Below are positions 1 to 64,000 of a DNA stretch of 64,000 nucleotides, one piece after another. Under the pieces are notes generated by a model. It was not told where the DNA came from. It saw only the letters and a list, made by a program, of their open reading frames with translations, and did not search any database. The stretch covers positions 1 through 64,000 of the forward strand of contig CAZFHY010000002.1 in assembly GCA_964519305.1 (NCBI GenBank), written 5' to 3'. Numbering within the stretch: the stretch's first letter is position 1; each line of letters opens with the position of its first letter. Source of the stretch: Candidatus Undinarchaeota archaeon (GTDB taxonomy: Archaea > SpSt-1190 > JASMDC01). The position numbers were made by a program, and so were the translations under genes.

Positions 1-320
1 GGCGGCCCCATTCCTGGCGGCCCTCCCGGGGGTCCCATTCCTGGTGGTCCCATTCCCGGCGGACCCAGGCCCATCCCTGGCGGCCCCATTCCTGGTGGTC
101 CCATTCCTGGTGGACCCATACCGGGGGGTCCCATCCCCGGCGGTCCCATTCCTGGCGGACCCATACCGGGCTGCCCCATATCGGGGGGTCCCATTCCCGG
201 CGGTCCCATCCCTGGTGGACCCATACCGGGTGGCCCCATCCCTGGCGGCCCTCCCGGGGGTCCCATTCCTGGGGGCCCCATCCCTGATGGCCCCATTCCT
301 GGTGGTCCCATTCCTGGCGC
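1..320 (-). repeat. Degenerate 15-bp coding tandem repeat (~19-20 copies) encoding Gly-Met-Gly-Pro-Pro
   Basis: Recurrent CCCAT(T/C/A)CC(T/C/G)GG(T/C/G)GG units on the + strand. Variation falls mainly at third codon positions of the minus-strand frame. Confidence 0.9.
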
Positions 321-503
321 TCCTCCCATACCCATTTTCATATCTGCTTGCTGCATTGCAGCTTGGATATCATCAGGTGTGAATCCCTCTTGAGAGAGGT
401 TCTGAAAGATCACGTTATCGGGCATTCCCTGAGAACGCATGTTAACGACCTCGTCGACTGGAGGCCCTTTCTTTCCCAGGAATTTGCCCAGAAGCGAGTC
501 CAT
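1..503 (-). CDS. Hypothetical protein with helical N-domain and long (GMGPP)n low-complexity tract; 3' end runs off the window (absent from ORF track)
   Basis: ATG at 503 lies 2 nt after the TAA of the 506-919 gene. It reads MDSLLGKFLGKKGPPVDEVVNMRSQGMPDNVIFQNLSQEGFTPDDIQAAMQQADMKMGMGGAPGMGPPGMGPSGMGPP... and stays open to position 1. The N-domain resembles conserved DPANN hypotheticals found beside pilus ATPases (from recall). Confidence 0.85.
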   Translation of the reverse strand, partial: MDSLLGKFLGKKGPPVDEVVNMRSQGMPDNVIFQNLSQEGFTPDDIQAAMQQADMKMGMGGAPGMGPPGMGPSGMGPPGMGPPGGPPGMGPPGMGPPGMGPPGMGPPDMGQPGMGPPGMGPPGMGPPGMGPPGMGPPGMGPPGMGLGPPGMGPPGMGPPGGPPGMGP

Positions 504-505
504 GG

Positions 506-919
506 TTACTTACGCTCCTCCACGACCTTTCTGGCGATCCGCTCAACATCGGCTGCAGTGAGGATGTTAGCGGGGTTTACGAGGTTAATGAAGCTCTCCA
601 GCTCAAGGAGCTTCCCACGAGGTGCGAACTTCTGCATCTCGACGCGAATGAGCTTCAACTCCTTGATGATACGACCGATCTGGTCGCGTAATTCTTCGGT
701 GGCGATTGTGACGTTCTTGAGGTGACTGGCCGTCTTCTTGGACTCATCCATATAGTTGTTGTTGAGCATCTCAAGGTCGCTGGAGACCTTCTTGATCCTG
801 TCCTCCAGCATGCGGATGCGACGACTGTTGGATATAGCTGTCTTAGAAGCCTCATTGATGGCGTTCATCAGCTGGGGGTCGGCCCCGCCCCCCATGAACC
901 GGCCCATGTCTAATGGCAC
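506..919 (-). CDS. Conserved hypothetical coiled-coil protein (pilus-locus associated, DPANN-like)
   Basis: GTG start with GGAGGT SD at 929-934 (minus). Heptad-rich RRIRMLEDRIKKV...LKLIRVEMQKFA...FINLVNPANILTAADVERIARKVVEE. Confidence 0.8.
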   Translation of the reverse strand: MPLDMGRFMGGGADPQLMNAINEASKTAISNSRRIRMLEDRIKKVSSDLEMLNNNYMDESKKTASHLKNVTIATEELRDQIGRIIKELKLIRVEMQKFAPRGKLLELESFINLVNPANILTAADVERIARKVVEERK

Positions 920-933
920 TACGGCTATACCTC

Positions 934-974
934 CTGCTAACCTTTTACTTTACATTACTAATAAAGGTTAGCAG
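934..974. promoter_or_regulatory. Perfect 12-bp inverted repeat in the divergent promoter region
   Basis: CTGCTAACCTTT (934-945), 17-nt AT-rich spacer, AAAGGTTAGCAG (963-974). It abuts the SD of the minus-strand gene. Confidence 0.7.
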
Positions 975-1000
975 TTTCGAGTCCCGGTCTCTGGGTCATC

Positions 1001-1010
1001 CTTTATAATT
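1001..1010 (+). promoter_or_regulatory. Putative archaeal TATA box for the pilus ATPase operon
   Basis: CTTTATAATT ~35-44 nt upstream of ATG 1045. Confidence 0.55.
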
Positions 1011-1044
1011 CAGGAAGGACATTACCTTTACTAGAGGAAAGACC

Positions 1045-3348
1045 ATGGTTCGTCCGGCGGTTGGCTGCTGCGAGTTCGAGCTCGTGGGCGAGGAGAGCGG
1101 TGAGGACACTATCCGTGTGAACTGCGTGGGTTGTCCCTACGGTTCGTCCCTCGAGGACAGCGAGGTCTGCATGCTCAGGACCATGAACAAACTATCCCAG
1201 GTCCGGACCGCGACCAGGGTGATACTGGCCGAGCGTCGGCTATATGAGTACGGTCAGAACCAGACAGCGATGCTCAAGGAGATCGTTCGGATCATCGAGC
1301 GGATCCGCGCCACACCACAGCTCTTCAATCCGGGGATGATGGGCACCAACAACATCCGATGCACAAGGTGCTTCCCGGCCCGTTTCCGGTACATCCAGAC
1401 CCTTATTACGGACACCCTGCGCAGGGATCCCATCTCTGCCTATGTGGACATGCGCCGCACCATCCGTCATGAGGAGATGTATGTCAAGAAAGAGGTGGGT
1501 GAATGCCAGGCCTGCACCGCGTACTACGTCTCCCGCGTGCTCAATGTCGTGCTCAGCATGCTGGAGAGCCTTCACATAATCAGGGGTGTCAAGCCCTATC
1601 TTGAGGGCCATCGGGAGGGCGACCGAAGCATCTATCAGAAGGTGCTCAAACCGGCCATCCGTCCCAACTTCATGCTCACGCGAATGATGGCGGACTTCCC
1701 TCAGGACGCTGAGGAGGTGGACAGTTACAAGGTACCAGGTGACATCAAGGTAACCATCCTGAAGGTCCCCGGCATGGTCCGTAACATCTATCATACGATG
1801 CCTCCCGAGTTGAAGCTCTCCGAGGACGAGTTCGGCGTCCTTGACATGGCCCGGCAGGTGCTGGCCGCCCACAATCCCGAGAGCGCAGAGCTCCTGGACC
1901 CCGAGCGGATGCGCACCACGTTCCTTGACATATCCAAGGACCTCATCAGCGAGTTCGCGCTACGCGAGCAGCTCCAGCTCGACAGGGAGCGTCTTGATGT
2001 GCTCGCAGAGGTGCTAACGCGGGAGACCACCGGTTACGGCATCTTGGAGGTTATGCTCGCCGATGAGCGGGCACAGGACCTGTCGGTGAATGCGCCGCCC
2101 GGGGAGCTGCCGGTGTTCATCTTCCACGCTGACTTCGAGGACACGGAGTCCAACATAATCCCCACTCGCGAGGAGGTTGAGAGCTGGGCAGCCCGTATGC
2201 GTCTGTCGTCCGGTCGCCCCTTGGACCAGGCCAATCCTATCCTCGACACGTCCATCGAGCTACCCTTCGCCCGCGCACGTGTTTGCGCCGTTACCCGTTC
2301 GCTCTCGGCCTATGGGCTGGGATTCTCGATCCGACGTCACAGGGACAATCCCTGGACACATCCTCTCTTCATGAAGGTGAAGATGATCAACGCCCTCGGG
2401 TGCGGGCTGATGTCCTTCTTTATCGACGGCGCCCGTACCATGCTCGTGTGTGGTACCCGCGGCTCGGGGAAGTCGGCGTTCCTTGGCGCGAACCTCATCG
2501 AGATCATGAGGCGCTACCGCATCATCACCATCGAGGACACCCTGGAGCTGCCTACGGTGTTCATGCGCAAGCTGGGATTCAACATCCTATCGATGAAGGT
2601 CGGATCGGCACTGGGAGGCACATCGAGCTCTGAGCTGACGCCTGCTGACGGTATCCGCGCTTCCCTTCGTCTTGGTGACTCGGCCCTCATCCTTGGTGAG
2701 GTGCGTTCTCTGGAGACGATAGCTCTCTACGAGGCCATGCGGGTCGGTGCGGCGGCCAACGTCGTAGCTGGGACCATCCACGGGGACAGCCCGTTCGGTG
2801 TGTTCGACCGCGTTGTCAACGACCTTGGTGTGCCCAAGACCTCCTTCAAAGCGACCGACATTATCGTTTTCGCCCGACCCATCCGCTCAGCGGACGGACT
2901 CCACAAGCTGCGCCGTATCACCGAGATAGTCGAGGTGGGCAAGGACTGGATGGACGATCCCGAGAGGGAGAACGCTTTCCACACCCTCATGGAGTACGAC
3001 ACGAAGAAGGACGAGCTCATACCGACGTCCACTCTCATCGACGGAGAGTCGGAGGCCATCTCGGCGATCTCCGGAACGGTAAAGGAGTGGGTGGGTAACT
3101 TCGATGCGGTGTGGGCGAACATCGAGATGCGTGCCGAGTACAAGCGGCGTATCCTCGACCATGTGACCCGGGCGAAGATGCCACAACTTCTCGAGGCACC
3201 GTTCGTCGTGCAATGTAACGATATGTTCCACATCCTGGTCGGCGAGGTGACCGACGAGCTGGGGAGCGCTGTACCTGACGAGGTTCTCGGACGCTGGACC
3301 ACGTGGCTCCGCAAGGCCATCAAGGAGGAACGGGGCCGCAAGAAGTGA
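1045..3348 (+). CDS. Type IV pilus / type II secretion assembly ATPase (FlaI/PilB/TadA family) with Cys-rich N-terminal extension
   Basis: Walker A GTRGSGKS, Asp box TIEDTLEL, Walker B LILGEVR, His box GTIHG. N-terminal CxxC pairs CVGC, CTRC, CQAC. Confidence 0.93.
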   Translation: MVRPAVGCCEFELVGEESGEDTIRVNCVGCPYGSSLEDSEVCMLRTMNKLSQVRTATRVILAERRLYEYGQNQTAMLKEIVRIIERIRATPQLFNPGMMGTNNIRCTRCFPARFRYIQTLITDTLRRDPISAYVDMRRTIRHEEMYVKKEVGECQACTAYYVSRVLNVVLSMLESLHIIRGVKPYLEGHREGDRSIYQKVLKPAIRPNFMLTRMMADFPQDAEEVDSYKVPGDIKVTILKVPGMVRNIYHTMPPELKLSEDEFGVLDMARQVLAAHNPESAELLDPERMRTTFLDISKDLISEFALREQLQLDRERLDVLAEVLTRETTGYGILEVMLADERAQDLSVNAPPGELPVFIFHADFEDTESNIIPTREEVESWAARMRLSSGRPLDQANPILDTSIELPFARARVCAVTRSLSAYGLGFSIRRHRDNPWTHPLFMKVKMINALGCGLMSFFIDGARTMLVCGTRGSGKSAFLGANLIEIMRRYRIITIEDTLELPTVFMRKLGFNILSMKVGSALGGTSSSELTPADGIRASLRLGDSALILGEVRSLETIALYEAMRVGAAANVVAGTIHGDSPFGVFDRVVNDLGVPKTSFKATDIIVFARPIRSADGLHKLRRITEIVEVGKDWMDDPERENAFHTLMEYDTKKDELIPTSTLIDGESEAISAISGTVKEWVGNFDAVWANIEMRAEYKRRILDHVTRAKMPQLLEAPFVVQCNDMFHILVGEVTDELGSAVPDEVLGRWTTWLRKAIKEERGRKK

Positions 3349-3352
3349 TAGC

Positions 3353-5533
3353 ATGGCCGATCCCCCCAAACCCGAAGGAAGGACCATCGGAACGGGTTCG
3401 TACTCCATCAACATGAACGAGCTCGATCAGGTGTACCAGCGGTACAAGAAGGGTCCGAGCCAGCCCTTGGGCTGGGGCGCCGGGATGCAGCAGAACATGG
3501 GGGATTCCCGGTCCCGCTCCTATTCGATATTCCAGCAGGAGGAGTCAGTACACGAGGATAATCCGATCGAGAACGCCTACCGGATGGCCGGGAAGTACAT
3601 TCCCATCGAGGCACCACCTGAGATCGCTTCCTTCATCAACAACAGCCTGAAGATGTCACAGTTGAGGGTCACGGCCAACGATGTCATGGCCTTGTCCATC
3701 GGGATCCTTCTTGTAACGTTCGTTATCGGGTTCGCCATCATCGCCGTGCCCTTCATGTGCAAGGATACGGGCACCGGTACGAAGTGCTACTCTTTGGGCG
3801 ACCAGTCGGGCCTTGCAGGCATCACCGCGATCATGGCCCCCATCGTGTTTGCTATAGGTGTAATCCTATATCCCATGTTCCGCACTACGGTGTCCAAGGT
3901 GCATATTGCAGGGACAGCACCACTGGCCGTTTTGTATATCGTTATCTACCTGCGTTCATCGCCGAGCCTTGAGTCGGCGGTAGCGTTCTCAGCAAAGAAT
4001 GTGACCGGTCCGCTGGGTGACGAGCTCAAGCATCTCCAGTGGGGGGTGGCGACACGGGAGTTCCCTGACACTCAGCAGGCCCTTGTGCAGTTCAGCGAGA
4101 AGGTGCAGGACTGGGCGCCAGGTATCTCTGACGCTTTCTATCTCATAGCCGGTTCGACCCAGCAGCCCACGCCAGAGAAGCGCGTCGAGATGCTCGACAA
4201 GGCGGTCAACGGCGCGCTAACGTCCACTCGCCACACCATGCAGCAGTTCGGCCGTTCGCTACAGATGCCCGCCATCGTGGTGAACGCCCTGGGCATCCTG
4301 CTACCGGTCATGGGGCTCGTGATGGCCCCCATCGTCACTATCATGCTCTCAGATGGCGGAGGTGTCGATATAACCCTCGCCGTGCTCTATAACGTGATCC
4401 TCCCGGCGATCATCCTGATGATCATCTATGTTCTGGGGAGCCGTCGTCCGGGTTCGTTCTCCAGTGTCGACGTGTCACAGCATCCCGACGCTCCGAAAGA
4501 TGGATGCTACAGGCTCAAGATGGGTGGCTCGACGTACGACATCCCGCTGCTCCCCATCTCACTGCTGGTGTTCGTCCTAGGGGCGGCCTACAGCGGTGCA
4601 TTCCTCATCAACGAGTACGTGCTGGGATCTGGCGCTGACGCGAGCGCGCTCCAGGATCCGACCCGGGCCTTCCAGACCATGCCCGTCATCGTGTGCACGG
4701 GTGCGGCCATCGGCATATACGGCATCGGTATGTCCTCGCAGCGCATGTCCATCCGCAACCATATCAAGGACACAGAGAAGGAGTTCTCCTCCGCGCTCTA
4801 TCAGCTGGGGAACATAATGAACCAGGGACAGCCCTTCGAGATCGCCGTAACCCGTGCAGCAGAGATCATGTCCACATCGGTCATGCGGCCGTTCCTGATG
4901 GCCATCGCTCGCAACATACAGCAGTTGGGTATGCCTTTGCGCCAGGCCGTGTACGATCCTGAGTACGGTGCTTTGCGCTACTGCCCTTCAGATCTGGTGG
5001 CCAACGTGCTGGAGATCGTCATGGACTCGACCAAGCGTGGTGTGCGCATCGCGGCCACGACCACCATGAACATCGCAACCTACCTCGATAACATCGAGGA
5101 GGTGGCCACCGAGATCGAGGGCCTGCTCTCCGAGTCGATGTCCAGCATGAAGTTCCAGGCCTACCTCCTCGCCCCCGTGGTGTGCGGTATCATCGTCGGT
5201 CTCTCACAGATGATCACAGGCATCCTGGCGGGCGTTGGGCAGAAGGTGGATGAGGGTGGTCTTGGCGGGCAGATGACGGGCGGCGGGATGGGCGGTGCAT
5301 TCAGCACCGAGAACGCCGTGCCCCCCGACCGGCTCCAGCTCATCGTCGGTATCTACATAGTCCAGCTGCTATCCATCCTCGGCTACTTCTGTGCCCTTCT
5401 TGAGAGCGGGCCAAATGACACGGTGGCCATGTACCAGAGCATAGGGCAGACGGTGCTCATAGGTACGGTCGTGTACAGTGCAGTCTGCATCGTCACCACC
5501 ATGGTGTTCGCCGGGATGGCCACGTTCGTGTAG
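3353..5533 (+). CDS. Type IV pilus membrane platform protein (TadB/TadC, FlaJ/PilC-like, two T2SSF-like halves)
   Basis: Starts 4 nt after the ATPase. Multiple TM helices alternate with two helical cytoplasmic domains (LRSSPSLESAVAFSA; EFSSALYQLGNIMNQGQPFEIAV). Confidence 0.85.
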   Translation: MADPPKPEGRTIGTGSYSINMNELDQVYQRYKKGPSQPLGWGAGMQQNMGDSRSRSYSIFQQEESVHEDNPIENAYRMAGKYIPIEAPPEIASFINNSLKMSQLRVTANDVMALSIGILLVTFVIGFAIIAVPFMCKDTGTGTKCYSLGDQSGLAGITAIMAPIVFAIGVILYPMFRTTVSKVHIAGTAPLAVLYIVIYLRSSPSLESAVAFSAKNVTGPLGDELKHLQWGVATREFPDTQQALVQFSEKVQDWAPGISDAFYLIAGSTQQPTPEKRVEMLDKAVNGALTSTRHTMQQFGRSLQMPAIVVNALGILLPVMGLVMAPIVTIMLSDGGGVDITLAVLYNVILPAIILMIIYVLGSRRPGSFSSVDVSQHPDAPKDGCYRLKMGGSTYDIPLLPISLLVFVLGAAYSGAFLINEYVLGSGADASALQDPTRAFQTMPVIVCTGAAIGIYGIGMSSQRMSIRNHIKDTEKEFSSALYQLGNIMNQGQPFEIAVTRAAEIMSTSVMRPFLMAIARNIQQLGMPLRQAVYDPEYGALRYCPSDLVANVLEIVMDSTKRGVRIAATTTMNIATYLDNIEEVATEIEGLLSESMSSMKFQAYLLAPVVCGIIVGLSQMITGILAGVGQKVDEGGLGGQMTGGGMGGAFSTENAVPPDRLQLIVGIYIVQLLSILGYFCALLESGPNDTVAMYQSIGQTVLIGTVVYSAVCIVTTMVFAGMATFV

Positions 5534-5550
5534 GGCGGCCTCGGCGCAGG

Positions 5551-5560
5551 TTTTATATAT
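5551..5560 (+). promoter_or_regulatory. Putative TATA box (leaderless transcript)
   Basis: TTTTATATAT ending 26 nt before ATG 5586. Confidence 0.65.
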
Positions 5561-5585
5561 TGCACGCGCCTCCTCTTCTATCGAG

Positions 5586-8333
5586 ATGGTGGACTGTCGG
5601 GGAAGGCTCGCGTTGGTGCTCCTTATCCTTGGACTACTGCTCGCACCAGTCCTTGGTGCCCAGGCGGACAGCATCATCGAGGAAGTGGAACTGCGCCACT
5701 TGGACACGATGTCCATCCGGGCACGCTATGTCCTTCCTGCTGAATCCATGGAGCGGCTCACCGCCACGGCCTTAGCCGATATCTGTCGACGTCTGCCGTA
5801 CGAGGACTGCACATACACGGTAGAGGAGGGTGCTCGGACCGTCATCTTCGAGGCGACCGCCATCCCTGATATCGAGCTCATAGACGCTACAAGGGAGGGC
5901 GCTGAGACTACACTCACCTTCCGTCACCGGTACATCCCGCTACAATCGCGGTTGGGTTCAATCGGCGGGCAGGAACAGCGGCTCACCATTCGTTATCCCA
6001 CCCACGCCCTCGCGTATGAGGCGGTGCCGAGCCGGGAGATGGAGAACACGTTCGTGATATCGGGAGTGGCCAGTTCCGTGGAGTGGTTCGCCCGGGAGGA
6101 CCGGGTTCCCGTGGGTGATCCGATCGAGGTCGATATGGGTGAGGGAGAGTTCTGCTTCGTGGGCCTCTATATCGAAGGCCGGATGGTCGGCCGTGCCATG
6201 GCACTGGGATGCGGCCCGCTCATGCTCCCGACCGACTCTGCACTTGTGGGCAAGGATGCCGATGTCCGGCTCGTGAACTACGCCATGGGCGCGCTGCGAT
6301 ACACCGAGCTACCGCCCGGGTCCCTTGGCGTGCTGCCTCCGGAGTTCCCCATCAGGCTCCAGGTCACCCCGTACGAGGTTCCCTCCGGAGCCCCGTTCTA
6401 TATGCAGTTATTCACTGATGAACCGTTGACTGGGTGCTATATATCCCTGAACGACCGGGGCGGACATACCCTCATGACCAGTGAGTTCGAGCAATGTGAG
6501 AACATCCTCATCGGCACGAGCACCGCGTGGCGCGCAGGTGAGCACTACATCAAGGTCAAGGCTTACGCTGGGGCCCGGACGGGTGAGGCCGCAACGAACT
6601 TCATCCTAGTTGACAAGGCAGGGTTCCGCAAGGGACCCGAGCTCAATCTCGAGCAGAACGTCTACACTGCTGGTGAGCAGGTTAGGTTGTGGGGCGAGGA
6701 CCTGGGTGGCTCGGCCTACTGCAGTGCGCGTCTCGAGACCGCAGACGGCATCCTTGTCGAGGAGACGAACTCTCTTGGATGCGAGAAGGTCCATATGACA
6801 CTGGACGAGGAGCTATCAGCAGGTAACTATGTCGTCCGTACCGAGCTCATCGAACGAGGACGGCTCACTGGACGGGCCAGCTTCCCGTTCCAGGTACGCT
6901 CATGGAATCCTGAGCCCGGCTCCCCCGTCGCTCGCTTGTGTCCCGGTGGCGCCTTCCGTCTTCGCGAGGAGCGGTTGCCCTGCCTCCGCTCCGGGAACGC
7001 TTGCACTCCTACGTCTCTAGAGATCCCTCTTTGCTTGTGCTTCGGTTCCGGTGGGGAAATCGCAGATGTGTGTCACTTCGGCGAGAACTGTGGTCGTGTC
7101 AAGTGCGAGGAGCGGGCCGTCAGTCCCTACATGATAGTGTACCATGAGGGCCAGTGCCTGGCCCGGCGAGGGACCCATGCCCTTGCCTGTGCCCGTCAGG
7201 GCGAGATGTGCACGGGAGCGTGCGTATGCCTCTCCGATGACGGCAATCCCATCGCCCGCTGCGTGGGCGGGGAATTGTGTACAGATCGTGGGTGCGAGGC
7301 GCCGAGACTGTTGTTACGCGTGGATTCCGTCGAACCGGACATCGTGCGTGAGAACGAGGTGCGCGACGGCATCATGATCAAGGTCACAGGGGTCCTGAAG
7401 TACGATGGCAAGGTCATCAGGTCAGCGGACGTCGGTGTCACCGCCTACATAGCCGGCGAGGAGCACACAGGCATGATCGAGGACACCGTGGACGGCGCCC
7501 GGGTCATAATCACAGTGCCCTTGACGGGCGAAGTGCTCCCCGGGGAGTACCAGCTCACACTGCAGCTTGCCCGCGGGGACGATCGCGTGATGGTCCAGAA
7601 ACCGTTCACCGTATGGTACGCTGACGACACCCTCACCGTCCAGCAGGTCCAGTTCCAGGGGAATATCGCCCGGGAGGACCTGGCCGCAGGCAGCACTTTC
7701 AAGATGCGCGTCAAGCTCCTCGACCAAGGTGGTCGGGAGATGCTCGGTGTGCCCGTGGATTCCATGGACCTGGACATCGACGGTGTTACGATCAATTCGC
7801 TGGCAGCGAAGTACGAATCCGGTTCCTACATCGTCGTCGGTAGCCTTGAGGCAGACCTCCCAGCAGGTTCTAGGCGCGTGAAGTTCGCCATTGAGCACCT
7901 GGGGCGCCAGGGCGAGCTCACAGGCACGCTGAGCGTGCTTGACGAGCCGCCGCTGTCCATGTCCATCCTCGACGTGGAGCCCGGGAAGAAGGAGAAGCCC
8001 ATCCTGTTCATCCTCCTCTCTGGTCTTGGTTTCGACCTGGACGTATATCTCAATATCGGCGGAGTCGAGCAGATCACAAAGGATAACATGAAGGTGACGA
8101 TCAACGGACAGGACATCACCCGTCTCATGACGTACGCCGTGAACACGAACAAGGGCGTCCGCATGCACCTCTCTGCGGTAAGCGTCTGTCCCGATGTACC
8201 ACCCCAGGGTGCAAAACTGTTGCTCGAGGCGACCCTCTCACGGGACAGTGAGAGCGTATCCGACCGGATCGTGCTACACACCCGGGGGAATCCCGGTGAC
8301 TGGTCCAACATGGGGGTGGCCGGCTGTGCATAG
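5586..8333 (+). CDS. Large secreted/surface protein with Ig-like beta domains and a central Cys-rich module pair
   Basis: ATG 5586 gives a signal peptide MVDCRGRLALVLLILGLLLAPVLGAQA. Repeated PGEY/AGNY-type Ig signatures. Two related Cys modules (CLCFGSGGEIADVCHFGENC; CVCLSDDGNPIARCVGGELC). Confidence 0.75.
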   Translation: MVDCRGRLALVLLILGLLLAPVLGAQADSIIEEVELRHLDTMSIRARYVLPAESMERLTATALADICRRLPYEDCTYTVEEGARTVIFEATAIPDIELIDATREGAETTLTFRHRYIPLQSRLGSIGGQEQRLTIRYPTHALAYEAVPSREMENTFVISGVASSVEWFAREDRVPVGDPIEVDMGEGEFCFVGLYIEGRMVGRAMALGCGPLMLPTDSALVGKDADVRLVNYAMGALRYTELPPGSLGVLPPEFPIRLQVTPYEVPSGAPFYMQLFTDEPLTGCYISLNDRGGHTLMTSEFEQCENILIGTSTAWRAGEHYIKVKAYAGARTGEAATNFILVDKAGFRKGPELNLEQNVYTAGEQVRLWGEDLGGSAYCSARLETADGILVEETNSLGCEKVHMTLDEELSAGNYVVRTELIERGRLTGRASFPFQVRSWNPEPGSPVARLCPGGAFRLREERLPCLRSGNACTPTSLEIPLCLCFGSGGEIADVCHFGENCGRVKCEERAVSPYMIVYHEGQCLARRGTHALACARQGEMCTGACVCLSDDGNPIARCVGGELCTDRGCEAPRLLLRVDSVEPDIVRENEVRDGIMIKVTGVLKYDGKVIRSADVGVTAYIAGEEHTGMIEDTVDGARVIITVPLTGEVLPGEYQLTLQLARGDDRVMVQKPFTVWYADDTLTVQQVQFQGNIAREDLAAGSTFKMRVKLLDQGGREMLGVPVDSMDLDIDGVTINSLAAKYESGSYIVVGSLEADLPAGSRRVKFAIEHLGRQGELTGTLSVLDEPPLSMSILDVEPGKKEKPILFILLSGLGFDLDVYLNIGGVEQITKDNMKVTINGQDITRLMTYAVNTNKGVRMHLSAVSVCPDVPPQGAKLLLEATLSRDSESVSDRIVLHTRGNPGDWSNMGVAGCA

Positions 8334-10170
8334 ACAACGGGGCCAGATGGCGCTGTTCGGACTGGCCGCTGTGGCACTAGTCGTGCTCGTTGTGACCTAC
8401 TTCATGCTTTCGGGTCGCTCTGTTGAGCACCAGGCCGCCATCAAGGAAGGGGAGTTGGTGGACCTTGTGTCCGAGTTCGACGACGAGCAGCGGTATATGG
8501 AGAAGGTGCTATCGGAGGCTATCAACGGCGCTATTTCCGAGATGGTAGCTCATGGCGGGTACACCGAGGAGTCGCTACCCAAGCTCAATCGTCGTGGTGT
8601 ACCCTTCTTCTTCTACAAAGGGAACATCGTCAACATTCCGACGCTCAATCTAATGAACCAGATGCTCGCCCAGGAGATCGAACGCAGGGTCAACAGCCAG
8701 CTTGACCAGCATCGGGAGGAGGTCAAGGGTCGCCGGGACCAGTACCAGATCGGTTATCCTTCAATAAAGGCCAATATCTCTGAAGAGTTCGCAATCGCTG
8801 GTATGACGATCCCTGTATCGGTCATGCGTGACGGCGACAAGGTGCGCTCAACGATGAATTTCGAGAAGGTACTCCCTTCGAAGATGGGTAACTTCCGCAA
8901 GCTCGCAGAGGCATACATAGTCGAGTACGAACAGATCCGCATCGTGGAAGAGAGTCTCATCTCGGGTATGATCCAGGACGACCGTGTGTGGGAACCGCCG
9001 GGCCGGATGATGCACTCCGTATCCTGTGACGATCCGCCACACAAGACGTGGTACGATCTCTACAGCCCGATCCAGGAGAACGCCGAGGTCGCGGTCGCGC
9101 TTGAACAGGTGAGACTGCGAGCCGAGTACGGGCGCACGAACCTCCAATGGGGTCTTGGTTTCAACGTCGCCGACGTGGAGATGGCCATAGTCGCCAACAT
9201 CGGCAATCTCGACTGGCAGGGACGTGACTGGTCAACGGATGCGTACCCCGACAAGGTATTCCTCGTCCCGCAGAAGTTCCCGCCCATGAGCGCTTCGACC
9301 AATATCTGCTACTCAGTGTACACATGTGCGTACGATATCACATTCCCGGTCCTGGTCACTGCCATGGACCTCACTCCGACCGGCCGGCTTGTGAGCAGCG
9401 AAGGTCAGGACGTTTCCCAGACGCCGGAGTTCCGGTTCTACATCCAGCCTTATCTGGGGCACCACGATGACGGACGCCCGAACAAGTTCGCTGTGGACGA
9501 GTCCGTGGGCGAGTTCCAGTTCCGCGACAACCAGTGCATGGGATCATGCTCCATCGGGCTCAAGCTCGACGGTACCAAGGAAGGACAGATCTGGCTCGAC
9601 GACTGTAACTACAACTATCCCATGGGCCAGACGTCCGGCATGGACTTCGTCAAGGACGGTATCGCCTGTGGTCTGCGTACGCTGGTCATAGAGAGCAACG
9701 ATCCGGTAAAGGCCCGTGTCGTGGAGCGTATCAACATCCATGAGGGCTTCAAGGCCACCTATCTGATTCCCGACTTCGCCACAGTGGCCGGGACAGTGAA
9801 GGAGAACTACAGGGTACACTGCACCGGCACGAGCCGTACCAAGGACGACATCCGGCCCCTGAAGGAGACCGGCGGCGGGCTCTTCGTCGACCTCGTACCG
9901 CTGGAACCCCGACTGGGAAGTATCGTCACACAACCCGTGGACGATGATGGCACCTACCGGTTCGATAACGTCAATCCTGGTAACTACATAATCATCGCCC
10001 GGCCATTGGTCGACAAGAGCGGTAGCCCCGCGTACGCCCTCGAACCCGAGGCGGTGGTCCAGAAGGTGAACGAACTGGACAACGAGGGTATCGACATCAC
10101 CATGGAGCCGCTGAACATAGTCCGCGTTGGCACGGCCTGGCGCCGGGTATCCGACGTCCAGGAGTGCTAG
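8326..10170 (+). CDS. Large type IV pilin-like protein (class III signal peptide) with C-terminal carboxypeptidase-regulatory-like/prealbumin fold
   Basis: In-frame GTG at 8326 overlaps the upstream stop, with GGGGGTG SD at 8312-8318. N-terminus MHRQRG/QMALFGLAAVALVVLVVTYFML fits the archaeal prepilin pattern. C-terminal DDDGTYRFDNVNPGNYIIIA. Confidence 0.75.
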   Translation: MHRQRGQMALFGLAAVALVVLVVTYFMLSGRSVEHQAAIKEGELVDLVSEFDDEQRYMEKVLSEAINGAISEMVAHGGYTEESLPKLNRRGVPFFFYKGNIVNIPTLNLMNQMLAQEIERRVNSQLDQHREEVKGRRDQYQIGYPSIKANISEEFAIAGMTIPVSVMRDGDKVRSTMNFEKVLPSKMGNFRKLAEAYIVEYEQIRIVEESLISGMIQDDRVWEPPGRMMHSVSCDDPPHKTWYDLYSPIQENAEVAVALEQVRLRAEYGRTNLQWGLGFNVADVEMAIVANIGNLDWQGRDWSTDAYPDKVFLVPQKFPPMSASTNICYSVYTCAYDITFPVLVTAMDLTPTGRLVSSEGQDVSQTPEFRFYIQPYLGHHDDGRPNKFAVDESVGEFQFRDNQCMGSCSIGLKLDGTKEGQIWLDDCNYNYPMGQTSGMDFVKDGIACGLRTLVIESNDPVKARVVERINIHEGFKATYLIPDFATVAGTVKENYRVHCTGTSRTKDDIRPLKETGGGLFVDLVPLEPRLGSIVTQPVDDDGTYRFDNVNPGNYIIIARPLVDKSGSPAYALEPEAVVQKVNELDNEGIDITMEPLNIVRVGTAWRRVSDVQEC

Positions 10171-10178
10171 GCTCCCGG

Positions 10179-10628
10179 TCAGGAAATATCTTTCCGTCGT
10201 CCCCAGTCCGTCATGAGACGGCCATGGAGGTGGTCGATCTCGTGCTGGACCACAACGGCGTCGAAGCCCTTGTAGGTGTCCTCGTGCTCCTCGCCGAACC
10301 GGTCCTGATAGTTGACGGTGACCGAGTAGCGACGGAGCTTGAATCCCATTCGGCCGGGGATGCTCAGGCAACCCTCTATGGAGGGCTGGTACCCCCGCGA
10401 TTCCACGATCTCGGGATTGATATACTCACGGACCACACCTCCGGTCTGCGCCAGCATCACCTTGCGGTCGTCACCGACCTGTGGAGCCGCGATGCCCACG
10501 CCATCGTGGGCCGACATGATATCGTGCATGGCATAAAGGAGCTCATTCAGCTGACCATAGTCCTCCACCTCGCGGCATTCCTGCCGAAGGATGGGGTCCG
10601 GTACAGTGGCCAGCTCATAGCCGTACAC
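10179..10628 (-). CDS. def: Peptide deformylase
   Basis: All three PDF motifs present: GVGIAAPQVG, EGCLS, QHEIDHLHG. Confidence 0.93.
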   Translation of the reverse strand: MYGYELATVPDPILRQECREVEDYGQLNELLYAMHDIMSAHDGVGIAAPQVGDDRKVMLAQTGGVVREYINPEIVESRGYQPSIEGCLSIPGRMGFKLRRYSVTVNYQDRFGEEHEDTYKGFDAVVVQHEIDHLHGRLMTDWGRRKDIS

Positions 10629-10688
10629 GACGCTGACAGCTGGTCAGGGTGAATAAATAGGTTTCGTTTAAGCACTGTCGCTGGCCGT

Positions 10689-12107
10689 TCACGCTCGCTT
10701 GAACAGGCCGTGCAGGTCACGCTGCTTTCGGCACTGCTGTTGGAATTCGATCGAGGGCGCATAGAGCGGATCAGGTTTCCGGAACTCAAGGATGCGTGGT
10801 TCGTATGAGCTCGTCAGGATCCCAAGGTTGTCGTGGCTGGTGTCGGCTCCCACAAGAGACTCCTTGATCCGGGACACCCATCCGCCCACGGTCCCTGCTA
10901 CGACGAGCACGATCAATGGCCCGAGCAGCGTGAGGCCCACGATCACCAATACACCCTTCTTGATGATGTCTGCGTTGTGGAAGCTCTCCTTGAGCGCCTC
11001 CTCTATCCGGTGGGCGAGCATCAAACCAGTTCCCGATAGCAGAGCGATTCCGAACACAGCGACCGAGATCAGACCGATGAACAGGGACATGGCGGGGCCG
11101 ATGACCTTGATGAAACCGGGATGGTCGTTCAGGACGATACCTTCGGGAAGCTTCCCGATGAAGACGACGAACACGAGTCCCACAACCGCAAGTGGTACCA
11201 GATGCCATCGGCGTCGAGCAGCGAAGGTGCGGGAGATGGCCAGGTACAGGATGTCGTTGGACCGTCCACCGAAGAGCAATGCCATGGGGACGTACATGGT
11301 AAGGACCGGTAGAGCGAACCACATGGCGAAGGCTAGCTTGGGAAAGAGGTTCTGGAAACAGAGGGCGATGAGCACTAGGTAAGCGCAGGAAACCCGTCCG
11401 ACCTTTTCGCTGTAGAGCGACCAGTACCGGCGCATGGGGAACGCACCACGCTTCGTGTGATGGGCAAGGATATTGGAGAGGTAGATCGTGGAAAGGAGGA
11501 ACACCATGTAGATGAAGAACAGGGAGAACATCATCTTGAACGCGAAGATGACACCTCTGTTCACGAGCGACACCTGGTCGTAGAACCGGTCCTCAATCGC
11601 CAGGGTGGCTTTGTAGACGACCGTCAGTTTCGCCAGGGCGTCGCTCCGGATATCTTTGGGATTGTTCTCGTCCTGGTACTTTCCGAAGTTCTCTATCACC
11701 GGACCGAGCTCCAACTTATACTGCTCCCCAGCGTCGACGAGCTGGTTGGCAGTGTACTCCTGGAGCTTGTAGTCGTAGAACGACACCATAGGGATGAATA
11801 TGAGGATGGACAGGGACACAGAAGCCCATACCGCTACCGGCCGCGTACCAGCGAGGCGGTAGAACAGAGAGAGAAGCCCGAGGGCGATGAGGATGAACAA
11901 GGAGGGCATGACGAAGTACGTATCTACGTTCGAGAGGATGACCATCACGAACGAGTAGACCGTGAAGATCACTCCCAGGATGCGTACGTCCGCCAGGGAA
12001 AGGATGAGGTACTCACTGAGGACATCCTCGAACCGGTCCTCGAGGCTGTCGACGAGCTTGTCGTCGAGCACATCCCCCAGTAGCATCTCAGCAAGGCTCA
12101 TATGCAA
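10689..12107 (-). CDS. Hypothetical multi-pass membrane protein
   Basis: 472-aa ORF with roughly 9-10 hydrophobic segments. Overlaps the upstream gene by 20 nt, suggesting an operon. Confidence 0.7.
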   Translation of the reverse strand: MHMSLAEMLLGDVLDDKLVDSLEDRFEDVLSEYLILSLADVRILGVIFTVYSFVMVILSNVDTYFVMPSLFILIALGLLSLFYRLAGTRPVAVWASVSLSILIFIPMVSFYDYKLQEYTANQLVDAGEQYKLELGPVIENFGKYQDENNPKDIRSDALAKLTVVYKATLAIEDRFYDQVSLVNRGVIFAFKMMFSLFFIYMVFLLSTIYLSNILAHHTKRGAFPMRRYWSLYSEKVGRVSCAYLVLIALCFQNLFPKLAFAMWFALPVLTMYVPMALLFGGRSNDILYLAISRTFAARRRWHLVPLAVVGLVFVVFIGKLPEGIVLNDHPGFIKVIGPAMSLFIGLISVAVFGIALLSGTGLMLAHRIEEALKESFHNADIIKKGVLVIVGLTLLGPLIVLVVAGTVGGWVSRIKESLVGADTSHDNLGILTSSYEPRILEFRKPDPLYAPSIEFQQQCRKQRDLHGLFKRA

Positions 12108-14121
12108 ATCCCATCCCGTGGCCGACGTACAGGTGTGGCCGCGCCAGGTTCAGGCGCGACGGCATGAGGACGGCCCTCTTCTTACGGTCACGTATCTCTA
12201 TAGCGAAGACACGGCCGGTGGAAAGATCGAAATGAATGTCCTTGAGAAGTCCGATGAACGTGGCATCGAACGTGACGATGCGCTCGTTGAGGTAGCGGGG
12301 CGAGATGAATGGTTGGGATATCACGGACCGGGCCACGAACCGGTTCTTGCGCAGGTACTTGAGGAGGAACCCGGGGATGATGCTGTAGTTCTCGAGGTAC
12401 GACGGACCGATGAAGGACCATCGCGCCCGCAGCGCCTTGTCGGTGCGGTCGATGGGCGTCGCCCGTAATACTGTGACCTCTTTCTCCGTTATCCCGGCCA
12501 CGTCCGATGGCTCTACGGTGTACTCGGCACGCACCCTCCTGATGAGGAAATCAGTGATGATGTCGAACTTGAGCAGCACGTCAAGGACAAGCTCGGTGCG
12601 GTCGTCGATTACATAGAACGAGAACGCGCCCTCCCGGTCCATGAGGACGTTGATGACCTTGCCCAGACGCTTGCCCTCACACTTGACCACACGACCTATG
12701 AGGTCCTGGGATGATGTGAGGCCTTTGGTGTGGAACACGCCCCACGGGTTCGCGGTGAAACCGTGCCGCTGGGCGAACTCGCCGAGGAAACGGCGGACAG
12801 GTGGCAGGGTCGCCCGGAAGAGCTCCTCCCGTTCAGCGTCGGAGATCTGTCCCATCCCAAGATATGACACGAGCGAACCAAGCTCGATGAGCATGCACGA
12901 GGTCTCCTCCGTTGAGATTGCCCCGCGCTCCCGCACCAGTGCCGCGAGCCGCTCATCGTCCACGTAGCTGGCAACGGACTCATGCCATCCCTCGTCGATT
13001 AGGTGCTGGGAGAGCTTTCGGGCATATTCCCGCTTCTCTCGCTCCCGCTCGTCCTTGGCTGTGAGGATGCCGGCCAGGACATCAGCGAGACCCGGTCCGG
13101 GGTCACGCAGGCGGTAGGTGAGGACCTCCTCCGTCTCGGTGGTCAGTACAAGCTCGTGTCGGGCTATCCCCTTTCGCACCTCTGTACGTCGTACGTAGAA
13201 GAGCGGAAGGCGCTCGTAGGCCACGATGGTCGGCCGGAAGATACGCATGCGAAATATGGTGAGGACGAGGGAGACGATAGGGAACCGCTCAATAATTGCA
13301 CGCGAGCGTTCTTCGCCGACATAGATGCCCTTGTTCGTGACCACCACTTTCCAGAGTGCCGTACGAGGGAAGAGGCGATGGACCATGCGCCATGTGGCCA
13401 AGAGGAGCAACAGGCCGACAACAGGATTGGCCGCTAGGGCAGGGAAGGTCAGGATGAACAGTACAACTGTACCGATGAGGTTAACAGCAAGTGGTCCCGT
13501 GTCCACGAACCGCACCCATTCCCGCGAGACATGCCGTAGCAGGTCCTTGGAAGAGACCGCCTCGACCCGCGGCGATATACGTCCGCTCTTCACCGCCTCG
13601 TTGTAGTTGGCCAGCCGTGTCGCCGTCCGCTCTGTACTATAGGACAGGTCCGCTCCGCGCCGCTCCTGGACCGTCCCGAGCATCCGCAGCGCCAGCTCCA
13701 GTTCGTCCTCACGGAGAGCCATCCGCATCTCGCCTTCCGCGGTCCCCAGCACGAGCTCTACGTCCCGGTCGCCCTTGGGTGCGACGGTGGCGGACGTAAT
13801 GCTCTCGTAAGGTACGGTTCGCATGACGGGGAGGTCCCTCAGTTCCTCGATGTTCGTCGGGGACGTGCGCCATGCTACGCACTGGTCGTCAAGACCGACG
13901 AGGGTGTAGCCCCGGGTGACCCTGACCTTGCCGCGGTACTCCCGCACCACCAGCGCCACGAAGACAAGCAGCCCAAGGCTCTTGAGCACACCGACAAGGA
14001 TGAAGAGGGTGAGCGGAATCGCCAGGATGCGCCAGTACCAGCGCCCCCAGTCATGGAAGGTCGACTCGCGAGCAGCTCTGACCAGCCACCGGTCGACGTC
14101 CTCCCCCCCGGTCTCCGGCAT
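12088..14121 (-). CDS. Membrane protein with two TM+PH-like units and two C-terminal PRC-barrel-like domains
   Basis: Two hydrophobic hairpins, each followed by a bPH-like beta pattern (VPYESITSATV...ELVL; VVVTNKGIYV...ELVL). PRC signatures SQDLIGRVVKCEGKRLGKVINVLMD and ERIVTFDATFIGLLKDIHFDLSTGRV. Own TATA-like TTTTTATT at 14143-14150 (minus). Confidence 0.65.
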   Translation of the reverse strand: MPETGGEDVDRWLVRAARESTFHDWGRWYWRILAIPLTLFILVGVLKSLGLLVFVALVVREYRGKVRVTRGYTLVGLDDQCVAWRTSPTNIEELRDLPVMRTVPYESITSATVAPKGDRDVELVLGTAEGEMRMALREDELELALRMLGTVQERRGADLSYSTERTATRLANYNEAVKSGRISPRVEAVSSKDLLRHVSREWVRFVDTGPLAVNLIGTVVLFILTFPALAANPVVGLLLLLATWRMVHRLFPRTALWKVVVTNKGIYVGEERSRAIIERFPIVSLVLTIFRMRIFRPTIVAYERLPLFYVRRTEVRKGIARHELVLTTETEEVLTYRLRDPGPGLADVLAGILTAKDEREREKREYARKLSQHLIDEGWHESVASYVDDERLAALVRERGAISTEETSCMLIELGSLVSYLGMGQISDAEREELFRATLPPVRRFLGEFAQRHGFTANPWGVFHTKGLTSSQDLIGRVVKCEGKRLGKVINVLMDREGAFSFYVIDDRTELVLDVLLKFDIITDFLIRRVRAEYTVEPSDVAGITEKEVTVLRATPIDRTDKALRARWSFIGPSYLENYSIIPGFLLKYLRKNRFVARSVISQPFISPRYLNERIVTFDATFIGLLKDIHFDLSTGRVFAIEIRDRKKRAVLMPSRLNLARPHLYVGHGMGFAYEPC

Positions 14122-14169
14122 AGCTCTATGGTCGGGGCTACGAATAAAAAGGCTGCGGTCAGGGATCGC

Positions 14170-17100
14170 CTACGATCCCGTGGGTAGGGTCAGGTCCCCT
14201 ATCTGCACCTTCAACGACCGACCGTCCTCCTTGGTGCTCACGGTAAGGAGCTTGGTGGTGGACACCTCGTAGTCCGGCAGCACTATCTCGAGGAAGTACT
14301 GCCCGACGTTGAAGCATGCCTTCTCGAGCTCGCCCGCCTTCTCGAACTTGGTCTCGAACGTTCCGTCACCGTACACCCGTGGCGAGGTCTCTGCGAACTT
14401 GACGTGCTCGGGGAAGGTGTACACGATCATGTCCATTGTCGTGTTCGAGATGATGATCGGCGGCGGCTCACGGAACATCTCGATGTAGAACGTACCCCAC
14501 AGGTTGCCCGATATGGTGATCTGGTTGCAGCAGAGCCCTCTGTACTCGCCGGTCTGCGGATCGGAGTTGGGATTGAGCGGGTCCCACTTCTGGTACCACT
14601 TGCTGTTGTCGATCGGCCTGCAGGAGAAGCCACAGACTCCCTTGTCCGGGTCCTCGTCTCCTTCGATACAGATGGACCTGCCGATCTCTCCGCCGGCGCA
14701 ATGCTTGGCCTTCGTGCAGAAGTCCGTGCACTTGTGGGATTCCACATCGCACACGAACGGATCGCACGTGAAGTTGGTGAGGGTGGCGGGCAGCCTCTCC
14801 TGGTCCCAGCAGAATCCGCGTCCCTTCTCATTGAGCTTGCACTGGTAGTTGATACCGAAGGCGTTGTATATGTTGATCTTGCCATTGTAGGTATCATTGT
14901 CCTCTTCGATGAGCTCGGTGGCGCACTTGTTGTACTCGTGGCCTTCGCAGTCAACCCAGTGGCCGATGCAGGTGGAACCGGAGCGCAGGTACTCGAACAC
15001 CCACGTGTCGCCCTCGGTGCGACATGTGTCGCGGTAGATACGCTTGGCGCATACGTTGTCGCTGCAGCCGAGATAGTCGATACACACACCGGGGGCCTTT
15101 GTATCGTCGCCACGGTCCGCGCCAGATAGGGACTTGCACGAGCCGTCCACGTTCTGCTCGTCCTCGGGGCAATCGGTCGCATCGGTGCGACACTGGACGG
15201 TCCTGCTCTCGTCGATATCGTACTCGCACTTGGCCGTACCCTTGGGGTTGGAGTCGACACAGCTACCGTCGAGGTATAGGAGGCGGTTGGTCCCGCCCTC
15301 CTCGCACCGGTGACCGTCGGCGCACGTCTGGATGGTCTTCCACACGTTGTTCTCGCACTTCCGTATGTCCTGCTGCTGGCCTGAGGCGATGCAGATCGTA
15401 ACGCCATGCGCGTAGCACTGGTTGTCCCACACGCAGTCGTTGGCCTTGTCGCAGCACGCGTCGTACTTGTTCATTGCGCCCGGTTCGAGGTCGGCCACTT
15501 CCTGGTCCACGTCGTTCTGTGTGTACGGGCCGTCCAGGTCCGTAGTGAAGAACTTGAGGTAGAACTCGTTGTTATCGTCGCCGCAGCAGGCCGTCTTGCC
15601 GTCGGGAGCGTCGCCGCCCAGGTTCCATGCGATGCCGAAGTCGCCCTGTGTCGTGGTCTTGTCGTTGAAGCAGTCAAGGCGACAGTACACAGACGGTGAG
15701 GCCACGCGTGTGATCGGGTCCTTGTTCGTGCCCTTCTTGTCGTCCCAGTCGACAGAGTAGAGCAGGAGGTCGGTCACGCGGTGACCGGGGTGCGATAGGC
15801 CGGCGCCGTTGGTTAGGAGGTCATTGTCGCTAGTAGGCACGTCGCCGAACCTGCGGTCCTTACGATCATCGCTCCACGCACCCTTCCGGTCCTTCTCGCC
15901 GTGGTAGGTGAAGGTCACGCTGGTCTTGTAGTCGCCCTCCCACCTGCAGTACCAGTTCTTCCAGTTCCAGGTGATGTCCGCGCTGGCGTAGCCTGTGGTC
16001 TTCGCTATCAGGTCGAGCGAAGTGATGCCAACGCTCGAGTCGGTGACCGTCTTTGTACATGTGCCCAGACCGTAGGTGTTCGAGCCGGACCGCGAGGTCA
16101 GGCCGCAGGACATGCCCTGGTCGGTGAACACCGTCGCGCCAGGCCGCTTGAAGGTGAGTGCAGAGGTGGTCTCGTAACCGCAGAAGTAGTAGTACTGCTG
16201 GTTGGTCTCGGCAGCGTTGATATAGGAGGAATCGATGTCCAGGTCACGGGTGCCGTCGTATCCCTCGAGCACGAAGTCCGTCTTGCCGTCATAAGTGCCA
16301 CCTGTCTTGCATCCATTGTAGGCGAGCGTGCAGGTGGCCTTGCAGGTGAGGCCGAGGAAGTCGGTGGAGTAGTAGGTGCAGGTCGAGGTGTCGCTGTTGT
16401 ACGGGTAGGAGCAGCTGGTGATGCCTGAGGCCACACCACAGTCCATGGCAGTGCAGGAGTAGTCCCTGCCCGCAGAGTTGCCGTCGAAGTAGGTCCCGTC
16501 CTGCCGGTCCTTGGGGCTCTGGATGTAGAGCTTAGCGGTCACCTTGGGCAGGCTCTTCCACACGCCCTGGTGGCAGTACTCGTTGAGACCGTCGCTGTCC
16601 ACGTCGCCCTCCCACTTGTCGTTGAAGCACTTGTTGTTGGCGATGCAGTCCGTGTACTCGTTGCAGCATGCCCTGTTGTTATCGGTGCTGGACTCGCACG
16701 CCTTCTTGGTACCTGGCTTCTCCTCGGAGCGGCAGTCGAGCATCCACTCGTTGTCGTCGTCACCGCAGCACTTCCCTATGTCGCCACCCTGCTCCCAGCC
16801 GATACCCTTGTCGAACGGCTTGGTGGCCGGTGGGGTGCGGTCGTCGAAGCAGCGCAGGTCACAGTACCGTGCCGGCTCGCGCCTGCCGTCGGGATCGAGG
16901 TTGACGTTGCCATCATCATCCCAGCTGACCTTGTACATCACGACCACCTTCTGCTGCGCGGTGATGCCGAGGGCGGGATCGTTGGCGTTGGGCGTGTTAT
17001 CGAACCTCCGGTCGCGGTCTAGGGCATGGCGGTTGTTCTCGCCATGGTACGAGAAGTCGACAGTGAGCGTGTAATCGCCCTCCTCGCGACAGTAGTGCTC

Positions 17101-20100
17101 GCGGTAGGTGCGTGCCCAGTTCCAGGTTGTGAGTGACGTCGAATAGGCGTCGATGTCGAAGTAGTTAGTACCGTCCGGTTTGAATATGTAGCCGCAGTGC
17201 GTGGTGCCCTGGTCGGAGTTGCCGTTGCGGAATGTGAGGTCGCAGGTCATGCCCGTATGGTCGATCACGCGGCCAGTGGGTTTGTCGATGGTGATGAGGG
17301 ACTCGGTCTCGTAACCGCAGAAGTAGTAGTACTGGTCATGCTCGACGACGTTGGCGTACTCGGTCTTGAGGCTGAACGACTCGGTGGGCGAGTTCCATCC
17401 CTGGTACGTGAACTCGACATGACCATCGTACGCACCGCCGACCGTGCACTCGTTGATATTGTAGGTGCACGTACCGATGCAGCTCACGCCGGTGAAGGTG
17501 GAGTAGAATGTGCAGATAACCTGGTTCCCTGAATCCGGGTAGGTGCACGACGTCGCACCACCGGGCACACCGCAGTTGAGAGCGGAGCACGTGATGTCTA
17601 CACTTTCCCTGATTGGCTTCTCTGGTGAGGCCACCCATATCTTGGCAGTCACCCGTGGCAGGTCCTTCCAGCTGCCCTGGTTGCAGTACTCATTGGCGCC
17701 GTCGCTGTCCACATCACCCTCCCACTTGTCGTCGTAGCACTTGTTGTTGGCCACACAGTCGGTGGTCTTGTCACAGCAGGCCACGTCCTGGACCTGGTCG
17801 CCCTTGCATGCCTTGACGCTGTGCTCCAGGCTCTTACAGTAGTGGATGAACTCGTTGGCATCGTCACCGCAGCACTTGTTGCGCGTACCGCCATCGTCGC
17901 CGCCTATGCCCCATGCGATACCGTCCTTGGAGCCGTCAAGGAGGTTGTTCTGCTCGTCGTTGGGCGTGGTGTCGCTCACGCACTTGGGCCCGCAGTACCT
18001 TGATGGATGGCTGCTGCCATCGGGTGCCTTGTTGGTGCTGAGCTCGTCGTCCCAGTTGACGTGGTAGAGGAACTTGTGTATCGTTTGCTGGGTAGCGGTG
18101 AGCGCGCTGCGGTCGAACATCCGACCCGTGTAGTAGTAGATGACGTCCGTGCTGTACTCGCCCTCGTGGCGACAGAACAGGTCGTTCTCGGTCCATGTCT
18201 GCGTGCCCGCCGTAGGCGAGGTCGACAAGGAGTCGATTGTCCAGAAGTGGGTGCCCGTATTGGCCGGGTCCTTGAACTGGTAAGAGCATGCTGTATTGCC
18301 GTTGGGCGTGTTGCCGAAGCGGTACGTGAGGGGACCGCACGTCATGTCCTGACCGGCGCGGATGGTGCCCACGGGCGTGTTGAACCACAGCTTTGCGGTG
18401 GCCGTGTAACCGCAGTAGTACCACATGTTCGCTGTTGGTCCGAGCGGCTGTGCGTAGGAGACCGGGTACACCCGGTCGCCCTTGTTCCGCTCGGTACCGC
18501 AAGGGATGTCGGTGAACAGGTACTCGGTGTAGCCGTAGTACCAGCCGCCTATCGTGCACTCATTGTAGCCGTAGAAGCACGGAGCCGTGCAGTCGATGCA
18601 GCCGAACAGGTAGTAGTCGCACGCCATCTCGTTCGCAGGCTCGTCATAGGTACACTGGTTGGAGCCGGAGATGGGGCCGCACATGACCGTACCACAGGTC
18701 ATGGAGTGGGCGTCCACGCGCTGGTTCTCTTGGTTCCAGATCCAGATCTTGGACGCGATACCGGGCATGTCCTTCCAGATACCCTCGTCGCAGAACTCGG
18801 GCATGTCATCGAAGTCAAGGTCCTCGGAGAACCCGTCGTCATAGCACTTATCATTGAAGATACAGTCGGAGTCCTGGTCGCAGCACGCCTTGTCGTCGGA
18901 GGAGTAAACACACAGGTTCACACCCGCCTTCTCTCGCGACACGCAGTGGGTGATCCAGTTGTCCGCGTCATCGCCACAGCACTGCGTATCGTCGCCGCCG
19001 ATGGCATGCTCGATACCACCATCGCCCGCCGTCTGGTCGTCGAAGCATGCCAGGTCGCACCAGTAGCCGTCCGACTGGTCCCAGTTAACCGTGAAGAGCT
19101 TCTCGGTATACTCCTGGCTGGTGGCGGTCAGGGCCGACATCTCACCTGGTGAGTTACCGAACATAGTGCCCGTGTAGGCGAACCGGACCTTTGCCGTATA
19201 GTCGCCCTCCTTGCGGCAGTACTTGGCCTTGCGGGTCTCGACGATGTCGGCCGACGGGGTCGGCGGCTTCTTGGGCGTGTACGATGTGGCTGTGAGGTCG
19301 AAGTAGTTGGTACCGTCGGGGTTGAATGCGTAGCCGCACACGGTCGTACCGTACGCATATCCGTTGTTGCGCATGGTGAGACCGCAGCTCGTAGCAGCGT
19401 TGTCGATGACAGTGGAGTCGGGATCGAACACCCACACGGTGGCCGTGGTCGTGTACCCGCAGTGGTAGTAGTTCTGCTCGCCGGTCACAAGGTATCTGGT
19501 GGCCTCGTCGAACGCCGCGGCGCCCATGTTCCAGCCAGTGTACTTGAAGTCCACATGACCGGTGTAGAGGCCACCTACTGTGCACATGTTGTAGCTGTAT
19601 GAGCAGGAACCAGTACACCATACGCCGCTGGCCTGGCTGAAGAACGTGCATTCGACCTTGTCGTTGCCGTTGTTGTATGCGCAGCTTGTAGTGCCGGCCG
19701 CCACGCCGCAGTCGACGTCCGTGCATGAGACAGTGGCGTCATTGACCTGGACCTTCTCCAGGTTCTGGATGGTGATCTTGGCGGTGACGATGGGCAGGTC
19801 GCGCCAGGTGCCCGCAGCACAGTATTCTTTGTGGCCATCGCCGTCCACATCGCCCTCCCACGCGTTGTTGTAGCAGACGTTCTGGTACAGGCAGTCGTTG
19901 CTCTGATCGCAGCAGGCAGTATCGTCCGTGGACACCGAGCAGGCATTGGAGCCCTGCTTCTCCTGTGACACGCAGTCGATCTTGTACTCGCTCCCGTCGT
20001 CCTGGCAGCAAAGGTGGCGGGTTCCGCCAACGCCGCCGATGTCCCAGTAGACGGTCTTACCGGTACACACCGTTGTGCAGTAGCGTTTGGTATCCCAGTT

Positions 20101-23100
20101 CACATTGTAGATCGTATCCCAACCGATGGTCTGGTCGCCAACCTGAGATGCCTTACCGTCGCATTCCTTGTTGAAGTAGAACTTCGTCTGGCTCTGCCAG
20201 TCCCCTTCCTCATCGCAGTGCGCCGTATCCACCCACTCGGTGGTACACGAGGCGTCGAGCTCCTTGTTGTCGTTGCTGGTGCACGCGCCCTTGTGACAGG
20301 TCATGAGCTTCCAGTTCTGCTTGATATTGCCGCTAGTCTTCGCACGGATCCGGTAGTATGCTGGCGAGCAGCGGTAGAGGTCGATGGGCCCGTGCCATTC
20401 CTCGGGAACAGCGGGCAGGTCGTTGCATGCTGGTGATTCGAAGGTGAACTTGGCCTTTGTCGTGTACTTACCAGCTACCTTGCACAGGGTGTAGTCCTTG
20501 CTGGGGCAGTTCAGGGACGAGATCTCGTTGGAGTTGGAGCAGAAGCCAAGCTGACCGGTACTGTGACACGCGAGGGCGCCACTGTTCCACTCCTTCCCGC
20601 CGCTGCCATCATACACGTAGTAGTCGACGCTGGCAGGCGAGCCCACGTAGCAGAAGAAGAGCTTGTTGCGGGTGAACTCCTCGGTCGCGGGCATGTTAGC
20701 TGAGTAGTCGCACCTCTTGCCTTCGTAGGTGTACTTGACGTTGCCCTTGTACCAGCCCTTCTCATCGCATGTATCGATGGGCTTGGCCACAGCGCAGGTG
20801 AGCAACCGGTCAGCAGCGTTGTTGCGCCGACGCGAACTGATACCGTTGGTATCGTGCCAGTTGATCTCCTGCAGGTCGCCGCCAGCGACGCAGCCGGTGG
20901 AGCATGTGCGGTCCGCCTGATAGGCCTTGCTCGTCTTCGGGCTGATGATCTTGTAGCGCACCTCGTCCGTGATGACGCAGTTGTACATGTTCACACGGCC
21001 GAAGACCGAGGTGGTGCTCGCTATCATGGGCGTGCTGTCGCAGTTGGCGCGGTCGTGATAGAGGGTACCCTCTGTCGAGTACCAGCCGGGCGCCAGGCAC
21101 TCGTAGAAGTCGTACGGGCACGACTGGCTCCGCTCGGTGTAACCGTTCTTGTTCGGACATGTGGATGAGCACTCGACGTTGTTGATCGTGTGGATCTTGC
21201 CGGCATAATCGTGGAAGATGCGTATCTGAGCGTACTCCGGGTTCTCCTTCCACACGCCGTTCTCGCACTTCTCCTTCGCCTTGTCGCCGTCAACGTCGGC
21301 ATTGTAGCCGTTGTTGTAGCAGCCGTTGTTGTACACGCAGTCGTTCTTGTCATTGCAGCAGGCAAGGTCATCTGCACCACGGTCGCAGGCGGTGGCCACT
21401 TCCTCGATGGTCTCGCAGAACCGGTACCACTCGTTGTTATCGTCACCGCAGCACTTGTTGCCGTGGACCTCACCACCGATGTTCCACACGATGCCCTTGT
21501 CCTTAGCTCCGGTGGTCCGGTCGTCGAAGCATGAGGCGGTGCAGTAGGTGCCCGAGTGGCCGTCCCATTCGATGTTGTATTCCTTCTTGGTAAGGTCCTG
21601 GTACGCGTCCTCGAGCGTCGTGCCGTCCCAGTTGTTACCGGCATAGTGGACACGGGCCTTGAAGTAGTGGTCGCCCTCGCGGTCGCACTGGCGCTTCTGG
21701 CCGCTCACGGTCACGTACCGGTCGGGATTCCAGCCAGAGTATGTGCACTCGACGTTCGCGTTGTGGTTCGTCGGATCCTTGGAGAACTGGTCGGCGGGGC
21801 AGCTGGCCCATTCACCGTTGACATAGTAGTGGCCGCCCACGTAGTAGTAGACCTGCATGGTCGTCGTGAGCGAGCAGGAGAATATCTTGCCACGGTCGAT
21901 CCAGATCGGATTGTTCTTGAAGTCCTTGTTGTAGCAGTTGCGGCCTGCGTGTTTGATCTCACCCTTGAGCGTGTAGTAGCCCTTGTTGCTCGAGCACACC
22001 GTCGTCTCGGGGATGGTGATCGTCGGGCACTCGCTCTTGAGCTCGTAGGCCTGACCGTTGTGCACGCAAGCGGTCGTGCAGTCCTTCTTACCCGAGTCCC
22101 AGGCCTGGCCGCCCTCTGGCTTGTATAGGCGGTAGTTCACCTTGTCGGTGATGGTGCAAGTGTAGAGGTTGTGCTTACTGATCGCCGAGGTCCCTCCAGG
22201 CACCATGGGCATGCCATCGCAGTTACCACGGTTATGGTTGATAGTGGCCTCTGCCTGGTAGGTACCGGGCACCAGGCACTCGTTGAAGTCGTAGGGACAC
22301 TCATGGGTCCGCTCCTTTCCACCCTCGGCGCATGTGTAGAGATCGACGATGTCGGTGCTCTCTGCGGCCTGTTTCTTGCATCCCGACTCGTCCGGATATG
22401 CGGGGAAGTCGAGACGTGCCTTTATCTTGCCCGCTACCGGGCAGGCCGTGTACTTGAACGCTGAGCAGGTTATGGTACGCTTTCCGCCAGAGCAGGTGAT
22501 GGAGCATTCGGGGTAGAACGTGTCGACGACGTTGTTGCTCTGGTCCATGATGCGCAACTTGATATCTCCAGCGCCTTCGGGTGGAGTAACGTAGCCGGAG
22601 GCACCGGGGCATGCAGAGGTACAGAGCACGTTATCGATGGTGTAGAACTTACCACCAGCGTTGTGGAATATCCGGATTTGAGCGTACTCGGGCGAGTCCT
22701 GCCATTTACCGCTCACGCACTTCTCCTTGGCGTAATCGTTATCGATATCGCCGCTCCACCCCGTGGCGTAGCAGTTCCCGTTGAACACACAGTCGGTGGA
22801 CTTGTCGCAGCACGCCAGGTTGTCCGACGAGCCGGCGCATCCGGCGCCCGCGTCCTGCTGGGTCTCGCACGTCCTGATGAACTCGTTGGCGTCATCCTCG
22901 CAGCACTTGGCCACATCGCCACCGATGTTGTACTTGTTCGAGCCGCAAGCGTTGCAGTAGGTGGCCGAATCGTCCTGGTCACGCCAGGTACCGGCCTGGC
23001 AGTACTCACCATTGTAGTCAGCCTCGTTGGAACCGGCGTGGTTTGTCTGTAGGCATGTGCCCTGTGAATAGCAGGTGTTGCCGTTGGTGCAGTCGTTGTT

Positions 23101-26100
23101 GTTGTTACAGCAGGCATCGGTACTATCGGCGTTGGACACCTTGCGGTACTCGCCAGCGTCGTCACCACAGCATTTATCGATCTCGCCACCGATATTGTAG
23201 TTTGTATTACCATGGCAGGCCTTGCAGTAGTTGGAGTTATCGTCAAGGTCCACCCAGGTTCCCGCCTTGCAGTATTCGCCGTTAGTGGCCGCGTCAGAGA
23301 GATGTAGCGACGTGTGCGCGCATCCGCTGTTAGCATAGCAGTTGTTGGCGAACACACAGTCGTCGGTCTTGTCACAGCAGGCATCGGTCGAGTCGGCGTT
23401 GTTGGTCCTACGGTACTCGTTGGCGTCGTCACCGCAGCAGAGGTGACGTGAGCCGCCGTCATTGGAGTGGATGCTCCACCACACGTCCTTGTTCACACAG
23501 TTCTTGTGACAGTAGTCCTTCGTGTCCCAGTTGACGGTGTACTGGGTCCGTGTCCGGGATTCTAAGAGGCTGTTACCCTGTATGGCCACGCCGTCCCAGT
23601 TCTTGCCCGTGAAGGTGTAGTCGACCTTAGTCTTGTAGTCGCCCTCGATACGGCAGTAGTTCTTGTTCCCGCCGATGGTGACGGACTTATCGGCTTCAGG
23701 CGTATATGACGTATACTTGCACTCGTGTTGGACACCTCCCTCGTCGCTGCTGGGATTGATAGCGATGACCTGCGGGCAGCTCATGGCCTTGTTATTGATG
23801 AAGTAATGGCCACCTACCCAGAACCATAGCTTGGCGTTGAGCACGAGCGAGCACGAGAACACCTTGAGGTTTGTCTTGTCGACCCAGCTGTTGGCGAACT
23901 TCAACGCTCCACCGTTGATACAGTTGTTGCCCACGTGGTTGATGTACGCGTTGGACGTGTAGTAACCGTTACGGCTGGAGCAGAAGTCGGCCCAGTTGAA
24001 GTTGTACGTCTGGCAGTTGGATTCCCTCGAGCCCGATGAGCACGACGCGTCGCACTCCTTCTCAGCGCTGCGGTGAGCGTAGGTGCTGGTACTGGGAGAC
24101 GTCGTGCCTGGTACGTAGAAGTAATACCTGATCTTGTCCTTGATGACACAGTTGTAGAGGTTGTGACGTGAGATGGCCGATGTCTTGCCTGTCTCGATCT
24201 TCGTACCATCGCAATTAAGACGCTTGTGCTCGATGTTGGTCTCGGCCTGGTACCAGCCGGGGATCTTGCACTCGTGGAAGTCGTACTTGCACTCGTGGTC
24301 CCGCTGTGTCTCCGATGCCGAGTTCGCGCAGGTCGAGCTGCACAGCACGCCTGTGAACTTGTGGAGCTGGGTGTTACCTGTGGCCTGATGGTAGATGCGG
24401 ATCTCGGCATACTCGGGCGCGTCCTGCCACACACCGTTGACGCACCACTCGATAGCGCCGTCAGAATCGATGTCGCCCTGCCATCCATTGTTCTTGCAAC
24501 TACCAAAGCCCACGCAATCCTTGTTGGAGTTGCAGCATGCCTTATTATCCCCATTGCACGCGTTCTTGATCTGCTCGTCGGAGGCACAGGTCCTGTACCA
24601 CTCGTTGTTGTCGTCACCACAGCATGAGGATGCGGCGATCTCGCCGCCAAGGTTCCAGGCAACACCGCTGTCCATGGCCCCGGTGGTCTTATCCGTAAAG
24701 CATGATGTCGAGCAGTAGGTTCCGGAGTGCCCGTCCCAGTTGACGTTGTAGAGCGTGGAAGTGAGGTCCTGGTAGGCGTTCTCGAGAGTACTTCCGTCCC
24801 AGTTCTTGCCTGCATAGTGGACCCTGACCTTCACGTTGTGATCGCCCTCACGGTCACACTGTCGCTTCTGTCCACCGGCGTTGACGTACTTGTCAGGGCT
24901 CCATCCCGTGTACGTGCACGCTACGTTCGCATTGTGGTTCGAAGGATCGTACGAGAACTGGTCGGTGGGGCAGGTCAGCCATTTGGCGTTGACGTAGTAG
25001 TGGCCGCCCACCCAGTACCACACCTGCATGGTCGTGTCCAGAGCGCATGAGAACGCCTGGCCGTAATTGAACCACTCGTTCTTTGCGTAGAAGTTGCCGT
25101 TATGGCAGTTGCGACCCGAGTACTCCATATAGGCCTTGGTGCTGTAGTAACCGTTACGCTTCGTACAGAATGACGTCTCGGGGACAGTTACCGACGGACA
25201 GTCCGTCTTGCGCTCGTACTTGTCGACCGGTTTGTGGCATACCGTGGAGCAGTCCTTCTTGGCGGACGTCCAGGCCTTGGTGCCGCTCGGATCGTAGGCG
25301 TAGTACGTAACATGATCGGTGATGACGCAATTGTAGAGGTTGTGTTTCCCGATGACCGAGGTCGTACCGGCCACCATAGCCTTCCCGTCGCAGTTGGGTC
25401 GGTTGTGGTTCACTGTGGTCTCGGCCTGGTACCATCCGGGGATGTAGCACTCGTAATAGTCGAACTTGCACTCCTGCTGTCGCTGTGCATAAGCGCCGGT
25501 GCCGGACGGACAGGTGGTCGTGCATGCGACATTGTTCTGGGTCTTGATGAGCCCGGCCGTCTCGTGATAGATGCGGACCTGTGAGTATTCCACAAGGTCC
25601 TGCCATGCCCCGTTGACGCACTTTTCCTGTGCCTTGTCACCGTCCGCATCCCCCGTCCAGCCGTTATCGTAGCAGTTTCCAAAGCTCACGCAGTCGTATC
25701 GTGCTTTGCAGCAGGCCTTGTTGTCACCGTTGCATGCGTTCTTGGTATCCTCGTTGGTCTCGCACGTGCGATACCACTCAGAGCCGTCATCACCGCAGCA
25801 GGAGGACGCTGCAGTCTCTCCACCGATGTTCCATGCTATACCGTTATCGTGAGCCCCGGTGGTCGTGTCGCTAACACAAGTGGGGTTACAGTAGGTGCCC
25901 GAATGCCCGTCCCATGCGACGTTGTACTGGGTGTTCGTCCAACTTTCCTTGAGGTGGGATCCGCCGTGGAGGTTGCTGCCGTCCCAGTTCTTGCCCGAGA
26001 AGGTGTACTCTACCTTGGCGATATAGTCGCCCTCCTTCTGACAGTAGCGTTTCTGTCCGCCGACGTCGACAAAGGTGCCTGCAGGCGGGGTCCAGGCCGT

Positions 26101-29100
26101 GTATGTGCACGCGTGTTCCACCGCGTCGTTCTTGGCCGGGTTGTGTGAGTACGTCTTGGGGCAGGTCATGGCCTTTGCGTTGACGAAGTAGTGGCCGCCC
26201 ACGTAGAACCATGTCTTGGCAGACGCTGTTAGCGAGCACGAGAACACCTTGAGGTTGGTGTTATCGGACCAGCTCGTAGTGTGCTTGAGCGCCTGACCGT
26301 TCACGCATGAGTGTCCGTTATGCACATATCGGGCATTGAGCGAGTAGTAGCCGTACCCGTGAGCATTGTTGCACAACGCAGCCTCGTCGATGGCCACACC
26401 ACCACAGTCCACCTGGTACGTACCGCTGGAGCAGGACACAGGACACGTCATTGACTTGGACCACACCCGCTTGCTGCTGGAGGTCGTGGGCGATGTCACA
26501 CCGGGTTTGAAGACGTAATAGGTCACGTCGTCGTTGACAGTGCACTGGAAGAGGTTGTGGCGGCTGATGGACGACTGCTTGCCGATGTCCACCTTGGCAC
26601 CGTCGCACTCGGTACGCTTGTGATCGATAGTGGTTTCGGCTTGGTACCATCCGGGGATCTTGCATCCTGAGCTGGAATACGTGACGGGGCACTCGTGGTA
26701 CCTTTGGGTCTCCGAAGATGTACCGGAGCAGGAGTTAGTGCTGCAGAGCACGTTATTGAAGGTCTTGATGACGTTATTGCCGGTATGCTGGTGGTAGATA
26801 CGGATCTGCGCGTACTCGGGCGCATCCTGCCACACACCGTTAACGCAGTACTCGATGGCACCATCACTATCAGCGTCCACCTGCTTGCCGTTGTTGTAAC
26901 AGCTCCCGAACGATACACAGTCCTTCTGGGCATTGCAGCAGGCCTTGTTATCGCCATTGCATGCGTTCTTGATGGTCTCGTCAGTGGCGCATGTCCGATA
27001 CCACTCACTGCCATCGTCGCCGCAACAAGTGGTCGCCGCGGTCTCGCCGCCGAGGTTCCATCCCATACCACTGTCCAAGGATCCCGTTGTCTGGTCTGTA
27101 CGACACGAAGTGGAGCAGTAGGTACCGGAATGTCCGTCCCAGTTGACGTTGTAAAGGGTATTGGAAAGACTGTCGGACGTTACGCCCAGGTTAGTCCCAT
27201 CCCAGTTCTTTCCCGAGTAGGAGACCGTGACGGTCATCACATGGTCCCCCTCTTTATCGCACTGTCGCTTCTGTCCACTAACGGTGACGTACTTATTGGG
27301 GCTCCAGCCCGAGTATGTGCAATCAATGACCGCGCCGTTGTTCGCGGGATCGTGGGAGAACTGGTCGGATGGACAGCTCATCGCTTTATTTGAGAAGTAG
27401 GTGTGGCTGCCGCCCTTGTAGGTGACCTTCATAGCTGTGTCCAGACCGCAGGAGAACGCCTTCACGTTGGTGTTGTCCGACCAGCTGGTAGTGTGATGTA
27501 GCGCACTACCGGTCTTGCACGAGTACCCTTTGTGCTGGATGCGACTGTTGACGGTATAGAATCCGCTACGGCTGGAGCAGATCGCTGCCTCGGGAACGTT
27601 GTAGCCAGGACAGGACGAAGTGTACACCTGGTCTGACGGGCATGATGCAGGACAGTCCACGTCCTTCTTGTGGGAATACCCGCTGGTCTTGGGTGCCGTC
27701 ACACCTGGCGGGTACACGTAGTAGGAGCCCTTGTCGATGATGTTGCAGGTGAACAGGTCGTGCTTGCCTATCTGGGATGGGGTGCTCGCCGCCATGGGCA
27801 GTCCGCTGCAGGTGGGGCGGTTGTGGTCCAGGGTAACCTCGGCCTGGTACTTACCGGGGATCTTGCACCCCGAGCTGGAGTACGTCCATGAGCACACCTG
27901 GTAGCTCTGAGCTTCCCCGCTCGTTCCGCTCGGACATGAGGTAGTGCACTCAACACTGTTCTGGGTGTGGAGAAGGCCCACTGTCGCATGGGACACACGG
28001 ATCTGCGCGTACTCCTTGACGTCCTCCCAGGTACCGCTATTGCACTTTTCTGTGGCCTTATCTCCGTCCGCGTCGCCCTGCCAGCCATTGGCATAGCAGT
28101 TGTTCTTGGATACACAGTCCGTCTTGTGGGAGCAGCACGCGACCCCGTCACCGCTGCACGCGTTCTTGACCAGTTCGTTCGAGGTGCAGGTGCGGTACCA
28201 CTCCCCGCCATCGTCACCGCAGCAGGTCGTGGAGGCCGTCTCGCCGCCGAGGTTCCAGCCGACACCACTGTCACCAGATGTCTTGTCGTTGAAGCAGGTG
28301 GTGGTGCAGTATGTACCGGAATGGCCGTCCCAGTTGACGTTGTACTTGGTTACTGTTAGCGACTCCTTGAGGTGTGAACCGCCGTGGAGGTTCGAGCCGT
28401 CCCAGTTCTTGCCGGAGAAGGTGAAGTCGACCTTGGTATTGTAATCCCCCTCCTTCTCACAGTAACGCTTCTCGCCACCCACGGTGACGTAGGTGCCTGC
28501 CGGAGGCGTCCAGGCGCTATATGTGCACGAGTGGAGCCCGACGTCCCCCTTGGATGCGTCGTACTCGGCGATGACATCAGGACAGGTCATGGCCTTTTTG
28601 TTGATGAAGTAGTGACTGCCCACGTAGAACGACACTTTTGCGGACATGTCCAGGCCGCAGGAGAACGCCTTCACGTTCGTGTTGTCCACCCAGCTGTTCT
28701 TGACGTAGAGGTTACCGCCGTTGATGCACGATTGTCCCTTGTGCTGGATGTAGGTGTTGACTGAATACCAGCCGCCTGTGTTGGCGCAGATGGCCGGTTT
28801 GTCGATGGTGACCGTGGGACAGGTCGAGGTGTACACCTTGTCAGAGGGACAGGAGGCCGTGCAGTCCACGTCCTTCTTCCAGGCATACCCGCTGGTCTTG
28901 GGGTTGGTGACCCCCGGCGGGTAAACGTAGTAGGTACCCTTGTCCTTGATATCGCATGTGAACAGGTCATGCTTCGTGACCGAACTGGTGCCCCCCACGA
29001 CGCCTGACGCCTTGCCGTCGCATTCGGGCATTGCGTGAGTGACCGTGGCCTCGGCCTTGTACTTGCCTGGGATAGTGCAGCCCGACTTGGGATAGGAATA

Positions 29101-29937
29101 GGAGCAATCAGTTTGCCGCTGGCAGTTCTCGGTGGTGCATGGGCACGAGGTGGTGCACTTGATGTTGTTGATGGTCTTGATGAGGCCTGCTGTTTCGTGA
29201 TAGATCTTGATCTGTCCGAACTCGGGGCACTCGTATATCTTTTTTGTGAAGTAGCTGGTGGTCCCCTGCGATGGCTGGCCATCGCACTCGTTCCGGCCGT
29301 GCTGGACGGTGATCCTGGCCTCCACCATCCCGGGGCCTTTACACGAATTGTAGGTGTGGGTGAAGGTGGACTCCGCCTGGCAGTTTGTTCCGGTGCATGG
29401 ACAGGTGCGACCTGCCTCCACTACCGCCGTATCCCGATGGGTACCAAGGCCGTCGTAGTACTTGATCGTGGCGATGTCGTTGCATTCATACAGGTTACTG
29501 ATGCTGGTGACAGAGGTGCCTCCTTGGGTGCTCTTCCCGTCGCACTCTTTGCTGGAGTGCGTGACCGTTAACCGGCCCTTGACCCAACCAGGCGTGGTGC
29601 AGGTCCTTGGGTAATTGTAACTGGTCTCGCAGTACCGCTGGCAGTTGACACCGGTACACGGGCACGAGCAGGAGATGGGGACGCTGTTGATGGTCTTGAT
29701 GACATTGTTATTCCGGTCGAGGAGCTCTAGCTTCGCCGTATCCGAAATGGCAGGCTGGACGGCGAGGACAACGAGGAAAGCGGTGAGAATGAAGAGGGAT
29801 GCGAGTGAGATTGCGGGTCGTGCGCTGGCGGCACGAGCCTGCAGGAGGGCGTACAAGCGGTGAGATAGAGGACGACCTAGAAAAACCTGGCTAACACTGG
29901 TCTTGCTATTAAGGAGTTGCACTTGCCTCCCTACCAT
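14170..29937 (-). CDS. Giant (5255 aa) secreted cysteine-rich repeat protein, putative adhesin/surface filament
   Basis: Single 15.8-kb ORF with an N-terminal hydrophobic segment (SLASLFILTAFLVVLAVQPA). 13 CC(G/E/Q)DD motifs, 11 C-x-x-EG(D/E)(Y/H/W) motifs, 10 DxDxD-type loops. No C-terminal TM anchor. Confidence 0.92.
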   Translation of the reverse strand: MVGRQVQLLNSKTSVSQVFLGRPLSHRLYALLQARAASARPAISLASLFILTAFLVVLAVQPAISDTAKLELLDRNNNVIKTINSVPISCSCPCTGVNCQRYCETSYNYPRTCTTPGWVKGRLTVTHSSKECDGKSTQGGTSVTSISNLYECNDIATIKYYDGLGTHRDTAVVEAGRTCPCTGTNCQAESTFTHTYNSCKGPGMVEARITVQHGRNECDGQPSQGTTSYFTKKIYECPEFGQIKIYHETAGLIKTINNIKCTTSCPCTTENCQRQTDCSYSYPKSGCTIPGKYKAEATVTHAMPECDGKASGVVGGTSSVTKHDLFTCDIKDKGTYYVYPPGVTNPKTSGYAWKKDVDCTASCPSDKVYTSTCPTVTIDKPAICANTGGWYSVNTYIQHKGQSCINGGNLYVKNSWVDNTNVKAFSCGLDMSAKVSFYVGSHYFINKKAMTCPDVIAEYDASKGDVGLHSCTYSAWTPPAGTYVTVGGEKRYCEKEGDYNTKVDFTFSGKNWDGSNLHGGSHLKESLTVTKYNVNWDGHSGTYCTTTCFNDKTSGDSGVGWNLGGETASTTCCGDDGGEWYRTCTSNELVKNACSGDGVACCSHKTDCVSKNNCYANGWQGDADGDKATEKCNSGTWEDVKEYAQIRVSHATVGLLHTQNSVECTTSCPSGTSGEAQSYQVCSWTYSSSGCKIPGKYQAEVTLDHNRPTCSGLPMAASTPSQIGKHDLFTCNIIDKGSYYVYPPGVTAPKTSGYSHKKDVDCPASCPSDQVYTSSCPGYNVPEAAICSSRSGFYTVNSRIQHKGYSCKTGSALHHTTSWSDNTNVKAFSCGLDTAMKVTYKGGSHTYFSNKAMSCPSDQFSHDPANNGAVIDCTYSGWSPNKYVTVSGQKRQCDKEGDHVMTVTVSYSGKNWDGTNLGVTSDSLSNTLYNVNWDGHSGTYCSTSCRTDQTTGSLDSGMGWNLGGETAATTCCGDDGSEWYRTCATDETIKNACNGDNKACCNAQKDCVSFGSCYNNGKQVDADSDGAIEYCVNGVWQDAPEYAQIRIYHQHTGNNVIKTFNNVLCSTNSCSGTSSETQRYHECPVTYSSSGCKIPGWYQAETTIDHKRTECDGAKVDIGKQSSISRHNLFQCTVNDDVTYYVFKPGVTSPTTSSSKRVWSKSMTCPVSCSSGTYQVDCGGVAIDEAALCNNAHGYGYYSLNARYVHNGHSCVNGQALKHTTSWSDNTNLKVFSCSLTASAKTWFYVGGHYFVNAKAMTCPKTYSHNPAKNDAVEHACTYTAWTPPAGTFVDVGGQKRYCQKEGDYIAKVEYTFSGKNWDGSNLHGGSHLKESWTNTQYNVAWDGHSGTYCNPTCVSDTTTGAHDNGIAWNIGGETAASSCCGDDGSEWYRTCETNEDTKNACNGDNKACCKARYDCVSFGNCYDNGWTGDADGDKAQEKCVNGAWQDLVEYSQVRIYHETAGLIKTQNNVACTTTCPSGTGAYAQRQQECKFDYYECYIPGWYQAETTVNHNRPNCDGKAMVAGTTSVIGKHNLYNCVITDHVTYYAYDPSGTKAWTSAKKDCSTVCHKPVDKYERKTDCPSVTVPETSFCTKRNGYYSTKAYMEYSGRNCHNGNFYAKNEWFNYGQAFSCALDTTMQVWYWVGGHYYVNAKWLTCPTDQFSYDPSNHNANVACTYTGWSPDKYVNAGGQKRQCDREGDHNVKVRVHYAGKNWDGSTLENAYQDLTSTLYNVNWDGHSGTYCSTSCFTDKTTGAMDSGVAWNLGGEIAASSCCGDDNNEWYRTCASDEQIKNACNGDNKACCNSNKDCVGFGSCKNNGWQGDIDSDGAIEWCVNGVWQDAPEYAEIRIYHQATGNTQLHKFTGVLCSSTCANSASETQRDHECKYDFHECKIPGWYQAETNIEHKRLNCDGTKIETGKTSAISRHNLYNCVIKDKIRYYFYVPGTTSPSTSTYAHRSAEKECDASCSSGSRESNCQTYNFNWADFCSSRNGYYTSNAYINHVGNNCINGGALKFANSWVDKTNLKVFSCSLVLNAKLWFWVGGHYFINNKAMSCPQVIAINPSSDEGGVQHECKYTSYTPEADKSVTIGGNKNYCRIEGDYKTKVDYTFTGKNWDGVAIQGNSLLESRTRTQYTVNWDTKDYCHKNCVNKDVWWSIHSNDGGSRHLCCGDDANEYRRTNNADSTDACCDKTDDCVFANNCYANSGCAHTSLHLSDAATNGEYCKAGTWVDLDDNSNYCKACHGNTNYNIGGEIDKCCGDDAGEYRKVSNADSTDACCNNNNDCTNGNTCYSQGTCLQTNHAGSNEADYNGEYCQAGTWRDQDDSATYCNACGSNKYNIGGDVAKCCEDDANEFIRTCETQQDAGAGCAGSSDNLACCDKSTDCVFNGNCYATGWSGDIDNDYAKEKCVSGKWQDSPEYAQIRIFHNAGGKFYTIDNVLCTSACPGASGYVTPPEGAGDIKLRIMDQSNNVVDTFYPECSITCSGGKRTITCSAFKYTACPVAGKIKARLDFPAYPDESGCKKQAAESTDIVDLYTCAEGGKERTHECPYDFNECLVPGTYQAEATINHNRGNCDGMPMVPGGTSAISKHNLYTCTITDKVNYRLYKPEGGQAWDSGKKDCTTACVHNGQAYELKSECPTITIPETTVCSSNKGYYTLKGEIKHAGRNCYNKDFKNNPIWIDRGKIFSCSLTTTMQVYYYVGGHYYVNGEWASCPADQFSKDPTNHNANVECTYSGWNPDRYVTVSGQKRQCDREGDHYFKARVHYAGNNWDGTTLEDAYQDLTKKEYNIEWDGHSGTYCTASCFDDRTTGAKDKGIVWNIGGEVHGNKCCGDDNNEWYRFCETIEEVATACDRGADDLACCNDKNDCVYNNGCYNNGYNADVDGDKAKEKCENGVWKENPEYAQIRIFHDYAGKIHTINNVECSSTCPNKNGYTERSQSCPYDFYECLAPGWYSTEGTLYHDRANCDSTPMIASTTSVFGRVNMYNCVITDEVRYKIISPKTSKAYQADRTCSTGCVAGGDLQEINWHDTNGISSRRRNNAADRLLTCAVAKPIDTCDEKGWYKGNVKYTYEGKRCDYSANMPATEEFTRNKLFFCYVGSPASVDYYVYDGSGGKEWNSGALACHSTGQLGFCSNSNEISSLNCPSKDYTLCKVAGKYTTKAKFTFESPACNDLPAVPEEWHGPIDLYRCSPAYYRIRAKTSGNIKQNWKLMTCHKGACTSNDNKELDASCTTEWVDTAHCDEEGDWQSQTKFYFNKECDGKASQVGDQTIGWDTIYNVNWDTKRYCTTVCTGKTVYWDIGGVGGTRHLCCQDDGSEYKIDCVSQEKQGSNACSVSTDDTACCDQSNDCLYQNVCYNNAWEGDVDGDGHKEYCAAGTWRDLPIVTAKITIQNLEKVQVNDATVSCTDVDCGVAAGTTSCAYNNGNDKVECTFFSQASGVWCTGSCSYSYNMCTVGGLYTGHVDFKYTGWNMGAAAFDEATRYLVTGEQNYYHCGYTTTATVWVFDPDSTVIDNAATSCGLTMRNNGYAYGTTVCGYAFNPDGTNYFDLTATSYTPKKPPTPSADIVETRKAKYCRKEGDYTAKVRFAYTGTMFGNSPGEMSALTATSQEYTEKLFTVNWDQSDGYWCDLACFDDQTAGDGGIEHAIGGDDTQCCGDDADNWITHCVSREKAGVNLCVYSSDDKACCDQDSDCIFNDKCYDDGFSEDLDFDDMPEFCDEGIWKDMPGIASKIWIWNQENQRVDAHSMTCGTVMCGPISGSNQCTYDEPANEMACDYYLFGCIDCTAPCFYGYNECTIGGWYYGYTEYLFTDIPCGTERNKGDRVYPVSYAQPLGPTANMWYYCGYTATAKLWFNTPVGTIRAGQDMTCGPLTYRFGNTPNGNTACSYQFKDPANTGTHFWTIDSLSTSPTAGTQTWTENDLFCRHEGEYSTDVIYYYTGRMFDRSALTATQQTIHKFLYHVNWDDELSTNKAPDGSSHPSRYCGPKCVSDTTPNDEQNNLLDGSKDGIAWGIGGDDGGTRNKCCGDDANEFIHYCKSLEHSVKACKGDQVQDVACCDKTTDCVANNKCYDDKWEGDVDSDGANEYCNQGSWKDLPRVTAKIWVASPEKPIRESVDITCSALNCGVPGGATSCTYPDSGNQVICTFYSTFTGVSCIGTCTYNINECTVGGAYDGHVEFTYQGWNSPTESFSLKTEYANVVEHDQYYYFCGYETESLITIDKPTGRVIDHTGMTCDLTFRNGNSDQGTTHCGYIFKPDGTNYFDIDAYSTSLTTWNWARTYREHYCREEGDYTLTVDFSYHGENNRHALDRDRRFDNTPNANDPALGITAQQKVVVMYKVSWDDDGNVNLDPDGRREPARYCDLRCFDDRTPPATKPFDKGIGWEQGGDIGKCCGDDDNEWMLDCRSEEKPGTKKACESSTDNNRACCNEYTDCIANNKCFNDKWEGDVDSDGLNEYCHQGVWKSLPKVTAKLYIQSPKDRQDGTYFDGNSAGRDYSCTAMDCGVASGITSCSYPYNSDTSTCTYYSTDFLGLTCKATCTLAYNGCKTGGTYDGKTDFVLEGYDGTRDLDIDSSYINAAETNQQYYYFCGYETTSALTFKRPGATVFTDQGMSCGLTSRSGSNTYGLGTCTKTVTDSSVGITSLDLIAKTTGYASADITWNWKNWYCRWEGDYKTSVTFTYHGEKDRKGAWSDDRKDRRFGDVPTSDNDLLTNGAGLSHPGHRVTDLLLYSVDWDDKKGTNKDPITRVASPSVYCRLDCFNDKTTTQGDFGIAWNLGGDAPDGKTACCGDDNNEFYLKFFTTDLDGPYTQNDVDQEVADLEPGAMNKYDACCDKANDCVWDNQCYAHGVTICIASGQQQDIRKCENNVWKTIQTCADGHRCEEGGTNRLLYLDGSCVDSNPKGTAKCEYDIDESRTVQCRTDATDCPEDEQNVDGSCKSLSGADRGDDTKAPGVCIDYLGCSDNVCAKRIYRDTCRTEGDTWVFEYLRSGSTCIGHWVDCEGHEYNKCATELIEEDNDTYNGKINIYNAFGINYQCKLNEKGRGFCWDQERLPATLTNFTCDPFVCDVESHKCTDFCTKAKHCAGGEIGRSICIEGDEDPDKGVCGFSCRPIDNSKWYQKWDPLNPNSDPQTGEYRGLCCNQITISGNLWGTFYIEMFREPPPIIISNTTMDMIVYTFPEHVKFAETSPRVYGDGTFETKFEKAGELEKACFNVGQYFLEIVLPDYEVSTTKLLTVSTKEDGRSLKVQIGDLTLPTGS

Positions 29938-30059
29938 ATCCCTACGTTTACGTAAAGTCTACAATCTTGATGCTAGTCGAACACACCTCCAAATTAGTAT
30001 CCGGACTATAATACTATAGCGCTTCGTGGATATAAACATTGCGTCAGAGGCCAGTTATT

Positions 30060-32537
30060 CTAGAACCCGAACAGAGTGGATTGGACCTGTTTGGGCCGTG
30101 GGAACGCCATCTCCTCGATGAGACCGAGGCGGTCGTTGAGCTTATCCAGGTAATACCCTGCGTCCACCTGCATGGGATCGAAAAGCTCTAGCGGGCGGGC
30201 ACGGGGCGCCACGGCTTTCTCCACACCCTTGGCCACGAAGTACCGTACGTGGAACCCTGGCCCTGTTGACTGCCCGAACTCCTGCTCAAGTAGCTTGGCC
30301 GCCTCGGCGTGGGGGTACTGGCCCGGCGGGTATAATCCTGGTGACTTGAGCAGGCGCTCCTTGATAGCGACCTCCGGTGGTTCAACCCTGCCGGCAGCGA
30401 GCCTTTCCCTGACCTCTGCCACGGTCTCGCGAGCCGTGTCGCGGTCGCCGGTCCTTAGGAGAGCGAGCGTGTATGCCTCGATACTGCTCCGGATGATGGG
30501 GGGCAGCTTCTTGCTCTTGAAAGAGCTTCCCTTCATCACCAGGGTACCGTCCACGAGCAGGGCATAGTTCTTTGTCTTGTAGAAAATCCCACGCTGGATC
30601 ACCTGCTCCAGTTCGAGGGTGATCGCTACGTCCTTCTCTCTGGGCATCCGCGCATTAAGCTCCTTCAGGAGTTCCTCGTACGCCTCTCTTGTCTCCCTTC
30701 CGGAGAAGTAGATGCCATCCGTGTCTACCTCGATGACCGTGCACTCCTGCGCCTCGATGTAGGCCATGGCATCCTGGATTATCTCTCTGCCTTTGGCGGT
30801 GATGACCGCGGCCTTTGTATAATCGCGCCACCGGGAGAAAGCGAACGCCATGTAACCGTAGAAACTGTTGATCAGACCCTTGAGCGCCATCTGCCGGGCA
30901 TCGAGCGCAGCCCGGTCAGCCTGCTTGGCCTTCATCTCCTTCTTGATCTCAAGTCGCCATCTTGTGAGGCGTTCTACGAGGGGGAGGTACGCGTCCAAGG
31001 TGTCCGAACGGGGTCTTATCCCGAACACGAGCATGATGAACGGGTACATGGACTGGACATCGAACTTCGCCACGGTGGAATGGAGACCGGGGGCCGGTAT
31101 GTCCACGAAACCACCGGCGAACTTGGCCGGACGTCCCCACGTGATGAGATGCAACTGCTCCAGTTCGTCGAATGGCAACTGCTCGTAGGAGAGCACGAGT
31201 GCGTAGCGGCGACCCTTGAGCCAACCCTTGCTCTTATTGGCCTTGTAGCGGTCGGTGATTGTGACCTCGGCGAACTCCCGCAGCACGGGCTCAACCTCAT
31301 TCAGTAGGTCTTCCAGGACGTCGTTCGGCAGCTTGGAGAGCACGTCCACATCAGTGGAGTATCCCTCAAGGTCAACGGGGATAGTGCTGACGATATCGAC
31401 GTTCCGGTTCACCCTGAACCGGTCCTTTCCCCGATCGTCGGCCAGCTCAACCACTCCCACCTTCCCACGGCGGTTCGGTACTACGTGCTCGGACGTGTAC
31501 TCACGTATCATAAGGCCTTCTATGAGATGGGAGTTGCCTGCACGATAGGTGATGTCCAGGGGCAGGTTGACGATCTTGGCCAACTCCACCTCCTGGGGTA
31601 CAAGACGATCGGCCAACTGGAGCGTCACGGCCGTGTCCTCGATACACTTCTCACCAACTACCGTCGGATCAAGGTCCTTTTCGTCCCAAACCGAAGAGGA
31701 GTGGACCTTCCGGATGTTGAGCACCCGTGATACCTCGTCCAGGGAGAAGTTCTCGAGAAGAAGGGCCAATCGGGGATTGCGCTTGACCAGAACGTACAGA
31801 TCTACATGGATGCGTCCTGGGACGACCACGAAGTTCCGGGACTCTCGCAACCGTCCGCACATCCTTCCCCGTACGATACGGCTTTCCAGCCCTGCTCGGG
31901 CGATATCGAAGGATACATCCAACCGCTCGCACCGTTCCATGATGAACGGCATGTCGAACTGGTCACCGTTGTAGGTGACGATGATGTCCGGATCGACCTT
32001 GCGTATTGTAGCGCAGAAGCGCGCGAGCATCTCACGTTCCTCTCCTTGGAGCAGGACCGAGTCCTCCTTTCCCTCCCGGTCGGACCAGCGTAGTGCGATA
32101 TGGGTTACAGCATGGTTGGCGGCCTCGGGAGTGCGGTTGGGCTCGAACTGTGTCTCGATATCAAAGGCAAGGACGCACAAATTCTCGAAAGCGGTCCCTG
32201 AGAGGAGGTCGTCCACCCGGTCATAGCAGTAGCGCTGTAGGAACACGATATCGTTCTCGTACACTTCTTCGACACCAGGGATGTCCCTGGCGGCACGAGA
32301 TACTTTTGGTGTGTCCGATGGTTCCTCCAGCACGACCCGCCAGATTCCCTCATCTTTCAGGAATGGCTCCACCACACGCACGCCTTCCATTGCCCTGATG
32401 GCCTCCACTGCTGGCGTTTTGCTGAGCCTGGCCTTGAAGTATGGAAAGAAGTCCTCGACGATGGTCTGAGTAACCTCACCGTCAAGATACCAAGCCCGCA
32501 GGTTCCTACCTCGAAGACGCTCCACGTGGAGAAGCAT
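30060..32537 (-). CDS. polB: Family B DNA polymerase with 3'-5' exonuclease domain (atypical)
   Basis: ExoI FDIET, ExoII YNGDQFD, motif A KFDVQSMYP, motif B KGLINSFYGY, motif C IEVDTDG, plus KTKNYA and thumb region. Confidence 0.9.
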   Translation of the reverse strand: MLLHVERLRGRNLRAWYLDGEVTQTIVEDFFPYFKARLSKTPAVEAIRAMEGVRVVEPFLKDEGIWRVVLEEPSDTPKVSRAARDIPGVEEVYENDIVFLQRYCYDRVDDLLSGTAFENLCVLAFDIETQFEPNRTPEAANHAVTHIALRWSDREGKEDSVLLQGEEREMLARFCATIRKVDPDIIVTYNGDQFDMPFIMERCERLDVSFDIARAGLESRIVRGRMCGRLRESRNFVVVPGRIHVDLYVLVKRNPRLALLLENFSLDEVSRVLNIRKVHSSSVWDEKDLDPTVVGEKCIEDTAVTLQLADRLVPQEVELAKIVNLPLDITYRAGNSHLIEGLMIREYTSEHVVPNRRGKVGVVELADDRGKDRFRVNRNVDIVSTIPVDLEGYSTDVDVLSKLPNDVLEDLLNEVEPVLREFAEVTITDRYKANKSKGWLKGRRYALVLSYEQLPFDELEQLHLITWGRPAKFAGGFVDIPAPGLHSTVAKFDVQSMYPFIMLVFGIRPRSDTLDAYLPLVERLTRWRLEIKKEMKAKQADRAALDARQMALKGLINSFYGYMAFAFSRWRDYTKAAVITAKGREIIQDAMAYIEAQECTVIEVDTDGIYFSGRETREAYEELLKELNARMPREKDVAITLELEQVIQRGIFYKTKNYALLVDGTLVMKGSSFKSKKLPPIIRSSIEAYTLALLRTGDRDTARETVAEVRERLAAGRVEPPEVAIKERLLKSPGLYPPGQYPHAEAAKLLEQEFGQSTGPGFHVRYFVAKGVEKAVAPRARPLELFDPMQVDAGYYLDKLNDRLGLIEEMAFPRPKQVQSTLFGF

Positions 32538-32559
32538 TTGACCTGTCGATAACCTACGT

Positions 32560-32670
32560 CATTAAAAATATTTCCATATCGTGCTGTAAATCCTGAAAAA
32601 AGCCCATATCGTACGATTTACGCCTTATTAAGGGTTAATAAGCCCTTTTTTTCCAAAAACTATATAACCA
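32560..32670. promoter_or_regulatory. AT-rich divergent promoter region polB/tfe with TATA box and palindromes
   Basis: AAAAAC-TATATAA (BRE/TATA) at 32655-32667. Palindromes ATCGTACGAT (32608-32617) and CTTATTAA-ggg-TTAATAAG (32624-32642). CCATATCGT occurs twice. Confidence 0.65.
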
Positions 32671-32710
32671 ACGAGTACATCTAGAATGAGTCCAGGTGAG
32701 AGATGTGGAC

Positions 32711-33211
32711 ATGTTGCGAGAACCAATTTTGGTGGACACCATTGCGGGATATGGTGGAATCCGAGCCATTGAGGTGGTGAGAAAGCTACTTAACACGGAC
32801 GAGATGTCCGAGGTTGACCTTGCTCAGGAAGTAGGGATCCCGGAGTCCGTTATCCGAGGTATCCTCTATCGGCTCTACAATCAGAAGGTCGTGAGCTTCC
32901 GCAAGGAACGAGAGGCTAATGGCTGGTATGTTTACCATTGGACCCTGATGCAGGACCGTTTGCATCAGCTGGTGGAGACGAGGCGTGACATGACCTTGGA
33001 ACTCCTCCGGCGCCGTCTCGATTTCGAGCGCGGTAACCACTTCTTCCGATGTGAGAGCGGCTGTACGAAGACCACCTTCGAGAACGCCTTCGAGAACGAT
33101 TTCGTGTGCACCGATTGCGGTGCTGCCCTTCGCCAGCACGACAATTGCTTCCAGATAGAGGAGATTAACTCCTATATCACCCGGCTCGAGGGTAGCTGTC
33201 AGGCCTACTAG
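32711..33211 (+). CDS. tfe: Transcription factor E (TFE, TFIIE-alpha homolog)
   Basis: wHTH region (SEVDLAQEVGIPESVIRGILYRLY...GWYVYHW) and Zn ribbon CESGC...FENDFVCTDCG. GGTGA SD precedes ATG 32711; GTG 32696 is an alternative start. Confidence 0.9.
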   Translation: MLREPILVDTIAGYGGIRAIEVVRKLLNTDEMSEVDLAQEVGIPESVIRGILYRLYNQKVVSFRKEREANGWYVYHWTLMQDRLHQLVETRRDMTLELLRRRLDFERGNHFFRCESGCTKTTFENAFENDFVCTDCGAALRQHDNCFQIEEINSYITRLEGSCQAY

Positions 33212-33306
33212 ACCATCTCGGTCAGGCATCGTTCCCCCTTCCCTGGTGGCGCCTTGGCCCTGCTCCCATCGTGTTTTTATGTTTTGCCTGAGCCCGCATC
33301 GGCACG

Positions 33307-34665
33307 GTGAGCTCTTTGGATAAGGTCTTCCGCACGACGAGGAGCGTATGTCCGACCTGTCTGCGGGAGCTCGAGGCCGAGGTAGGCGAGGACGAAGGCA
33401 GGGTCTGGTTGGTCCGTGAATGTCCTGATCACGGTACGATCCGGGCCCCCGTGGGTGTGGAACCATGGTATCAGGAAGGGCTGTCCCGTGACTTCTTTGC
33501 CCTGAACGGTGAGGCGCCCGTCACGGACGACTACGATTTCCCAGTGTACAATCTTTTCCTGACCATGCGATGCAACATGCGCTGTCCCATCTGTTCGGTC
33601 AATGGTGGGGACGAAGGTAGCGAAATGAGCGGGAAGGATGTGGACGACTTCCTGTCCAGGGTACGTGGTGTACAGGTCAACCTGTTCGGGGGCGAGCCCA
33701 CACTTCGGGACGACCTTGTGGATATCGTTCGCCGTGTGCGTGCATCTGGGAACCTCCCCGTGCTCTTTACGAATGGGAAGCGTCTCCTTGAATCGGGCTA
33801 CCTCGACGACCTTCTGTCATCGGGGCTCGCTGAGGTGCGCCTCCAGTTCGATTCGTTCGACGACGCTGCACTGGAACGTCTGCGTGGCGAAAAGGTGGCC
33901 ACCCTCCACGAAGAAGTGCTATCAGCACTTGAGGCACGTAAGGTCCCTACTGTGCTCGAAGTGGCCGTCGCCCGCGGGATCAACGAAGGTGAGCTCGGGG
34001 ACATACTCCGGTACGCCGTGGACCATCCGTTCATACGCGCGGTGGGTTTTCGCTCGCTCACTCGCCTAGGTCGGGCCCGCAAGGAGAACGCGGCCGCTCT
34101 GACCAACGACGAGCTTGCGCTCCTGCTCGAAAAGCAGACGGACGGCCAGTTCACCCTCCGGGGCCTCTACCGTTTCCAGCGGCTGTTCTTTGCCCTCTTC
34201 CACGTACTGGGACGGCTTAACTGCTTCTACAACCACCACATAGTCCTGGTCCGGGAGCACGACGGTGGGTTCACACCGCTGCCCCGACTATTGGACCTAG
34301 CGGCCCTCGAACCGTCCTTGGACGCCTATCGTGAGCGTGTGGTGGATGGTTCCTGGTTCGCGACACCTTTCCTGCTGACCGCTCTAGCCCGGGCGGGACT
34401 CTCCCGAGGTGGACTACGGTCCGTTCGACTACTGTGGCGCCAACTACTCTCTCTGGTGACCGGCGGTACCGTGACCGTTTCGGGCGGGAGCGGAGGTGTG
34501 CTCGTCGTCGGATTCGGAAGTCCATGCGATATGCTCACTTATGACCTGGCCAACACCGGTTTCTGCCAGGGGGGCAACGTCTCCCTTAGCGGCATCGCGA
34601 CCACTGCCGATGACAATCTCCAGCGCGAACGTGACGCGATCGCGGGCGCCGGGGACGTCCAATGA
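33307..34665 (+). CDS. Radical SAM protein (MJ0619/Tes-like architecture with N-terminal CxxC...CxxHG domain)
   Basis: TTRSVCPTC...CPDHG, CNMRCPIC cluster motif, GGEP, TNG, LQFD. Confidence 0.85.
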   Translation: MSSLDKVFRTTRSVCPTCLRELEAEVGEDEGRVWLVRECPDHGTIRAPVGVEPWYQEGLSRDFFALNGEAPVTDDYDFPVYNLFLTMRCNMRCPICSVNGGDEGSEMSGKDVDDFLSRVRGVQVNLFGGEPTLRDDLVDIVRRVRASGNLPVLFTNGKRLLESGYLDDLLSSGLAEVRLQFDSFDDAALERLRGEKVATLHEEVLSALEARKVPTVLEVAVARGINEGELGDILRYAVDHPFIRAVGFRSLTRLGRARKENAAALTNDELALLLEKQTDGQFTLRGLYRFQRLFFALFHVLGRLNCFYNHHIVLVREHDGGFTPLPRLLDLAALEPSLDAYRERVVDGSWFATPFLLTALARAGLSRGGLRSVRLLWRQLLSLVTGGTVTVSGGSGGVLVVGFGSPCDMLTYDLANTGFCQGGNVSLSGIATTADDNLQRERDAIAGAGDVQ

Positions 34666-34704
34666 GAACCTTTTTTAAAAGACCATTCTTAGTGGGCAGA
34701 TAGC

Positions 34705-35679
34705 ATGCGCATCGTCTCGCCCCTCAACACGGCCACCGAGGTTGACGCCCTCGTCGATGCCGGGGCCAACGAGTTCTATGCTGGACTGCTCCCTGCCACA
34801 TGGAAGGAGCGGTTCTCCCACTGCTCGCCCATCAATCGCCGGGAATGGCCGCAGTCCAACTTCGCAACTGCCGAGGAGCTGGGCAAGGCGATCGAGCGGG
34901 CACACGAGCGTGGCGCCCCGGTGAACCTTACCATGAACGCCCAGTACTACACACAGGGTCAGTATCCAGTTGTGCTCAAGGAGCTGGAGCGAGCGCTTGA
35001 TCTGGGGATCGACGCGCTCATCGTCGGGGACATTGGGCTCATGCTCACCCTACGCGAGCAGGGCGTCCCTGCACGGCTCCATGTGAGCACCGTGGGGACC
35101 ACTTTCAACTCGCGTACGGCAAAGTTGTACGAAGAGCTCGGTGCCGCGCGCCTGGTAATCCCTCGCCACTTCACCCTGCCTGAGCTGGAACGCCTGCGCG
35201 CTTCCACCTCTCTGGAGCTCGAGTTGTTCATCATCAACGCCCTTTGTAGCTTCATTGACGGGCTCTGCACGTTCCAGCATGCTTTGGACGTGGAGGGCTA
35301 TCCCGACCTCTATCTTGGTCCTGAAGGATGCCACGCATGCCGCCTCACTTATGAGGTGGAGGCACATGGACCTGAGGCCGAGACCGCAAGAAAGCACTAT
35401 CGTGGATGGAAGTCACTGCTCACCGAGGGCAACTGCCACTTCTGCGGAGCATGCGCTATCTGGGAACTGGACCGCATCGGTATGGACAGTGTCAAGATAA
35501 TCGGACGTATCCACGACACGGAGCGAAAACTGCGCGACCTTTCTCTTATCGCGTGGGCCCGTGACCTGCTGGCAGAGGGACTTACCAAGAAGGACTTTAT
35601 CGAACGGGTGACGGCGCGATATGCAGAAGTGTACGACTTCCCCTGCGAACAGCGATGCTACTACCCTACGGCGGTGTAA
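34705..35679 (+). CDS. U32 family 'peptidase' (UbiU/TrhP-like Fe-S hydroxylase family)
   Basis: GANEFYAG, DALIVGDIG, HVST, RLVIPRH, ELFI...C...GLC, CRL, CGAC, KIIGR. Confidence 0.88.
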   Translation: MRIVSPLNTATEVDALVDAGANEFYAGLLPATWKERFSHCSPINRREWPQSNFATAEELGKAIERAHERGAPVNLTMNAQYYTQGQYPVVLKELERALDLGIDALIVGDIGLMLTLREQGVPARLHVSTVGTTFNSRTAKLYEELGAARLVIPRHFTLPELERLRASTSLELELFIINALCSFIDGLCTFQHALDVEGYPDLYLGPEGCHACRLTYEVEAHGPEAETARKHYRGWKSLLTEGNCHFCGACAIWELDRIGMDSVKIIGRIHDTERKLRDLSLIAWARDLLAEGLTKKDFIERVTARYAEVYDFPCEQRCYYPTAV

Positions 35680-35684
35680 CTGAC

Positions 35685-36497
35685 ATGGAACACGCGCTCT
35701 ATCTATCACGGACAGATCTTACGAAGGACCTGGAGGACCGGTACACGCGGGTGTACTTCGGTGCTGAGTTCTGCCAGAACCTCATCCCCACTGCAAAGGA
35801 GCTTGGGAGCGTGCTCGATCTTTGCGAGGAACGTAAGCTGGACCTCACCCTCCTCACCCCCTATGTCACTGACGCGGGGCTAGACAAGCTGGAGCCCCTG
35901 TTCGCCCTAATGGTCGAGCGCCGACCCGGGAGCGAGGTGGTCATCAACGATTGGGGTACCCTTCGGATGATCAACGACCGGTTCGATGCCCTCGTACCGG
36001 TTTTCGGTCGGCTCATATCGCGCCAGAAGCGCGGCCCCCGACTTTCCCTGCTAAAGGGCAAGGTGCCCGATGCTATGGTGGACCACTTCCGACGTCTGGG
36101 GATCACAGTGCCTGTCGTGCGGCGGTTCTTGAGCGAACAGCGCATCGGACGCATCGAGCTCGATTGGCCACTTCAGGGACTCGATGTCGATCTCGATTTC
36201 CCTGATGTAAAGATTAGCGGGACCTTGTACAAACCATGGATCTATGTCACGACCACGCGCCTCTGCCTCACGAACGCCTGTGATCAGCCGGAAAAAGTGG
36301 ACCGCGTGGGGATATTCCCTTGCGGCCGTGAGTGCGATAACTACACGTTCCGACTAACACATCCCACAGTACCCGTAGAGCTCGTGCTCAAGGGCAACAC
36401 CCAGTTCTACCGCAACGAGGACGTTCCCTCGGAGACGGAGCTGGAGGGGATGGGCATCGATCGCTTGGTGTTCGAGCCCGAGGTCCCTGGCGGATAG
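35685..36497 (+). CDS. U32-like partner protein (UbiV-like)
   Basis: ATG 5 nt after the U32 stop. RVYFGAEFC, LLTPYV, EVVINDWG, GRLISRQKRGPR, TTTRLC, CGREC, KGNTQF. Confidence 0.75.
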   Translation: MEHALYLSRTDLTKDLEDRYTRVYFGAEFCQNLIPTAKELGSVLDLCEERKLDLTLLTPYVTDAGLDKLEPLFALMVERRPGSEVVINDWGTLRMINDRFDALVPVFGRLISRQKRGPRLSLLKGKVPDAMVDHFRRLGITVPVVRRFLSEQRIGRIELDWPLQGLDVDLDFPDVKISGTLYKPWIYVTTTRLCLTNACDQPEKVDRVGIFPCGRECDNYTFRLTHPTVPVELVLKGNTQFYRNEDVPSETELEGMGIDRLVFEPEVPGG

Positions 36498-36506
36498 GCG
36501 GGGGAT

Positions 36507-37661
36507 GTGGTAGTTCGACGTGACCTTGCAGCAGCCCTTCTGGTCCTGCTGCTCGCCATCCCATATCACGCCGGTACGTTGACCGAACTCCAGGCCAATG
36601 CCCTAGAGCTCAAACCGGCGGACGAGGCACTCATGGCCGCTCCACCTCGGTGGGAGAACGGTACGATCTTCGTCGAATCACCTATGCGTCAGTATCCGAG
36701 CTCCCGCATCTATCTCATCCTCAGGTCCTGGTACGTCTATACGCCCGATACCGTGTCGTATCTGGAGGCCGCCGAGATGGTGTGCACGGGATGGATGGAC
36801 TGGCATCATTATCGCGTCCCCTTCATTCTATTCCCGCTGACAGCAGCGCCGCTCTACTGTCCGACACGCGCGCTCAACGCAATGGTCGCGACCAATCTCA
36901 TCCTCATGGCCGGGACGTTCTTCCTGGTATGGCGGATCCTGGGCCGGTTGGGCCTTGGGAGCTACGCGAGGACGGCCGTGCTGGGTTGGATGGTGCTATC
37001 GCCCCTCCCCCTTCGCGGTTTCACGCTCATGTCCGAGTCGGCCAACCTATTCTTCTACCTATTAGTGCTGGAACGCTTCCTCGCCTACGAGGCGGAGGGT
37101 GCACGTCACCGAAAAGGATTGCTCGTTGCAGCGGCCTTCTTTCTCCTGGGACGGCCTACTAACGCTCTCCTATACATGTCATTTCTCCTGTTCCGCCAGC
37201 TGAGGTCACGTCCCTTCGACCCACGGCTGCTCTGGCCGCTCATAGTGCTCCTCCCCGTGCTACCTGCAGTTGCCACGAACATCGAGCATGCCAAGTCCCT
37301 TGACCTCATGTACCGCAGCTGTGATGGATACCTTCCATGCTTCGCCCGCCACTTCAACCGGGGCCTGGCCGAGGTCGGTGCCTCTTGTGCTGTCGAGCAG
37401 TTCCTCCCGGACTCCATCGCCCAGGCGATATACACCACCGGCCTCCCGGCCCTGCTCGTTCTTGCGATCCTCGTTGTCGGACAGGGTCTGAGACAGGCGT
37501 TCGTTACGGGGCCCATGGCAATTCTCGCGTTCCAACTTGTGGCCGTTGTCCTGTACATGCCGCTCGCAGGCCATTACATCGGCTATCGCCATGTGATATT
37601 CGGTACACCCTTGTTGATGGGGCTCATAGTCGGGCTCTTGTCACCCCCGGCACAGGAGTAG
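36507..37661 (+). CDS. Polytopic membrane protein, GT-C (ArnT/PMT-like) glycosyltransferase candidate
   Basis: External loop with PDTVSY acidic motif, later MSES and RP motifs, and many TM helices. Confidence 0.55.
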   Translation: MVVRRDLAAALLVLLLAIPYHAGTLTELQANALELKPADEALMAAPPRWENGTIFVESPMRQYPSSRIYLILRSWYVYTPDTVSYLEAAEMVCTGWMDWHHYRVPFILFPLTAAPLYCPTRALNAMVATNLILMAGTFFLVWRILGRLGLGSYARTAVLGWMVLSPLPLRGFTLMSESANLFFYLLVLERFLAYEAEGARHRKGLLVAAAFFLLGRPTNALLYMSFLLFRQLRSRPFDPRLLWPLIVLLPVLPAVATNIEHAKSLDLMYRSCDGYLPCFARHFNRGLAEVGASCAVEQFLPDSIAQAIYTTGLPALLVLAILVVGQGLRQAFVTGPMAILAFQLVAVVLYMPLAGHYIGYRHVIFGTPLLMGLIVGLLSPPAQE

Positions 37662-37666
37662 CGAGC

Positions 37667-39475
37667 TCAGCAGTAGCGCTCCCGGCCAGCGGGCGTGAGC
37701 GTCAGCAGGTGTACGTCATGATCCCCCTCACCGAGCACTATGTACTCCCCGAGATCGCCTACAGTTTCCGATGTGTAGAGGTAGGCATTCTGCATGGTGC
37801 AAAGTGTGTCGCGCACGCGTCCGGTGTCGAGCACGAACCGGGGTGACGCTGGCGAGACCGACGCTGCCAAGGGGATAGCGCACCGTTGTGTCGCCGATTG
37901 GACCAGGTCCACGTCCCCTTGGATGAGGACGACCGCTCCCTCAGGTATCGATGAGATGGCGTCGAGGCCGGGACGGAGGGCCGGGTCCTCGAACGCTGCT
38001 GGTGGTGCAAGCTCATGGCGGGCGGGACCATTGAGACCGAACGTTGACGTACGCGCGACGGCGGGCAGGACCCGGAGGGTCGTGACCTCCGCCCGCACTT
38101 CGACGATACGCCGCTCGCGAGCGTACAGGACAGGAGCATGGTGCTCACTTGGGAATAGGAGCTGCCAGGTGGGATCGGGGACAACTTCGACGTCTGTAAG
38201 GATTGTCAGCACTGCGACCAGTGCGATGACGATCCCCAATACATTCCATAGCTGGTCTGGCTCTCGCAAGACCCGTGCTGTCCCTATGGTCAGGAAAACG
38301 ATCATAGGCGGGATGAATGGAAGGAAGAGGCGCTCCTTGTCCCAGTCCCAGCTCTCCTGGGGAGCGAGGATGATGAAGTAGGTAGCGAACCACAACAAAG
38401 CGACCATTAACATCCATCGCCGCTCCTTATCCCATATCCCGGTCAAGGCCATCGCTGTCAGAGGTATTCCGAGCCAGGCCAGGATACGCAGGAACGCGAG
38501 CATGAACGCCGGATAAGGGTAACCCGGTGTCCTGATGATACCGTTTTGGAAGTTCAATCTACCATGGAAAGGAAATGTCATGCTCCCTATCCGCTGGGCG
38601 TGAACCTGTTCCTCGCCATCAGAGGATGCCATGAGAGAGCGGTCACATAAGACATCATCGCGATAGGCAGCTGGATCGCAGAAGAAGAGGCAGCCTTGGG
38701 TCGGGTGGACGAACACGCTCCCGCACATGGACTGGTACCACAGCATCCAAGGGATCACGGTAAAGAGCGTGCCCAACGCGAACGCCAGAAGTACGGGCCC
38801 CCTTCGTGATGCCTGCGCGAGCCACCACAGGATAGGGATGGCGAGCACCATAAGGATGTGCAAGACTCCGCATGCGGCACCGTACACCATCCCCATCGCC
38901 AGCGCTGTACGGATCGAGGGCCTTCCCCGGAGCAGCAGCATGGCGAGGAGGGTGGTTACCAGGAGGATAACTGGACGATTGGAGTGGAACGGTCGGGGTA
39001 CGACCGCTGTCGTGGAGGGATCACCGAGGTGCTCCCAGAACAGGATGGTCGGGTGGAGGGCGACCAGGATCATGCACATCAAGGCGATTCCACGGCTGCG
39101 ACCCACTCGCAATGCGAGAACATAAGTGAGCAGGGCGGCCGTCGCCACGCCGAGACCGTGGACCAGACGCAGGCCGAATGTGCCGAAGAACAGGAACAAT
39201 GGCGCTGCCACCGCAGGTACCCCAACTCGCACCATGGAAGTGGGACTGGCATCAGGCATGGTCGGTACGGGATCGGTGGTGCACGTACCCAGCGCATCGT
39301 CGATGACCGAATTACGGGCCAGGCCCGTGATAGCGAGCAGCCAGTTCACGTCCTCGTTGGAGAACCGGAGCGAGAGGCTTGGATTGACCAGGAGCCCGTG
39401 GAGGAGCAGGATGACGATGAAGAGCAGGACGGGAGCTGCGTCCCATGGATCACGGAGCCCCTCCCTTCCGGCCAT
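37667..39475 (-). CDS. Polytopic membrane protein, GT-C-like glycosyltransferase candidate
   Basis: TM1 followed by NEDVNW, then G.P...AP, HP, PW and ERLFLP motifs, with a soluble C-terminal domain. TTTAAA ~25 nt upstream of ATG 39475 supports this start over 39532. Confidence 0.6.
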   Translation of the reverse strand: MAGREGLRDPWDAAPVLLFIVILLLHGLLVNPSLSLRFSNEDVNWLLAITGLARNSVIDDALGTCTTDPVPTMPDASPTSMVRVGVPAVAAPLFLFFGTFGLRLVHGLGVATAALLTYVLALRVGRSRGIALMCMILVALHPTILFWEHLGDPSTTAVVPRPFHSNRPVILLVTTLLAMLLLRGRPSIRTALAMGMVYGAACGVLHILMVLAIPILWWLAQASRRGPVLLAFALGTLFTVIPWMLWYQSMCGSVFVHPTQGCLFFCDPAAYRDDVLCDRSLMASSDGEEQVHAQRIGSMTFPFHGRLNFQNGIIRTPGYPYPAFMLAFLRILAWLGIPLTAMALTGIWDKERRWMLMVALLWFATYFIILAPQESWDWDKERLFLPFIPPMIVFLTIGTARVLREPDQLWNVLGIVIALVAVLTILTDVEVVPDPTWQLLFPSEHHAPVLYARERRIVEVRAEVTTLRVLPAVARTSTFGLNGPARHELAPPAAFEDPALRPGLDAISSIPEGAVVLIQGDVDLVQSATQRCAIPLAASVSPASPRFVLDTGRVRDTLCTMQNAYLYTSETVGDLGEYIVLGEGDHDVHLLTLTPAGRERYC

Positions 39476-39578
39476 CTTATTTCTAGGGAGCGCACCATCT
39501 TTAAATGGGCTACGGATGGCGTCTGCGCCCAAGTCGCGAAGGAACCTTTAAGTGCGTTCCCTTGGAAGGGGGGGATAC

Positions 39579-40577
39579 ATGCTCGTGAGGATGTTCAGGC
39601 GCCTGTACAAGACCCTCGCTGAGGGCGGCAACCGCGCCATTTGGCTCATTCTCGCGGTGGTCCTCATCTACTTGATAGGTGTAGTGGGTATCTACCACTT
39701 CGAGCATGGGAAGAACGACATGATCACGAACCGGGAGGATGCTCTCTACTGGGGCGTCATCACCATGTCGACGATAGGGTACGGCGATATCTACCCCGTG
39801 ACCTTCGAGGGACGCATGCTCACAGTTGTGTTCGCTGTCCTTGGCATCTCGGCCTTCGCCGTGGCCGCGAGCGCCCTGTTCGAGTTCATCGTCACACGTA
39901 ACGTAAGGAGGCTTTTAGGAATGGAGCGATGCGACTGGGAGAACCATATAGTCATCTGCGGCTGGAACGAGACCGCCAAGTCGACCCTCAGAGAGCTGCG
40001 GGCCAACGATCCGCGGCCGGTTGTGATCGTCGATCCATCTACCGTGGAGGACACTTCCGATGAGGTGCTCCATGTAAAGGGTGATTACTGGAAGGAGAAC
40101 GTGCTGCGCAAGGCAGCTGCCGCCAAGGCCGATTTCGGGCTCGTTTCCACCGGTGACGACTCCCGGACCATCATCACTATCCTCCTGCTACGCCGGATCA
40201 ATAAGGATATCCAGATAGTCGCCGAGGCGCTTGACGAGGGTAACGGCGAGCTCATGAAGCAGGCCGGGGCCCTGGTGGTCAACTCCTCCTCCTTCGGTGG
40301 CCGCCTCCTGGCGAGCTTCGTTTTCGAGGCAGGTGTGACCCGGCTATTCGAGGAACTGTCCACCTCTTCCTTCGGGAACGACGTGTTCGAGTTCCCTGCA
40401 CCCCGCACGGGCACGTTCGGAGACCTCCTGACCGAACTGAAGAAGGAGCAGAACATCATCATCGTGGGTATCAAGGCCAAGGACGCTATCAATGCCAATC
40501 CTCCCTGGGACCACAAGATCGATGAAGGGGAAGTGCTCATGGCCCTTGGTGTGGAGGAGCACGAGAAGAGCGAGTGA
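39579..40577 (+). CDS. Potassium channel with RCK/TrkA-N domain (MthK/Kch-like)
   Basis: Pore signature TMSTIGYGD between two TMs, and an RCK domain starting NHIVICGW. Confidence 0.92.
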   Translation: MLVRMFRRLYKTLAEGGNRAIWLILAVVLIYLIGVVGIYHFEHGKNDMITNREDALYWGVITMSTIGYGDIYPVTFEGRMLTVVFAVLGISAFAVAASALFEFIVTRNVRRLLGMERCDWENHIVICGWNETAKSTLRELRANDPRPVVIVDPSTVEDTSDEVLHVKGDYWKENVLRKAAAAKADFGLVSTGDDSRTIITILLLRRINKDIQIVAEALDEGNGELMKQAGALVVNSSSFGGRLLASFVFEAGVTRLFEELSTSSFGNDVFEFPAPRTGTFGDLLTELKKEQNIIIVGIKAKDAINANPPWDHKIDEGEVLMALGVEEHEKSE

Positions 40578-40580
40578 TCC

Positions 40581-41975
40581 CTACCGCCCCAGGACCATTC
40601 CCCGGAGCATCCCCAATCCCACACGCACTTCGTCCAATCGGCGCTCTCGCACTACCTTCATCGCTTCTCGAGCGAACACCCGTGGCCTGAGGATGAAGGT
40701 GCGGAACGCTTCGTCCGCCAGTTCCTCGATCTCCTTGGGCGTGAGGGCATCAGTGCGCACCGCAGCATGTCGTTCGTCCATGGTATCGCCTGCAAGGTTG
40801 CCGCTCTGCGCCACTTCCTTGTGGAATGGAGTGCCCTCATAGGGTGAGGCCACGAAGAATGAGCAGTAGTCCGCGTCCACCTCGAGGACGAGGTCCAGAG
40901 TCTGCTGTACGGTCTCCCGGGTCTCCCCGGGCAGCCCTACCATGGCCGAGAACACGATCTCAAGGCCCGCCTCCCGGGTGAGCTTGGCAGCCTTGCGGAC
41001 CTGGTCGGGTGTTATACCTTTACTACAGGCACTGAGCACATCGGTCGAACCTGATTCGAGCCCGTAGAAGATGTACCTGCACCCTGCCCGTTTCATGGCC
41101 GCAAGCATCTCGGCATCCACTGTATCGACCCGTGCATTGCAGGTCCATCCGACGTCGAGGTCCTCGGCCACAAGACGTTGGCACAGTTCCAGTACGAACC
41201 GCCTGTCCTGGGTGAATGTATCGGCGTAGAACGCCACCGTAGGGATATCCAGCTCACGGACAACGTGGGCCACCTCCTCGACGATAGCTGCCGGCTCCCT
41301 GTACCGGGCACGGTTCCCGTAGAGCAGGGGCGCAGTGCAGAACGAGCACCTGTGGGGACATCCCCGCCCGGCCAGTACGGTGGTGTAACGTTCACCGGTG
41401 AACACGAAACGATACCTGTCGAGGTCGATCAGGTGACGAGCGGGATATGGTAGAGCGTCCAGTTCGAGGAAAGGCCGCCGTGGAGCCTTCATGACCTTCC
41501 CATCGGACCCCCTGGCAACCAGTCCGGGTACACCTGCGGGGGGACGCCCGCTCTCCAACCGAGCGGCCAGCTCGTCCACTGTACCCTCGATCTCGCCCGT
41601 GAGGACCGAATCGGCACCGTCCGCAAGGAGGCGTGCAGGATGAGCTGTGGGTAGCGTACCGGTCACCGTTACATGGGCGTCCGGTGCCTTGTCCTTCATG
41701 GTCCTGACCAGCGCCATGTCGTCCTCATAGGTGGTCGGGGATACGTTGATGAGCACGAGGTCAGCTGAGTTCAGCTCACCGAGCGGTGCGGCGACACCAT
41801 CGTGCACCTCTGCGATCCATCCCCGCCGTTCGAGCACGGCCGCGGGATAGATAAGGCTCAGTGGGACCAGTGTCAGCAGCTCAACCTGCCCTTCCCCGGT
41901 ACAGCGCCCCTCCCTGCCGGCACATCTGCGGGACGGGACGGGGGGATTGATGAGGAGTGCGCGACGTGCGCTCAT
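40581..41975 (-). CDS. B12-binding domain radical SAM protein
   Basis: LLINPP N-terminus, PLSLIYPAAVL, GRGCPHRCSFC, YGLESGS, GLPGET. Confidence 0.9.
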   Translation of the reverse strand: MSARRALLINPPVPSRRCAGREGRCTGEGQVELLTLVPLSLIYPAAVLERRGWIAEVHDGVAAPLGELNSADLVLINVSPTTYEDDMALVRTMKDKAPDAHVTVTGTLPTAHPARLLADGADSVLTGEIEGTVDELAARLESGRPPAGVPGLVARGSDGKVMKAPRRPFLELDALPYPARHLIDLDRYRFVFTGERYTTVLAGRGCPHRCSFCTAPLLYGNRARYREPAAIVEEVAHVVRELDIPTVAFYADTFTQDRRFVLELCQRLVAEDLDVGWTCNARVDTVDAEMLAAMKRAGCRYIFYGLESGSTDVLSACSKGITPDQVRKAAKLTREAGLEIVFSAMVGLPGETRETVQQTLDLVLEVDADYCSFFVASPYEGTPFHKEVAQSGNLAGDTMDERHAAVRTDALTPKEIEELADEAFRTFILRPRVFAREAMKVVRERRLDEVRVGLGMLRGMVLGR

Positions 41976-43201
41976 GATCCCTCACTCCTGAAATACTCGG
42001 GGAACAGTACTGTACATACAGAGGCGAGCCCTACTCCCGATACGGGTACCAACGGCGCGTACATACTAAGGAACGTTTCAGGGGAGTACATGGCATACGC
42101 CGAGTACGCGGCAAAGGGGGCCCACCATAAGAGGACCGGGGCCAAAGCGTACCAACCTGCAACCGCAAGCCCCACGAGCGCTGTCATCGCGGTCATTGGG
42201 GCATGGATGTTGCGAAGAAGGTAGCGGTCCTCCGATGCCCACCTGTCCTCTGATGAGCCCATCAGTCGTGCCAGCTCATCGATCCGCATCTGAAGACCAC
42301 CGAACGACTCTGGACCTTCCCGCGTGCTGTCGATGGCGATATGGACTAGCGATGGGAGCGTGAGGGCGAGGAGGAGTGCGGCGAGCGTTATGGGTGATAC
42401 GGCTCTCCTCTTCTCTTCTTTACCAGCGATAAGGACCATCGCAGGGATGATTAGGAGAAGGTTCTCTTTGGAGAGGCTGGCCGCTAGAGCCAGGGACGCA
42501 ACGGAAAGGCCTGCCAGCGGACGCGAGGACGTGCGCAGCGAAGCTGCTAGGGCCGTTATCGCGAGAACCTGGAGGAACAGTGAGAGCGACGGATCGGCAG
42601 CGGCCGTGGATACCGCGACATGGAGGGGCATAAGGACGAGGGATGCGCTTGCGAGCAATGCCGCACCTCGGTTACCGAGCACAAGGAACGTGAGCACGAA
42701 AAGACCGGGGACCGTCAGCAATGCCGCAATAAGGGAAACAGCACGTGCCGTGGTGACGGAAGTGCCTGCCAGAGCGAACGCCAGGGCCAGGCTCGTCGGG
42801 TACCCGGCGGTCCTCCCGTCCGTGCGTGGGGTTGGACATTCGACACTGGCGGAAGGAAGATGTTGGGCGAAGATATCCTGACCGCTCTTGTCGAAGTCGC
42901 AGTACGCGTTCATGTGTCGGAGGAGAACGGTCCTTCCCTGGAGCATACCTAGATGGTCCCGCTCCATGGGCGTATAGACGTCAGGGGCCCCGAGCCTCAC
43001 AAAGAAAGCCAAGGCAGTGAGGAACGCGAGCACCGCCCAGGTGGACCGGGGTACCTCTTGGAGAGCGTTGCGGAACGCACGCCTGCCTCCTACTGCCAGC
43101 ACCACCACCAATCCCCAGGCAGCAAAGGCCGTGGTAGCCTCTGCACCGGGCATGACGTGGAGCATGGTATAGGTTGTGAATGGGGCAACCTTTTTTACCA
43201 T
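41972..43201 (-). CDS. GT-C (ArnT/PMT_2-like) membrane glycosyltransferase candidate
   Basis: AGYP...AFALAGTSVTTARAVS, AALLASASLVLMPLHVAVS, KEN motif. 4-nt overlap with the B12 radical SAM gene. Exact start uncertain. Confidence 0.65.
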   Translation of the reverse strand: MVKKVAPFTTYTMLHVMPGAEATTAFAAWGLVVVLAVGGRRAFRNALQEVPRSTWAVLAFLTALAFFVRLGAPDVYTPMERDHLGMLQGRTVLLRHMNAYCDFDKSGQDIFAQHLPSASVECPTPRTDGRTAGYPTSLALAFALAGTSVTTARAVSLIAALLTVPGLFVLTFLVLGNRGAALLASASLVLMPLHVAVSTAAADPSLSLFLQVLAITALAASLRTSSRPLAGLSVASLALAASLSKENLLLIIPAMVLIAGKEEKRRAVSPITLAALLLALTLPSLVHIAIDSTREGPESFGGLQMRIDELARLMGSSEDRWASEDRYLLRNIHAPMTAMTALVGLAVAGWYALAPVLLWWAPFAAYSAYAMYSPETFLSMYAPLVPVSGVGLASVCTVLFPEYFRSEGS

Positions 43202-43262
43202 AACCCCCGGGCGGCCGATGATTGCATCCCCTTTCTTAAATCAAGCATATCTACCGGTGCCC

Positions 43263-44012
43263 ATGTCCGAGGATGTCGATCTCAACCCTTCCTTGAATGC
43301 ACAAGCCCTCACCCGGCGGTTCGGGGAAAAGACCGTTGTGGACGACATCGCTATAGCTGTCAGCCGTGGTTCTATTACAGGCCTGCTCGGGCCAAATGGC
43401 GCTGGGAAGACGACCGCAATGCGGATGATGGCCGGTATCCTGCGTCCTACCCGTGGCGAGACGCTCATCACCAGTTATGATATCTGGTGTGAACCTCTCA
43501 AGGCCAAGGCCGCCCTGGGATACCTCCCCGAGTCGCTCGATCTCTACGACAACCTCACAACCGAGGAGTTCCTTCGCTTCATCTGCCGCGCGTACGGTAT
43601 GGACGATAAGGCCACTGATGAAGCCCTTGAACGCTGGATGGCGACCTTCGGATTGAATGAACTGGCTGATGACCTGATCGGCGACCAGTCCAAGGGGTTC
43701 CGTCAGCGAGTGGCCCTTGCCTCGGTGTTCATCCACGATCCCGAGGTGCTCGTCCTGGACGAGCCCTTCATCAATCTCGATCCGGCCACGTCCCGTATGG
43801 TCAAGGACCTGCTGATGGATGGCCGTGACGAGCGTGCAGTGCTCTTAGCGACCCACCTCGCATCGGTGGCCGAGGAGGTTTGCGACCGTGTTATCGTTCT
43901 AAATAAAGGAAAGGTGATTGCCCGGGACCAGCCCGCCCCCCTTGCCAAGCGCTTTGGTGGTGACCTGGAACGGGCTTTCGTGGAGCTCGTCAAGGAGGAG
44001 ACGCGTGCATGA
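43263..44012 (+). CDS. ABC transporter ATP-binding protein
   Basis: GPNGAGKT, SKGFRQR, LVLDEP and H-loop. TATA-like TTTCTTAAA ~25 nt upstream of ATG 43263. Confidence 0.92.
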   Translation: MSEDVDLNPSLNAQALTRRFGEKTVVDDIAIAVSRGSITGLLGPNGAGKTTAMRMMAGILRPTRGETLITSYDIWCEPLKAKAALGYLPESLDLYDNLTTEEFLRFICRAYGMDDKATDEALERWMATFGLNELADDLIGDQSKGFRQRVALASVFIHDPEVLVLDEPFINLDPATSRMVKDLLMDGRDERAVLLATHLASVAEEVCDRVIVLNKGKVIARDQPAPLAKRFGGDLERAFVELVKEETRA

Positions 44013-45655
44013 AAGGTCCCCGCTATACTCGTGACCGGGATAGCGGTTCGAATCGCGTATCACCGGGATGGGCGGCCGTTTCGCTCCTCACCATCACTGA
44101 CCTGCGGAACCTGGCCCATCAGGGACGTCGACGTGTCCTGCTCATAATCCCGTACATCGTGTTCCTGCTCTTGTTCTACGGGATGGTGCGCGGGACGTTC
44201 GAGCACCTGGCCGAGGGAATCGCTGGGCGGGTGGCCCCGCTAACGGTCGCGGGGATAGTCTATCACCTCGTACTGGCCATGAGCCTGCTGGAGGGGGTGC
44301 TGGGCAGTATGCGGCTCTTCGTACGCTCTGATATGGACATCCTTCACGCGCTCCCTCTGACGAACCGCGACAGGTTCCTCTCACGGTTCGCGGTCGAAGT
44401 AGGGGTGGAGGCCGTGACGTTCGCACCCGTCGCACTTGTGTTCGCTCTTGCAGCAGCTCCAGGAAGGCTGGACATCGCGCTACCGTTCCTGCTCCTTTTC
44501 TGGGCGTTCTACTTCACTGCAGAGGGCGTCCGATATCTCGTCGACCTCCTTCTGGACCGACTGGTCACCTCCCGGCGACGTTACCTGACAGGTGTCCGCC
44601 GGATGGTCCTAGTGCTGACGATGGCATGCCTTTTCCTTCCCGTGCTCCTCAGGGTCCGGGGTGTCCTTGTGCTCCCTGCAGTAGGGTACATGGTAGGTAT
44701 CCTCAACGGTGTATGGTTCCTACCGTCCACGGCAGCTGCTGGGGCCACGCTCGCACTGTTCGCAGGACAGTGGATGGTGTTCGCGTCCAATTTCGCGATC
44801 GTGGTCGTGGAGGGCGCGCTCTTCCTCGTGGCCGCCTCGGCCCTATCCGGTCATGTGTTCGACTACGAGTTCGTACACTTCCGCACCCAGTCCATGATCC
44901 GGGCGCTCAGATCATCCCGATGGGGCGAGCTCGCCCTCCCCCGTAGCTGGCGCACAACGCCTTTCGCAGAACTAGTCCACAAGGACCTCCTTGTGCTCTC
45001 CCGCACACATGCATACCAGTTACAATTGGTGGTCCCCTTCGTGGTGTTCACCGGCATCATGGCGATAAACACACTCTACCTCCATCTATTCGCCCGGTTC
45101 TCCGAACCCGAGGTGACGCTCTTCATCGCGACCTACATCCAGTTCCTGGCGATATGGTTCATCTTCGTACCGGCCGCTGAGTACTGCTTTGCCGTGGAGG
45201 TGCGCCAGGAATGGTTGATTCGCATGCTCCCCCTCCATCGTTCCGACGTTATCCACGCTCGCTTCCTGGCGCTCTTGGCTTACAATGGCTCGCTGGCATT
45301 CTTCTTATCACTGGCCACGGTGCTCTCGGTGCTGGGAACGGTCAATCCCGCTTACGTACTGCTGGCGCTGGCTGTCGGGGTAGCCAATATCGCCTACTCT
45401 GCGGCGATGGCCATAATGGTCAATCTGATTTCTCCAGCCTACGTCTCCCGGTTCTTGGCAAATCCTCTGGCGACCGTACTATACATCGCTCAGTACCTCG
45501 TCACCCTTCTGGTCTTCTCCCGCGTAGCAGGGCTGTTCATAGACGATATACCGCTCCTTCTCTGGATATCGCTCGTGACGTTCCTGGCCGCCGCGATATT
45601 GTGCTTACGCCTGTCAGCAGGTCTCCTCGAGGGTAAGGATGCTATCGGGGCATGA
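44009..45655 (+). CDS. ABC-2 type exporter permease
   Basis: ATGA overlap with the ATPase. About 12-14 TMs in two halves (DILHALPL; WLIRMLPL). Confidence 0.8.
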   Translation: MKGPRYTRDRDSGSNRVSPGWAAVSLLTITDLRNLAHQGRRRVLLIIPYIVFLLLFYGMVRGTFEHLAEGIAGRVAPLTVAGIVYHLVLAMSLLEGVLGSMRLFVRSDMDILHALPLTNRDRFLSRFAVEVGVEAVTFAPVALVFALAAAPGRLDIALPFLLLFWAFYFTAEGVRYLVDLLLDRLVTSRRRYLTGVRRMVLVLTMACLFLPVLLRVRGVLVLPAVGYMVGILNGVWFLPSTAAAGATLALFAGQWMVFASNFAIVVVEGALFLVAASALSGHVFDYEFVHFRTQSMIRALRSSRWGELALPRSWRTTPFAELVHKDLLVLSRTHAYQLQLVVPFVVFTGIMAINTLYLHLFARFSEPEVTLFIATYIQFLAIWFIFVPAAEYCFAVEVRQEWLIRMLPLHRSDVIHARFLALLAYNGSLAFFLSLATVLSVLGTVNPAYVLLALAVGVANIAYSAAMAIMVNLISPAYVSRFLANPLATVLYIAQYLVTLLVFSRVAGLFIDDIPLLLWISLVTFLAAAILCLRLSAGLLEGKDAIGA

Positions 45656-45694
45656 AAAAGAGGGTACGCGGGCATATTCTCAGAGTCTGGTGGA

Positions 45695-45830
45695 CAAGGA
45701 ATATCCCTTAATAAGGGACATATCCTCGTTATGACGTCCTGCGATGAGTTAATGTGTGTTAAACACAACATTTAAATATGATTAAAAATTGACCCTAAAA
45801 CGCATAAGAAAAGCAAAGGAGATGAAAAAA
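45695..45830. promoter_or_regulatory. AT-rich intergenic region with several palindromes
   Basis: TCCCTTA-A-TAAGGGA (45704-45718), TGTGTT-A-AACACA (45755-45767), ATTTAAAT (45770-45777). Confidence 0.5.
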
Positions 45831-46106
45831 ATGGCAATAAGACTGTTGAAACCGCTCTTGCCGCCCGGTGTGGTGGACGTCGACTGCGTCGATGCGTGTG
45901 GGTTCACAGTGGTGCCGTATTCCGTGACCGCGGCTGTCCAAGGGGCTGACGCTGTCCCGGTAACGGGCCTCTACGCGGCCCTCACACTCGTCAAGGACGT
46001 GGTGGGGACCGACGAGTCCGTCGTATTGTACGAGATAGAGCGCCGGCTCGCGAGCCGGTGGACCAAGACCGCCTCGGGGCGCCTCAGGCGCATGCCTAAC
46101 ACCTGA
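45831..46106 (+). CDS. Small hypothetical protein (91 aa)
   Basis: GGAGATGA SD-like sequence 5 nt before ATG 45831, downstream of the AT-rich promoter region. No recognisable family. Confidence 0.45.
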   Translation: MAIRLLKPLLPPGVVDVDCVDACGFTVVPYSVTAAVQGADAVPVTGLYAALTLVKDVVGTDESVVLYEIERRLASRWTKTASGRLRRMPNT

Positions 46107-46207
46107 AAAAAGTGTGGGACCCGAACGGAGGTGGTAGCTTGACCATAAGATCGCTCCATACTTAGGGACGCTCGCCGCGGGACGCCCGGGGCAAAGGCCG
46201 GACCAGC

Positions 46208-46834
46208 TTACTCAAGGGGCTCGATGAGCCCCAGTCGGTCCATCTCATGCTCCAGGCGTTCCCGAGCGGCGTCAAGAGCGACACCCATGAGATGACGCTC
46301 AAAAACAGATCCCTTATCGAGGTTAGCGGATGCGGCGTACCGCTGCCCGCCCACCTCGAACAGGCGCAGGTATCCTAGGGACTCGAGCATCTCCAGTCCC
46401 CGGGAGAACACCCTGCGTGTCTCCACACCGAGGGCGGCCCGCTCGGGTCGGGTACGTCGGAAGAGATAACCCTCCTCGTAGGAGAATGTGCGCTGGACGA
46501 GATGTGGGAGCACGCAGGCGCATGCCTTCATTGCCAGCCCGAGCCCCCCGGGATCGGATCGCACCCGACGAAGGAGCGAGGACTGGAAAGCTGCTCTGAG
46601 GTCATTATCGTCGGTATCGCGACGGGCATAGATCCGCTCCGCTCCAAGCTTCACATGACGCAGGTCGTGCCGACTGGCGTACCGGCGGAGACCCTCTCGC
46701 GCCCTCTCCGCCCCGGTGCCTGGGGGAACGGCCCGCTCTTCTTCGAGAACACGGGCCAACGCATCCACGGTCACGGCACCGTCGAGGGTCAGGACTGCTG
46801 AAATGAGCTGCTCGATCCTCCCTCGACCTGCCAT
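46208..46834 (-). CDS. Hypothetical protein with two winged-helix-like halves
   Basis: ATG 46834 lies 10 nt after the hutU stop, with GGGAG SD. Two helix-plus-hairpin endings: LRHVKLGAERIYA and LRLFEVGGQRYAA. Confidence 0.55.
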   Translation of the reverse strand: MAGRGRIEQLISAVLTLDGAVTVDALARVLEEERAVPPGTGAERAREGLRRYASRHDLRHVKLGAERIYARRDTDDNDLRAAFQSSLLRRVRSDPGGLGLAMKACACVLPHLVQRTFSYEEGYLFRRTRPERAALGVETRRVFSRGLEMLESLGYLRLFEVGGQRYAASANLDKGSVFERHLMGVALDAARERLEHEMDRLGLIEPLE

Positions 46835-46844
46835 TATCCGCTCC

Positions 46845-48530
46845 CTACTTTGGGATCTTGAGACCCTTCTCCCTTGCGGTCGTGATAGCGATGTCATATC
46901 CGGCGTCAACATGTCGGGCAACACCGATCCCCGGATCAACGGAGAGCACACGCTCCAGCCGCTTGGCACGCTCGGGGGTTCCATCGGCCACGATGACCAT
47001 GCCGGCGTGCAGGGAATTACCGATGCCCACACCACCCCCGTGGTGGAACGACAACCATGATGCGCCGTTGAGGGTGTTGAGGGCGAAATTCAACAGCGGC
47101 CAGTCACCGATGGCGTCCGAGCCGTCTTTCATCCCCTCGGTCTCACGGTTGGGTGAAGCGACCGAGCCGCAGTCAAGGTGGTCCCTTCCAATGACGATCG
47201 GTGCCTTCACCTCCCCGGTTCCGACCAGGCGGTTGATCTCAAGTCCGAACCGGGCACGGTCGCCGTACCCGAGCCAGCAGATGCGAGTGGGCAACCCAAG
47301 GACGGGGACCCGTTCGCGTGCCATGGTGATCCAGCGGTGGAGCGGCTTATCATCCGGGAACATCTTGAACAGCGCGTCATCGATGACACGCAGGTCCTCG
47401 GGATCGCCCGAGAGCGCCGCCCACCGGAATGGTCCCTTGCCTTGACAGAACAGCGGGCGGATGTAGGCCGGGACGAATCCGGGGTACACGAACGAACCGT
47501 CCTCCTTCCTGACCTTGGTACCGCCAAGCTCGGCCTGGCCGCGGAGGTTGTTACCGTAATCCACGGCCACAGCACCAGCCTCCTGCATAGCGATGATCGC
47601 CTCGGTATGGGCGCATATGGCTTCGAGCGACCTCTTCCGATACTCTTCCGGATCCTCCTCCTGCAACCGGTCGACTTCGTCGAGTGGTCCGGGTGGTACG
47701 TAAGAGAGGAGATCGTGTGCTGACGTTTGATCCGTGACGATGTCGGGGGTGACGCCCCGCCGAACGAGTTCCGGGAGGACCTCGGCAGCGTTCCCCACAA
47801 GACCGATAGACAGTGGCTCGCCAGCGGCGATGGCCTTGTTCACCCATGACAGTGCCTCGTCCAGTGAGTCAGTGATACGGTCGCAGTAACCCTCGTCCAC
47901 CTTTTGCTGGATGCGCTCACGGCGGACCTCAACGTCAAGTATGACCGCCTCGTTCATTGTACCAGCCATGGGTTGTGCGCCGCTCATGGCCCCCATACCC
48001 GCGGTGACGATGAACTTTCCCTTCAGTGTGTCAGTGTTGAAGTCCTTCTTGCCGATAGCACCGAACGTCTCGTACGTCCCCTGGAGGATACCCTGGGTGC
48101 CGATGTAGATCCACGAGCCGGCTGTCATCTGGCCGTACATGGTCAGCCCCAGCTGGTCCATGCGATCGAAGTACTCTTGGGTGGCCCACCGTGGCACGAG
48201 ATTGGAATTGGCGATGATGACGCGGGGCGCCTCCAGATGACTGGGGGCGATGTACACGGGCTTGCCCGACTGGACGCACAGGGTCTCATCAGGTCCCAGC
48301 TCCATGAGGGCCCGGACGATGCGGTTGAACTCCCGCCAGTTGCGGGCGGCCCGACCACTGCCACCGTACACGATGAGCTGGTCGGGGACCAGTGCCACCT
48401 GGGGGTCCAGGTTGTTCATGAGCATTCTGAGCGCGGCCTCTGCGTCCCAGGTCTTGCAGTGGAGCTCAGTGCCTGTGTAAGCGTGAATGTCGCCTGGAGG
48501 CTTTTCCTCCATGAACATGGGGCGTGCCAT
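46845..48530 (-). CDS. hutU: Urocanate hydratase
   Basis: [66 protein letters not shown]. Confidence 0.97.
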
Positions 48531-48599
48531 GTTGTGGACGGCCTGAAGAACGCTTAAAAGGCTAGGGGAGACGGCGTGCTATGGAGTGGCGGAGCGGGC

Positions 48600-49601
48600 T
48601 CAGTCGAGCTGTTCCAGGAGTTCCTTGACTATCCCCTTCACGCGTTGATCGGGGGATACTTGTGCAGGTTCTTCAGTGTCTCCCTCGTGCTCACCGAGAC
48701 ATTCTGCAACGATGGCAGCAACGCCGTTCCCCATGGCGTCCAGATCGTACCCGCCCTCTAGGAAGAAAGCAAGTTTCTTGGTCCGCTGGACGAGCTCCCT
48801 GGCGATGTGCCTGTACGTGGGGATTGTGACCTCTAGGGATGTGAGAGGATCGTTGGTATGTGCGTCCAGGCCCACGGACACAAGGACCGCCTCGGGCCGG
48901 AAGGAGTCGTACACCCTACCGAACACGGTGTCGAAGGCCCAGCAGAAGTCAGCGTCCCCTGCGCCTGGTGGAAGAGGTACGTTAGCTGTGAATCCCGTAC
49001 CATCACCCCTCCCTGTCTCGTGGGTGAAACCGCTGCCGGGAAAGAGGGTGCGCGGGTCCTGGTGGAGGGATATGTAGAACACATGGGGCGAGCTGTAGAA
49101 TATATCTTGTGTTCCGTTCCCGTGATGGCAGTCGATGTCGAGGACGAGCACGCGCTCCAGACCGTCGTCCAGCAATCGCTGAGCTGCGATGGCAACGTTG
49201 TTGTAGTAGCAGAAACCGCATGCACGTGCACGTTCGGAGTGATGTCCGGGAGGGCGCAGGAGGGCGAACGACGGTTCATCGCGTTTCACGGCCTCACGTG
49301 CCGCGAGAAGACCGCCGCCGACGGCACGACAGGCGATTGCATGGGTCCCCATCGGGACGGGAGTGTCCATGTCTATGGAGCCGCCTTGTAGGGAGAGGCG
49401 TTCGATGAGGTCAACGAGCTCAGACACATGGCAGGTGAGAAGATCATCCCGGGTGCACACATCAGGGGAGAGGACCTTGCACTGCTCCCATAGACCGAGT
49501 TGCTGGAGCGCAGCAATGGCGGCCTCCAACCTCGCGCGACGCTCCGGATGGAACGCCCCGGGATTATGGGCCAGATAATCATCATGATGAACGAGTAGCA
49601 T
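48600..49601 (-). CDS. Histone deacetylase / acetylpolyamine amidohydrolase family protein
   Basis: HPE, RPPGHH, GFCYYNN, DIDCHHGNGTQ, SLHQ, GLDAH, LEGGY. Confidence 0.93.
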   Translation of the reverse strand: MLLVHHDDYLAHNPGAFHPERRARLEAAIAALQQLGLWEQCKVLSPDVCTRDDLLTCHVSELVDLIERLSLQGGSIDMDTPVPMGTHAIACRAVGGGLLAAREAVKRDEPSFALLRPPGHHSERARACGFCYYNNVAIAAQRLLDDGLERVLVLDIDCHHGNGTQDIFYSSPHVFYISLHQDPRTLFPGSGFTHETGRGDGTGFTANVPLPPGAGDADFCWAFDTVFGRVYDSFRPEAVLVSVGLDAHTNDPLTSLEVTIPTYRHIARELVQRTKKLAFFLEGGYDLDAMGNGVAAIVAECLGEHEGDTEEPAQVSPDQRVKGIVKELLEQLD

Positions 49602-50040
49602 TGGGTATCGCCCTCTCCATCACCCTCACCTGGTTGACGATCTCCCCGGCTATGATGCCGGCGCTGACGGCACCCTCAAGTGACATGTCGCCCCCACGGC
49701 TCTCGATGTGGATGGCAGGCACCGAGGAAACGTTCGCGTTAGGATGAGATGCTATGTTGACCTTTACTAAGTGGACTGTATCGTTCATTCCCTCGGCCAG
49801 GTCCTCCATGAGCGGAGTCTGGTCCCGGCACGAGGGGCAATCGTTGCGGTAATAGTAGGTCACGACCACCTTGTCCTGTGCAATCAGTTTACGAAGGATA
49901 GTGTCGTTGAGCGGGCTCGTGCTCACGTTATCGTGGTCGGGCTCAAGATAGGCCCCATAGATCTCGCGGTAGAACTGGACACCTAATGTGAGGGCCACTG
50001 AGACCACGAACACGGTCATGACAGCGTCCTTCGAGACCAT
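49582..50040 (-). CDS. Membrane-anchored thioredoxin-fold protein
   Basis: N-terminal TM, CPSC active site, cis-Pro VP motif. Confidence 0.75.
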   Translation of the reverse strand: MVSKDAVMTVFVVSVALTLGVQFYREIYGAYLEPDHDNVSTSPLNDTILRKLIAQDKVVVTYYYRNDCPSCRDQTPLMEDLAEGMNDTVHLVKVNIASHPNANVSSVPAIHIESRGGDMSLEGAVSAGIIAGEIVNQVRVMERAIPNATRSS

Positions 50041-50107
50041 GAGATGCCCCTCGGATTGCCGAAGCCCTCCTCAATTTATATACTTTGTCGGTGTCCGATA
50101 CGACGGT

Positions 50108-50362
50108 ATGCCTGACGCACTGTCCGCGTATATCTTCTACCTCGGGTTCCTGATAATACTGGGACTGGCGGTTCGCCAGTGGTATGAAAAGCTCGTCACT
50201 CCCGAGCCGGAGGAACCTCCTGTGGACAGGTACTGGAAGGATTCCTACGGTATAATGAAGTCGTACTATGCCTCAGAGCAGCTCCAGCCCCCGGTGGCCG
50301 ACAGACGGTACCTCAATCCACTTGGCCCTCAAGCCGGTGGGTGGAGAGCGGGGAATAGATAG
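50108..50362 (+). CDS. Small single-pass membrane hypothetical protein
   Basis: TTTATATA ~25 nt upstream of ATG 50108 and an N-terminal TM. 3' end overlaps the convergent thpR by 50 nt. Confidence 0.45.
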   Translation: MPDALSAYIFYLGFLIILGLAVRQWYEKLVTPEPEEPPVDRYWKDSYGIMKSYYASEQLQPPVADRRYLNPLGPQAGGWRAGNR

Positions 50363-50885
50363 GCCCCTGTGGTGTGAGAGTGCTCCTGATCAGGGAGAAC
50401 TCCTTGACCGAAAGCTCACCGATGTCCACGGTCTTTAGTCTTTCGATGGCCCCGACCAGCTCTGCCCGGTTCCTACCACTGCGTACCCGTGCCAGGGTTA
50501 TATGTGGTCGATAGCTCCTCGTGTCGCGCCGGAATCCTATTCCCTCAGCAGCCCGTTCCACATCTTCGTGCAGGGCACTTAGGGCGGGGGATGGCTCGAG
50601 CCCCAACCAAACGACTCGCACTCGTCGTGGATTGGGGAACACGCCGGTAGAGCGGACATGGAGCATGAATGGAGCGTTCCGGCCTGCGACCTCATTAAGA
50701 ACTTCGCTAAGCGGCCCCGCCCGTTCATCGGGGATGTCGCCCAAGAACTTGAGGTTCACATGTAGGTTCCTTAGTCCTACGAACTTGGCATCAGCTCCGG
50801 CGGTCTGCAGCGACTTCATCACATCATCGATGGCTGGAGCGAGGGCTTCAAGGCCGATACCGATGAACGCGCGCACCATTGACAT
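50313..50885 (-). CDS. thpR: RNA 2',3'-cyclic phosphodiesterase (2H phosphoesterase, 2'-5' RNA ligase family)
   Basis: RAFIGI, LHVNLKFLG, GVFP..RVVWLG, PHITLAR, STLTPQGPIY. Confidence 0.9.
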   Translation of the reverse strand: MSMVRAFIGIGLEALAPAIDDVMKSLQTAGADAKFVGLRNLHVNLKFLGDIPDERAGPLSEVLNEVAGRNAPFMLHVRSTGVFPNPRRVRVVWLGLEPSPALSALHEDVERAAEGIGFRRDTRSYRPHITLARVRSGRNRAELVGAIERLKTVDIGELSVKEFSLIRSTLTPQGPIYSPLSTHRLEGQVD

Positions 50886-50927
50886 ATTTATAAAAGACAA
50901 GGTGTTATAGCCATTTCGGTGCGCACA

Positions 50928-51608
50928 ATGGCCCGGTACGTCATCAAGGTGGGCGGCTCGGTGCTTGCCCCTGACGGTCCTGATGTGGACCATATCAGGC
51001 GGCTAGCAGAGGCTCTCAAGGAGATAGCTTCGGACGCAGAGGTTTTCGTCGTCGTCGGAGGAGGCCGTGTTGCCCGCCGATATATCGACGGAGCGCGTTC
51101 ACTTGGAGCGCCCGACGCTTACAGTGACATAATCGCCATCGGAGTCACCCGGGCTAACGCCCGGCTTATTATCGCAGCGCTGGGTGACGTGGCGCGACGT
51201 TCGCCCCCGACATCCATAGAAGGCGCCGCTGCAGCCGCGATGAAGGATCGTGTAGTGGTCATGGGCGGGACTGTACCCGGCCACACCACGGATGCGGTGG
51301 CCGCCTTACTTGCAGAATACGTGAGCGCCGATGCCTTAGTGATGTGCAAGGACGTGGGCGGGGTATACACCGCCGATCCAAAGAAGAATCCTGAAGCCGC
51401 TTTCATCCCCAGTCTTACCGGGGAAAAATTACTGGAGATAGTCTCGAAGGGGGATATGGTGGCGGGAGTGTCCGCGGTCACCGACCTACTGGCCGCTCAG
51501 GTCATCACACGCTCGGGACTTTGCACGTACGTAGTGGACGGACGCGACACTGCTAACATCATAGCTACCGTGAGGGAAAAGAAGTGCCCGGGAAGCAGGA
51601 TCAACTAG
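50928..51608 (+). CDS. pyrH: Uridylate kinase (archaeal type)
   Basis: VIKVGGS, VVGGG, GGTVPGHTTDAVAA, DVGGVYTADP. Confidence 0.93.
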   Translation: MARYVIKVGGSVLAPDGPDVDHIRRLAEALKEIASDAEVFVVVGGGRVARRYIDGARSLGAPDAYSDIIAIGVTRANARLIIAALGDVARRSPPTSIEGAAAAAMKDRVVVMGGTVPGHTTDAVAALLAEYVSADALVMCKDVGGVYTADPKKNPEAAFIPSLTGEKLLEIVSKGDMVAGVSAVTDLLAAQVITRSGLCTYVVDGRDTANIIATVREKKCPGSRIN

Positions 51609-52162
51609 TCATCGCACTGACGGGGATGCCCGCTAGTGGTAAGGATGCTGCTCTCGAACTCGTTCGAGAAAAGGTACCGATTTTTCGCATGGGTGACGTG
51701 GTCATCGAGCACCTGCGCGAACAGGGCGCCGAAGTTACCTCTGAGAGCGTCGGGGCCATGGCCAACCAACTACGCGCCAAGCACGGGAAGGGCGCTATCG
51801 CCCTCTTACTGGGTGAGCGACTCTCCCGACGTTCTGAGCCTGTGGTAATCATCAACGGTGTCCGGGGTATCGCAGAGGTGCGCGAGTTCCGACGCATGTT
51901 CCCTCTGTTCACACTCATCGCCGTTCACAGCGCCCCTGCCACGCGACATTCCCGTGTACAGGCCCGTCAGCGGGAGGACGATGCGATCTCACGAGAGGCG
52001 TTCGATTCCAAGGATGCACGCGAGCTGTCTTGGGGGCTGGGCGAGGCCATCGCGACGGCGGACCGAATGATCGTGAACGAGGGTTCCCACGAGGAGCTCC
52101 TGGACCGTTTCCGGGAGGTGCTGAATGCACTCGGCGTGCCTGTCGATAAGGATCAGGGCTGA
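51584..52162 (+). CDS. UPF0200 P-loop kinase (dephospho-CoA kinase-like)
   Basis: GMPASGK, MGDVV, GVRG..E, RxREDD, D.RELSWG. Confidence 0.82.
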   Translation: MPGKQDQLVIALTGMPASGKDAALELVREKVPIFRMGDVVIEHLREQGAEVTSESVGAMANQLRAKHGKGAIALLLGERLSRRSEPVVIINGVRGIAEVREFRRMFPLFTLIAVHSAPATRHSRVQARQREDDAISREAFDSKDARELSWGLGEAIATADRMIVNEGSHEELLDRFREVLNALGVPVDKDQG

Positions 52163-52511
52163 AATAGGTCCCACCGAGGATTCCGAGAAGGTCGCCCTTG
52201 CGGTGAGCAGCCTATTCCCCTCTGCCGAGATCGATATCGGAAAGGATGAGATTCGTGCTACCGCCTCGGGTCGTGGAGCGCTCATGCGCTTTAGAGAACT
52301 GGTCCTCGTACAGCGCACCGGCTCCGCAGTAGCATCGAAGCTCGAGCGCAGTCTTGAAGGACAGGTCCTGCGGTTCGAGCTCAACAGGCTCGCAGCCTTC
52401 GCCTCACATGTGAACCTGGGTACCAGCGTCATGGGCCCCTTGGAGGTCGAGATGGAGGGTGATGATATGGAGGAGGTGATATCTTGGATCTGTGGGTCGA
52501 CCCCGTCCTGA
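52125..52511 (+). CDS. UPF0201 putative RNA-binding protein
   Basis: IGPTEDSEKV..AV..LFP and LNRLAAF. Usual partner of UPF0200. Exact start uncertain. Confidence 0.78.
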   Translation: MHSACLSIRIRAEIGPTEDSEKVALAVSSLFPSAEIDIGKDEIRATASGRGALMRFRELVLVQRTGSAVASKLERSLEGQVLRFELNRLAAFASHVNLGTSVMGPLEVEMEGDDMEEVISWICGSTPS

Positions 52512-53197
52512 GGCTCGTCGCTTGTGGCCTCCTCTCCCTGGTCGTGCGTTCCGGTGGTGTGCTGGATACCAACGGCGCGTTCTTCGCCGGAGTGATGGGT
52601 TTCCTTGTATGGAGCACGCAGGGATTCCAGTGGGTAGTGGTAATGATCACATTCGTTCTCACCTCGACGCTCGCAACCAAGTACCGCTACGCGCGCAAGC
52701 GAAAGCTGTGGGTTGCCGAGGAGAAGGGTGGTACACGTCAGAGCCGCAACGTCATGGCCAATGGTTTGGCCCCCGTCCTAATCGCCGTGATGGGGCATGT
52801 GTACCAGGTACCTGACCTCCACCTGATATTCCTGGGCTCGGTAGCGGCGGCCATGGGCGACACGCTCGCCTCGGAGCTGGGGGTGCTGAGCACGAGCGAA
52901 CCCTACCTTGTCACCACGCTCCAAAGGGTCGAGCGTGGGACGGATGGCGGAGTATCCCTCTTGGGCGAGGCGGCGTGCCTTTTGGGCGGATTCATCATAG
53001 GCGCCGTGGGCGTGCTCATGGGCTTTCCCGAGCCTGGCAAGGTCATGGGCGTGGCCCTTCTCGGTGCCTTCGCCGGGTGCAATCTTGACAGCCTCCTTGG
53101 TGCCACTCTGGAACAGCGCGGTCTGGTCACCAATGAGATAGTGAACTTCCTTGCGACCCTTACCGGTGCATACACCGCCACGTTCTTCATGGTGTGA
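52484..53197 (+). CDS. DUF92 / TMEM19 family membrane protein
   Basis: R...NVMANG, DTLASELG, GTDGGVSLLGE, DSLLGATLE, NEIVN. Confidence 0.9.
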   Translation: MDLWVDPVLRLVACGLLSLVVRSGGVLDTNGAFFAGVMGFLVWSTQGFQWVVVMITFVLTSTLATKYRYARKRKLWVAEEKGGTRQSRNVMANGLAPVLIAVMGHVYQVPDLHLIFLGSVAAAMGDTLASELGVLSTSEPYLVTTLQRVERGTDGGVSLLGEAACLLGGFIIGAVGVLMGFPEPGKVMGVALLGAFAGCNLDSLLGATLEQRGLVTNEIVNFLATLTGAYTATFFMV

Positions 53198-53264
53198 TGG
53201 CTGGCCGCTGCGGGGAATACCTTTTTAAAACATGCCTCCCTTCCCGCTCCCGAGGATAGTCACA

Positions 53265-53531
53265 ATGGCGGACGAACTGGGCGACAGGAAGAGGTCCCGC
53301 GACCTGATAGGGAAAACAATTGTCAGCAAGACGGGGCGTAAGTTCGGGCGCGTGGGCGATATCCGGTTCGAGCCCCGGACAGGGGAGCTTATCGATATCA
53401 TCGTGGCCAATCCCAGCGATTACTCAAAATCAGTAATCGTCAGCGGCAAGGAGGGCATCATCAAGATACCCTTCTCGGCTGTAATCTCCATCGGCGACTT
53501 CGTCATCGTCTCCGAGGAAGATATCGTCTAG
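53265..53531 (+). CDS. PRC-barrel domain protein (CdpB-like)
   Basis: SRDLIGKTIVSKTGRKFGRVGDIRFEPRTGEL...IPFSAVISIGDFVIV. TTTTTAAA TATA and GAGG SD upstream. Confidence 0.88.
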   Translation: MADELGDRKRSRDLIGKTIVSKTGRKFGRVGDIRFEPRTGELIDIIVANPSDYSKSVIVSGKEGIIKIPFSAVISIGDFVIVSEEDIV

Positions 53532-53593
53532 AGACGCTGCAGGTTCTGGCGAGGACACCCAATCCTATCAGTGAGCGTGAGCTCTGAAGATCG

Positions 53594-53941
53594 CTATCCG
53601 GTGATGGTCTTTTCCACTTGCTCGAAGTGCTTACCGATGGATTCTAGTTCGTGCTTGAGCTCATGACGGTAGTTCTTGATGTCCTTATACCGTTCACGCT
53701 CCACTTTCTCGTAGATCTTGCTGAGAAGGGTTACCATGCGGAGGACGTCCTTGTGAACGTCGTCCATGTAGTATAGGAGGTCAAGGAGCTCCTTCTCGAG
53801 CTCATTGACGAGGACGGTGGATTTGATGATACGTTGCTTTCCCTGACCTATGTTTAGGCTCTCCAGCTCATCCTTAGCTTTAAGGAGCTCCATGCCTAGG
53901 TTCTTGGCCAGATCGACAACTGGCGCGGCCTTCTTCGCCAT
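53594..53941 (-). CDS. Hypothetical coiled-coil protein
   Basis: Heptad-rich, charged 115-aa ORF. TTTAAA ~25-30 nt upstream of ATG 53941. Confidence 0.65.
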   Translation of the reverse strand: MAKKAAPVVDLAKNLGMELLKAKDELESLNIGQGKQRIIKSTVLVNELEKELLDLLYYMDDVHKDVLRMVTLLSKIYEKVERERYKDIKNYRHELKHELESIGKHFEQVEKTITG

Positions 53942-54042
53942 GGTTGTGTATCGGTCGTTCATCCAATTTAAAGGCATGGAGTGGTGTGGTGTGGCCCCGG
54001 CCATCGCCGTTTTCTTAAGGTTTGCGCCCCTCTTGCCCTTCC

Positions 54043-54660
54043 ATGGAGGTCCCCGATGTTGCCGTTGAGGAGTACCGTTACATGCTCGACCGGGGCTACA
54101 ATCCCGTTTCAGCCTTACGGCTCGTCGGTGAGCGGCACCTGCTCCCGGCAGAGGCCTGCAACGTTCTCCGCCGCCGTGTGTTCCCTCAAGGATGGGTGGC
54201 GTCGGTCAAGGACAAGCTGCTCCTTCCGAACGACATCGAGGGTAAACAGGTCGCTGTGGACCTCTACAACGTGCTCATTACATGCGAGGCCCGGTCCGCT
54301 GGTGATGCGTTCCTGAGCGATGACGGATTGTGGCGGGACGCTCGTGGCGTGTACGGCAAGTACCGCATAAGCGACGACACGCTATCCGCCCTCACAAGCA
54401 TCGTGCGGTTCATGGTCGAGAACCGCGTGGCTCAGGTGCGGTTCCTACTGGACGCTCAAGTGAGCAAGAGCGGCGACCTTGCTTCCCGGATAAGGCAAGT
54501 ACTGGCCGGTGAAAGGCTCGCGGGCGAGGTCAAGGTATTAAAAGATGTGGATGCGAGCATGCGCCGCCTGGGACGCACTGATTGGGTGGTCGCTACCTCG
54601 GACACTGGTATTATCCAGTACGTGACCGCCGTTGTCGATGTCCCCGGAGGGATTCAGTAG
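54043..54660 (+). CDS. DUF434 domain protein (PIN-like)
   Basis: YMLDRGY....L.LVG.RH.L, DLYNVLIT, DDGLWRD, LDAQVSKSG, DVD, VATSD. Confidence 0.82.
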   Translation: MEVPDVAVEEYRYMLDRGYNPVSALRLVGERHLLPAEACNVLRRRVFPQGWVASVKDKLLLPNDIEGKQVAVDLYNVLITCEARSAGDAFLSDDGLWRDARGVYGKYRISDDTLSALTSIVRFMVENRVAQVRFLLDAQVSKSGDLASRIRQVLAGERLAGEVKVLKDVDASMRRLGRTDWVVATSDTGIIQYVTAVVDVPGGIQ

Positions 54661-55787
54661 TGAGGAACCTGTTCGACGGACCTGAGCGTGGTGTGTTCCG
54701 CGGAGACGACGGAGACCTTGTGCTCCTCCACGACTACTTGCCGGACGAGCTCCCACATAGGGAGAACGAGATGCACGTCGTGGCGGACTGTGTCAGCCCG
54801 CTCATCAGCGGAGGGCGTCCAGTCCATGTATTCCTTCATGGTGCCCCGGGGATCGGTAAGACAGCAGTGACAAAGACAGTGCTCACCCATATGGGCGACC
54901 AGACCACTTGTGTCAAAGCGCTCTATCTCAACTGCTGGAGCAAGAACACCAGGCATGGAGTGCTCGTTGAACTCCTCACAGCTCTAGGGGAGATAGTCCC
55001 CCGTCAGGGTCTTTCAACGGATGAGGTGTACGACCGGCTCCTTTACCGCCTGGACCGGAAGGCCGATGGTTACGTCATTGCTCTCGACGAGGTGGACCGG
55101 TTGGCAGGCAAGGAGGGTGACGTGCTCTACGATCTCCTCCGCTCCGAGGTGAACCTCGGTCTCATCCTCATCTCGAACGATCCCTACGCCTTCCGCAACT
55201 TCGATGCCCGGGTCCGGTCATCGCTCAGTTATGAAGAGGTGTCTTTCGCTGCCTACGGGTACGATGAACTGAAGGACATCCTGGGCGAACGCGCGCGCAT
55301 GGCCTTCCTCCCGGGTGCCTGCGATCCTGCTATCGTGGGCGTGGTCGCCCGGTTCACCGCTGATAGCGGGGGCGATGTTCGGCTTGGGTTGGACTGTCTG
55401 CTGAAGGCCGGGCGCGAGGCAGAGCGTGCGGGCTCCGCCCGTGTCGGCGCAGATCACGTGAAAGCCGTTCTGGGCAGAGTGCGGAGTGCTCGTCTCAAGC
55501 TGGACCTACAAGGGATCACTGACGAGGAACGTGCCATCCTGCGAACAGTGCTCACCCTCACCGAGCATGACACGTCACCCGTCACCACGGGAGCTGTGTT
55601 CGACGCCTATAAGGAGAACGGAGGTGTCGTCGCCGAGCGCACGTTCCGCAAGTACCTGGGGAACCTGGAGTCGCTGCGCATCCTATCCTCGCGTCTGAGC
55701 GGCAAAGGCCAGCGGGGCAACACCCGGCTCATCACCGTGCGCGCACCCAGTACCGAGCTCACAGCGCTCCTAGGCGAGATGTTCTGA
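54660..55787 (+). CDS. cdc6: Orc1/Cdc6 family replication initiator
   Basis: GTG 54660 overlaps the DUF434 stop, with GGAGG SD. YLPDELPHRENE, GAPGIGKT, LDEVD, RVRSSL, GDVR and a C-terminal wHTH ending GQRGNTR. Confidence 0.9.
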   Translation: MRNLFDGPERGVFRGDDGDLVLLHDYLPDELPHRENEMHVVADCVSPLISGGRPVHVFLHGAPGIGKTAVTKTVLTHMGDQTTCVKALYLNCWSKNTRHGVLVELLTALGEIVPRQGLSTDEVYDRLLYRLDRKADGYVIALDEVDRLAGKEGDVLYDLLRSEVNLGLILISNDPYAFRNFDARVRSSLSYEEVSFAAYGYDELKDILGERARMAFLPGACDPAIVGVVARFTADSGGDVRLGLDCLLKAGREAERAGSARVGADHVKAVLGRVRSARLKLDLQGITDEERAILRTVLTLTEHDTSPVTTGAVFDAYKENGGVVAERTFRKYLGNLESLRILSSRLSGKGQRGNTRLITVRAPSTELTALLGEMF

Positions 55788-55820
55788 TCTCGTTGTCGGA
55801 AAGATGTCATACCGGGAACT

Positions 55821-56651
55821 CTACTCGTCCTGCTCCAGATATCGTGCGGCCTTCTCATAGGAGTCGAGCCGTTCTTCCATGTTACCGGCGATCTCAAGCA
55901 CGACACGGCCCTCGTACCCTGAGTCCCTAATCGTGCGAACCACGCTCTCTACATCCATATCGGCGTTCCCGATCGGCTGGTGCTTGTCATGGTCTTCGAG
56001 CCAGGTGTCATAGAGATGGACGTGCTTCACGACATCGCCCAGCTCCTCCCACACGCGTGCATCCTCCTCGTAGTAGTCCGTACCGCGTGAGAAGCAGCTG
56101 ACGAAAAGATGGCCCACGTCGTAGGTGAGCCCTAGGCCGGTACGGTCCGCGATCTCGCGGAGCTCCTCGATGGTGGCGCCCACGTAGATGCGTCCTGTAT
56201 CCTGCTCGTTGTTGTCGATCATCTTGTACGGGAGGTTCTCGATGAGCACATCAACGTTGTGCTCGCTGGCGAACGCAGCGATCTGGTTGTAGGAGTCGAT
56301 TGTCCGCTCAAGGCCGTCCGCCCGGTCGTCCTCGTACACACCTATATGGGTAACTAGGGTCTCGGAGCCTATCTGCTCAGCGATGAGCACGGCCTTCTTA
56401 ATCTCGTCGATGCTGTACTGGCGAAGTGACTCATCGCTCGTGGCGAGGTCGACACCGTTCGAGTAGAGATGAGGTGCGTGAGCAGAGATATAGATGCCGT
56501 ACTGCTCCTTGAGCGCTATGAGCTCGTCGATCTTGTCCTCATAGTCGAAGGTCGCGATCTCGAAAGCGTGGACATCGTGGTCAACGATGTACCGTTCGAT
56601 AACCTCGGGGCCGTCCTCGACGTGGATTTCGAGCTCAGGTCCCCCGTACAT
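55821..56651 (-). CDS. Sugar phosphate isomerase/epimerase (xylose isomerase-like TIM barrel) family protein
   Basis: SAHAP, LVTHIG, IENL, YDVGH, HVHLYD...DKHQPIG, VLE. Confidence 0.85.
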   Translation of the reverse strand: MYGGPELEIHVEDGPEVIERYIVDHDVHAFEIATFDYEDKIDELIALKEQYGIYISAHAPHLYSNGVDLATSDESLRQYSIDEIKKAVLIAEQIGSETLVTHIGVYEDDRADGLERTIDSYNQIAAFASEHNVDVLIENLPYKMIDNNEQDTGRIYVGATIEELREIADRTGLGLTYDVGHLFVSCFSRGTDYYEEDARVWEELGDVVKHVHLYDTWLEDHDKHQPIGNADMDVESVVRTIRDSGYEGRVVLEIAGNMEERLDSYEKAARYLEQDE

Positions 56652-56717
56652 GTTGAAGATTGCAGCTGGACCTGAATATAAAACTTGTTTCTCTCCGGAC
56701 CGGAACGGCGATAATCT

Positions 56718-58097
56718 CTAGAGGTCGACCTTGTCGCCCATCGAGGGGATGGCACAAGTAAGGTCACACCCCTCGAGCCGCTCCTTGAACGCTACTGCCG
56801 ACCGCTCCTCGCCGTGGACGATGAACACTTTCCGTGGGGGTTTTGAGAAGCTGGACACCCAGTGTTCCAGATCCTCGTAGTCGGCGTGGGCGGAAAAACC
56901 CGCGATCTGCTCGATCTTGGCGTTGACGTCGAACTCGTACCCCATCATACGGATCGTCTCGGCACCGTTCAGGAGGTGATGGCCCAGAGTACCTTCGGCC
57001 TGGAACCCAACGAAGATCACAGCGTTGCGGGGATTTCCGATGCCGTGGCGGATGTGGTGACGGATCCGGCCGGCGGTGCACATCCCGCTCCCGGCGATGA
57101 TCACGCACGGTTCGTCGTACTCGTTCAGGCTCACAGAGTCGGCGGTGGCTTGGGTGAAAACGAGCCCCTTGAACTTGAAGGGCGTTTCGAACGCGTCCAT
57201 GTTCTTCGGGTCGAACCAGTCCGTGTGCTTCGAGAAGATCTTAGTGGCCTTGATCGCTAGAGGGCTGTCCAGGAATACGAGCATTTCGGGCATCTTAGCA
57301 TCGCGCAAGAGCTCGTTCATCCCGTACAGGATCTCCTGGGTGCGTTCCACTGCGAACGATGGGATCATCACCCGCCCTCCCCTATCGTATGTCTCACGGA
57401 ATATGCGGGCCATCGTACGGCGCCGGTCTTCGACGCCCTCGTGTAGCCGGTCGCCGTACGTCGACTCGATGATGAGGTAGTCGGTATCCTTGATGATGGT
57501 CGGATCGTTCACAAGCGGTGCGTTCCGCTGACCTAGGTCGCCTGAGAACACGAGCTTGACCACGCGTTCCCCCTCGGTAGCCCACAGCTCGATGATGGCC
57601 GAGCCGAGTATATGGCCGGCGTTCCTGAAGCGGGCCCGGACGTTCCGGGTCACTTGGATATCCTCATCGTACTCCACGGGCTTGAAGTGCTTCACTGCTG
57701 CAGTCGCGTCTTCCGATGAATAAAGGGGACGGCGGGGGGGCAGCTTCTGGCGCTGGCGGCGCCGGTTCTCGTGCTCGGTGTCCCGAGCGATGACATGGGC
57801 CGAGTCCGCGAACATGATCTGGCACAGGTCATGTGTGGGCTCTGTGCTCCAGATGGTGCCCTTGAAACCCTCCTTCACGAGCTTGGGGATGAGCCCTGAG
57901 TGGTCGATGTGGGCGTGGGTGAGGATGAGGGCGGTGATGCGGGAGGGATCGAAACCGAATCCCTCGTAGTTCTTGCGCGTGACCTCCTTCCGGCCCTGGA
58001 ACATCCCGCAATCGATGAGGATCTTATCCTTGCCGACCTCAAGCAGGTAGCATGAACCAGTGACGATTTTCGCAGCGCCGTGGAAGCTCAGTCGCAT
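56718..58097 (-). CDS. MBL-fold beta-CASP ribonuclease
   Basis: VTGSC, DCGMFQG, THAHIDHSG, AGHILGS, FSGDLG, ESTYG, AGSGM, FSAHAD, VHGE. Confidence 0.93.
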   Translation of the reverse strand: MRLSFHGAAKIVTGSCYLLEVGKDKILIDCGMFQGRKEVTRKNYEGFGFDPSRITALILTHAHIDHSGLIPKLVKEGFKGTIWSTEPTHDLCQIMFADSAHVIARDTEHENRRRQRQKLPPRRPLYSSEDATAAVKHFKPVEYDEDIQVTRNVRARFRNAGHILGSAIIELWATEGERVVKLVFSGDLGQRNAPLVNDPTIIKDTDYLIIESTYGDRLHEGVEDRRRTMARIFRETYDRGGRVMIPSFAVERTQEILYGMNELLRDAKMPEMLVFLDSPLAIKATKIFSKHTDWFDPKNMDAFETPFKFKGLVFTQATADSVSLNEYDEPCVIIAGSGMCTAGRIRHHIRHGIGNPRNAVIFVGFQAEGTLGHHLLNGAETIRMMGYEFDVNAKIEQIAGFSAHADYEDLEHWVSSFSKPPRKVFIVHGEERSAVAFKERLEGCDLTCAIPSMGDKVDL

Positions 58098-58124
58098 AGC
58101 GTTCCGGGGGAAGTGCATCCTTTA

Positions 58125-59528
58125 TTAAGGCTCTGTCGGCACCTTCTCCTTCTTTTCGCGCTCAGGAGGACATATCTTGTCACGGGGTCCACCGCCAAGC
58201 TCGCACCTGAGGCGGTGTATCGCATACAGCACGATCAGGAACCCCCCTGCATCGGCCAAGGGCATGGCCATCCACACTCCCGTAAGACCGAACCTCCCCG
58301 GTAGTAGAAGCAGAAGAGGAGGAAGAAAGATTACCTGGCGTACCGCTGTGAGTGCTAGTGCTGCGGACCCCTTACCCACCGCTTGGAAGACGATGATCCA
58401 AATGATCTGCACGAAAAGCACGGGAATGGACAACATGAGCACTTTGAATGCGGGAACTGCGATTGCGAGAAGCTCCTCGTCCTGGGATATCAGGGAAAGT
58501 GCCGGGCGCGCGAACACGAGTGTCCCTGTCATGGCCACCAATCCTACGACCAGACCTATGAGGGTGGTGGTCCTCACAGCCTCCCAGAGCCTGTCGTATC
58601 GCTCGGCACCGAAATTGAATCCTACGATGGGCATCAGTCCCTGGGCCAGACCGAACAATGGCATGAAGAACAGGCTCATGATACGAAAGTCCAGGCCGAA
58701 GGCAGCGATCGGGATATCTCCGAACTTCCCCAGGGTATGATTGAACAGAGTGATGACCATGCTCATCATCAACTGCATGATTGCAGCAGGGAAACCGACG
58801 GCGTAGACCTTCATCAGAACTGCAAGGTCGGGGACCGCCGATCCTCGGGTGAACACGTAGCTGGTGCGGGTGAAGAGGAAGAACAGCGACACCATGGCCC
58901 CCAGGGACTGGGAGATGGCAGTGGCGATAGCGGCCCCCTCGACACCTAGTGCGGGGAACGGGCCGATACCGAATATCAGGAGTGGATCCAGGATTATGTT
59001 CGTGATGGCGCCTGTGAGCATGACGAGCATGGGTTTGAGAGCGTCCCCCTGAGCCCGGAAGAGGTTGTTCGCCATCATGTTGAAGAAGAGGAATGGGGCG
59101 CCAAAACACACTAGGCGCAGGTACTTGGAAGCGATGGGCCGGAGGACGTCAGTGGCACCGAAGAGGGAGAGCACAGGTCCGGTAAGACCGCGGGCAACAA
59201 GGATGACAGCACACCCCAGAACGGCCGCCAGGAAGAACACCTGGGATGCTGCGTGGGATGCTGACTCGGGGTCCTTGGCACCGAACCGCCGGGATATGTA
59301 GGAGTTGAGTCCCACACCGGATCCAGCGCCCAGTCCCACGAAGATCATCTGGAGAGGGAACACGATGGTCAAGCCCCCTACAGCGAGAGCGCTCAGGCGA
59401 GCTATCCAGAAGGTGTCGACCACGTTGTAGAGCGACTGGACGAACATGGCCACGATGCTCGGCAAGCTCAATCGTAACAGAAGTGGTGTGATGGGCGCCG
59501 TCCCCAGCTCCTCGGTCGCCTCCCTCAC
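58125..59528 (-). CDS. MATE family efflux transporter
   Basis: YNVVDTFW, NIILDPLLIFG, GVEGAAIAT, GFNFGA; about 12 TMs. Confidence 0.93.
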   Translation of the reverse strand: MREATEELGTAPITPLLLRLSLPSIVAMFVQSLYNVVDTFWIARLSALAVGGLTIVFPLQMIFVGLGAGSGVGLNSYISRRFGAKDPESASHAASQVFFLAAVLGCAVILVARGLTGPVLSLFGATDVLRPIASKYLRLVCFGAPFLFFNMMANNLFRAQGDALKPMLVMLTGAITNIILDPLLIFGIGPFPALGVEGAAIATAISQSLGAMVSLFFLFTRTSYVFTRGSAVPDLAVLMKVYAVGFPAAIMQLMMSMVITLFNHTLGKFGDIPIAAFGLDFRIMSLFFMPLFGLAQGLMPIVGFNFGAERYDRLWEAVRTTTLIGLVVGLVAMTGTLVFARPALSLISQDEELLAIAVPAFKVLMLSIPVLFVQIIWIIVFQAVGKGSAALALTAVRQVIFLPPLLLLLPGRFGLTGVWMAMPLADAGGFLIVLYAIHRLRCELGGGPRDKICPPEREKKEKVPTEP

Positions 59529-59620
59529 TCAAAGGGCAGGTAAAGGGGCCTTGATAAACCTTTCCTAGCGATTACGGCCCGGCCGCACATTTTTTATTTG
59601 GATGGTGCCTATAGGACCTC

Positions 59621-60124
59621 ATGGTCGACGACCCTCTTGCCCGGGTAAAGGACATCTCTCATGTGGGTGATGCTGTAGCCATCGCCATCGACTTTGAGAA
59701 CATGACCCGTGCGTTCTACCAGGGATTGCAGGAGAGGGTTACGAACAAGCATCTGGTGGACCTTCTTGAGTTCCTCGCGTCAGAGGAGGTGGCCCATGCC
59801 GAGTACCTCAGGTCGTTCGGAAAGGCACCGGATTCGTCCGCAGTGCTCGATAATGCTCTGGTCGACTTCAAGCGTAAGGTAGAGGACGTGATGGTGAAGG
59901 TCAGCGGGGAGGTCGATCCAACGGCTGAGCAGATACAGCTGCTCCTCGGCGCCATGCGTGTTGAACGTCAGGCAGAGGATCTGTACAGAGGGCTGTCGCG
60001 TCGGTTCACCAGTGACACAGAGATAGCTGCGTTCTTCGATCTGCTGGCGGCATTCGAGCGCACTCATTATGATCTGCTCGACGGCATCATCGTCCAAGTG
60101 GACGACTTCCGGATGCAGAGCTGA
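59621..60124 (+). CDS. Ferritin-like (rubrerythrin family) protein
   Basis: Duplicated E...Y...(E)ExxH halves (LASEEVAH; AAFERTH). Confidence 0.8.
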   Translation: MVDDPLARVKDISHVGDAVAIAIDFENMTRAFYQGLQERVTNKHLVDLLEFLASEEVAHAEYLRSFGKAPDSSAVLDNALVDFKRKVEDVMVKVSGEVDPTAEQIQLLLGAMRVERQAEDLYRGLSRRFTSDTEIAAFFDLLAAFERTHYDLLDGIIVQVDDFRMQS

Positions 60125-60139
60125 ACGGTGGGGATTCAC

Positions 60140-60682
60140 ATGGTCAAGAAGAAGTCATCGAAGAAGGAAGATAACACGTTCTGCGACACTCACGCCTGCC
60201 GACCGTTGCAGCCGTTGGTCGTGAGCGAGAAGCTCGTCAGCGACCTCGTAGCGATCACTCAGATGGCCCCCTCCTGCTTTAGCAGGGAGGGTTGGCGGTT
60301 CGAGTTCGTGTACGGGGATAAGTCACTAGAGCTGTTGCGGGACGCGTTGGGTGAGGACCTCGTCTGGGCCCGTACCGCGTCCATGTTCGTGGCCGTGCTC
60401 GCATCCAAGCGGAAGGGGTGTGTCCCCGAGGAAGTATCGTGGCACTTCTTTGATGTCGGTATTGCTACCGGTTTCATGATCATGAGGGGGACGGACCTCG
60501 GAATCGTGCTCGAGCCGCTGACGGTTTTCGACCGGAAGAAGGTCCATGCTGCATTGAAGCTGGACAAGGATACAGAGGTAGTCACGTTGCTCGCCGCCGG
60601 ACGCTATCTGGCGGATCATGTGGACGAGCTCAAGCATCGTCTCAAGGAGCTCCGCGATGAGCGTGGCGACCTCCTGATGTGA
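60140..60682 (+). CDS. Nitroreductase family protein (degenerate motifs)
   Basis: MAPSCF...WRF, FDVGIA, DLGI, LLAAG. Confidence 0.7.
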   Translation: MVKKKSSKKEDNTFCDTHACRPLQPLVVSEKLVSDLVAITQMAPSCFSREGWRFEFVYGDKSLELLRDALGEDLVWARTASMFVAVLASKRKGCVPEEVSWHFFDVGIATGFMIMRGTDLGIVLEPLTVFDRKKVHAALKLDKDTEVVTLLAAGRYLADHVDELKHRLKELRDERGDLLM

Positions 60683-60781
60683 AATCCGCTCTGTGAAAGG
60701 AAACGTATATAACGGGCCCGGGGCGTCATCTCTGACATCCGCCGCGTCAGCGAATGCTGTCGCGGGGGCGGGGTGAACTGA

Positions 60782-61462
60782 CTGAGGAAGGTCGTAATCG
60801 TAGCGGATGTTGACAAGACGCTCACTGTGGAGAGCATGGAAGAGCCAATCCTCAACGACTTCGGCGTTCCCTCCGGCGAGTACTGGTCCAAGGTCAAGGA
60901 GAACGACCGGGAATCGCCCGACACCTTCACACTCAATTACGTCACCCCCCTCATCGAGGATGAGCGCATCGAACTCGATCGTGGGTATCTTCAGGAACTG
61001 GGGGGCCGGATCGAACTCTATGATGGTGTGGATGACTTCTTCTCACACATGCGTGAGTGGGGAGCCGAGCACGACATAGAGTTCTCTTTCTACTTGGTGT
61101 CCACCGGACTACAGGACGTCGCGGACAACCTTCCCTTCTCCGAGGAGATGGATGGTATCTACGGCACCCAATTAAGCTACAGCGCCAAGGACGAGCCTAC
61201 CGGTGTGACCTATGCTCTGGAACCCCGATCCAAACCCGAGTTCCTCGATCGTATCGCTAAGGACGAAGGCGTGGACATGAATGACGTCATCTACCTCGGT
61301 GACGGTGTTACTGACGGGTACGCGTTCGACCGGGTGAGCGATGGTGGAGGCTTGGGTATCTGCGTCATTTCAGACAAGGACCGCGATCTTGGTGATGTCC
61401 AGGTAAAGGCCGATTACGGCACGGACGTACCTGAGTACATCCAAGGCTACCTGCTCGGATGA
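60782..61462 (+). CDS. HAD-superfamily hydrolase, probable CTG start
   Basis: HAD motif I DVDKTL lies upstream of the ORF-track start, in frame back to CTG 60782 (preceded by TGA). GGGGTGA SD 5 nt upstream. Motifs VSTG, K, YLGDGVTD. Confidence 0.85.
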   Translation: MRKVVIVADVDKTLTVESMEEPILNDFGVPSGEYWSKVKENDRESPDTFTLNYVTPLIEDERIELDRGYLQELGGRIELYDGVDDFFSHMREWGAEHDIEFSFYLVSTGLQDVADNLPFSEEMDGIYGTQLSYSAKDEPTGVTYALEPRSKPEFLDRIAKDEGVDMNDVIYLGDGVTDGYAFDRVSDGGGLGICVISDKDRDLGDVQVKADYGTDVPEYIQGYLLG

Positions 61463-61478
61463 TGTCACATCCTCAGGA

Positions 61479-61494
61479 GTGAAACCAGTTTCAC
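61479..61494. terminator. Short inverted repeat between convergent genes
   Basis: GTGAAAC-CA-GTTTCAC in the 39-nt gap between the HAD and M14 stops. Confidence 0.3.
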
Positions 61495-61501
61495 AGGGGC
61501 G

Positions 61502-62440
61502 CTACTGCACCATTTCCTTGAACACAGCGTCATCGATGGCCTGCTCAGCAGCGATGAGGTTCATGTTGACGCGGTGCTTGAGAGCGATCTGACTCGGCGT
61601 CTCGAAGGTGAGGTTGTGCTTGGCGTCATGGCGCGCGCAGTATCCCGAGAACACCATGTGATAGGTGTCCGAGTATGGTTCACCCGCTTCCAGGATGCCG
61701 TCGTGGAGCACTCCCTGCTCGGTCTGCTCGTAGGCGCTCAGGAGCGGGTAGCCCTCCTGGTGCATGCGCTGGACGATACGTCCTCCGAGCTTTTCCTTCT
61801 GGTTCTCGCGGATGACCAGGAATCCGTCCATCCCCGGCGTCTCGTGGAGGTCAATGGTGAGAAGGATATCGTTGTCCTTGGCGATACCCTTGACGTAATC
61901 AGCTAAAGCATAGGTCTCCTTGGCCGGATCGTCGTTGACCACGAAGCCGAAGAACGGGTCCCGCATCTGACCCTTGTAATAGTGATTGGTGGCGTCACCC
62001 TCCGCGTTGTCGTACTGTCGATACTCCGGGTACTGCTTTGCGCTCATGGGATCGGTGAGCTTCGGATGGAAAGGCCTAGCGTACATGTCCGCGTTCATCG
62101 CGGGGATGATATCTATCTGGTAATTATCCAGTAGGTACTTCCCCTTCTCGGTACCGGATGTGAGGAGCTTGTCCATGAGCTCCAGGCTCGACTCGGTGCC
62201 TGCGGGCTCTGTTCCATGGTGGCCGCCGGCAATGATGATGTGACCCTTGACCGGCTTGCCCTTGGTATGGAGCTCGATGGCAGGGATCTTGCGTCCCTCC
62301 TCGGTCGTCCCGATAGAACGTACGTTCATCTTGCTACCATAGTGCTCGGTATAATAACCGAGGATATCGGGGAGGTCGCTGTAAGAGTGGTAGTCCACAT
62401 TCTCCGCCTCGGTATCAAAGACGTATCCGTCCGTATCCAT
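61502..62440 (-). CDS. M14 family zinc carboxypeptidase / desuccinylase-like protein
   Basis: SIGTTEEGRKI, GGHHGTEPAG, IIPAMNAD, IDLHE, TFETP. Confidence 0.82.
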   Translation of the reverse strand: MDTDGYVFDTEAENVDYHSYSDLPDILGYYTEHYGSKMNVRSIGTTEEGRKIPAIELHTKGKPVKGHIIIAGGHHGTEPAGTESSLELMDKLLTSGTEKGKYLLDNYQIDIIPAMNADMYARPFHPKLTDPMSAKQYPEYRQYDNAEGDATNHYYKGQMRDPFFGFVVNDDPAKETYALADYVKGIAKDNDILLTIDLHETPGMDGFLVIRENQKEKLGGRIVQRMHQEGYPLLSAYEQTEQGVLHDGILEAGEPYSDTYHMVFSGYCARHDAKHNLTFETPSQIALKHRVNMNLIAAEQAIDDAVFKEMVQ

Positions 62441-62707
62441 CGTCCATACCCTCCGTTTCCCATTCTTCCAGATTTATTGGGGCGCCCGAAGTGGGTTCGA
62501 CCGTTCTTATACCTGACCATGGTTGCCACTGGTTGGTTATACCTCACGACCGGTCGCCCCACTGACGTGAAAAAAGGTGAAAATGGGAACAGTGGTTGGG
62601 AACAAGAGTTACGTCAACGATGGTCCGTATCTAGACGTCCCTTTGAGCCCGGCCCTGACCAATGTGCTTTAAATGATTACGTCCCCCGCAATACGCGGGT
62701 AAGGACC

Positions 62708-63685
62708 ATGGAACGACGACGAGCGCTCCGGGCAGGGCTCGTCGTGATGGTGATCCTGCTGGCCTTCTTTGGAATCCGTTCACTAGTGGCCTACCGAGCC
62801 CTGATGGAAAGGGCGGTGTACGGTGAGGCGACTGTCGCCTCCCTGAGGGGCTGGATGTCCGTTCCCTATGCTGCATCGCTGACCGAGGCGGACACAGCGT
62901 GCGTGTGCATGGCCTTGGAAGTCCCGGTGAGCACATGCGATGCTACTAAGGTGAGGGACGTTATAGCAGCCCGCCGCATCACTGACCGTCGTGTGTTCGT
63001 CACCTACCTCGACAAGGCTTTCGACAGCTGTAGGTCGGTTCCCGCCCCACCACCCGTGCTTGAGGAGGGAGAGGGTCTCTCGGACGCGCTGCTGGCCCGC
63101 CTGGTCACCAACACTTACCCTGTCCTCGCTGTCGGCGTCGTGCTCGCTTCAGCGGGCATACCTGCACCTTCGTCCTTACTAGTGATCGCGGCCGGTGCTT
63201 TTGCTGCCCGCGGATTCGCCAACCTCTTTGTCGTGATGGTCATCGCAGCTCTTGGATCATCCTTGGGTGACACGATCCTCTATTTCATCGGGGTCAAGGT
63301 GGGAAGCTCCGCTGATCGGCTACCGGGTTTCCTCGCCAAGGCCATCGAGACCGAGCGTGTATCGTTCTCCGGCTGCCAGCCATCTCTCGTCTTCACCAGT
63401 CGGTTCATCTTCACACCCCTTATCATTCCAGTCAACCTCTTAGCAGGCATGTACGGATGCGCGTACCGCCAGTTCATCCCTTATGTACTGGGGGGTGAGA
63501 CCGTTTGGGCCGTGGAGATGGCAGGTATCGGCTATGTTTTCGGTGCGAACATCGAGCTCGTTAACGACGTTGTGGGCAACCTCACCGTCGTGGCCGTGCT
63601 CCTGTTGGGTGTGTGGGTGGTCTTCAAGCGTTTGCAGAACCGTGGTAATGGGGACGAGCCCTGCACGACGTGCACAGATAATTAA
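62708..63685 (+). CDS. DedA/VTT family membrane protein with N-terminal extracytoplasmic domain
   Basis: GIPAPS, GDTILYFIG, SRF, NLLAG. The N-part has a TM and a GWMSVPY domain with Cys residues. TTTAAA upstream. Confidence 0.85.
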   Translation: MERRRALRAGLVVMVILLAFFGIRSLVAYRALMERAVYGEATVASLRGWMSVPYAASLTEADTACVCMALEVPVSTCDATKVRDVIAARRITDRRVFVTYLDKAFDSCRSVPAPPPVLEEGEGLSDALLARLVTNTYPVLAVGVVLASAGIPAPSSLLVIAAGAFAARGFANLFVVMVIAALGSSLGDTILYFIGVKVGSSADRLPGFLAKAIETERVSFSGCQPSLVFTSRFIFTPLIIPVNLLAGMYGCAYRQFIPYVLGGETVWAVEMAGIGYVFGANIELVNDVVGNLTVVAVLLLGVWVVFKRLQNRGNGDEPCTTCTDN

Positions 63686-63719
63686 AACATGGATATACCT
63701 CTTACATGGGAAGGTATCC

Positions 63720-64000
63720 ATGCCGTGGGAACACTGGTCGCCTACAAAGAAAGGCTTAGCTACAGGAGTCCTGTTCGGGATTGCGTTCTCACTGGTCAGC
63801 TTGCTGGCTACGTGTCATCCAAATGCGTTGGGCGGGCGTTCCGACGAGTGCACGGGCACGCTCATGCTGCTATTCGGTACCGCTGAATTCCTGTTCTTTG
63901 TCCCCATCGGAGCGCTCTCATTCATCTTGGGGGTGGAACTGTCGTTCCCCGTCCAGCTCATCGCAGGTCCAGTACTCACTTCAGGGATATTTGGAGCTGC
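63720..64000 (+). CDS. Hypothetical membrane protein, truncated at window end (absent from ORF track)
   Basis: ATG 63720 opens MPWEHWSPTKKGLATGVLFGIAFSLVSLLATC...LMLLFGTAEFLFFVPIGALSFILG..., with no stop before 64000. Confidence 0.65.
   Translation, partial: MPWEHWSPTKKGLATGVLFGIAFSLVSLLATCHPNALGGRSDECTGTLMLLFGTAEFLFFVPIGALSFILGVELSFPVQLIAGPVLTSGIFGA

Follow-up and report, generated by a model that had tools for sequence, protein, structure and literature searches.

The first 30 kb of the DNA studied here place a pilus-type machine near a gene for a very large secreted protein, and the question raised by this locus is whether the two belong to one surface system or are merely neighbors. DPANN biology hinges on cell–cell contact, and the contact molecules are mostly unknown. 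The window, that is, the whole stretch of DNA analyzed, comprises 64,000 nt of contig CAZFHY010000002.1 (C2) from the genome under study (G000), and the block examined spans positions 1–29937. At 3.63 Mb, G000 is 3–6 times the size of its relatives' genomes; comparisons were made with a sister species of the same genus (G006) and within an Undinarchaeota set of 17 genomes. An earlier note on this DNA had read the block as a candidate undescribed system in which the machine faces the giant protein and may export or display it. All seven genes that it listed are present at or near where it had placed them, and its DPANN affiliation is borne out, the closest named loci being those of Undinarchaeales/Undinarchaeota. 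The reading that we favor, with a probability of about 0.6, is a different one: the block is a composite of three separate things, namely a DPANN type IV filament (T4F) core, a cassette formed by the gene pair p915–p614, and the independent operon of the giant.

The genes are arranged in two convergent operons, and the stop codons of p614 and of a peptide deformylase gene, where the two operons meet, lie 8 nt apart. On the plus strand, 4 nt separate the ATPase gene from the platform gene and 52 nt separate the platform gene from p915, while the GTG start of p614 overlaps the p915 stop by 8 nt; with this spacing, the four genes look like one operon in the window. Positions 1–20000 are found on single contigs in three of four per-run assemblies (X2, 1–20000; X4, 91–20000; X1, 209–20000), and in the fourth run, X5, positions 1–14509 form one contig and the remainder is fragmented. 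These four runs were taken from two studies, and the source of the DNA itself may be among them. None of the sequencing runs listed as carrying this DNA is an RNA run. No tRNA and no Rfam family was found in the window.

The ATPase–Platform Core and Its Putative Pilins

The gene at 1045..3348 (+) encodes a 767-aa secretion ATPase of the PilB/FlaI/TadA superfamily, of a DPANN type, with 13 Cys residues. The protein matches PF00437 in Pfam at 53.7 bits (cutoff of 24.9) and the TadA family in NCBIfam at 103 bits, and its best solved relative is 2oap (4.4e-25), with CpaF at 1.1e-15 and FlaI at 3e-15. Conservation across 14 ATPase sequences covers a nucleotide-binding GTRG[SA]GK[ST] stretch along with further blocks of the core. 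Twelve orthologues in other genera of Undinarchaeota are 49–56% identical to the ATPase over its full length, and the G006 copy is 94% identical; the paralogues within G000 share only 22–29% identity. Related ATPase loci in GTDB number at least 570, and the best 80 of these, which are 46–56% identical and mostly near full length, belong to Woesearchaeota, Nanoarchaeota, Undinarchaeota, and the like. The DPANN-type ATPase also carries a conserved N-terminal extension of ∼300 aa. We considered the core as an archaellum and rejected this assignment, as the ATPase scores 106.1 bits against the NCBIfam FlaI model (NF058587), for which the cutoff is 550, and no archaellin (PF01917) exceeds the cutoff anywhere in G000 (best score of 21.7 bits vs 29.5). 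A small ATPase gene that lies upstream of the core in the genomes grouped as f4 was likewise considered as FlaH; it is Rad51/RadB-like and not a clear FlaH.

The next gene, at 3353..5533 (+), encodes a 726-aa polytopic protein for which no Pfam family (T2SSF included) and no NCBIfam family was matched, just as the platforms and pilins of the relatives are without a Pfam match. Profile–profile comparison points to a platform built of two fused T2SSF-like halves: when a 14-sequence platform profile is compared by hhalign with the T2SSF proteins of G000, residues 98–411 align with Prob 93.7 and E 2e-7, and residues 462–687 align with Prob 93.3 and E 2.8e-7. Homologues of the platform are present in 17/17 Undinarchaeota genomes at E ≤ 1e-75. 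The ATPase adjoins the platform at 14 of the 16 other Undinarchaeota loci, the other two contigs stopping within the platform gene, and the platform is adjacent at 57/68 DPANN loci. This neighbor count and the two that follow are drawn from the 78 of the best 80 loci that have a full ATPase.

Two genes are transcribed divergently from the ATPase. The nearer, cc137 (506..919, −), encodes a probable coiled-coil protein of 137 aa with weak matches to coiled-coil families in Pfam and NCBIfam, and it is single-copy in G000. The farther (1..503, −; ORF 3–503) encodes the N-terminal part, 167 aa here, of a GMGPP-repeat protein and runs off the start of the contig; a 15-nt tandem repeat of 21.5 copies at 1–323 lies inside it. 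The rest of this gene probably lies at the C6 contig end, where C6:153164–153832 (−) matches it at 9.6e-19, and the G006 orthologue is 356 aa long. Atlas look-alikes of the GMGPP protein are DPANN clusters with scores of 0.87–0.88, which we treat as a lead only. Counted over DPANN loci with enough upstream DNA, cc137 homologues are found divergent upstream of the ATPase at 47/64 and GMGPP-like genes at 42/59. We predict cc137 to be a conserved accessory gene divergent from the ATPase.

Taken as a whole, the ATPase and platform are predicted to form a T4F-type machine, in agreement with the pilus-type machine of the earlier note, and the core (1–5533) is, judged by homology and gene order, a vertically inherited T4F core common to most DPANN archaea. 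The proposal that the system is undescribed does not hold. The ATPase–platform core recurs across DPANN together with the two divergent genes, and the available parts of PMC7414124 and PMC13705601 already place pili in all Undinarchaeota MAGs and report adjacent ATPase and platform genes in DPANN. The latter source, as far as its available text goes, gives system-1-type pilins in 1990 DPANN genomes, with adjacent ATPase and platform genes there.

The putative pilins of this core are found elsewhere in the genome. In the small-genome relatives, the platform is followed by arrays of 5–10 small proteins whose N-termini are of the M[KR]G type. BLAST homologues of these pilins in G000 map to C11:7126–12623, in a run of 12–13 same-strand genes with N-terminal hydrophobic segments, and some of the C11 proteins have RAQ or RGQ ahead of that segment. 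By this homology, the corresponding pilin array of G000 is now on another contig, C11. The earlier note had seen neither an archaellin nor a small pilin; this stands for the window, and for archaellin genome-wide, but not for pilins in the genome as a whole, given the C11 array. Peptidase_A24, present in 17/17 Undinarchaeota genomes, has four matches over the cutoff in G000, none of them at the locus. We propose that the core still assembles the C11 pilins, which would be cleaved by one of these four A24 peptidases. The Class_IIIsignal family (PF04021, DUF361) has no match over its cutoff anywhere in G000 (best score of 15.7 bits vs 23.7), and no C11 pilin or p614 paralogue exceeds it.

As part of the composite reading, the core is probably an adhesive pilus machine with a hexameric-type ATPase. 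T4F machines also serve secretion and DNA uptake besides adhesion, and the core could on that ground be a pseudopilus for DNA uptake or protein secretion, with p915–p614 as its cargo or accessory factors. At the locus, however, no DNA-binding or competence component is matched in Pfam or NCBIfam, and p915, with a Sec signal of its own, would need no pseudopilus for export; we regard this explanation as very improbable. We note that the data do not in themselves separate adhesion from uptake. The pilus core is ordinary for DPANN, and the interest lies in what has replaced its pilins here.

The Giant Protein and Its Operon

The minus-strand operon opens with the ORF for the giant (14170..29937, −), a secreted protein of 5255 aa with 348 Cys residues (6.6%) and 13 CC[GEQ]DD motifs, from which, as anchors, repeat modules of ∼400 aa were delimited. 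Forty-eight nucleotides past its stop begins a gene for a 677-aa membrane protein (12088..14121, −) with hydrophobic segments and a C-terminal PRC barrel (PF05239, 1.8e-7, residues 614–655). This gene is overlapped by 20 nt by that of a 472-aa polytopic membrane protein (10689..12107, −), which has multiple hydrophobic segments, matches no Pfam or NCBIfam family, and is single-copy in G000. Among the fetched loci, both membrane proteins are found only in G006. The last gene on the strand is the peptide deformylase (10179..10628, −; PF01327, 3.6e-38). The earlier note had the giant facing the pilus genes. It lies on the opposite strand at a distance of 4.0 kb and does not face them directly, because these three minus-strand genes intervene.

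The explanation offered by the earlier note can be put broadly: the ATPase–platform machine exports or displays this giant and similar giants as adhesins, and the locus is one functional unit. The order of the locus is in keeping with this, as G006 has the same succession of core, p915, p614, deformylase, two membrane proteins, and giant; that synteny is only weakly informative, because G006 is 94–95% identical to G000. The N-terminus of the giant speaks against a pilus route, as its single hydrophobic segment (38–68) has no [KR][GA] directly before it and is thus predicted to be Sec-type and not class III. The same Sec-type N-termini are seen on all 17 large neighbors of p915–p614 pairs that were inspected and on the CCGDD proteins of f4 genomes.

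The distribution of the giant also parts from that of the core. No Pfam family exceeds its cutoff in the giant, its sole match being subthreshold, and no NCBIfam family is found; it has one paralogue in G000, at C15:53115–61331. The full 400-aa module occurs in 2/17 Undinarchaeota genomes, and among 1.84 billion only four representatives match it at E ≤ 1e-30. The other 54 of 58 matches contain a CCGDD domain of ∼100 aa, which is found in 7/17 Undinarchaeota genomes, against 17/17 for the core. In five f4 genomes of Undinarchaeota, the CCGDD-domain proteins are on contigs other than that of the pilus core. Linkage to the pilus locus in relatives, which the earlier note had set in advance as its own test, is not seen: an ORF of at least 1200 aa lies near the ATPase at only 3/80 DPANN loci, and no ORF of at least 1000 aa is present in the 23–40 kb around the core in five Undinarchaeota relatives (G001, G007, G009, G011, and G015).

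Within G000, proximity has to be read against the abundance of large genes. The genome holds 88 ORFs of at least 1200 aa, totaling 516 kb or 14.2% of its length, and at that density it is common for any locus to have a giant a few kb away. Even so, 21 of the 88 giants lie within 7 kb of p915–p614 pairs, which cover 10.6% of the genome at that distance (binomial p of 2.7e-4, for neighboring genes that are not independent), and a giant is present at 16/21 pair loci. Two further observations can be counted for export by the machine. In two genomes grouped as f3, large Cys-rich ORFs follow the pilin arrays, although these are unrelated to the giant, and in three f4 genomes a CCGDD giant adjoins an A24 peptidase gene, an arrangement that is probably one event because the three genomes are kin. 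At E ≤ 1e-3, BLAST found no similarity between the giant and the large ORFs beside the relatives' pilin arrays or the 17 large neighbors of pairs.

When the Sec-type N-termini, the opposite strand, and the sparse distribution are set against the synteny and the enrichment, the giant is unlikely to be a client of the pilus machine, and we hold the export of giants by that machine to be improbable. Some functional tie between giants and cassettes is conceivable, and in the composite reading we treat it as a loose one. The composite reading would have the giant exported via Sec from its own convergent operon, with the two membrane proteins and the deformylase, and not as a pilus substrate. That it is one of 88 such genes is a caution against inferring function from adjacency in G000.

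The p915–p614 Pairs

p915 (5586..8333, +) is a Cys-rich, all-β, multidomain protein of 915 aa with a signal peptide for Sec export, and p614 (8326..10170, +), which begins at the GTG at 8326, is a 614-aa protein with the N-terminus MHRQRGQ|MALFG... Neither matches a Pfam or NCBIfam family. The AlphaFold model of p915 (pLDDT 82.8) is a string of β-sandwiches with a Cys-rich center at 452–570, and its Foldseek matches are macroglobulin-type and Ig-type arrays at low TM (4u4j at 5e-16 and a GhpA fragment considered below). The model of p614 (pLDDT 83.2) shows an N-terminal helix (5–75), followed by an α/β domain and two β-sandwiches. Its C-terminal domain (484–597) is transthyretin/CnaB-like (5aq0_B, Z 9.6, rmsd 1.7, 81 aligned); structure searches with p614, by a wide search and by Foldseek, are filled by matches to this C-terminal sandwich.

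Both proteins belong to expanded families. G000 has 22 p915 paralogues, with Sec-type signal peptides and 22–29 Cys residues (24–29 in most), and about 21 p614 paralogues that are mutually 21–37% identical. These form 20 adjacent pairs, of which 15 are ordered p915–p614 and 5 are reversed. Matches to p614 number 27 in G000 and 27 in G006, and the other 15 genomes of the Undinarchaeota set gave none; on these counts, the p915–p614 pair is predicted to be genus-restricted. A homologue that is 55% identical to p614 is P0061, and a metagenome scan with p614 returned only copies that are 95–96% identical. The pair family is not described in the available text of PMC13705601 or PMC7414124, or in the open literature on Undinarchaeota and DPANN pili (subscription journals being outside that scope), and the expanded family looks new.

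The earlier note had called the 614-aa protein prepilin-like, and the motif agrees: [KR][GA]Q stands within 0–3 residues of the hydrophobic segment in 19/21 p614 paralogues, consistent with a class III signal. Genome-wide, 16 of the 21 matches to the strict motif are p614 paralogues. These short signals resemble those of the Epd pili (system 1) of Methanococcus maripaludis, in which they end in Gly or Ala with Gln at +1, as in the 19/21 p614 paralogues and some C11 pilins (PMC3875500, in its available text). For the EppA-processed pilins of Methanococcus, according to that same text, a +1 glutamine after a glycine-ending signal is the rule (PMC3875500). The likeness to Epd (EpdL, EpdJ/EpdK, and EppA) extends to a secretion ATPase with a T2SSF-type platform and to pilins scattered away from the ATPase. 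Where Epd has two platform genes, the locus has a single fused one that encodes both T2SSF-like halves; the ATPase has the DPANN-conserved N-terminal region of ∼300 aa and comes with two conserved divergent accessory genes; and the p614 N-termini have no +5 Glu and no Class_IIIsignal match. The putative substrates here also differ in that they include proteins of ∼600 aa.

The Sulfolobus bindosome (BasEF/BasABC) localizes large proteins with class III signals to the cell surface. The locus resembles it in having large non-pilins with such signals that a T4F-type ATPase and platform probably handle, which corresponds to the "functionalised T4F" idea of PMC13705601. The locus differs from the bindosome in that its ATPase reaches only 41.9 bits with the BasE model NF053672 (cutoff of 1000), and in that p614 has no substrate-binding-protein domain in Pfam and is paired, 20 times over, with a Sec-exported partner.

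A physical association of the two proteins was looked for by co-folding, which the earlier note had suggested. With residues 76–614 of p614 and 456–915 of p915, the score is 0.39, and the best of three controls is 0.00. The mark is reached by 116/157 solved complexes and 2/215 mismatched pairs, and scores up to 0.60 account for only 18 of the 157 solved complexes and for both passing mismatches. Agreement between the runs extends to at least 33% of contacts, with a partner pLDDT of at least 76. The prediction covers about half of p915 and lends weak support to association. An intermolecular disulfide between p614 and p915 via a conserved C-terminal Cys was set aside, as the Cys counts are mostly even and parity gives it no support.

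In a rival account, the pairs are independent of any T4F machine: the N-terminus of p614 would be an uncleaved signal anchor, the pair a two-component coat or spike (a membrane stalk with an outer protein) like SlaB/SlaA, and its position behind the platform an accidental rearrangement. Only 1 of the 20 adjacent pairs is next to the DPANN-type ATPase, the other 19 being away from that core, and the lack of a Pfam class III signal match fits a plain anchor. T4F genes occur within 10 kb at 3 of the 21 pair loci (the C2 core; A24 and T2SSF-like genes on C15; ATPase and T2SSF genes on C1), which is approximately the chance level by a rough estimate. The C-terminal sandwich of p614 also resembles SlaB (8qox_B, Z 9.0, rmsd 2.4, 88 aligned), a match to a common fold. 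Like the SlaA/SlaB S-layer of Sulfolobales, the pair joins a large outer protein to a smaller, membrane-anchored β-sandwich protein, and no SlaA is among the p915 matches listed. The anchor of SlaB is C-terminal. That of p614, in contrast, is N-terminal with a prepilin-type motif, and there are ∼20 divergent paralogous pairs, not one.

The motif speaks against an independent coat. A plain anchor needs no [KR][GA]Q, yet it is kept in 19/21 paralogues that are otherwise 21–37% identical; the same type of motif is present in the C11 pilin array; and the window copy lies in an apparent operon with the ATPase and platform. We regard the independent coat as doubtful, though a good deal less remote than export of the giant by the machine. 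In the composite reading, the p915–p614 cassette would occupy the operon position formerly held by pilins, and the p614 proteins would be cut by a prepilin peptidase and then handled by a T4F machine, either as helix-anchored stalks or as large pilins of the minor or tip class. With its p915 partner held by each p614, the outcome would be ∼20 variable surface-binding modules. If the p915–p614 proteins are such pilus-borne or machine-anchored binding modules, they provide concrete contact proteins that can be put to the test, and they would illustrate how exchange of large substrates diversifies a T4F machine.

A more far-reaching version of this idea, which we put forward tentatively, is that an ancestral DPANN pilus has become a display platform for ∼20 interchangeable two-protein recognition modules in a 3.6-Mb, possibly free-living, DPANN-affiliated lineage. 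Each module would comprise a stalk of ∼600 aa with a class III signal and a Sec-exported, multi-sandwich head of ∼900 aa, many having giant disulfide-rich proteins as neighbors and some having membrane-tethered wHTH sensors. Surface recognition would then be combinatorial and individually regulated, in a genome that spends 14% of its length on giants.

Giant surface proteins are known from episymbiotic or predatory microbes, such as the SPEARE proteins of nanohaloarchaea. The giants of this DPANN-affiliated genome resemble the GhpA grappling hooks of Aureispira in being very long, repetitive, and secreted. Unlike GhpA-type giants, the giant of the window has no sequence relation to named families, and its 400-aa module is hardly found outside the genus. 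The one structural point of contact with GhpA concerns p915, which matches fragment 9fly_A at 1.1e-15 with a TM of about 0.1, consistent with generic Ig-like stacking.

Gene arrangement and genome

The first 30 kb had been described in an earlier note as a candidate pilus-type machine that may export or display giant adhesins, and all seven genes named there were confirmed by ORF listing and translation. On the minus strand lie a GMGPP-repeat gene (3-503), which is broken by the contig end and holds a 15-nt repeat in 21.5 copies, and the gene for a 137-aa protein, cc137 (506-919). The plus strand carries the genes for a 767-aa ATPase (1045-3348), a 726-aa polytopic membrane protein (the platform, 3353-5533), the 915-aa protein p915 (5586-8333) and the 614-aa protein p614 (8326-10170, GTG start), and the giant, a 5255-aa ORF with 348 Cys, is again on the minus strand (14170-29937). 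That list omitted three genes that lie on the minus strand between p614 and the giant. One, at 10179-10628, encodes a peptide deformylase (PF01327, 3.6e-38), here present in an archaeal genome and placed last on the giant's strand; the others, at 10689-12107 and 12088-14121, encode a polytopic membrane protein of 472 aa and a membrane protein of 677 aa that contains a PRC barrel, respectively. On the plus strand, 4 nt separate the ATPase from the platform and 52 nt the platform from p915, which overlaps p614 by 8 nt; on the minus strand, the giant and the PRC protein are 48 nt apart, the PRC and 472-aa genes overlap by 20 nt, and the gap to the deformylase is 60 nt. The two runs end 8 nt from each other. 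This spacing suggests two convergent operons, ATPase-platform-p915-p614 and giant-PRC protein-472-aa protein-deformylase.

The layout over 1-20000 is reproduced in per-run contigs from four runs of two studies, which may include the source of the window DNA; a single contig covers it in three of the four runs, and in the fourth a single contig reaches 14509. The contigs of all four end inside the GMGPP repeat, at 1-209. Because a minus-strand piece at the end of contig C6 (153164-153832) matches the GMGPP gene at 1-503 (9.6e-19), C6 is probably joined to the window's contig, C2, at the broken gene. The genome comprises 3.63 Mb in 42 contigs (GC ∼59%), with a marker-gene completeness of 99.8% and a contamination of 4.3%. 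Its closest named loci are titled Candidatus Undinarchaeales or Undinarchaeota, which bears out the DPANN affiliation guessed at first. The genome is not a reduced one: the two species of the window's genus have 3.6-3.8 Mb, against 0.6-1.2 Mb in the phylum's remaining 15 species (n = 17). DPANN-affiliated MAGs of ∼4 Mb, not necessarily of the window's lineage, have been described with the suggestion that they may be free-living (mBio 2024, PMC10936187). Positions 30060-64000 hold ordinary archaeal housekeeping and metabolic genes (PolB, Orc1/Cdc6, urocanase, an HDAC-type deacetylase, radical SAM enzymes, a beta-CASP RNase and a MatE transporter), and tRNA and Rfam families gave zero matches in the 64-kb window.

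A pilus core shared among DPANN archaea

We take the block to combine a DPANN pilus core (ATPase, platform, cc137 and GMGPP genes), one p915-p614 cassette and an independent giant, Sec-dependent and accompanied by membrane partners of its own. By its PF00437 match (53.7 bits) the ATPase belongs to the secretion ATPases; its closest solved relative is the Archaeoglobus GspE-type ATPase 2oap (4.4e-25), followed by CpaF and FlaI. Against the FlaI model it scores 106 bits, where the cut-off is 550 and five other scored T2SSE ATPases of the genome reach 222-444. By these scores it is placed far from the archaellum motor and outside the archaellum family. Its orthologues across the phylum are 49-56% identical over the full length, the first ∼300 residues included. 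The description of this ATPase as Cys-rich holds within its own genus; the CxxC pairs, two of which also occur in another Undinarchaeota genome (G001), are not kept in other families. An alignment-based scan with the ATPase found at least 570 related loci in GTDB genomes, the best 80 of which are 46-56% identical, mostly near full length, and titled Woesearchaeota, Nanoarchaeota, Nanobdellota or Undinarchaeota, with some other labels.

The 726-aa protein has zero Pfam matches. A 14-sequence profile built on it matches the T2SSF proteins of the genome twice, at residues 98-411 (Prob 93.7) and 462-687 (Prob 93.3), and on account of this double match it is assigned as a fused two-domain platform; a homologue is present in 17/17 genomes that the genome collection assigns to the phylum. 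In the 78 DPANN loci that encode a complete ATPase, with denominators that vary by gene, the platform adjoins the ATPase in 57/68, and divergent upstream genes resembling cc137 and the GMGPP gene are found in 47/64 and 42/59, respectively. Judged by gene order, both belong to the core unit. Prepilin peptidase genes occur in all 17 genomes, with four copies in the window's own. All Undinarchaeota MAGs have been reported to encode pili (Dombrowski et al. 2020, PMC7414124), and a survey of DPANN archaea describes adjacent ATPase and platform genes with scattered pilins, and system-1-type pilins in 1990 DPANN genomes (Sivabalasarma and Albers 2026, PMC13705601). The pilus core is not new in kind.

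The p915-p614 cassette

Behind the platform gene, the small-genome relatives carry 5-10 small genes; their products start with M-K/R-G and a hydrophobic stretch, and this pilin array often closes with a 550-750-aa product. In the window's genus the same place is occupied by p915 and p614. The pilins are not lost, since BLAST with the relatives' pilin-like proteins finds four genes at 7126-12623 of contig C11. There, 12-13 same-strand genes (5343-14501) encode N-terminal hydrophobic segments, preceded in some by RAQ or RGQ; the array is homologous to the post-platform arrays of small-genome Undinarchaeota and is separated from the ATPase and platform. By this homology, the ancestral locus has been split, and we read the cassette as standing where the displaced pilins would have been in the operon. 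The earlier statement that no small major pilin is visible is thus right for the window and wrong for the genome. An ATPase of a characterised archaellum, Aap or Ups clade, together with canonical pilins elsewhere, had been named as refuting the proposal; such pilins are present elsewhere in the genome, but the ATPase is not of the archaellum family.

The genome encodes 22 p915 and 21 p614 paralogues (21-37% identity), with 20 adjacent pairs, mostly overlapping by a few bases, in the order p915-p614 in 15 and reversed in five. The sister species has as many p614 matches, the window's p614 matches in 0/15 other Undinarchaeota genomes, and a word-indexed search of 5.8 billion proteins returned six homologues, two labelled Undinarchaeales and four without a name. 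In 19/21 p614 N-termini, basic residues and [KR][GA]Q precede ∼20 hydrophobic residues; translated from its GTG codon at 8326, the copy in the window begins MHRQRGQ and continues MALFGLAAVALVVLVV. The strict motif occurs in 21 ORFs genome-wide, 16 of them p614 paralogues. In EppA-processed Methanococcus pilins, the signal is as a rule short and ends in Gly, and Gln stands at +1 (PMC3875500); p614 resembles these in having [KR][GA] and then Gln directly before the hydrophobic segment, but lacks the +5 Glu, and the Pfam Class_IIIsignal model does not match it. Going by this class III motif, p614 would be processed and handled by the core ATPase.

The p614 model (pLDDT 83.2) consists of a helix (5-75), an alpha/beta region and two beta-sandwiches, the last of which is transthyretin/CnaB-like (5aq0_B, Z 9.6, rmsd 1.7, 81 aligned; SlaB 8qox_B, Z 9.0); these matches bear on that sandwich, not on the N-terminal part. 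In the p915 paralogues the signals are of the Sec type and Cys counts are 22-29, mostly 24-29; p915 is modeled (pLDDT 82.8) as beta-sandwiches strung around a Cys-rich centre, with generic Foldseek matches to macroglobulin-type and Ig-type arrays. The main alternative, that the pairs are coat or spike proteins independent of any type IV filament, seems to us unlikely while deserving some weight. On the preferred reading, the paired genes would encode a p915-p614 complex. Co-folding p614 76-614 with p915 456-915 gave a score of 0.39 (best of three controls 0.00), with at least 33% of contacts agreeing between runs and partner pLDDT of at least 76. The mark applied is reached by 116/157 solved complexes and 2/215 mismatches, and at scores of 0.60 or below by only 18/157 solved complexes and both passing mismatches; the result weakly favors a p614-p915 contact.

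Five of 21 pair loci include a ∼330-aa membrane protein that has a winged-helix domain at its C-terminus and a portion outside the cell (for example, 4976-5968 of locus L138 on contig C9; DUF7343 1.1e-11, MarR_2) and may be a cassette-specific sensor-regulator. The p614 and p915 families both conserve a C-terminal Cys within the last 1-4 residues (p614 ...[DE][DE]C; p915 NPGxWxN(5)C). Within 18 kb of contig C15 (21050-39027), a p915-p614 pair is clustered with genes for an A24 peptidase and a 1565-aa Cys-rich protein and with a T2SSF-like 425-aa gene; a further 14 kb along comes the only paralogue of the giant.

The giant protein and its relatives

The giant has a single hydrophobic segment, N-terminal at 38-68. 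This segment is followed by a stretch of small residues and lacks an immediately preceding [KR][GA]; we interpret it as a Sec signal or anchor. The protein is built of ∼400-aa modules and has 13 CC[GEQ]DD domains. A search of 1.84 billion representative proteins gave four relatives of the full module at E ≤ 1e-30, and the other 54 of 58 matches carry the ∼100-aa CCGDD domain; within the phylum the module occurs in 2/17 genomes and the domain in 7/17. Five genomes of family f4 have the domain in ∼1700-2600-aa ORFs with Sec-type signals, off the pilus-core contigs. No ORF of at least 1000 aa was found in the 23-40 kb around the core of G001, G007, G009, G011 and G015, all from the same phylum, the large ORFs near the core in two f3 genomes are unrelated to the giant, and only 3/80 DPANN ATPase loci have an ORF of at least 1200 aa.

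In relatives, then, the giant is neither linked to nor correlated with the core, which refutes the link by the standard set in the earlier note, and the proposal that the machine displays it is left highly improbable. What does speak for some tie between giants and cassettes is an enrichment of the former near the latter. The genome holds 88 ORFs of at least 1200 aa (for example, C1:224716-249852 and C11:61164-73556), with at least 3% Cys in 57 and at least 5% in 39; the longest has 8378 aa, and Cys makes up 15.4% of another, which is 4130 aa long. Because they total 516 kb, or 14.2% of the 3.63-Mb genome, a giant within a few kb of any locus is common. Twenty-one of the 88 lie within 7 kb of a p915-p614 pair, compared with 10.6% of the genome, although the binomial p of 2.7e-4 is overstated since neighbouring genes are not independent, and 16/21 pair loci have a giant, often directly abutting. 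At three f4 loci (L147, L148 and L149, on G008:C2, G007:C21 and G011:C7), a CCGDD giant with a Sec-type signal adjoins an A24 prepilin peptidase gene; as these three genomes are kin, the neighbourhoods probably represent one synteny event.

Follow-up and report, generated by a model that had tools for sequence, protein, structure and literature searches.

Giant surface proteins are thought to hold DPANN archaea and other ultra-small microbes to their partners, and to our knowledge almost none of the building blocks of such proteins has been named or solved. The 64,000-nucleotide stretch of DNA analyzed here (the window) comes from an uncultured marine archaeon and carries a 15.8 kb gene for one very large protein. 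What is this protein built from, and what might it do at the cell surface?

The reading frame that the initial annotation had placed at positions 14170-29937 of the minus strand was recovered as a single frame of 5255 aa with no internal stop. The frame might be chimeric through misassembly, or a pseudogene in decay: words of 35 and 36 nt (24241-24275 and 25964-25999) that recur in a paralogue on another contig make a k = 31 assembly graph ambiguous at two places; in a congeneric assembly the orthologue is split over several contigs. These two words are, however, the only graph breaks common to all four sequencing runs (two studies, possibly including the source sample) whose contigs tile positions 13000-31000 with 0 differences, none spanning the gene alone, and the congener's orthologue fragment runs collinear through both. 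DNA repeats within the gene reach at most about 88% identity, and long exact copies are absent. Given the limited repeat identity, the four-run tiling and the collinearity at both breaks, an assembly artefact is unlikely. Synteny is also kept on either side of the gene, and zero N-glycosylation sequons across 4.8 kb-equivalents of protein shows selection still acting on the stop-free frame, so that we consider a chimera or pseudogene very improbable. No RNA datasets containing the giant-gene stretch were listed.

Self-BLAST of 200 aa tiles revealed the unit structure that a self-comparison had been expected to show (Table 1). The order is an N-terminal signal, two beta modules, class A units, short cysteine modules, a divergent unit, class B units and a tail. 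About eleven units ending in a cysteine module had been proposed, and these resolved into six class A units, one divergent unit and four class B units. Class A units are about 400 aa long, each with three predicted beta-sandwiches and one cysteine module of about 110 aa, while class B units are about 365 aa. The number of cysteines per unit is 20 to 34, and is even in most units. The sole hydrophobic segment, aa 39-57, is a probable Sec signal as predicted from its sequence, and no other membrane helix was found. A type IV pilin-like class III signal ([KR]-[GA] and then a hydrophobic helix at the N-terminus) was rejected by eye, since the N-terminus reads ...SARPAISLASLF... and P follows R. 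The protein also showed no anchor at its C-terminus, no PGF-CTERM-like end and no wall-binding domain.

Table 1. Features of the giant gene and its two downstream neighbors (window positions; all on the minus strand)
Feature	Window positions	Protein position	Strand	Remarks
Giant gene, whole	14170..29937		-	Predicted secreted 5255-aa protein, 579 kDa, pI 5.0, 6.6% Cys
N-terminal hydrophobic segment	29767..29823	aa 39-57	-	Followed by 'AVQPAISDTA'; also in C15 paralogue
Two extra ~90-aa Cys-containing beta modules	29224..29754	aa 62-238	-	Self-BLAST; 14 Cys
Class A units 1-5	23221..29223	aa 239-2239	-	392-409 aa, 26-28 Cys each; three predicted beta-sandwiches plus CCGDD module
Two extra short CCGDD modules, tandem	22687..23220	aa 2240-2417	-	89 aa, 10 Cys each
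104-aa insert, beta-module type	22375..22686	aa 2418-2521	-	Self-BLAST
Class A unit 6	21235..22374	aa 2522-2901	-	Self-BLAST
Divergent 481-aa unit	19792..21234	aa 2902-3382	-	34 Cys; CCQDD module at end
Four class B units	15370..19791	aa 3383-4856	-	343-394 aa, 20-24 Cys; CCGDD module at each end
Unique Cys-rich C-terminal tail	14173..15369	aa 4857-5255	-	399 aa, 28 Cys
CCGDD-type module 1	core 28006-28272	motif aa 572	-	First codon base 28224
CCGDD-type module 2	core 26809-27075	motif aa 971	-	First codon base 27027
CCGDD-type module 3	core 25582-25848	motif aa 1380	-	First codon base 25800
CCGDD-type module 4	core 24406-24672	motif aa 1772	-	First codon base 24624
CCGDD-type module 5	core 23221-23487	motif aa 2167	-	First codon base 23439; no loop at canonical place
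CCGDD-type module 6	core 22954-23220	motif aa 2256	-	First codon base 23172; no loop at canonical place
CCGDD-type module 7	core 22687-22953	motif aa 2345	-	First codon base 22905
CCGDD-type module 8	core 21235-21501	motif aa 2829	-	First codon base 21453
CCGDD-type module 9	core 19792-20058	motif aa 3310	-	First codon base 20010
CCGDD-type module 10	core 18763-19029	motif aa 3653	-	First codon base 18981
CCGDD-type module 11	core 17656-17922	motif aa 4022	-	First codon base 17874
CCGDD-type module 12	core 16552-16818	motif aa 4390	-	First codon base 16770
CCGDD-type module 13	core 15370-15636	motif aa 4784	-	First codon base 15588; no loop at canonical place
Reference CCGDD module	26809..27141	aa 933-1043	-	Modelled alone: pLDDT 89.9, pTM 0.82
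677-aa membrane protein, C-terminal PRC-barrel	12088..14121		-	Single copy in genome; 88% in congener
472-aa protein, ~8 membrane helices	10689..12107		-	Overlaps PRC gene by 20 nt; no family match

The view that none of the repeats belongs to a named family, adhesin repeats of Pfam included, held when the protein was searched in two halves against Pfam and NCBIfam: no named family was found for any part, and the single hit, zf-FCS (22.6 bits against a cut-off of 22.4, with no stretch passing alone), was spurious. The same two databases gave no binding domain of known specificity, and the tail and N-terminal modules matched nothing of note in Pfam at E<=5. When the beta modules, tail and N-terminal modules were used in tblastn against those retrieved of the 77 loci L012-L088, all clear matches came from the relative in the same genus (L016-L020); beyond these a single weak row was obtained for the tail (L078, E 5.5e-6). 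A search for homologues of the beta portion of unit A2, covering proteins of 507-2000 aa, found none; this counts as weak evidence.

The CC[GEQ]DD motif occurs 13 times in the protein, compared with a mean of 0.021 and a maximum of 1 in 2000 shuffles of the protein. Its positions had been given correctly, as the low ends of the 15-nt motifs, and the spacings of 399, 409, 392, 395, 89, 89, 484, 481, 343, 369, 368 and 394 aa bear out the claim that the first five lie about 1.2 kb apart. The two extra short modules and the terminal module of unit A5 form a run of three. In the alignment of all 13 modules, C17, C18, D20, D21, C46, C47, D52, C53, C59 and C77 are invariant, in agreement with the proposed grammar W-x-x-GG...CCGDD..E...CC...DC...CY...DxDxDG..E.C..G.W.D. 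The DxDxDG element of that grammar stood only in part. Of the 13 copies, 10 carry a D-x-D-x-[DN] loop in the canonical position (+50 to +55 relative to CC), and the same 10 have the further acidic ligand about four residues on that is expected of a DxDxDG loop, D-x-D-x-D-G-x-x-E placing an acidic residue at position 9. Three copies here and most family members lack the loop, so the fold cannot depend on Ca2+; the constant acidic feature of the module is CCGDD..E. Loops of the DxDxDG type bind Ca2+ in EF-hand-like sites and in thrombospondin type 3 repeats. The D-x-D-x-D-G-x-x-E of 10 modules resembles these, but unlike thrombospondin type 3 repeats there is a single loop per module of about 110 aa rather than a run, and not every family member carries it. 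Pfam recognized neither a TSP_3 repeat nor an EF-hand in the protein.

An AlphaFold2 (AF2) model of a class A unit (unit 2; pLDDT 84, pTM 0.59) contained three beta-sandwiches and a compact cysteine module, in line with the beta-rich modules plus cysteine module that the initial annotation had described; since the pTM is 0.59, the inter-domain geometry is uncertain. The beta domains gave FN3/Ig-like rows at Z 4.6-5.5, a level that is common by chance, and no fn3 Pfam match was found in the protein. Foldseek with the whole unit found nothing in the PDB at E<=1e-3, with arrestin and adhesin rows, SiiE (2yn3) among them at E 0.43, all insignificant. The beta modules may thus be Ig/FN3-like beta-sandwiches. 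The CCGDD module modelled alone was a confident, compact knot without any cofactor (pLDDT 90), with no clear solved look-alike. The best score was Z 2.7, to the MUC2 C-terminus, the sole chain with Z>=2 among 48,161 in the VIA comparison. Foldseek rows for VWC and FN1 domains were partial and insignificant (E 0.4-9 over 32-40 residues), a profile search of PDB sequences gave 0 at E<=1, the ESM Atlas queried with one module gave no usable match, and BFVD viral structures gave none at E<=1e-3. Small cysteine-rich modules of short beta-hairpins in giant extracellular proteins are also a feature of VWC, fibronectin type I and mucin/VWF proteins; however, the cysteine pattern of this module differs, those families are eukaryotic, and the likeness is partial and insignificant.

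Judged from its sequences, the cysteine module is a real, unnamed family. We defined it by two sequence profiles as a domain of about 90-110 aa with W-N-x-G-G-E, CCGDD..E, ACC, DC, CY and a final C..G.W. A taxonomic survey with the profile found 410 representative proteins (clusters) at E<=1e-3, 173 of them at E<=1e-10, mostly giant secreted proteins of DPANN archaea. This spread beyond the present genome, in which only two proteins carry the module, had not been foreseen. An alignment of 62 rows including other phyla had C330, C331, D333, D334, C359, C360, C366, C372 and C390 invariant. Among the best 150 of the 410 proteins, 89 are at least 1000 aa long, the median cysteine content is 7.1%, an N-terminal hydrophobic segment is present in 99 of 136 that start with M, and D.[DN].[DN] lies downstream of 199 of 511 CC.DD motifs. 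Domains alongside the module in scanned members include Laminin_G_3, TIG, LTD, DUF2341, fn3, Y_Y_Y, Big_13, CarboxypepD_reg, Peptidase_C1, CARDB and LRR. Every named match is either 'hypothetical' or takes its name from another domain, and a full-text search on the spelling 'CCGDD', with relevance judged by title and abstract, found no publications naming the module.

Cysteines in such numbers might instead serve mainly as ligands for Zn, Fe or Fe-S, in which case the protein would be a metal-binding or redox matrix outside the cell, in anoxic water. The protein has 348 cysteines, vicinal CC pairs and invariant acidic residues, and a low-oxygen habitat is suggested by the seawater and marine metagenomes that contain the stretch together with related MAGs, which come from anoxic water by the account in PMC10936187. 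However, the 10 cysteines per short module and the even counts in most units fit pairing, the module consensus contains no CxxC or CxxCH-type ligand motifs, and the predicted knot is confident and compact without a cofactor. Three tandem DsbA-like proteins (DsbA/Thioredoxin_4), membrane-anchored and with CPFC/CPYC sites, are also encoded in the genome and make extracytoplasmic disulfide formation plausible; VKOR was not found in the genome (99.8% complete). We therefore regard the metal matrix as improbable.

The repeat body (aa 58-4856) contains 0 N-x-[ST] sequons where 56.3 are expected, and 2000 shuffles of it gave a mean of 56.4 and a minimum of 34. The initial annotation had not foreseen this sequon-free body. 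All three sequons of the protein are in the tail (2.8 expected there), which has no C-terminal membrane helix. Among control motifs in the body, [ST]-x-N (58 observed, 61 expected) and N-x-[AG] (65 and 56) occur at normal frequency, and D-x-[ST] is in excess (94 and 72). The genome, which has a gene for an STT3/AglB homologue, shows an overall observed/expected (O/E) ratio of 1.03 (1501 ORFs), and its large low-cysteine ORFs are enriched (O/E 1.68, 30 ORFs). The congener's orthologue fragment likewise has 0 sequons against 37.7 expected. Across 150 family proteins the O/E is 1.13 overall and ranges from 0 to 4.2, so by this count the family as a whole does not avoid sequons. The protein did not qualify as an archaeal S-layer glycoprotein, with 0 body sequons against 56 expected and no C-terminal helix.

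A bare body could also suit a self-associating structural component of the envelope, such as a sheath, canopy or matrix polymer, rather than an adhesin for a foreign surface, since glycan-free surfaces permit close protein-protein packing, lateral or end-to-end, and the body is without sequons while the large low-cysteine ORFs are enriched. The 3.6 Mb genome has 14.2% of its bases in 88 ORFs of at least 1200 aa, 57 of them with at least 3% cysteine (ORFs of 1000 aa or more take up about 14-16% of the DNA), and the weak structural echoes of the module are the VWC, mucin and VWF modules of polymer-forming proteins. Those echoes are insignificant, however (Foldseek E 0.4 and above; VIA Z 2.7), and the module is in only two proteins of the genome. 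Moreover, the N-terminal half is only 48-71% identical to that of the congener, unexpected for a housekeeping lattice when 11 neighboring proteins are 84-94% identical. An envelope polymer is thus a possible but rather unlikely reading.

The C-terminal half, in comparison, is 86-91% identical to the congener. The last 1295 aa, tail included, are the most conserved of the stretches compared (90.9%), and within the tail aa 4857-5095 are 92% identical to the relative's locus. The paralogue on contig C15 begins with the same N-terminal hydrophobic segment and following motif, has a C-terminal membrane anchor, and has all 5 of its sequons at or beyond aa 2106; the anchor and the sequon positions suggest a cell-proximal C-terminus. 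Instead of selection on a binding face, recombination-driven turnover of the repeats could underlie the identity gradient. Immediately upstream of the paralogue lies a gene for a 320-aa stand-alone homologue of the tail that carries a signal peptide of its own. A tail that is separable in this way, and that differs from the body in sequon content, might be the payload or tip of a contact-dependent delivery fibre acting on another cell, with the body as stalk. Against this, even at Pfam E<=5 the tail matches no toxin, enzyme or other family, its region is the most conserved rather than variable as payloads are, and the giant gene is followed not by a small immunity-like gene but by two membrane proteins; we give delivery a slim chance. 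The first of these, the PRC-barrel gene, is probably co-transcribed with the giant gene because it starts 48 nt past the giant's stop, and from its overlap the gene for the 472-aa protein probably belongs to the same operon. A 726-aa membrane protein (3353-5533) was not called a pilus platform protein, as T2SSF matched only at E 0.09 and 14 bits.

Among described giants, the bacterial adhesins SiiE and the LapA/RTX type are exported by a type I system, are not known to contain cysteines, and have acidic Ca2+ sites at the linkers between Ig domains that would stiffen the chain. The present protein resembles them in its long series of predicted beta-sandwiches, its acidic putative Ca2+ sites and the attachment role proposed here. 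It differs in its N-terminal signal, its many cysteines and the placement of the acidic loop inside a separate cysteine module, and we did not assign it to the RTX/type I-secreted adhesins, having found no HemolysinCabind or BIg Pfam match. The Nanohaloarchaeota 'SPEARE' giants, such as the 9,409-aa SVXNc_0300, were proposed to mediate cell-cell contact and are described as membrane-anchored, with a VirB4/TraG-like ATPase domain (PMC10266531). Shared with these, as there described, are a DPANN-type archaeal host, a Sec signal and an ectodomain of several thousand residues made largely of tandem Ig/fibronectin-like domains. Compared with that description, the present protein differs in having no ATPase or other Pfam domain, no C-terminal helix, 6.6% cysteine and a recurring CCGDD module; with no ATPase domain and no hydrophobic segment beyond aa 39-57, it was not placed in the SPEARE type.

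Taken together, the gene predicts a secreted cell-surface fibre, disulfide-rich, N-glycan-free and probably Ca2+-binding, most likely an adhesin-type appendage, a reading to which we give somewhat better than an even chance. We infer its disulfides, Ca2+ binding, rod shape, polarity and adhesive role as follows. After Sec export the protein would fold into roughly 50 small domains in series, Ig/FN3-like beta-sandwiches interrupted every 350-400 residues by one cysteine knot of about 110 aa, the CCGDD module. The membrane-anchored DsbA-like oxidoreductases would make the disulfides, and Ca2+ would be bound by the D-x-D-x-D-G-x-x-E loop and the invariant acidic cluster of CCGDD..E, the two together giving a long, mechanically stable stalk. 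Selection would keep the repeat body free of N-glycans. The conserved C-terminal part, where the paralogue is anchored in the membrane, would be the cell-proximal end, and the fast-evolving N-terminal class A units the exposed, interacting end.

The surroundings allow a bolder proposal. The genome contains 21 cassettes in which a pilin-like p658 of about 600 aa is paired with a secreted p951 of about 950 aa. R-[GA]-Q plus a helix was found in 19 of 21 members of the p658 family, which neighbors the giant gene. Neither p658 nor p951 had a real Pfam or NCBIfam match or any match to PDB sequences (0), and a homologue search with p658 found three close relatives and no others. It is tempting, if doubtful, to view CCGDD as a Ca2+-binding disulfide knot of new structure, a marker of giant surface proteins in DPANN archaea and in a few bacteria of ultra-small size. 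The protein would then be a 5255-aa fibre in a p658/p951 surface system, made by a 3.6 Mb relative of symbionts with genomes below 1 Mb, its whole repeat body strongly selected to escape N-glycosylation by the cell. If true, giant proteins would be mounted on the archaeal cell in a type IV pilin-dependent manner, and the dozens of giant cysteine-rich proteins encoded beside the 21 cassettes would constitute a lineage-specific surface system.

With this clean definition, the widespread unnamed domain could enter the family databases, and its structure could be solved from a construct of about 110 aa. The repeat body offers a rare case in which sequence alone reveals that an exported archaeal protein is under strong selection against being N-glycosylated; set against relatives in other lineages with up to four-fold sequon enrichment, it poses the question of when archaeal fibres must be bare and when coated. 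Finally, a large-genome lineage nested among relatives of less than 1 Mb bears on how genome size relates to surface complexity in archaea.

One uninterrupted reading frame (5255 codons) encodes the giant protein, which has a computed mass of 579 kDa and a pI of 5.0; it contains 348 cysteines (6.6%), and T, G, D, S and N are abundant. The 13 CC[G/E/Q]DD positions listed in the initial annotation were all borne out; when the protein was shuffled 2000 times, the motif appeared 0.02 times on average and never more than once. Self-comparison in 200-aa tiles, combined with unit searches, produced six class A units, one divergent unit and four class B units (A and B being the two repeat types), in agreement with the earlier estimate of about 11 units, each terminated by a Cys module of ~110 aa, the CCGDD module. 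Ten alignment columns are invariant across the 13 modules. A DxDxDG loop had been described for every module; in 10 of the 13 a D-x-D-x-D(G)..E loop lies 50-55 residues past the CC, but three lack it there. As the first reading had anticipated, neither Pfam nor NCBIfam names any part of the giant.

Location of the features in the window, in the giant protein and on other contigs of the same genome
Feature	Location	Strand	Remarks
FlaI/TadA-like secretion ATPase	window 1045-3348	+	NCBIfam FlaI 1.9e-30, below cut-off
726-aa polytopic membrane protein	window 3353-5533	+	~8 helices; faint T2SSF match, E 0.09
p951, 951-aa secreted protein	window 5478-8333	+	
p658, 658-aa protein	window 8194-10170	+	
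Giant protein	window 14170-29937	-	
Family B DNA polymerase	window 30060-32537	-	
Radical SAM protein	window 33307-34665	+	
U32 peptidase-family protein	window 34705-35679	+	
Hydrophobic segment, N-terminal	giant aa 39-57		one only
Two extra beta modules	giant aa 62-238		
Class A units, first five			392-409 aa each
Two further 89-aa Cys modules	after unit A5		terminal module of A5 completes run of three
104-aa insert	after run of three Cys modules		
Sixth class A unit	after 104-aa insert		
Divergent unit	after sixth class A unit		481 aa
Class B units, four			343-394 aa each
Unique Cys-rich tail	C-terminus of giant		399 aa; without membrane helix
C15 paralogue, 2738-aa CCGDD protein	C15:53115-61331	-	
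320-aa secreted protein, tail homologue	C15:61464-62426	-	26% identity over 315 aa
DsbA-like protein	C9:94070-95947		tandem domains
DsbA-like protein	C18:66983-69265		tandem domains
DsbA-like protein	C3:80544-82952		

DNA repeats inside the gene are at most ~88% identical, and long exact copies are absent. Contigs of four public runs from two studies tiled window positions 13000-31000 and showed neither differences nor indels nor joints, although the source sample may belong to either study and the tiling is thus not independent proof. The contigs of all four runs break at window 24241-24275 and 25964-25999, at 35- and 36-nt words identical in the C15 paralogue (C15:58614 and C15:60073), and no public contig examined covers the whole gene. 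A rearrangement between these two words is therefore formally conceivable, though unlikely. P0002, a 3260-aa orthologue fragment from a congeneric genome, runs collinear over both sites. The congener also keeps the gene order on both flanks. Tiling, collinearity and gene order are all consistent with a gene that is not an assembly chimera, and the single-frame repeat protein is confirmed. The words themselves may have been conserved by chance or may be left from gene conversion between the two paralogues.

A profile built from the 13 copies was run against 1.84 billion representative proteins and matched 410 at E<=1e-3, 173 at E<=1e-10 and 29 at E<=1e-30. Among the best 150 of the 410, the median length is 1093 aa (89 of at least 1000 aa, 12 of at least 3000 aa), the median Cys content is 7.1%, 85 have at least three CC.DD motifs, and an N-terminal hydrophobic segment is present in 99 of the 136 that start with M. 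No Pfam family covers the module in the 32 matches scanned, where its partners are extracellular domains, namely Laminin_G_3, TIG, LTD, DUF2341, fn3, Y_Y_Y, Big_13, CarboxypepD_reg and a papain-type protease; a second annotation look-up added CARDB, LRR and pentaxin. In that look-up, each source name is either 'hypothetical' or taken from another domain. Using one genome per species and taxa by record title, we confirmed 73 loci: a same-genus relative titled Undinarchaeales (5), Woesearchaeota (20), Aenigmatarchaeota (10), Nanoarchaeota (6), Pacearchaeota (1), Altiarchaeota (2), unspecified archaea (13), entries labelled uncultured Methanosarcinales (7) and bacteria (9; Gracilibacteria and one Deltaproteobacteria MAG with two each, Myxococcota, Spirochaetes, Aminicenantes, Gammaproteobacteria and an unclassified bacterium with one each). 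Whole-genome searches of 40 relatives found the module in the congener and 6 of 15 other same-class genomes and in none of 24 more distant archaea. Within the window's own genome it occurs in the giant and the C15 paralogue only, marginal rows aside. Among the loci searched, the beta modules, tail and N-terminal modules had clear matches in the congener only; a wider word-based search for the beta modules, which is weak evidence, gave no match. Since the module is widespread and the other parts are found in the congener only, the giant is a lineage-specific architecture around a widely shared module.

The class A unit was modelled from a 62-row alignment of paralogous and orthologous units and modules from other phyla (pLDDT 84, pTM 0.59), giving all-beta domains at residues 1-91, 91-189 and 188-295, then a compact Cys module. 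Because the Ig/FN3-like rows from structure searches were weak (VIA Z 4.6-5.5), with nothing from Foldseek at E<=1e-3, we assign the modelled domains to Ig/FN3-type beta-sandwiches with low certainty. The CCGDD module modelled alone (82 rows) gave a confident prediction (pLDDT 89.9, pTM 0.82) of short hairpins. Foldseek against the PDB found none at E<=1e-3; the VWC, FN1 and mucin rows that it did list were partial, covering 32-40 residues. Among 48,161 representative chains a single one, the MUC2 C-terminus, reached Z>=2 (Z 2.7), and searches of BFVD and of PDB sequences gave no match. For the predicted module, no known fold was recognised in these searches, which does not in itself prove a new one.

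Three encoded proteins combine an N-terminal membrane helix with DsbA/Thioredoxin_4 domains whose active sites read CPFC or CPYC; VKOR was not found in the genome. Short CCGDD modules have 10 cysteines, and most units of the giant have even counts; disulfides are therefore likely, given these counts and the DsbA-like proteins. CCGDD..E is the invariant acidic feature of the module, D.[DN].[DN] follows 199 of 511 CC.DD motifs in the best 150 of the 410 family proteins, and we take the giant's D-x-D-x-D-G-x-x-E loop to be of the DxDxDG type. The proposal of a Ca2+-stiffened, disulfide-locked rod or filament is plausible and unproven. Bacterial repeat adhesins stiffened by Ca2+ resemble the proposed rod in how they function; the giant differs from them in secretion route and domains.

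N-glycosylation sequons (N-x-S/T, x not P) were compared with expectations from composition. Residues 58-4856 of the giant contain none, versus 56.3 expected (2000 shuffles, mean 56.4, minimum 34), and the tail has 3 versus 2.8. Control motifs within the giant are normal ([ST]-x-N, 58 versus 61; N-x-[AG], 65 versus 56), and D-x-[ST] is above expectation (94 versus 72). The observed/expected ratio is 1.03 for the genome (1501 ORFs of at least 300 aa); for ORFs of at least 1000 aa it is 0.67 where Cys is at least 3% (n=61) and 1.68 where Cys is below 1.5% (n=30). An STT3/AglB homologue above Pfam's cut-off is encoded. P0002 has no sequons where 37.7 are expected, and the C15 paralogue has 5 versus 25.4, all at aa 2106 or beyond, near its C-terminal membrane anchor. 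Our reading is that selection holds the repeat body free of N-glycans, which argues that the body meets the glycosylation machinery and so is exported. The absence is not a trait of the whole family: in the best 150 of the 410 proteins the ratio is 1.13 overall (range 0 to 4.2), the median is 1.01 for the 111 with at least 8 expected sites, and sequon use is bimodal, with 0-1 sequons where 9-38 are expected in P0002, P0006, P0029, P0076, P0117 and P0139, and 2-4 fold enrichment in others (P0106, 4.2x; P0079, 3.0x).

Eleven proteins neighbouring the giant are 84-94% identical to those of the congener. Along the giant, identity is 90.9% over the last 1295 residues, 86% over residues 2935-3936, 66% over 1869-3262 and 48-71% over the N-terminal ~1000, with an offset of ~230 residues that implies module gain or loss. 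The C15 paralogue shares the giant's signal segment and adjoining motif AVQPA[IV]SDTA and ends in a membrane anchor with a basic tail; the giant has no anchor of its own. The identity gradient, together with the paralogue's anchor, suggests that the giant's C-terminus lies close to the cell, with the rapidly changing class A half exposed at the other end. The tail is fused in the giant locus and a separate protein in the C15 locus, encoded directly upstream of the paralogue.

Downstream of the giant, its strand carries two genes for membrane proteins that probably share its transcript: a 677-aa PRC-barrel protein starting 48 nt past the giant's stop, and a 472-aa protein with ~8 helices overlapping the PRC-barrel gene by 20 nt. 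Each occurs once in the genome and is conserved in the congener. Converging on them is a four-protein operon (ATPase, 726-aa protein, p951 and p658) that resembles a divergent type IV pilus-like operon. The p951 and p658 families have 22 and 21 members in the genome, with 21 adjacent pairs between them. An ORF of at least 1200 aa is found within 300 nt of 11 of these pairs (random mean 5.0, maximum 13, 1000 trials) and within 5 kb of 16 (random mean 7.9, maximum 16). R-[GA]-Q and a hydrophobic helix begin 19 of the 21 p658 members, a pattern of archaeal class III (pilin-type) signals, and p951 proteins have a Sec-like signal, then a conserved EEVD-like motif. Four Peptidase_A24 homologues are encoded, and p658 has just three close relatives, all unnamed, in a large protein collection. 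The pairs are a lead on how giant proteins might be mounted, but are no evidence on the giant itself. The DNA polymerase beside the giant is a divergent PolB: its Pfam domains are clear, but its NCBIfam equivalog scores all fall far short of their cut-offs (119.8 bits versus 240 for the best, pol2 superfamily). The radical SAM protein has an HMPTM N-terminal zinc ribbon and belongs to the methanopterin-type methyltransferase family; with the adjoining U32 gene, it would fit a lineage with methanopterin-dependent C1 metabolism.

By our own ORF calling, the 3.63-Mb genome contains 88 ORFs of at least 1200 aa (14.2% of the genome) and 113 of at least 1000 aa (16.4%). Cys reaches at least 3% in 57 of the 88 and 15.4% in a 4130-aa ORF on C11; ORF length peaks at 8378 aa. 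The genomes of same-class relatives measure 0.6-1.2 Mb, versus 3.6 Mb here. A study of oxygen-deficient zones describes DPANN MAGs of ~4 Mb that carry methanogenesis genes, in a group otherwise near 1 Mb (PMC10936187); the present genome, of 3.6 Mb and with a methanopterin-type radical SAM gene near the giant, is set beside them as a comparison only.

The nearest described systems are the giant surface proteins of Nanohaloarchaeota, which combine a Sec signal with Ig/FN-like arrays and are proposed to act in host contact (PMC10266531). The CCGDD giant differs from them in having no ATPase domain and no membrane anchor and in being Cys-rich. As a giant modular surface protein of an archaeon it is of a known kind, but its architecture is new. 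The Cys module on which it is built is widespread, unnamed and without a recognised solved fold, and the sequon-free repeat body is an unexpected feature.
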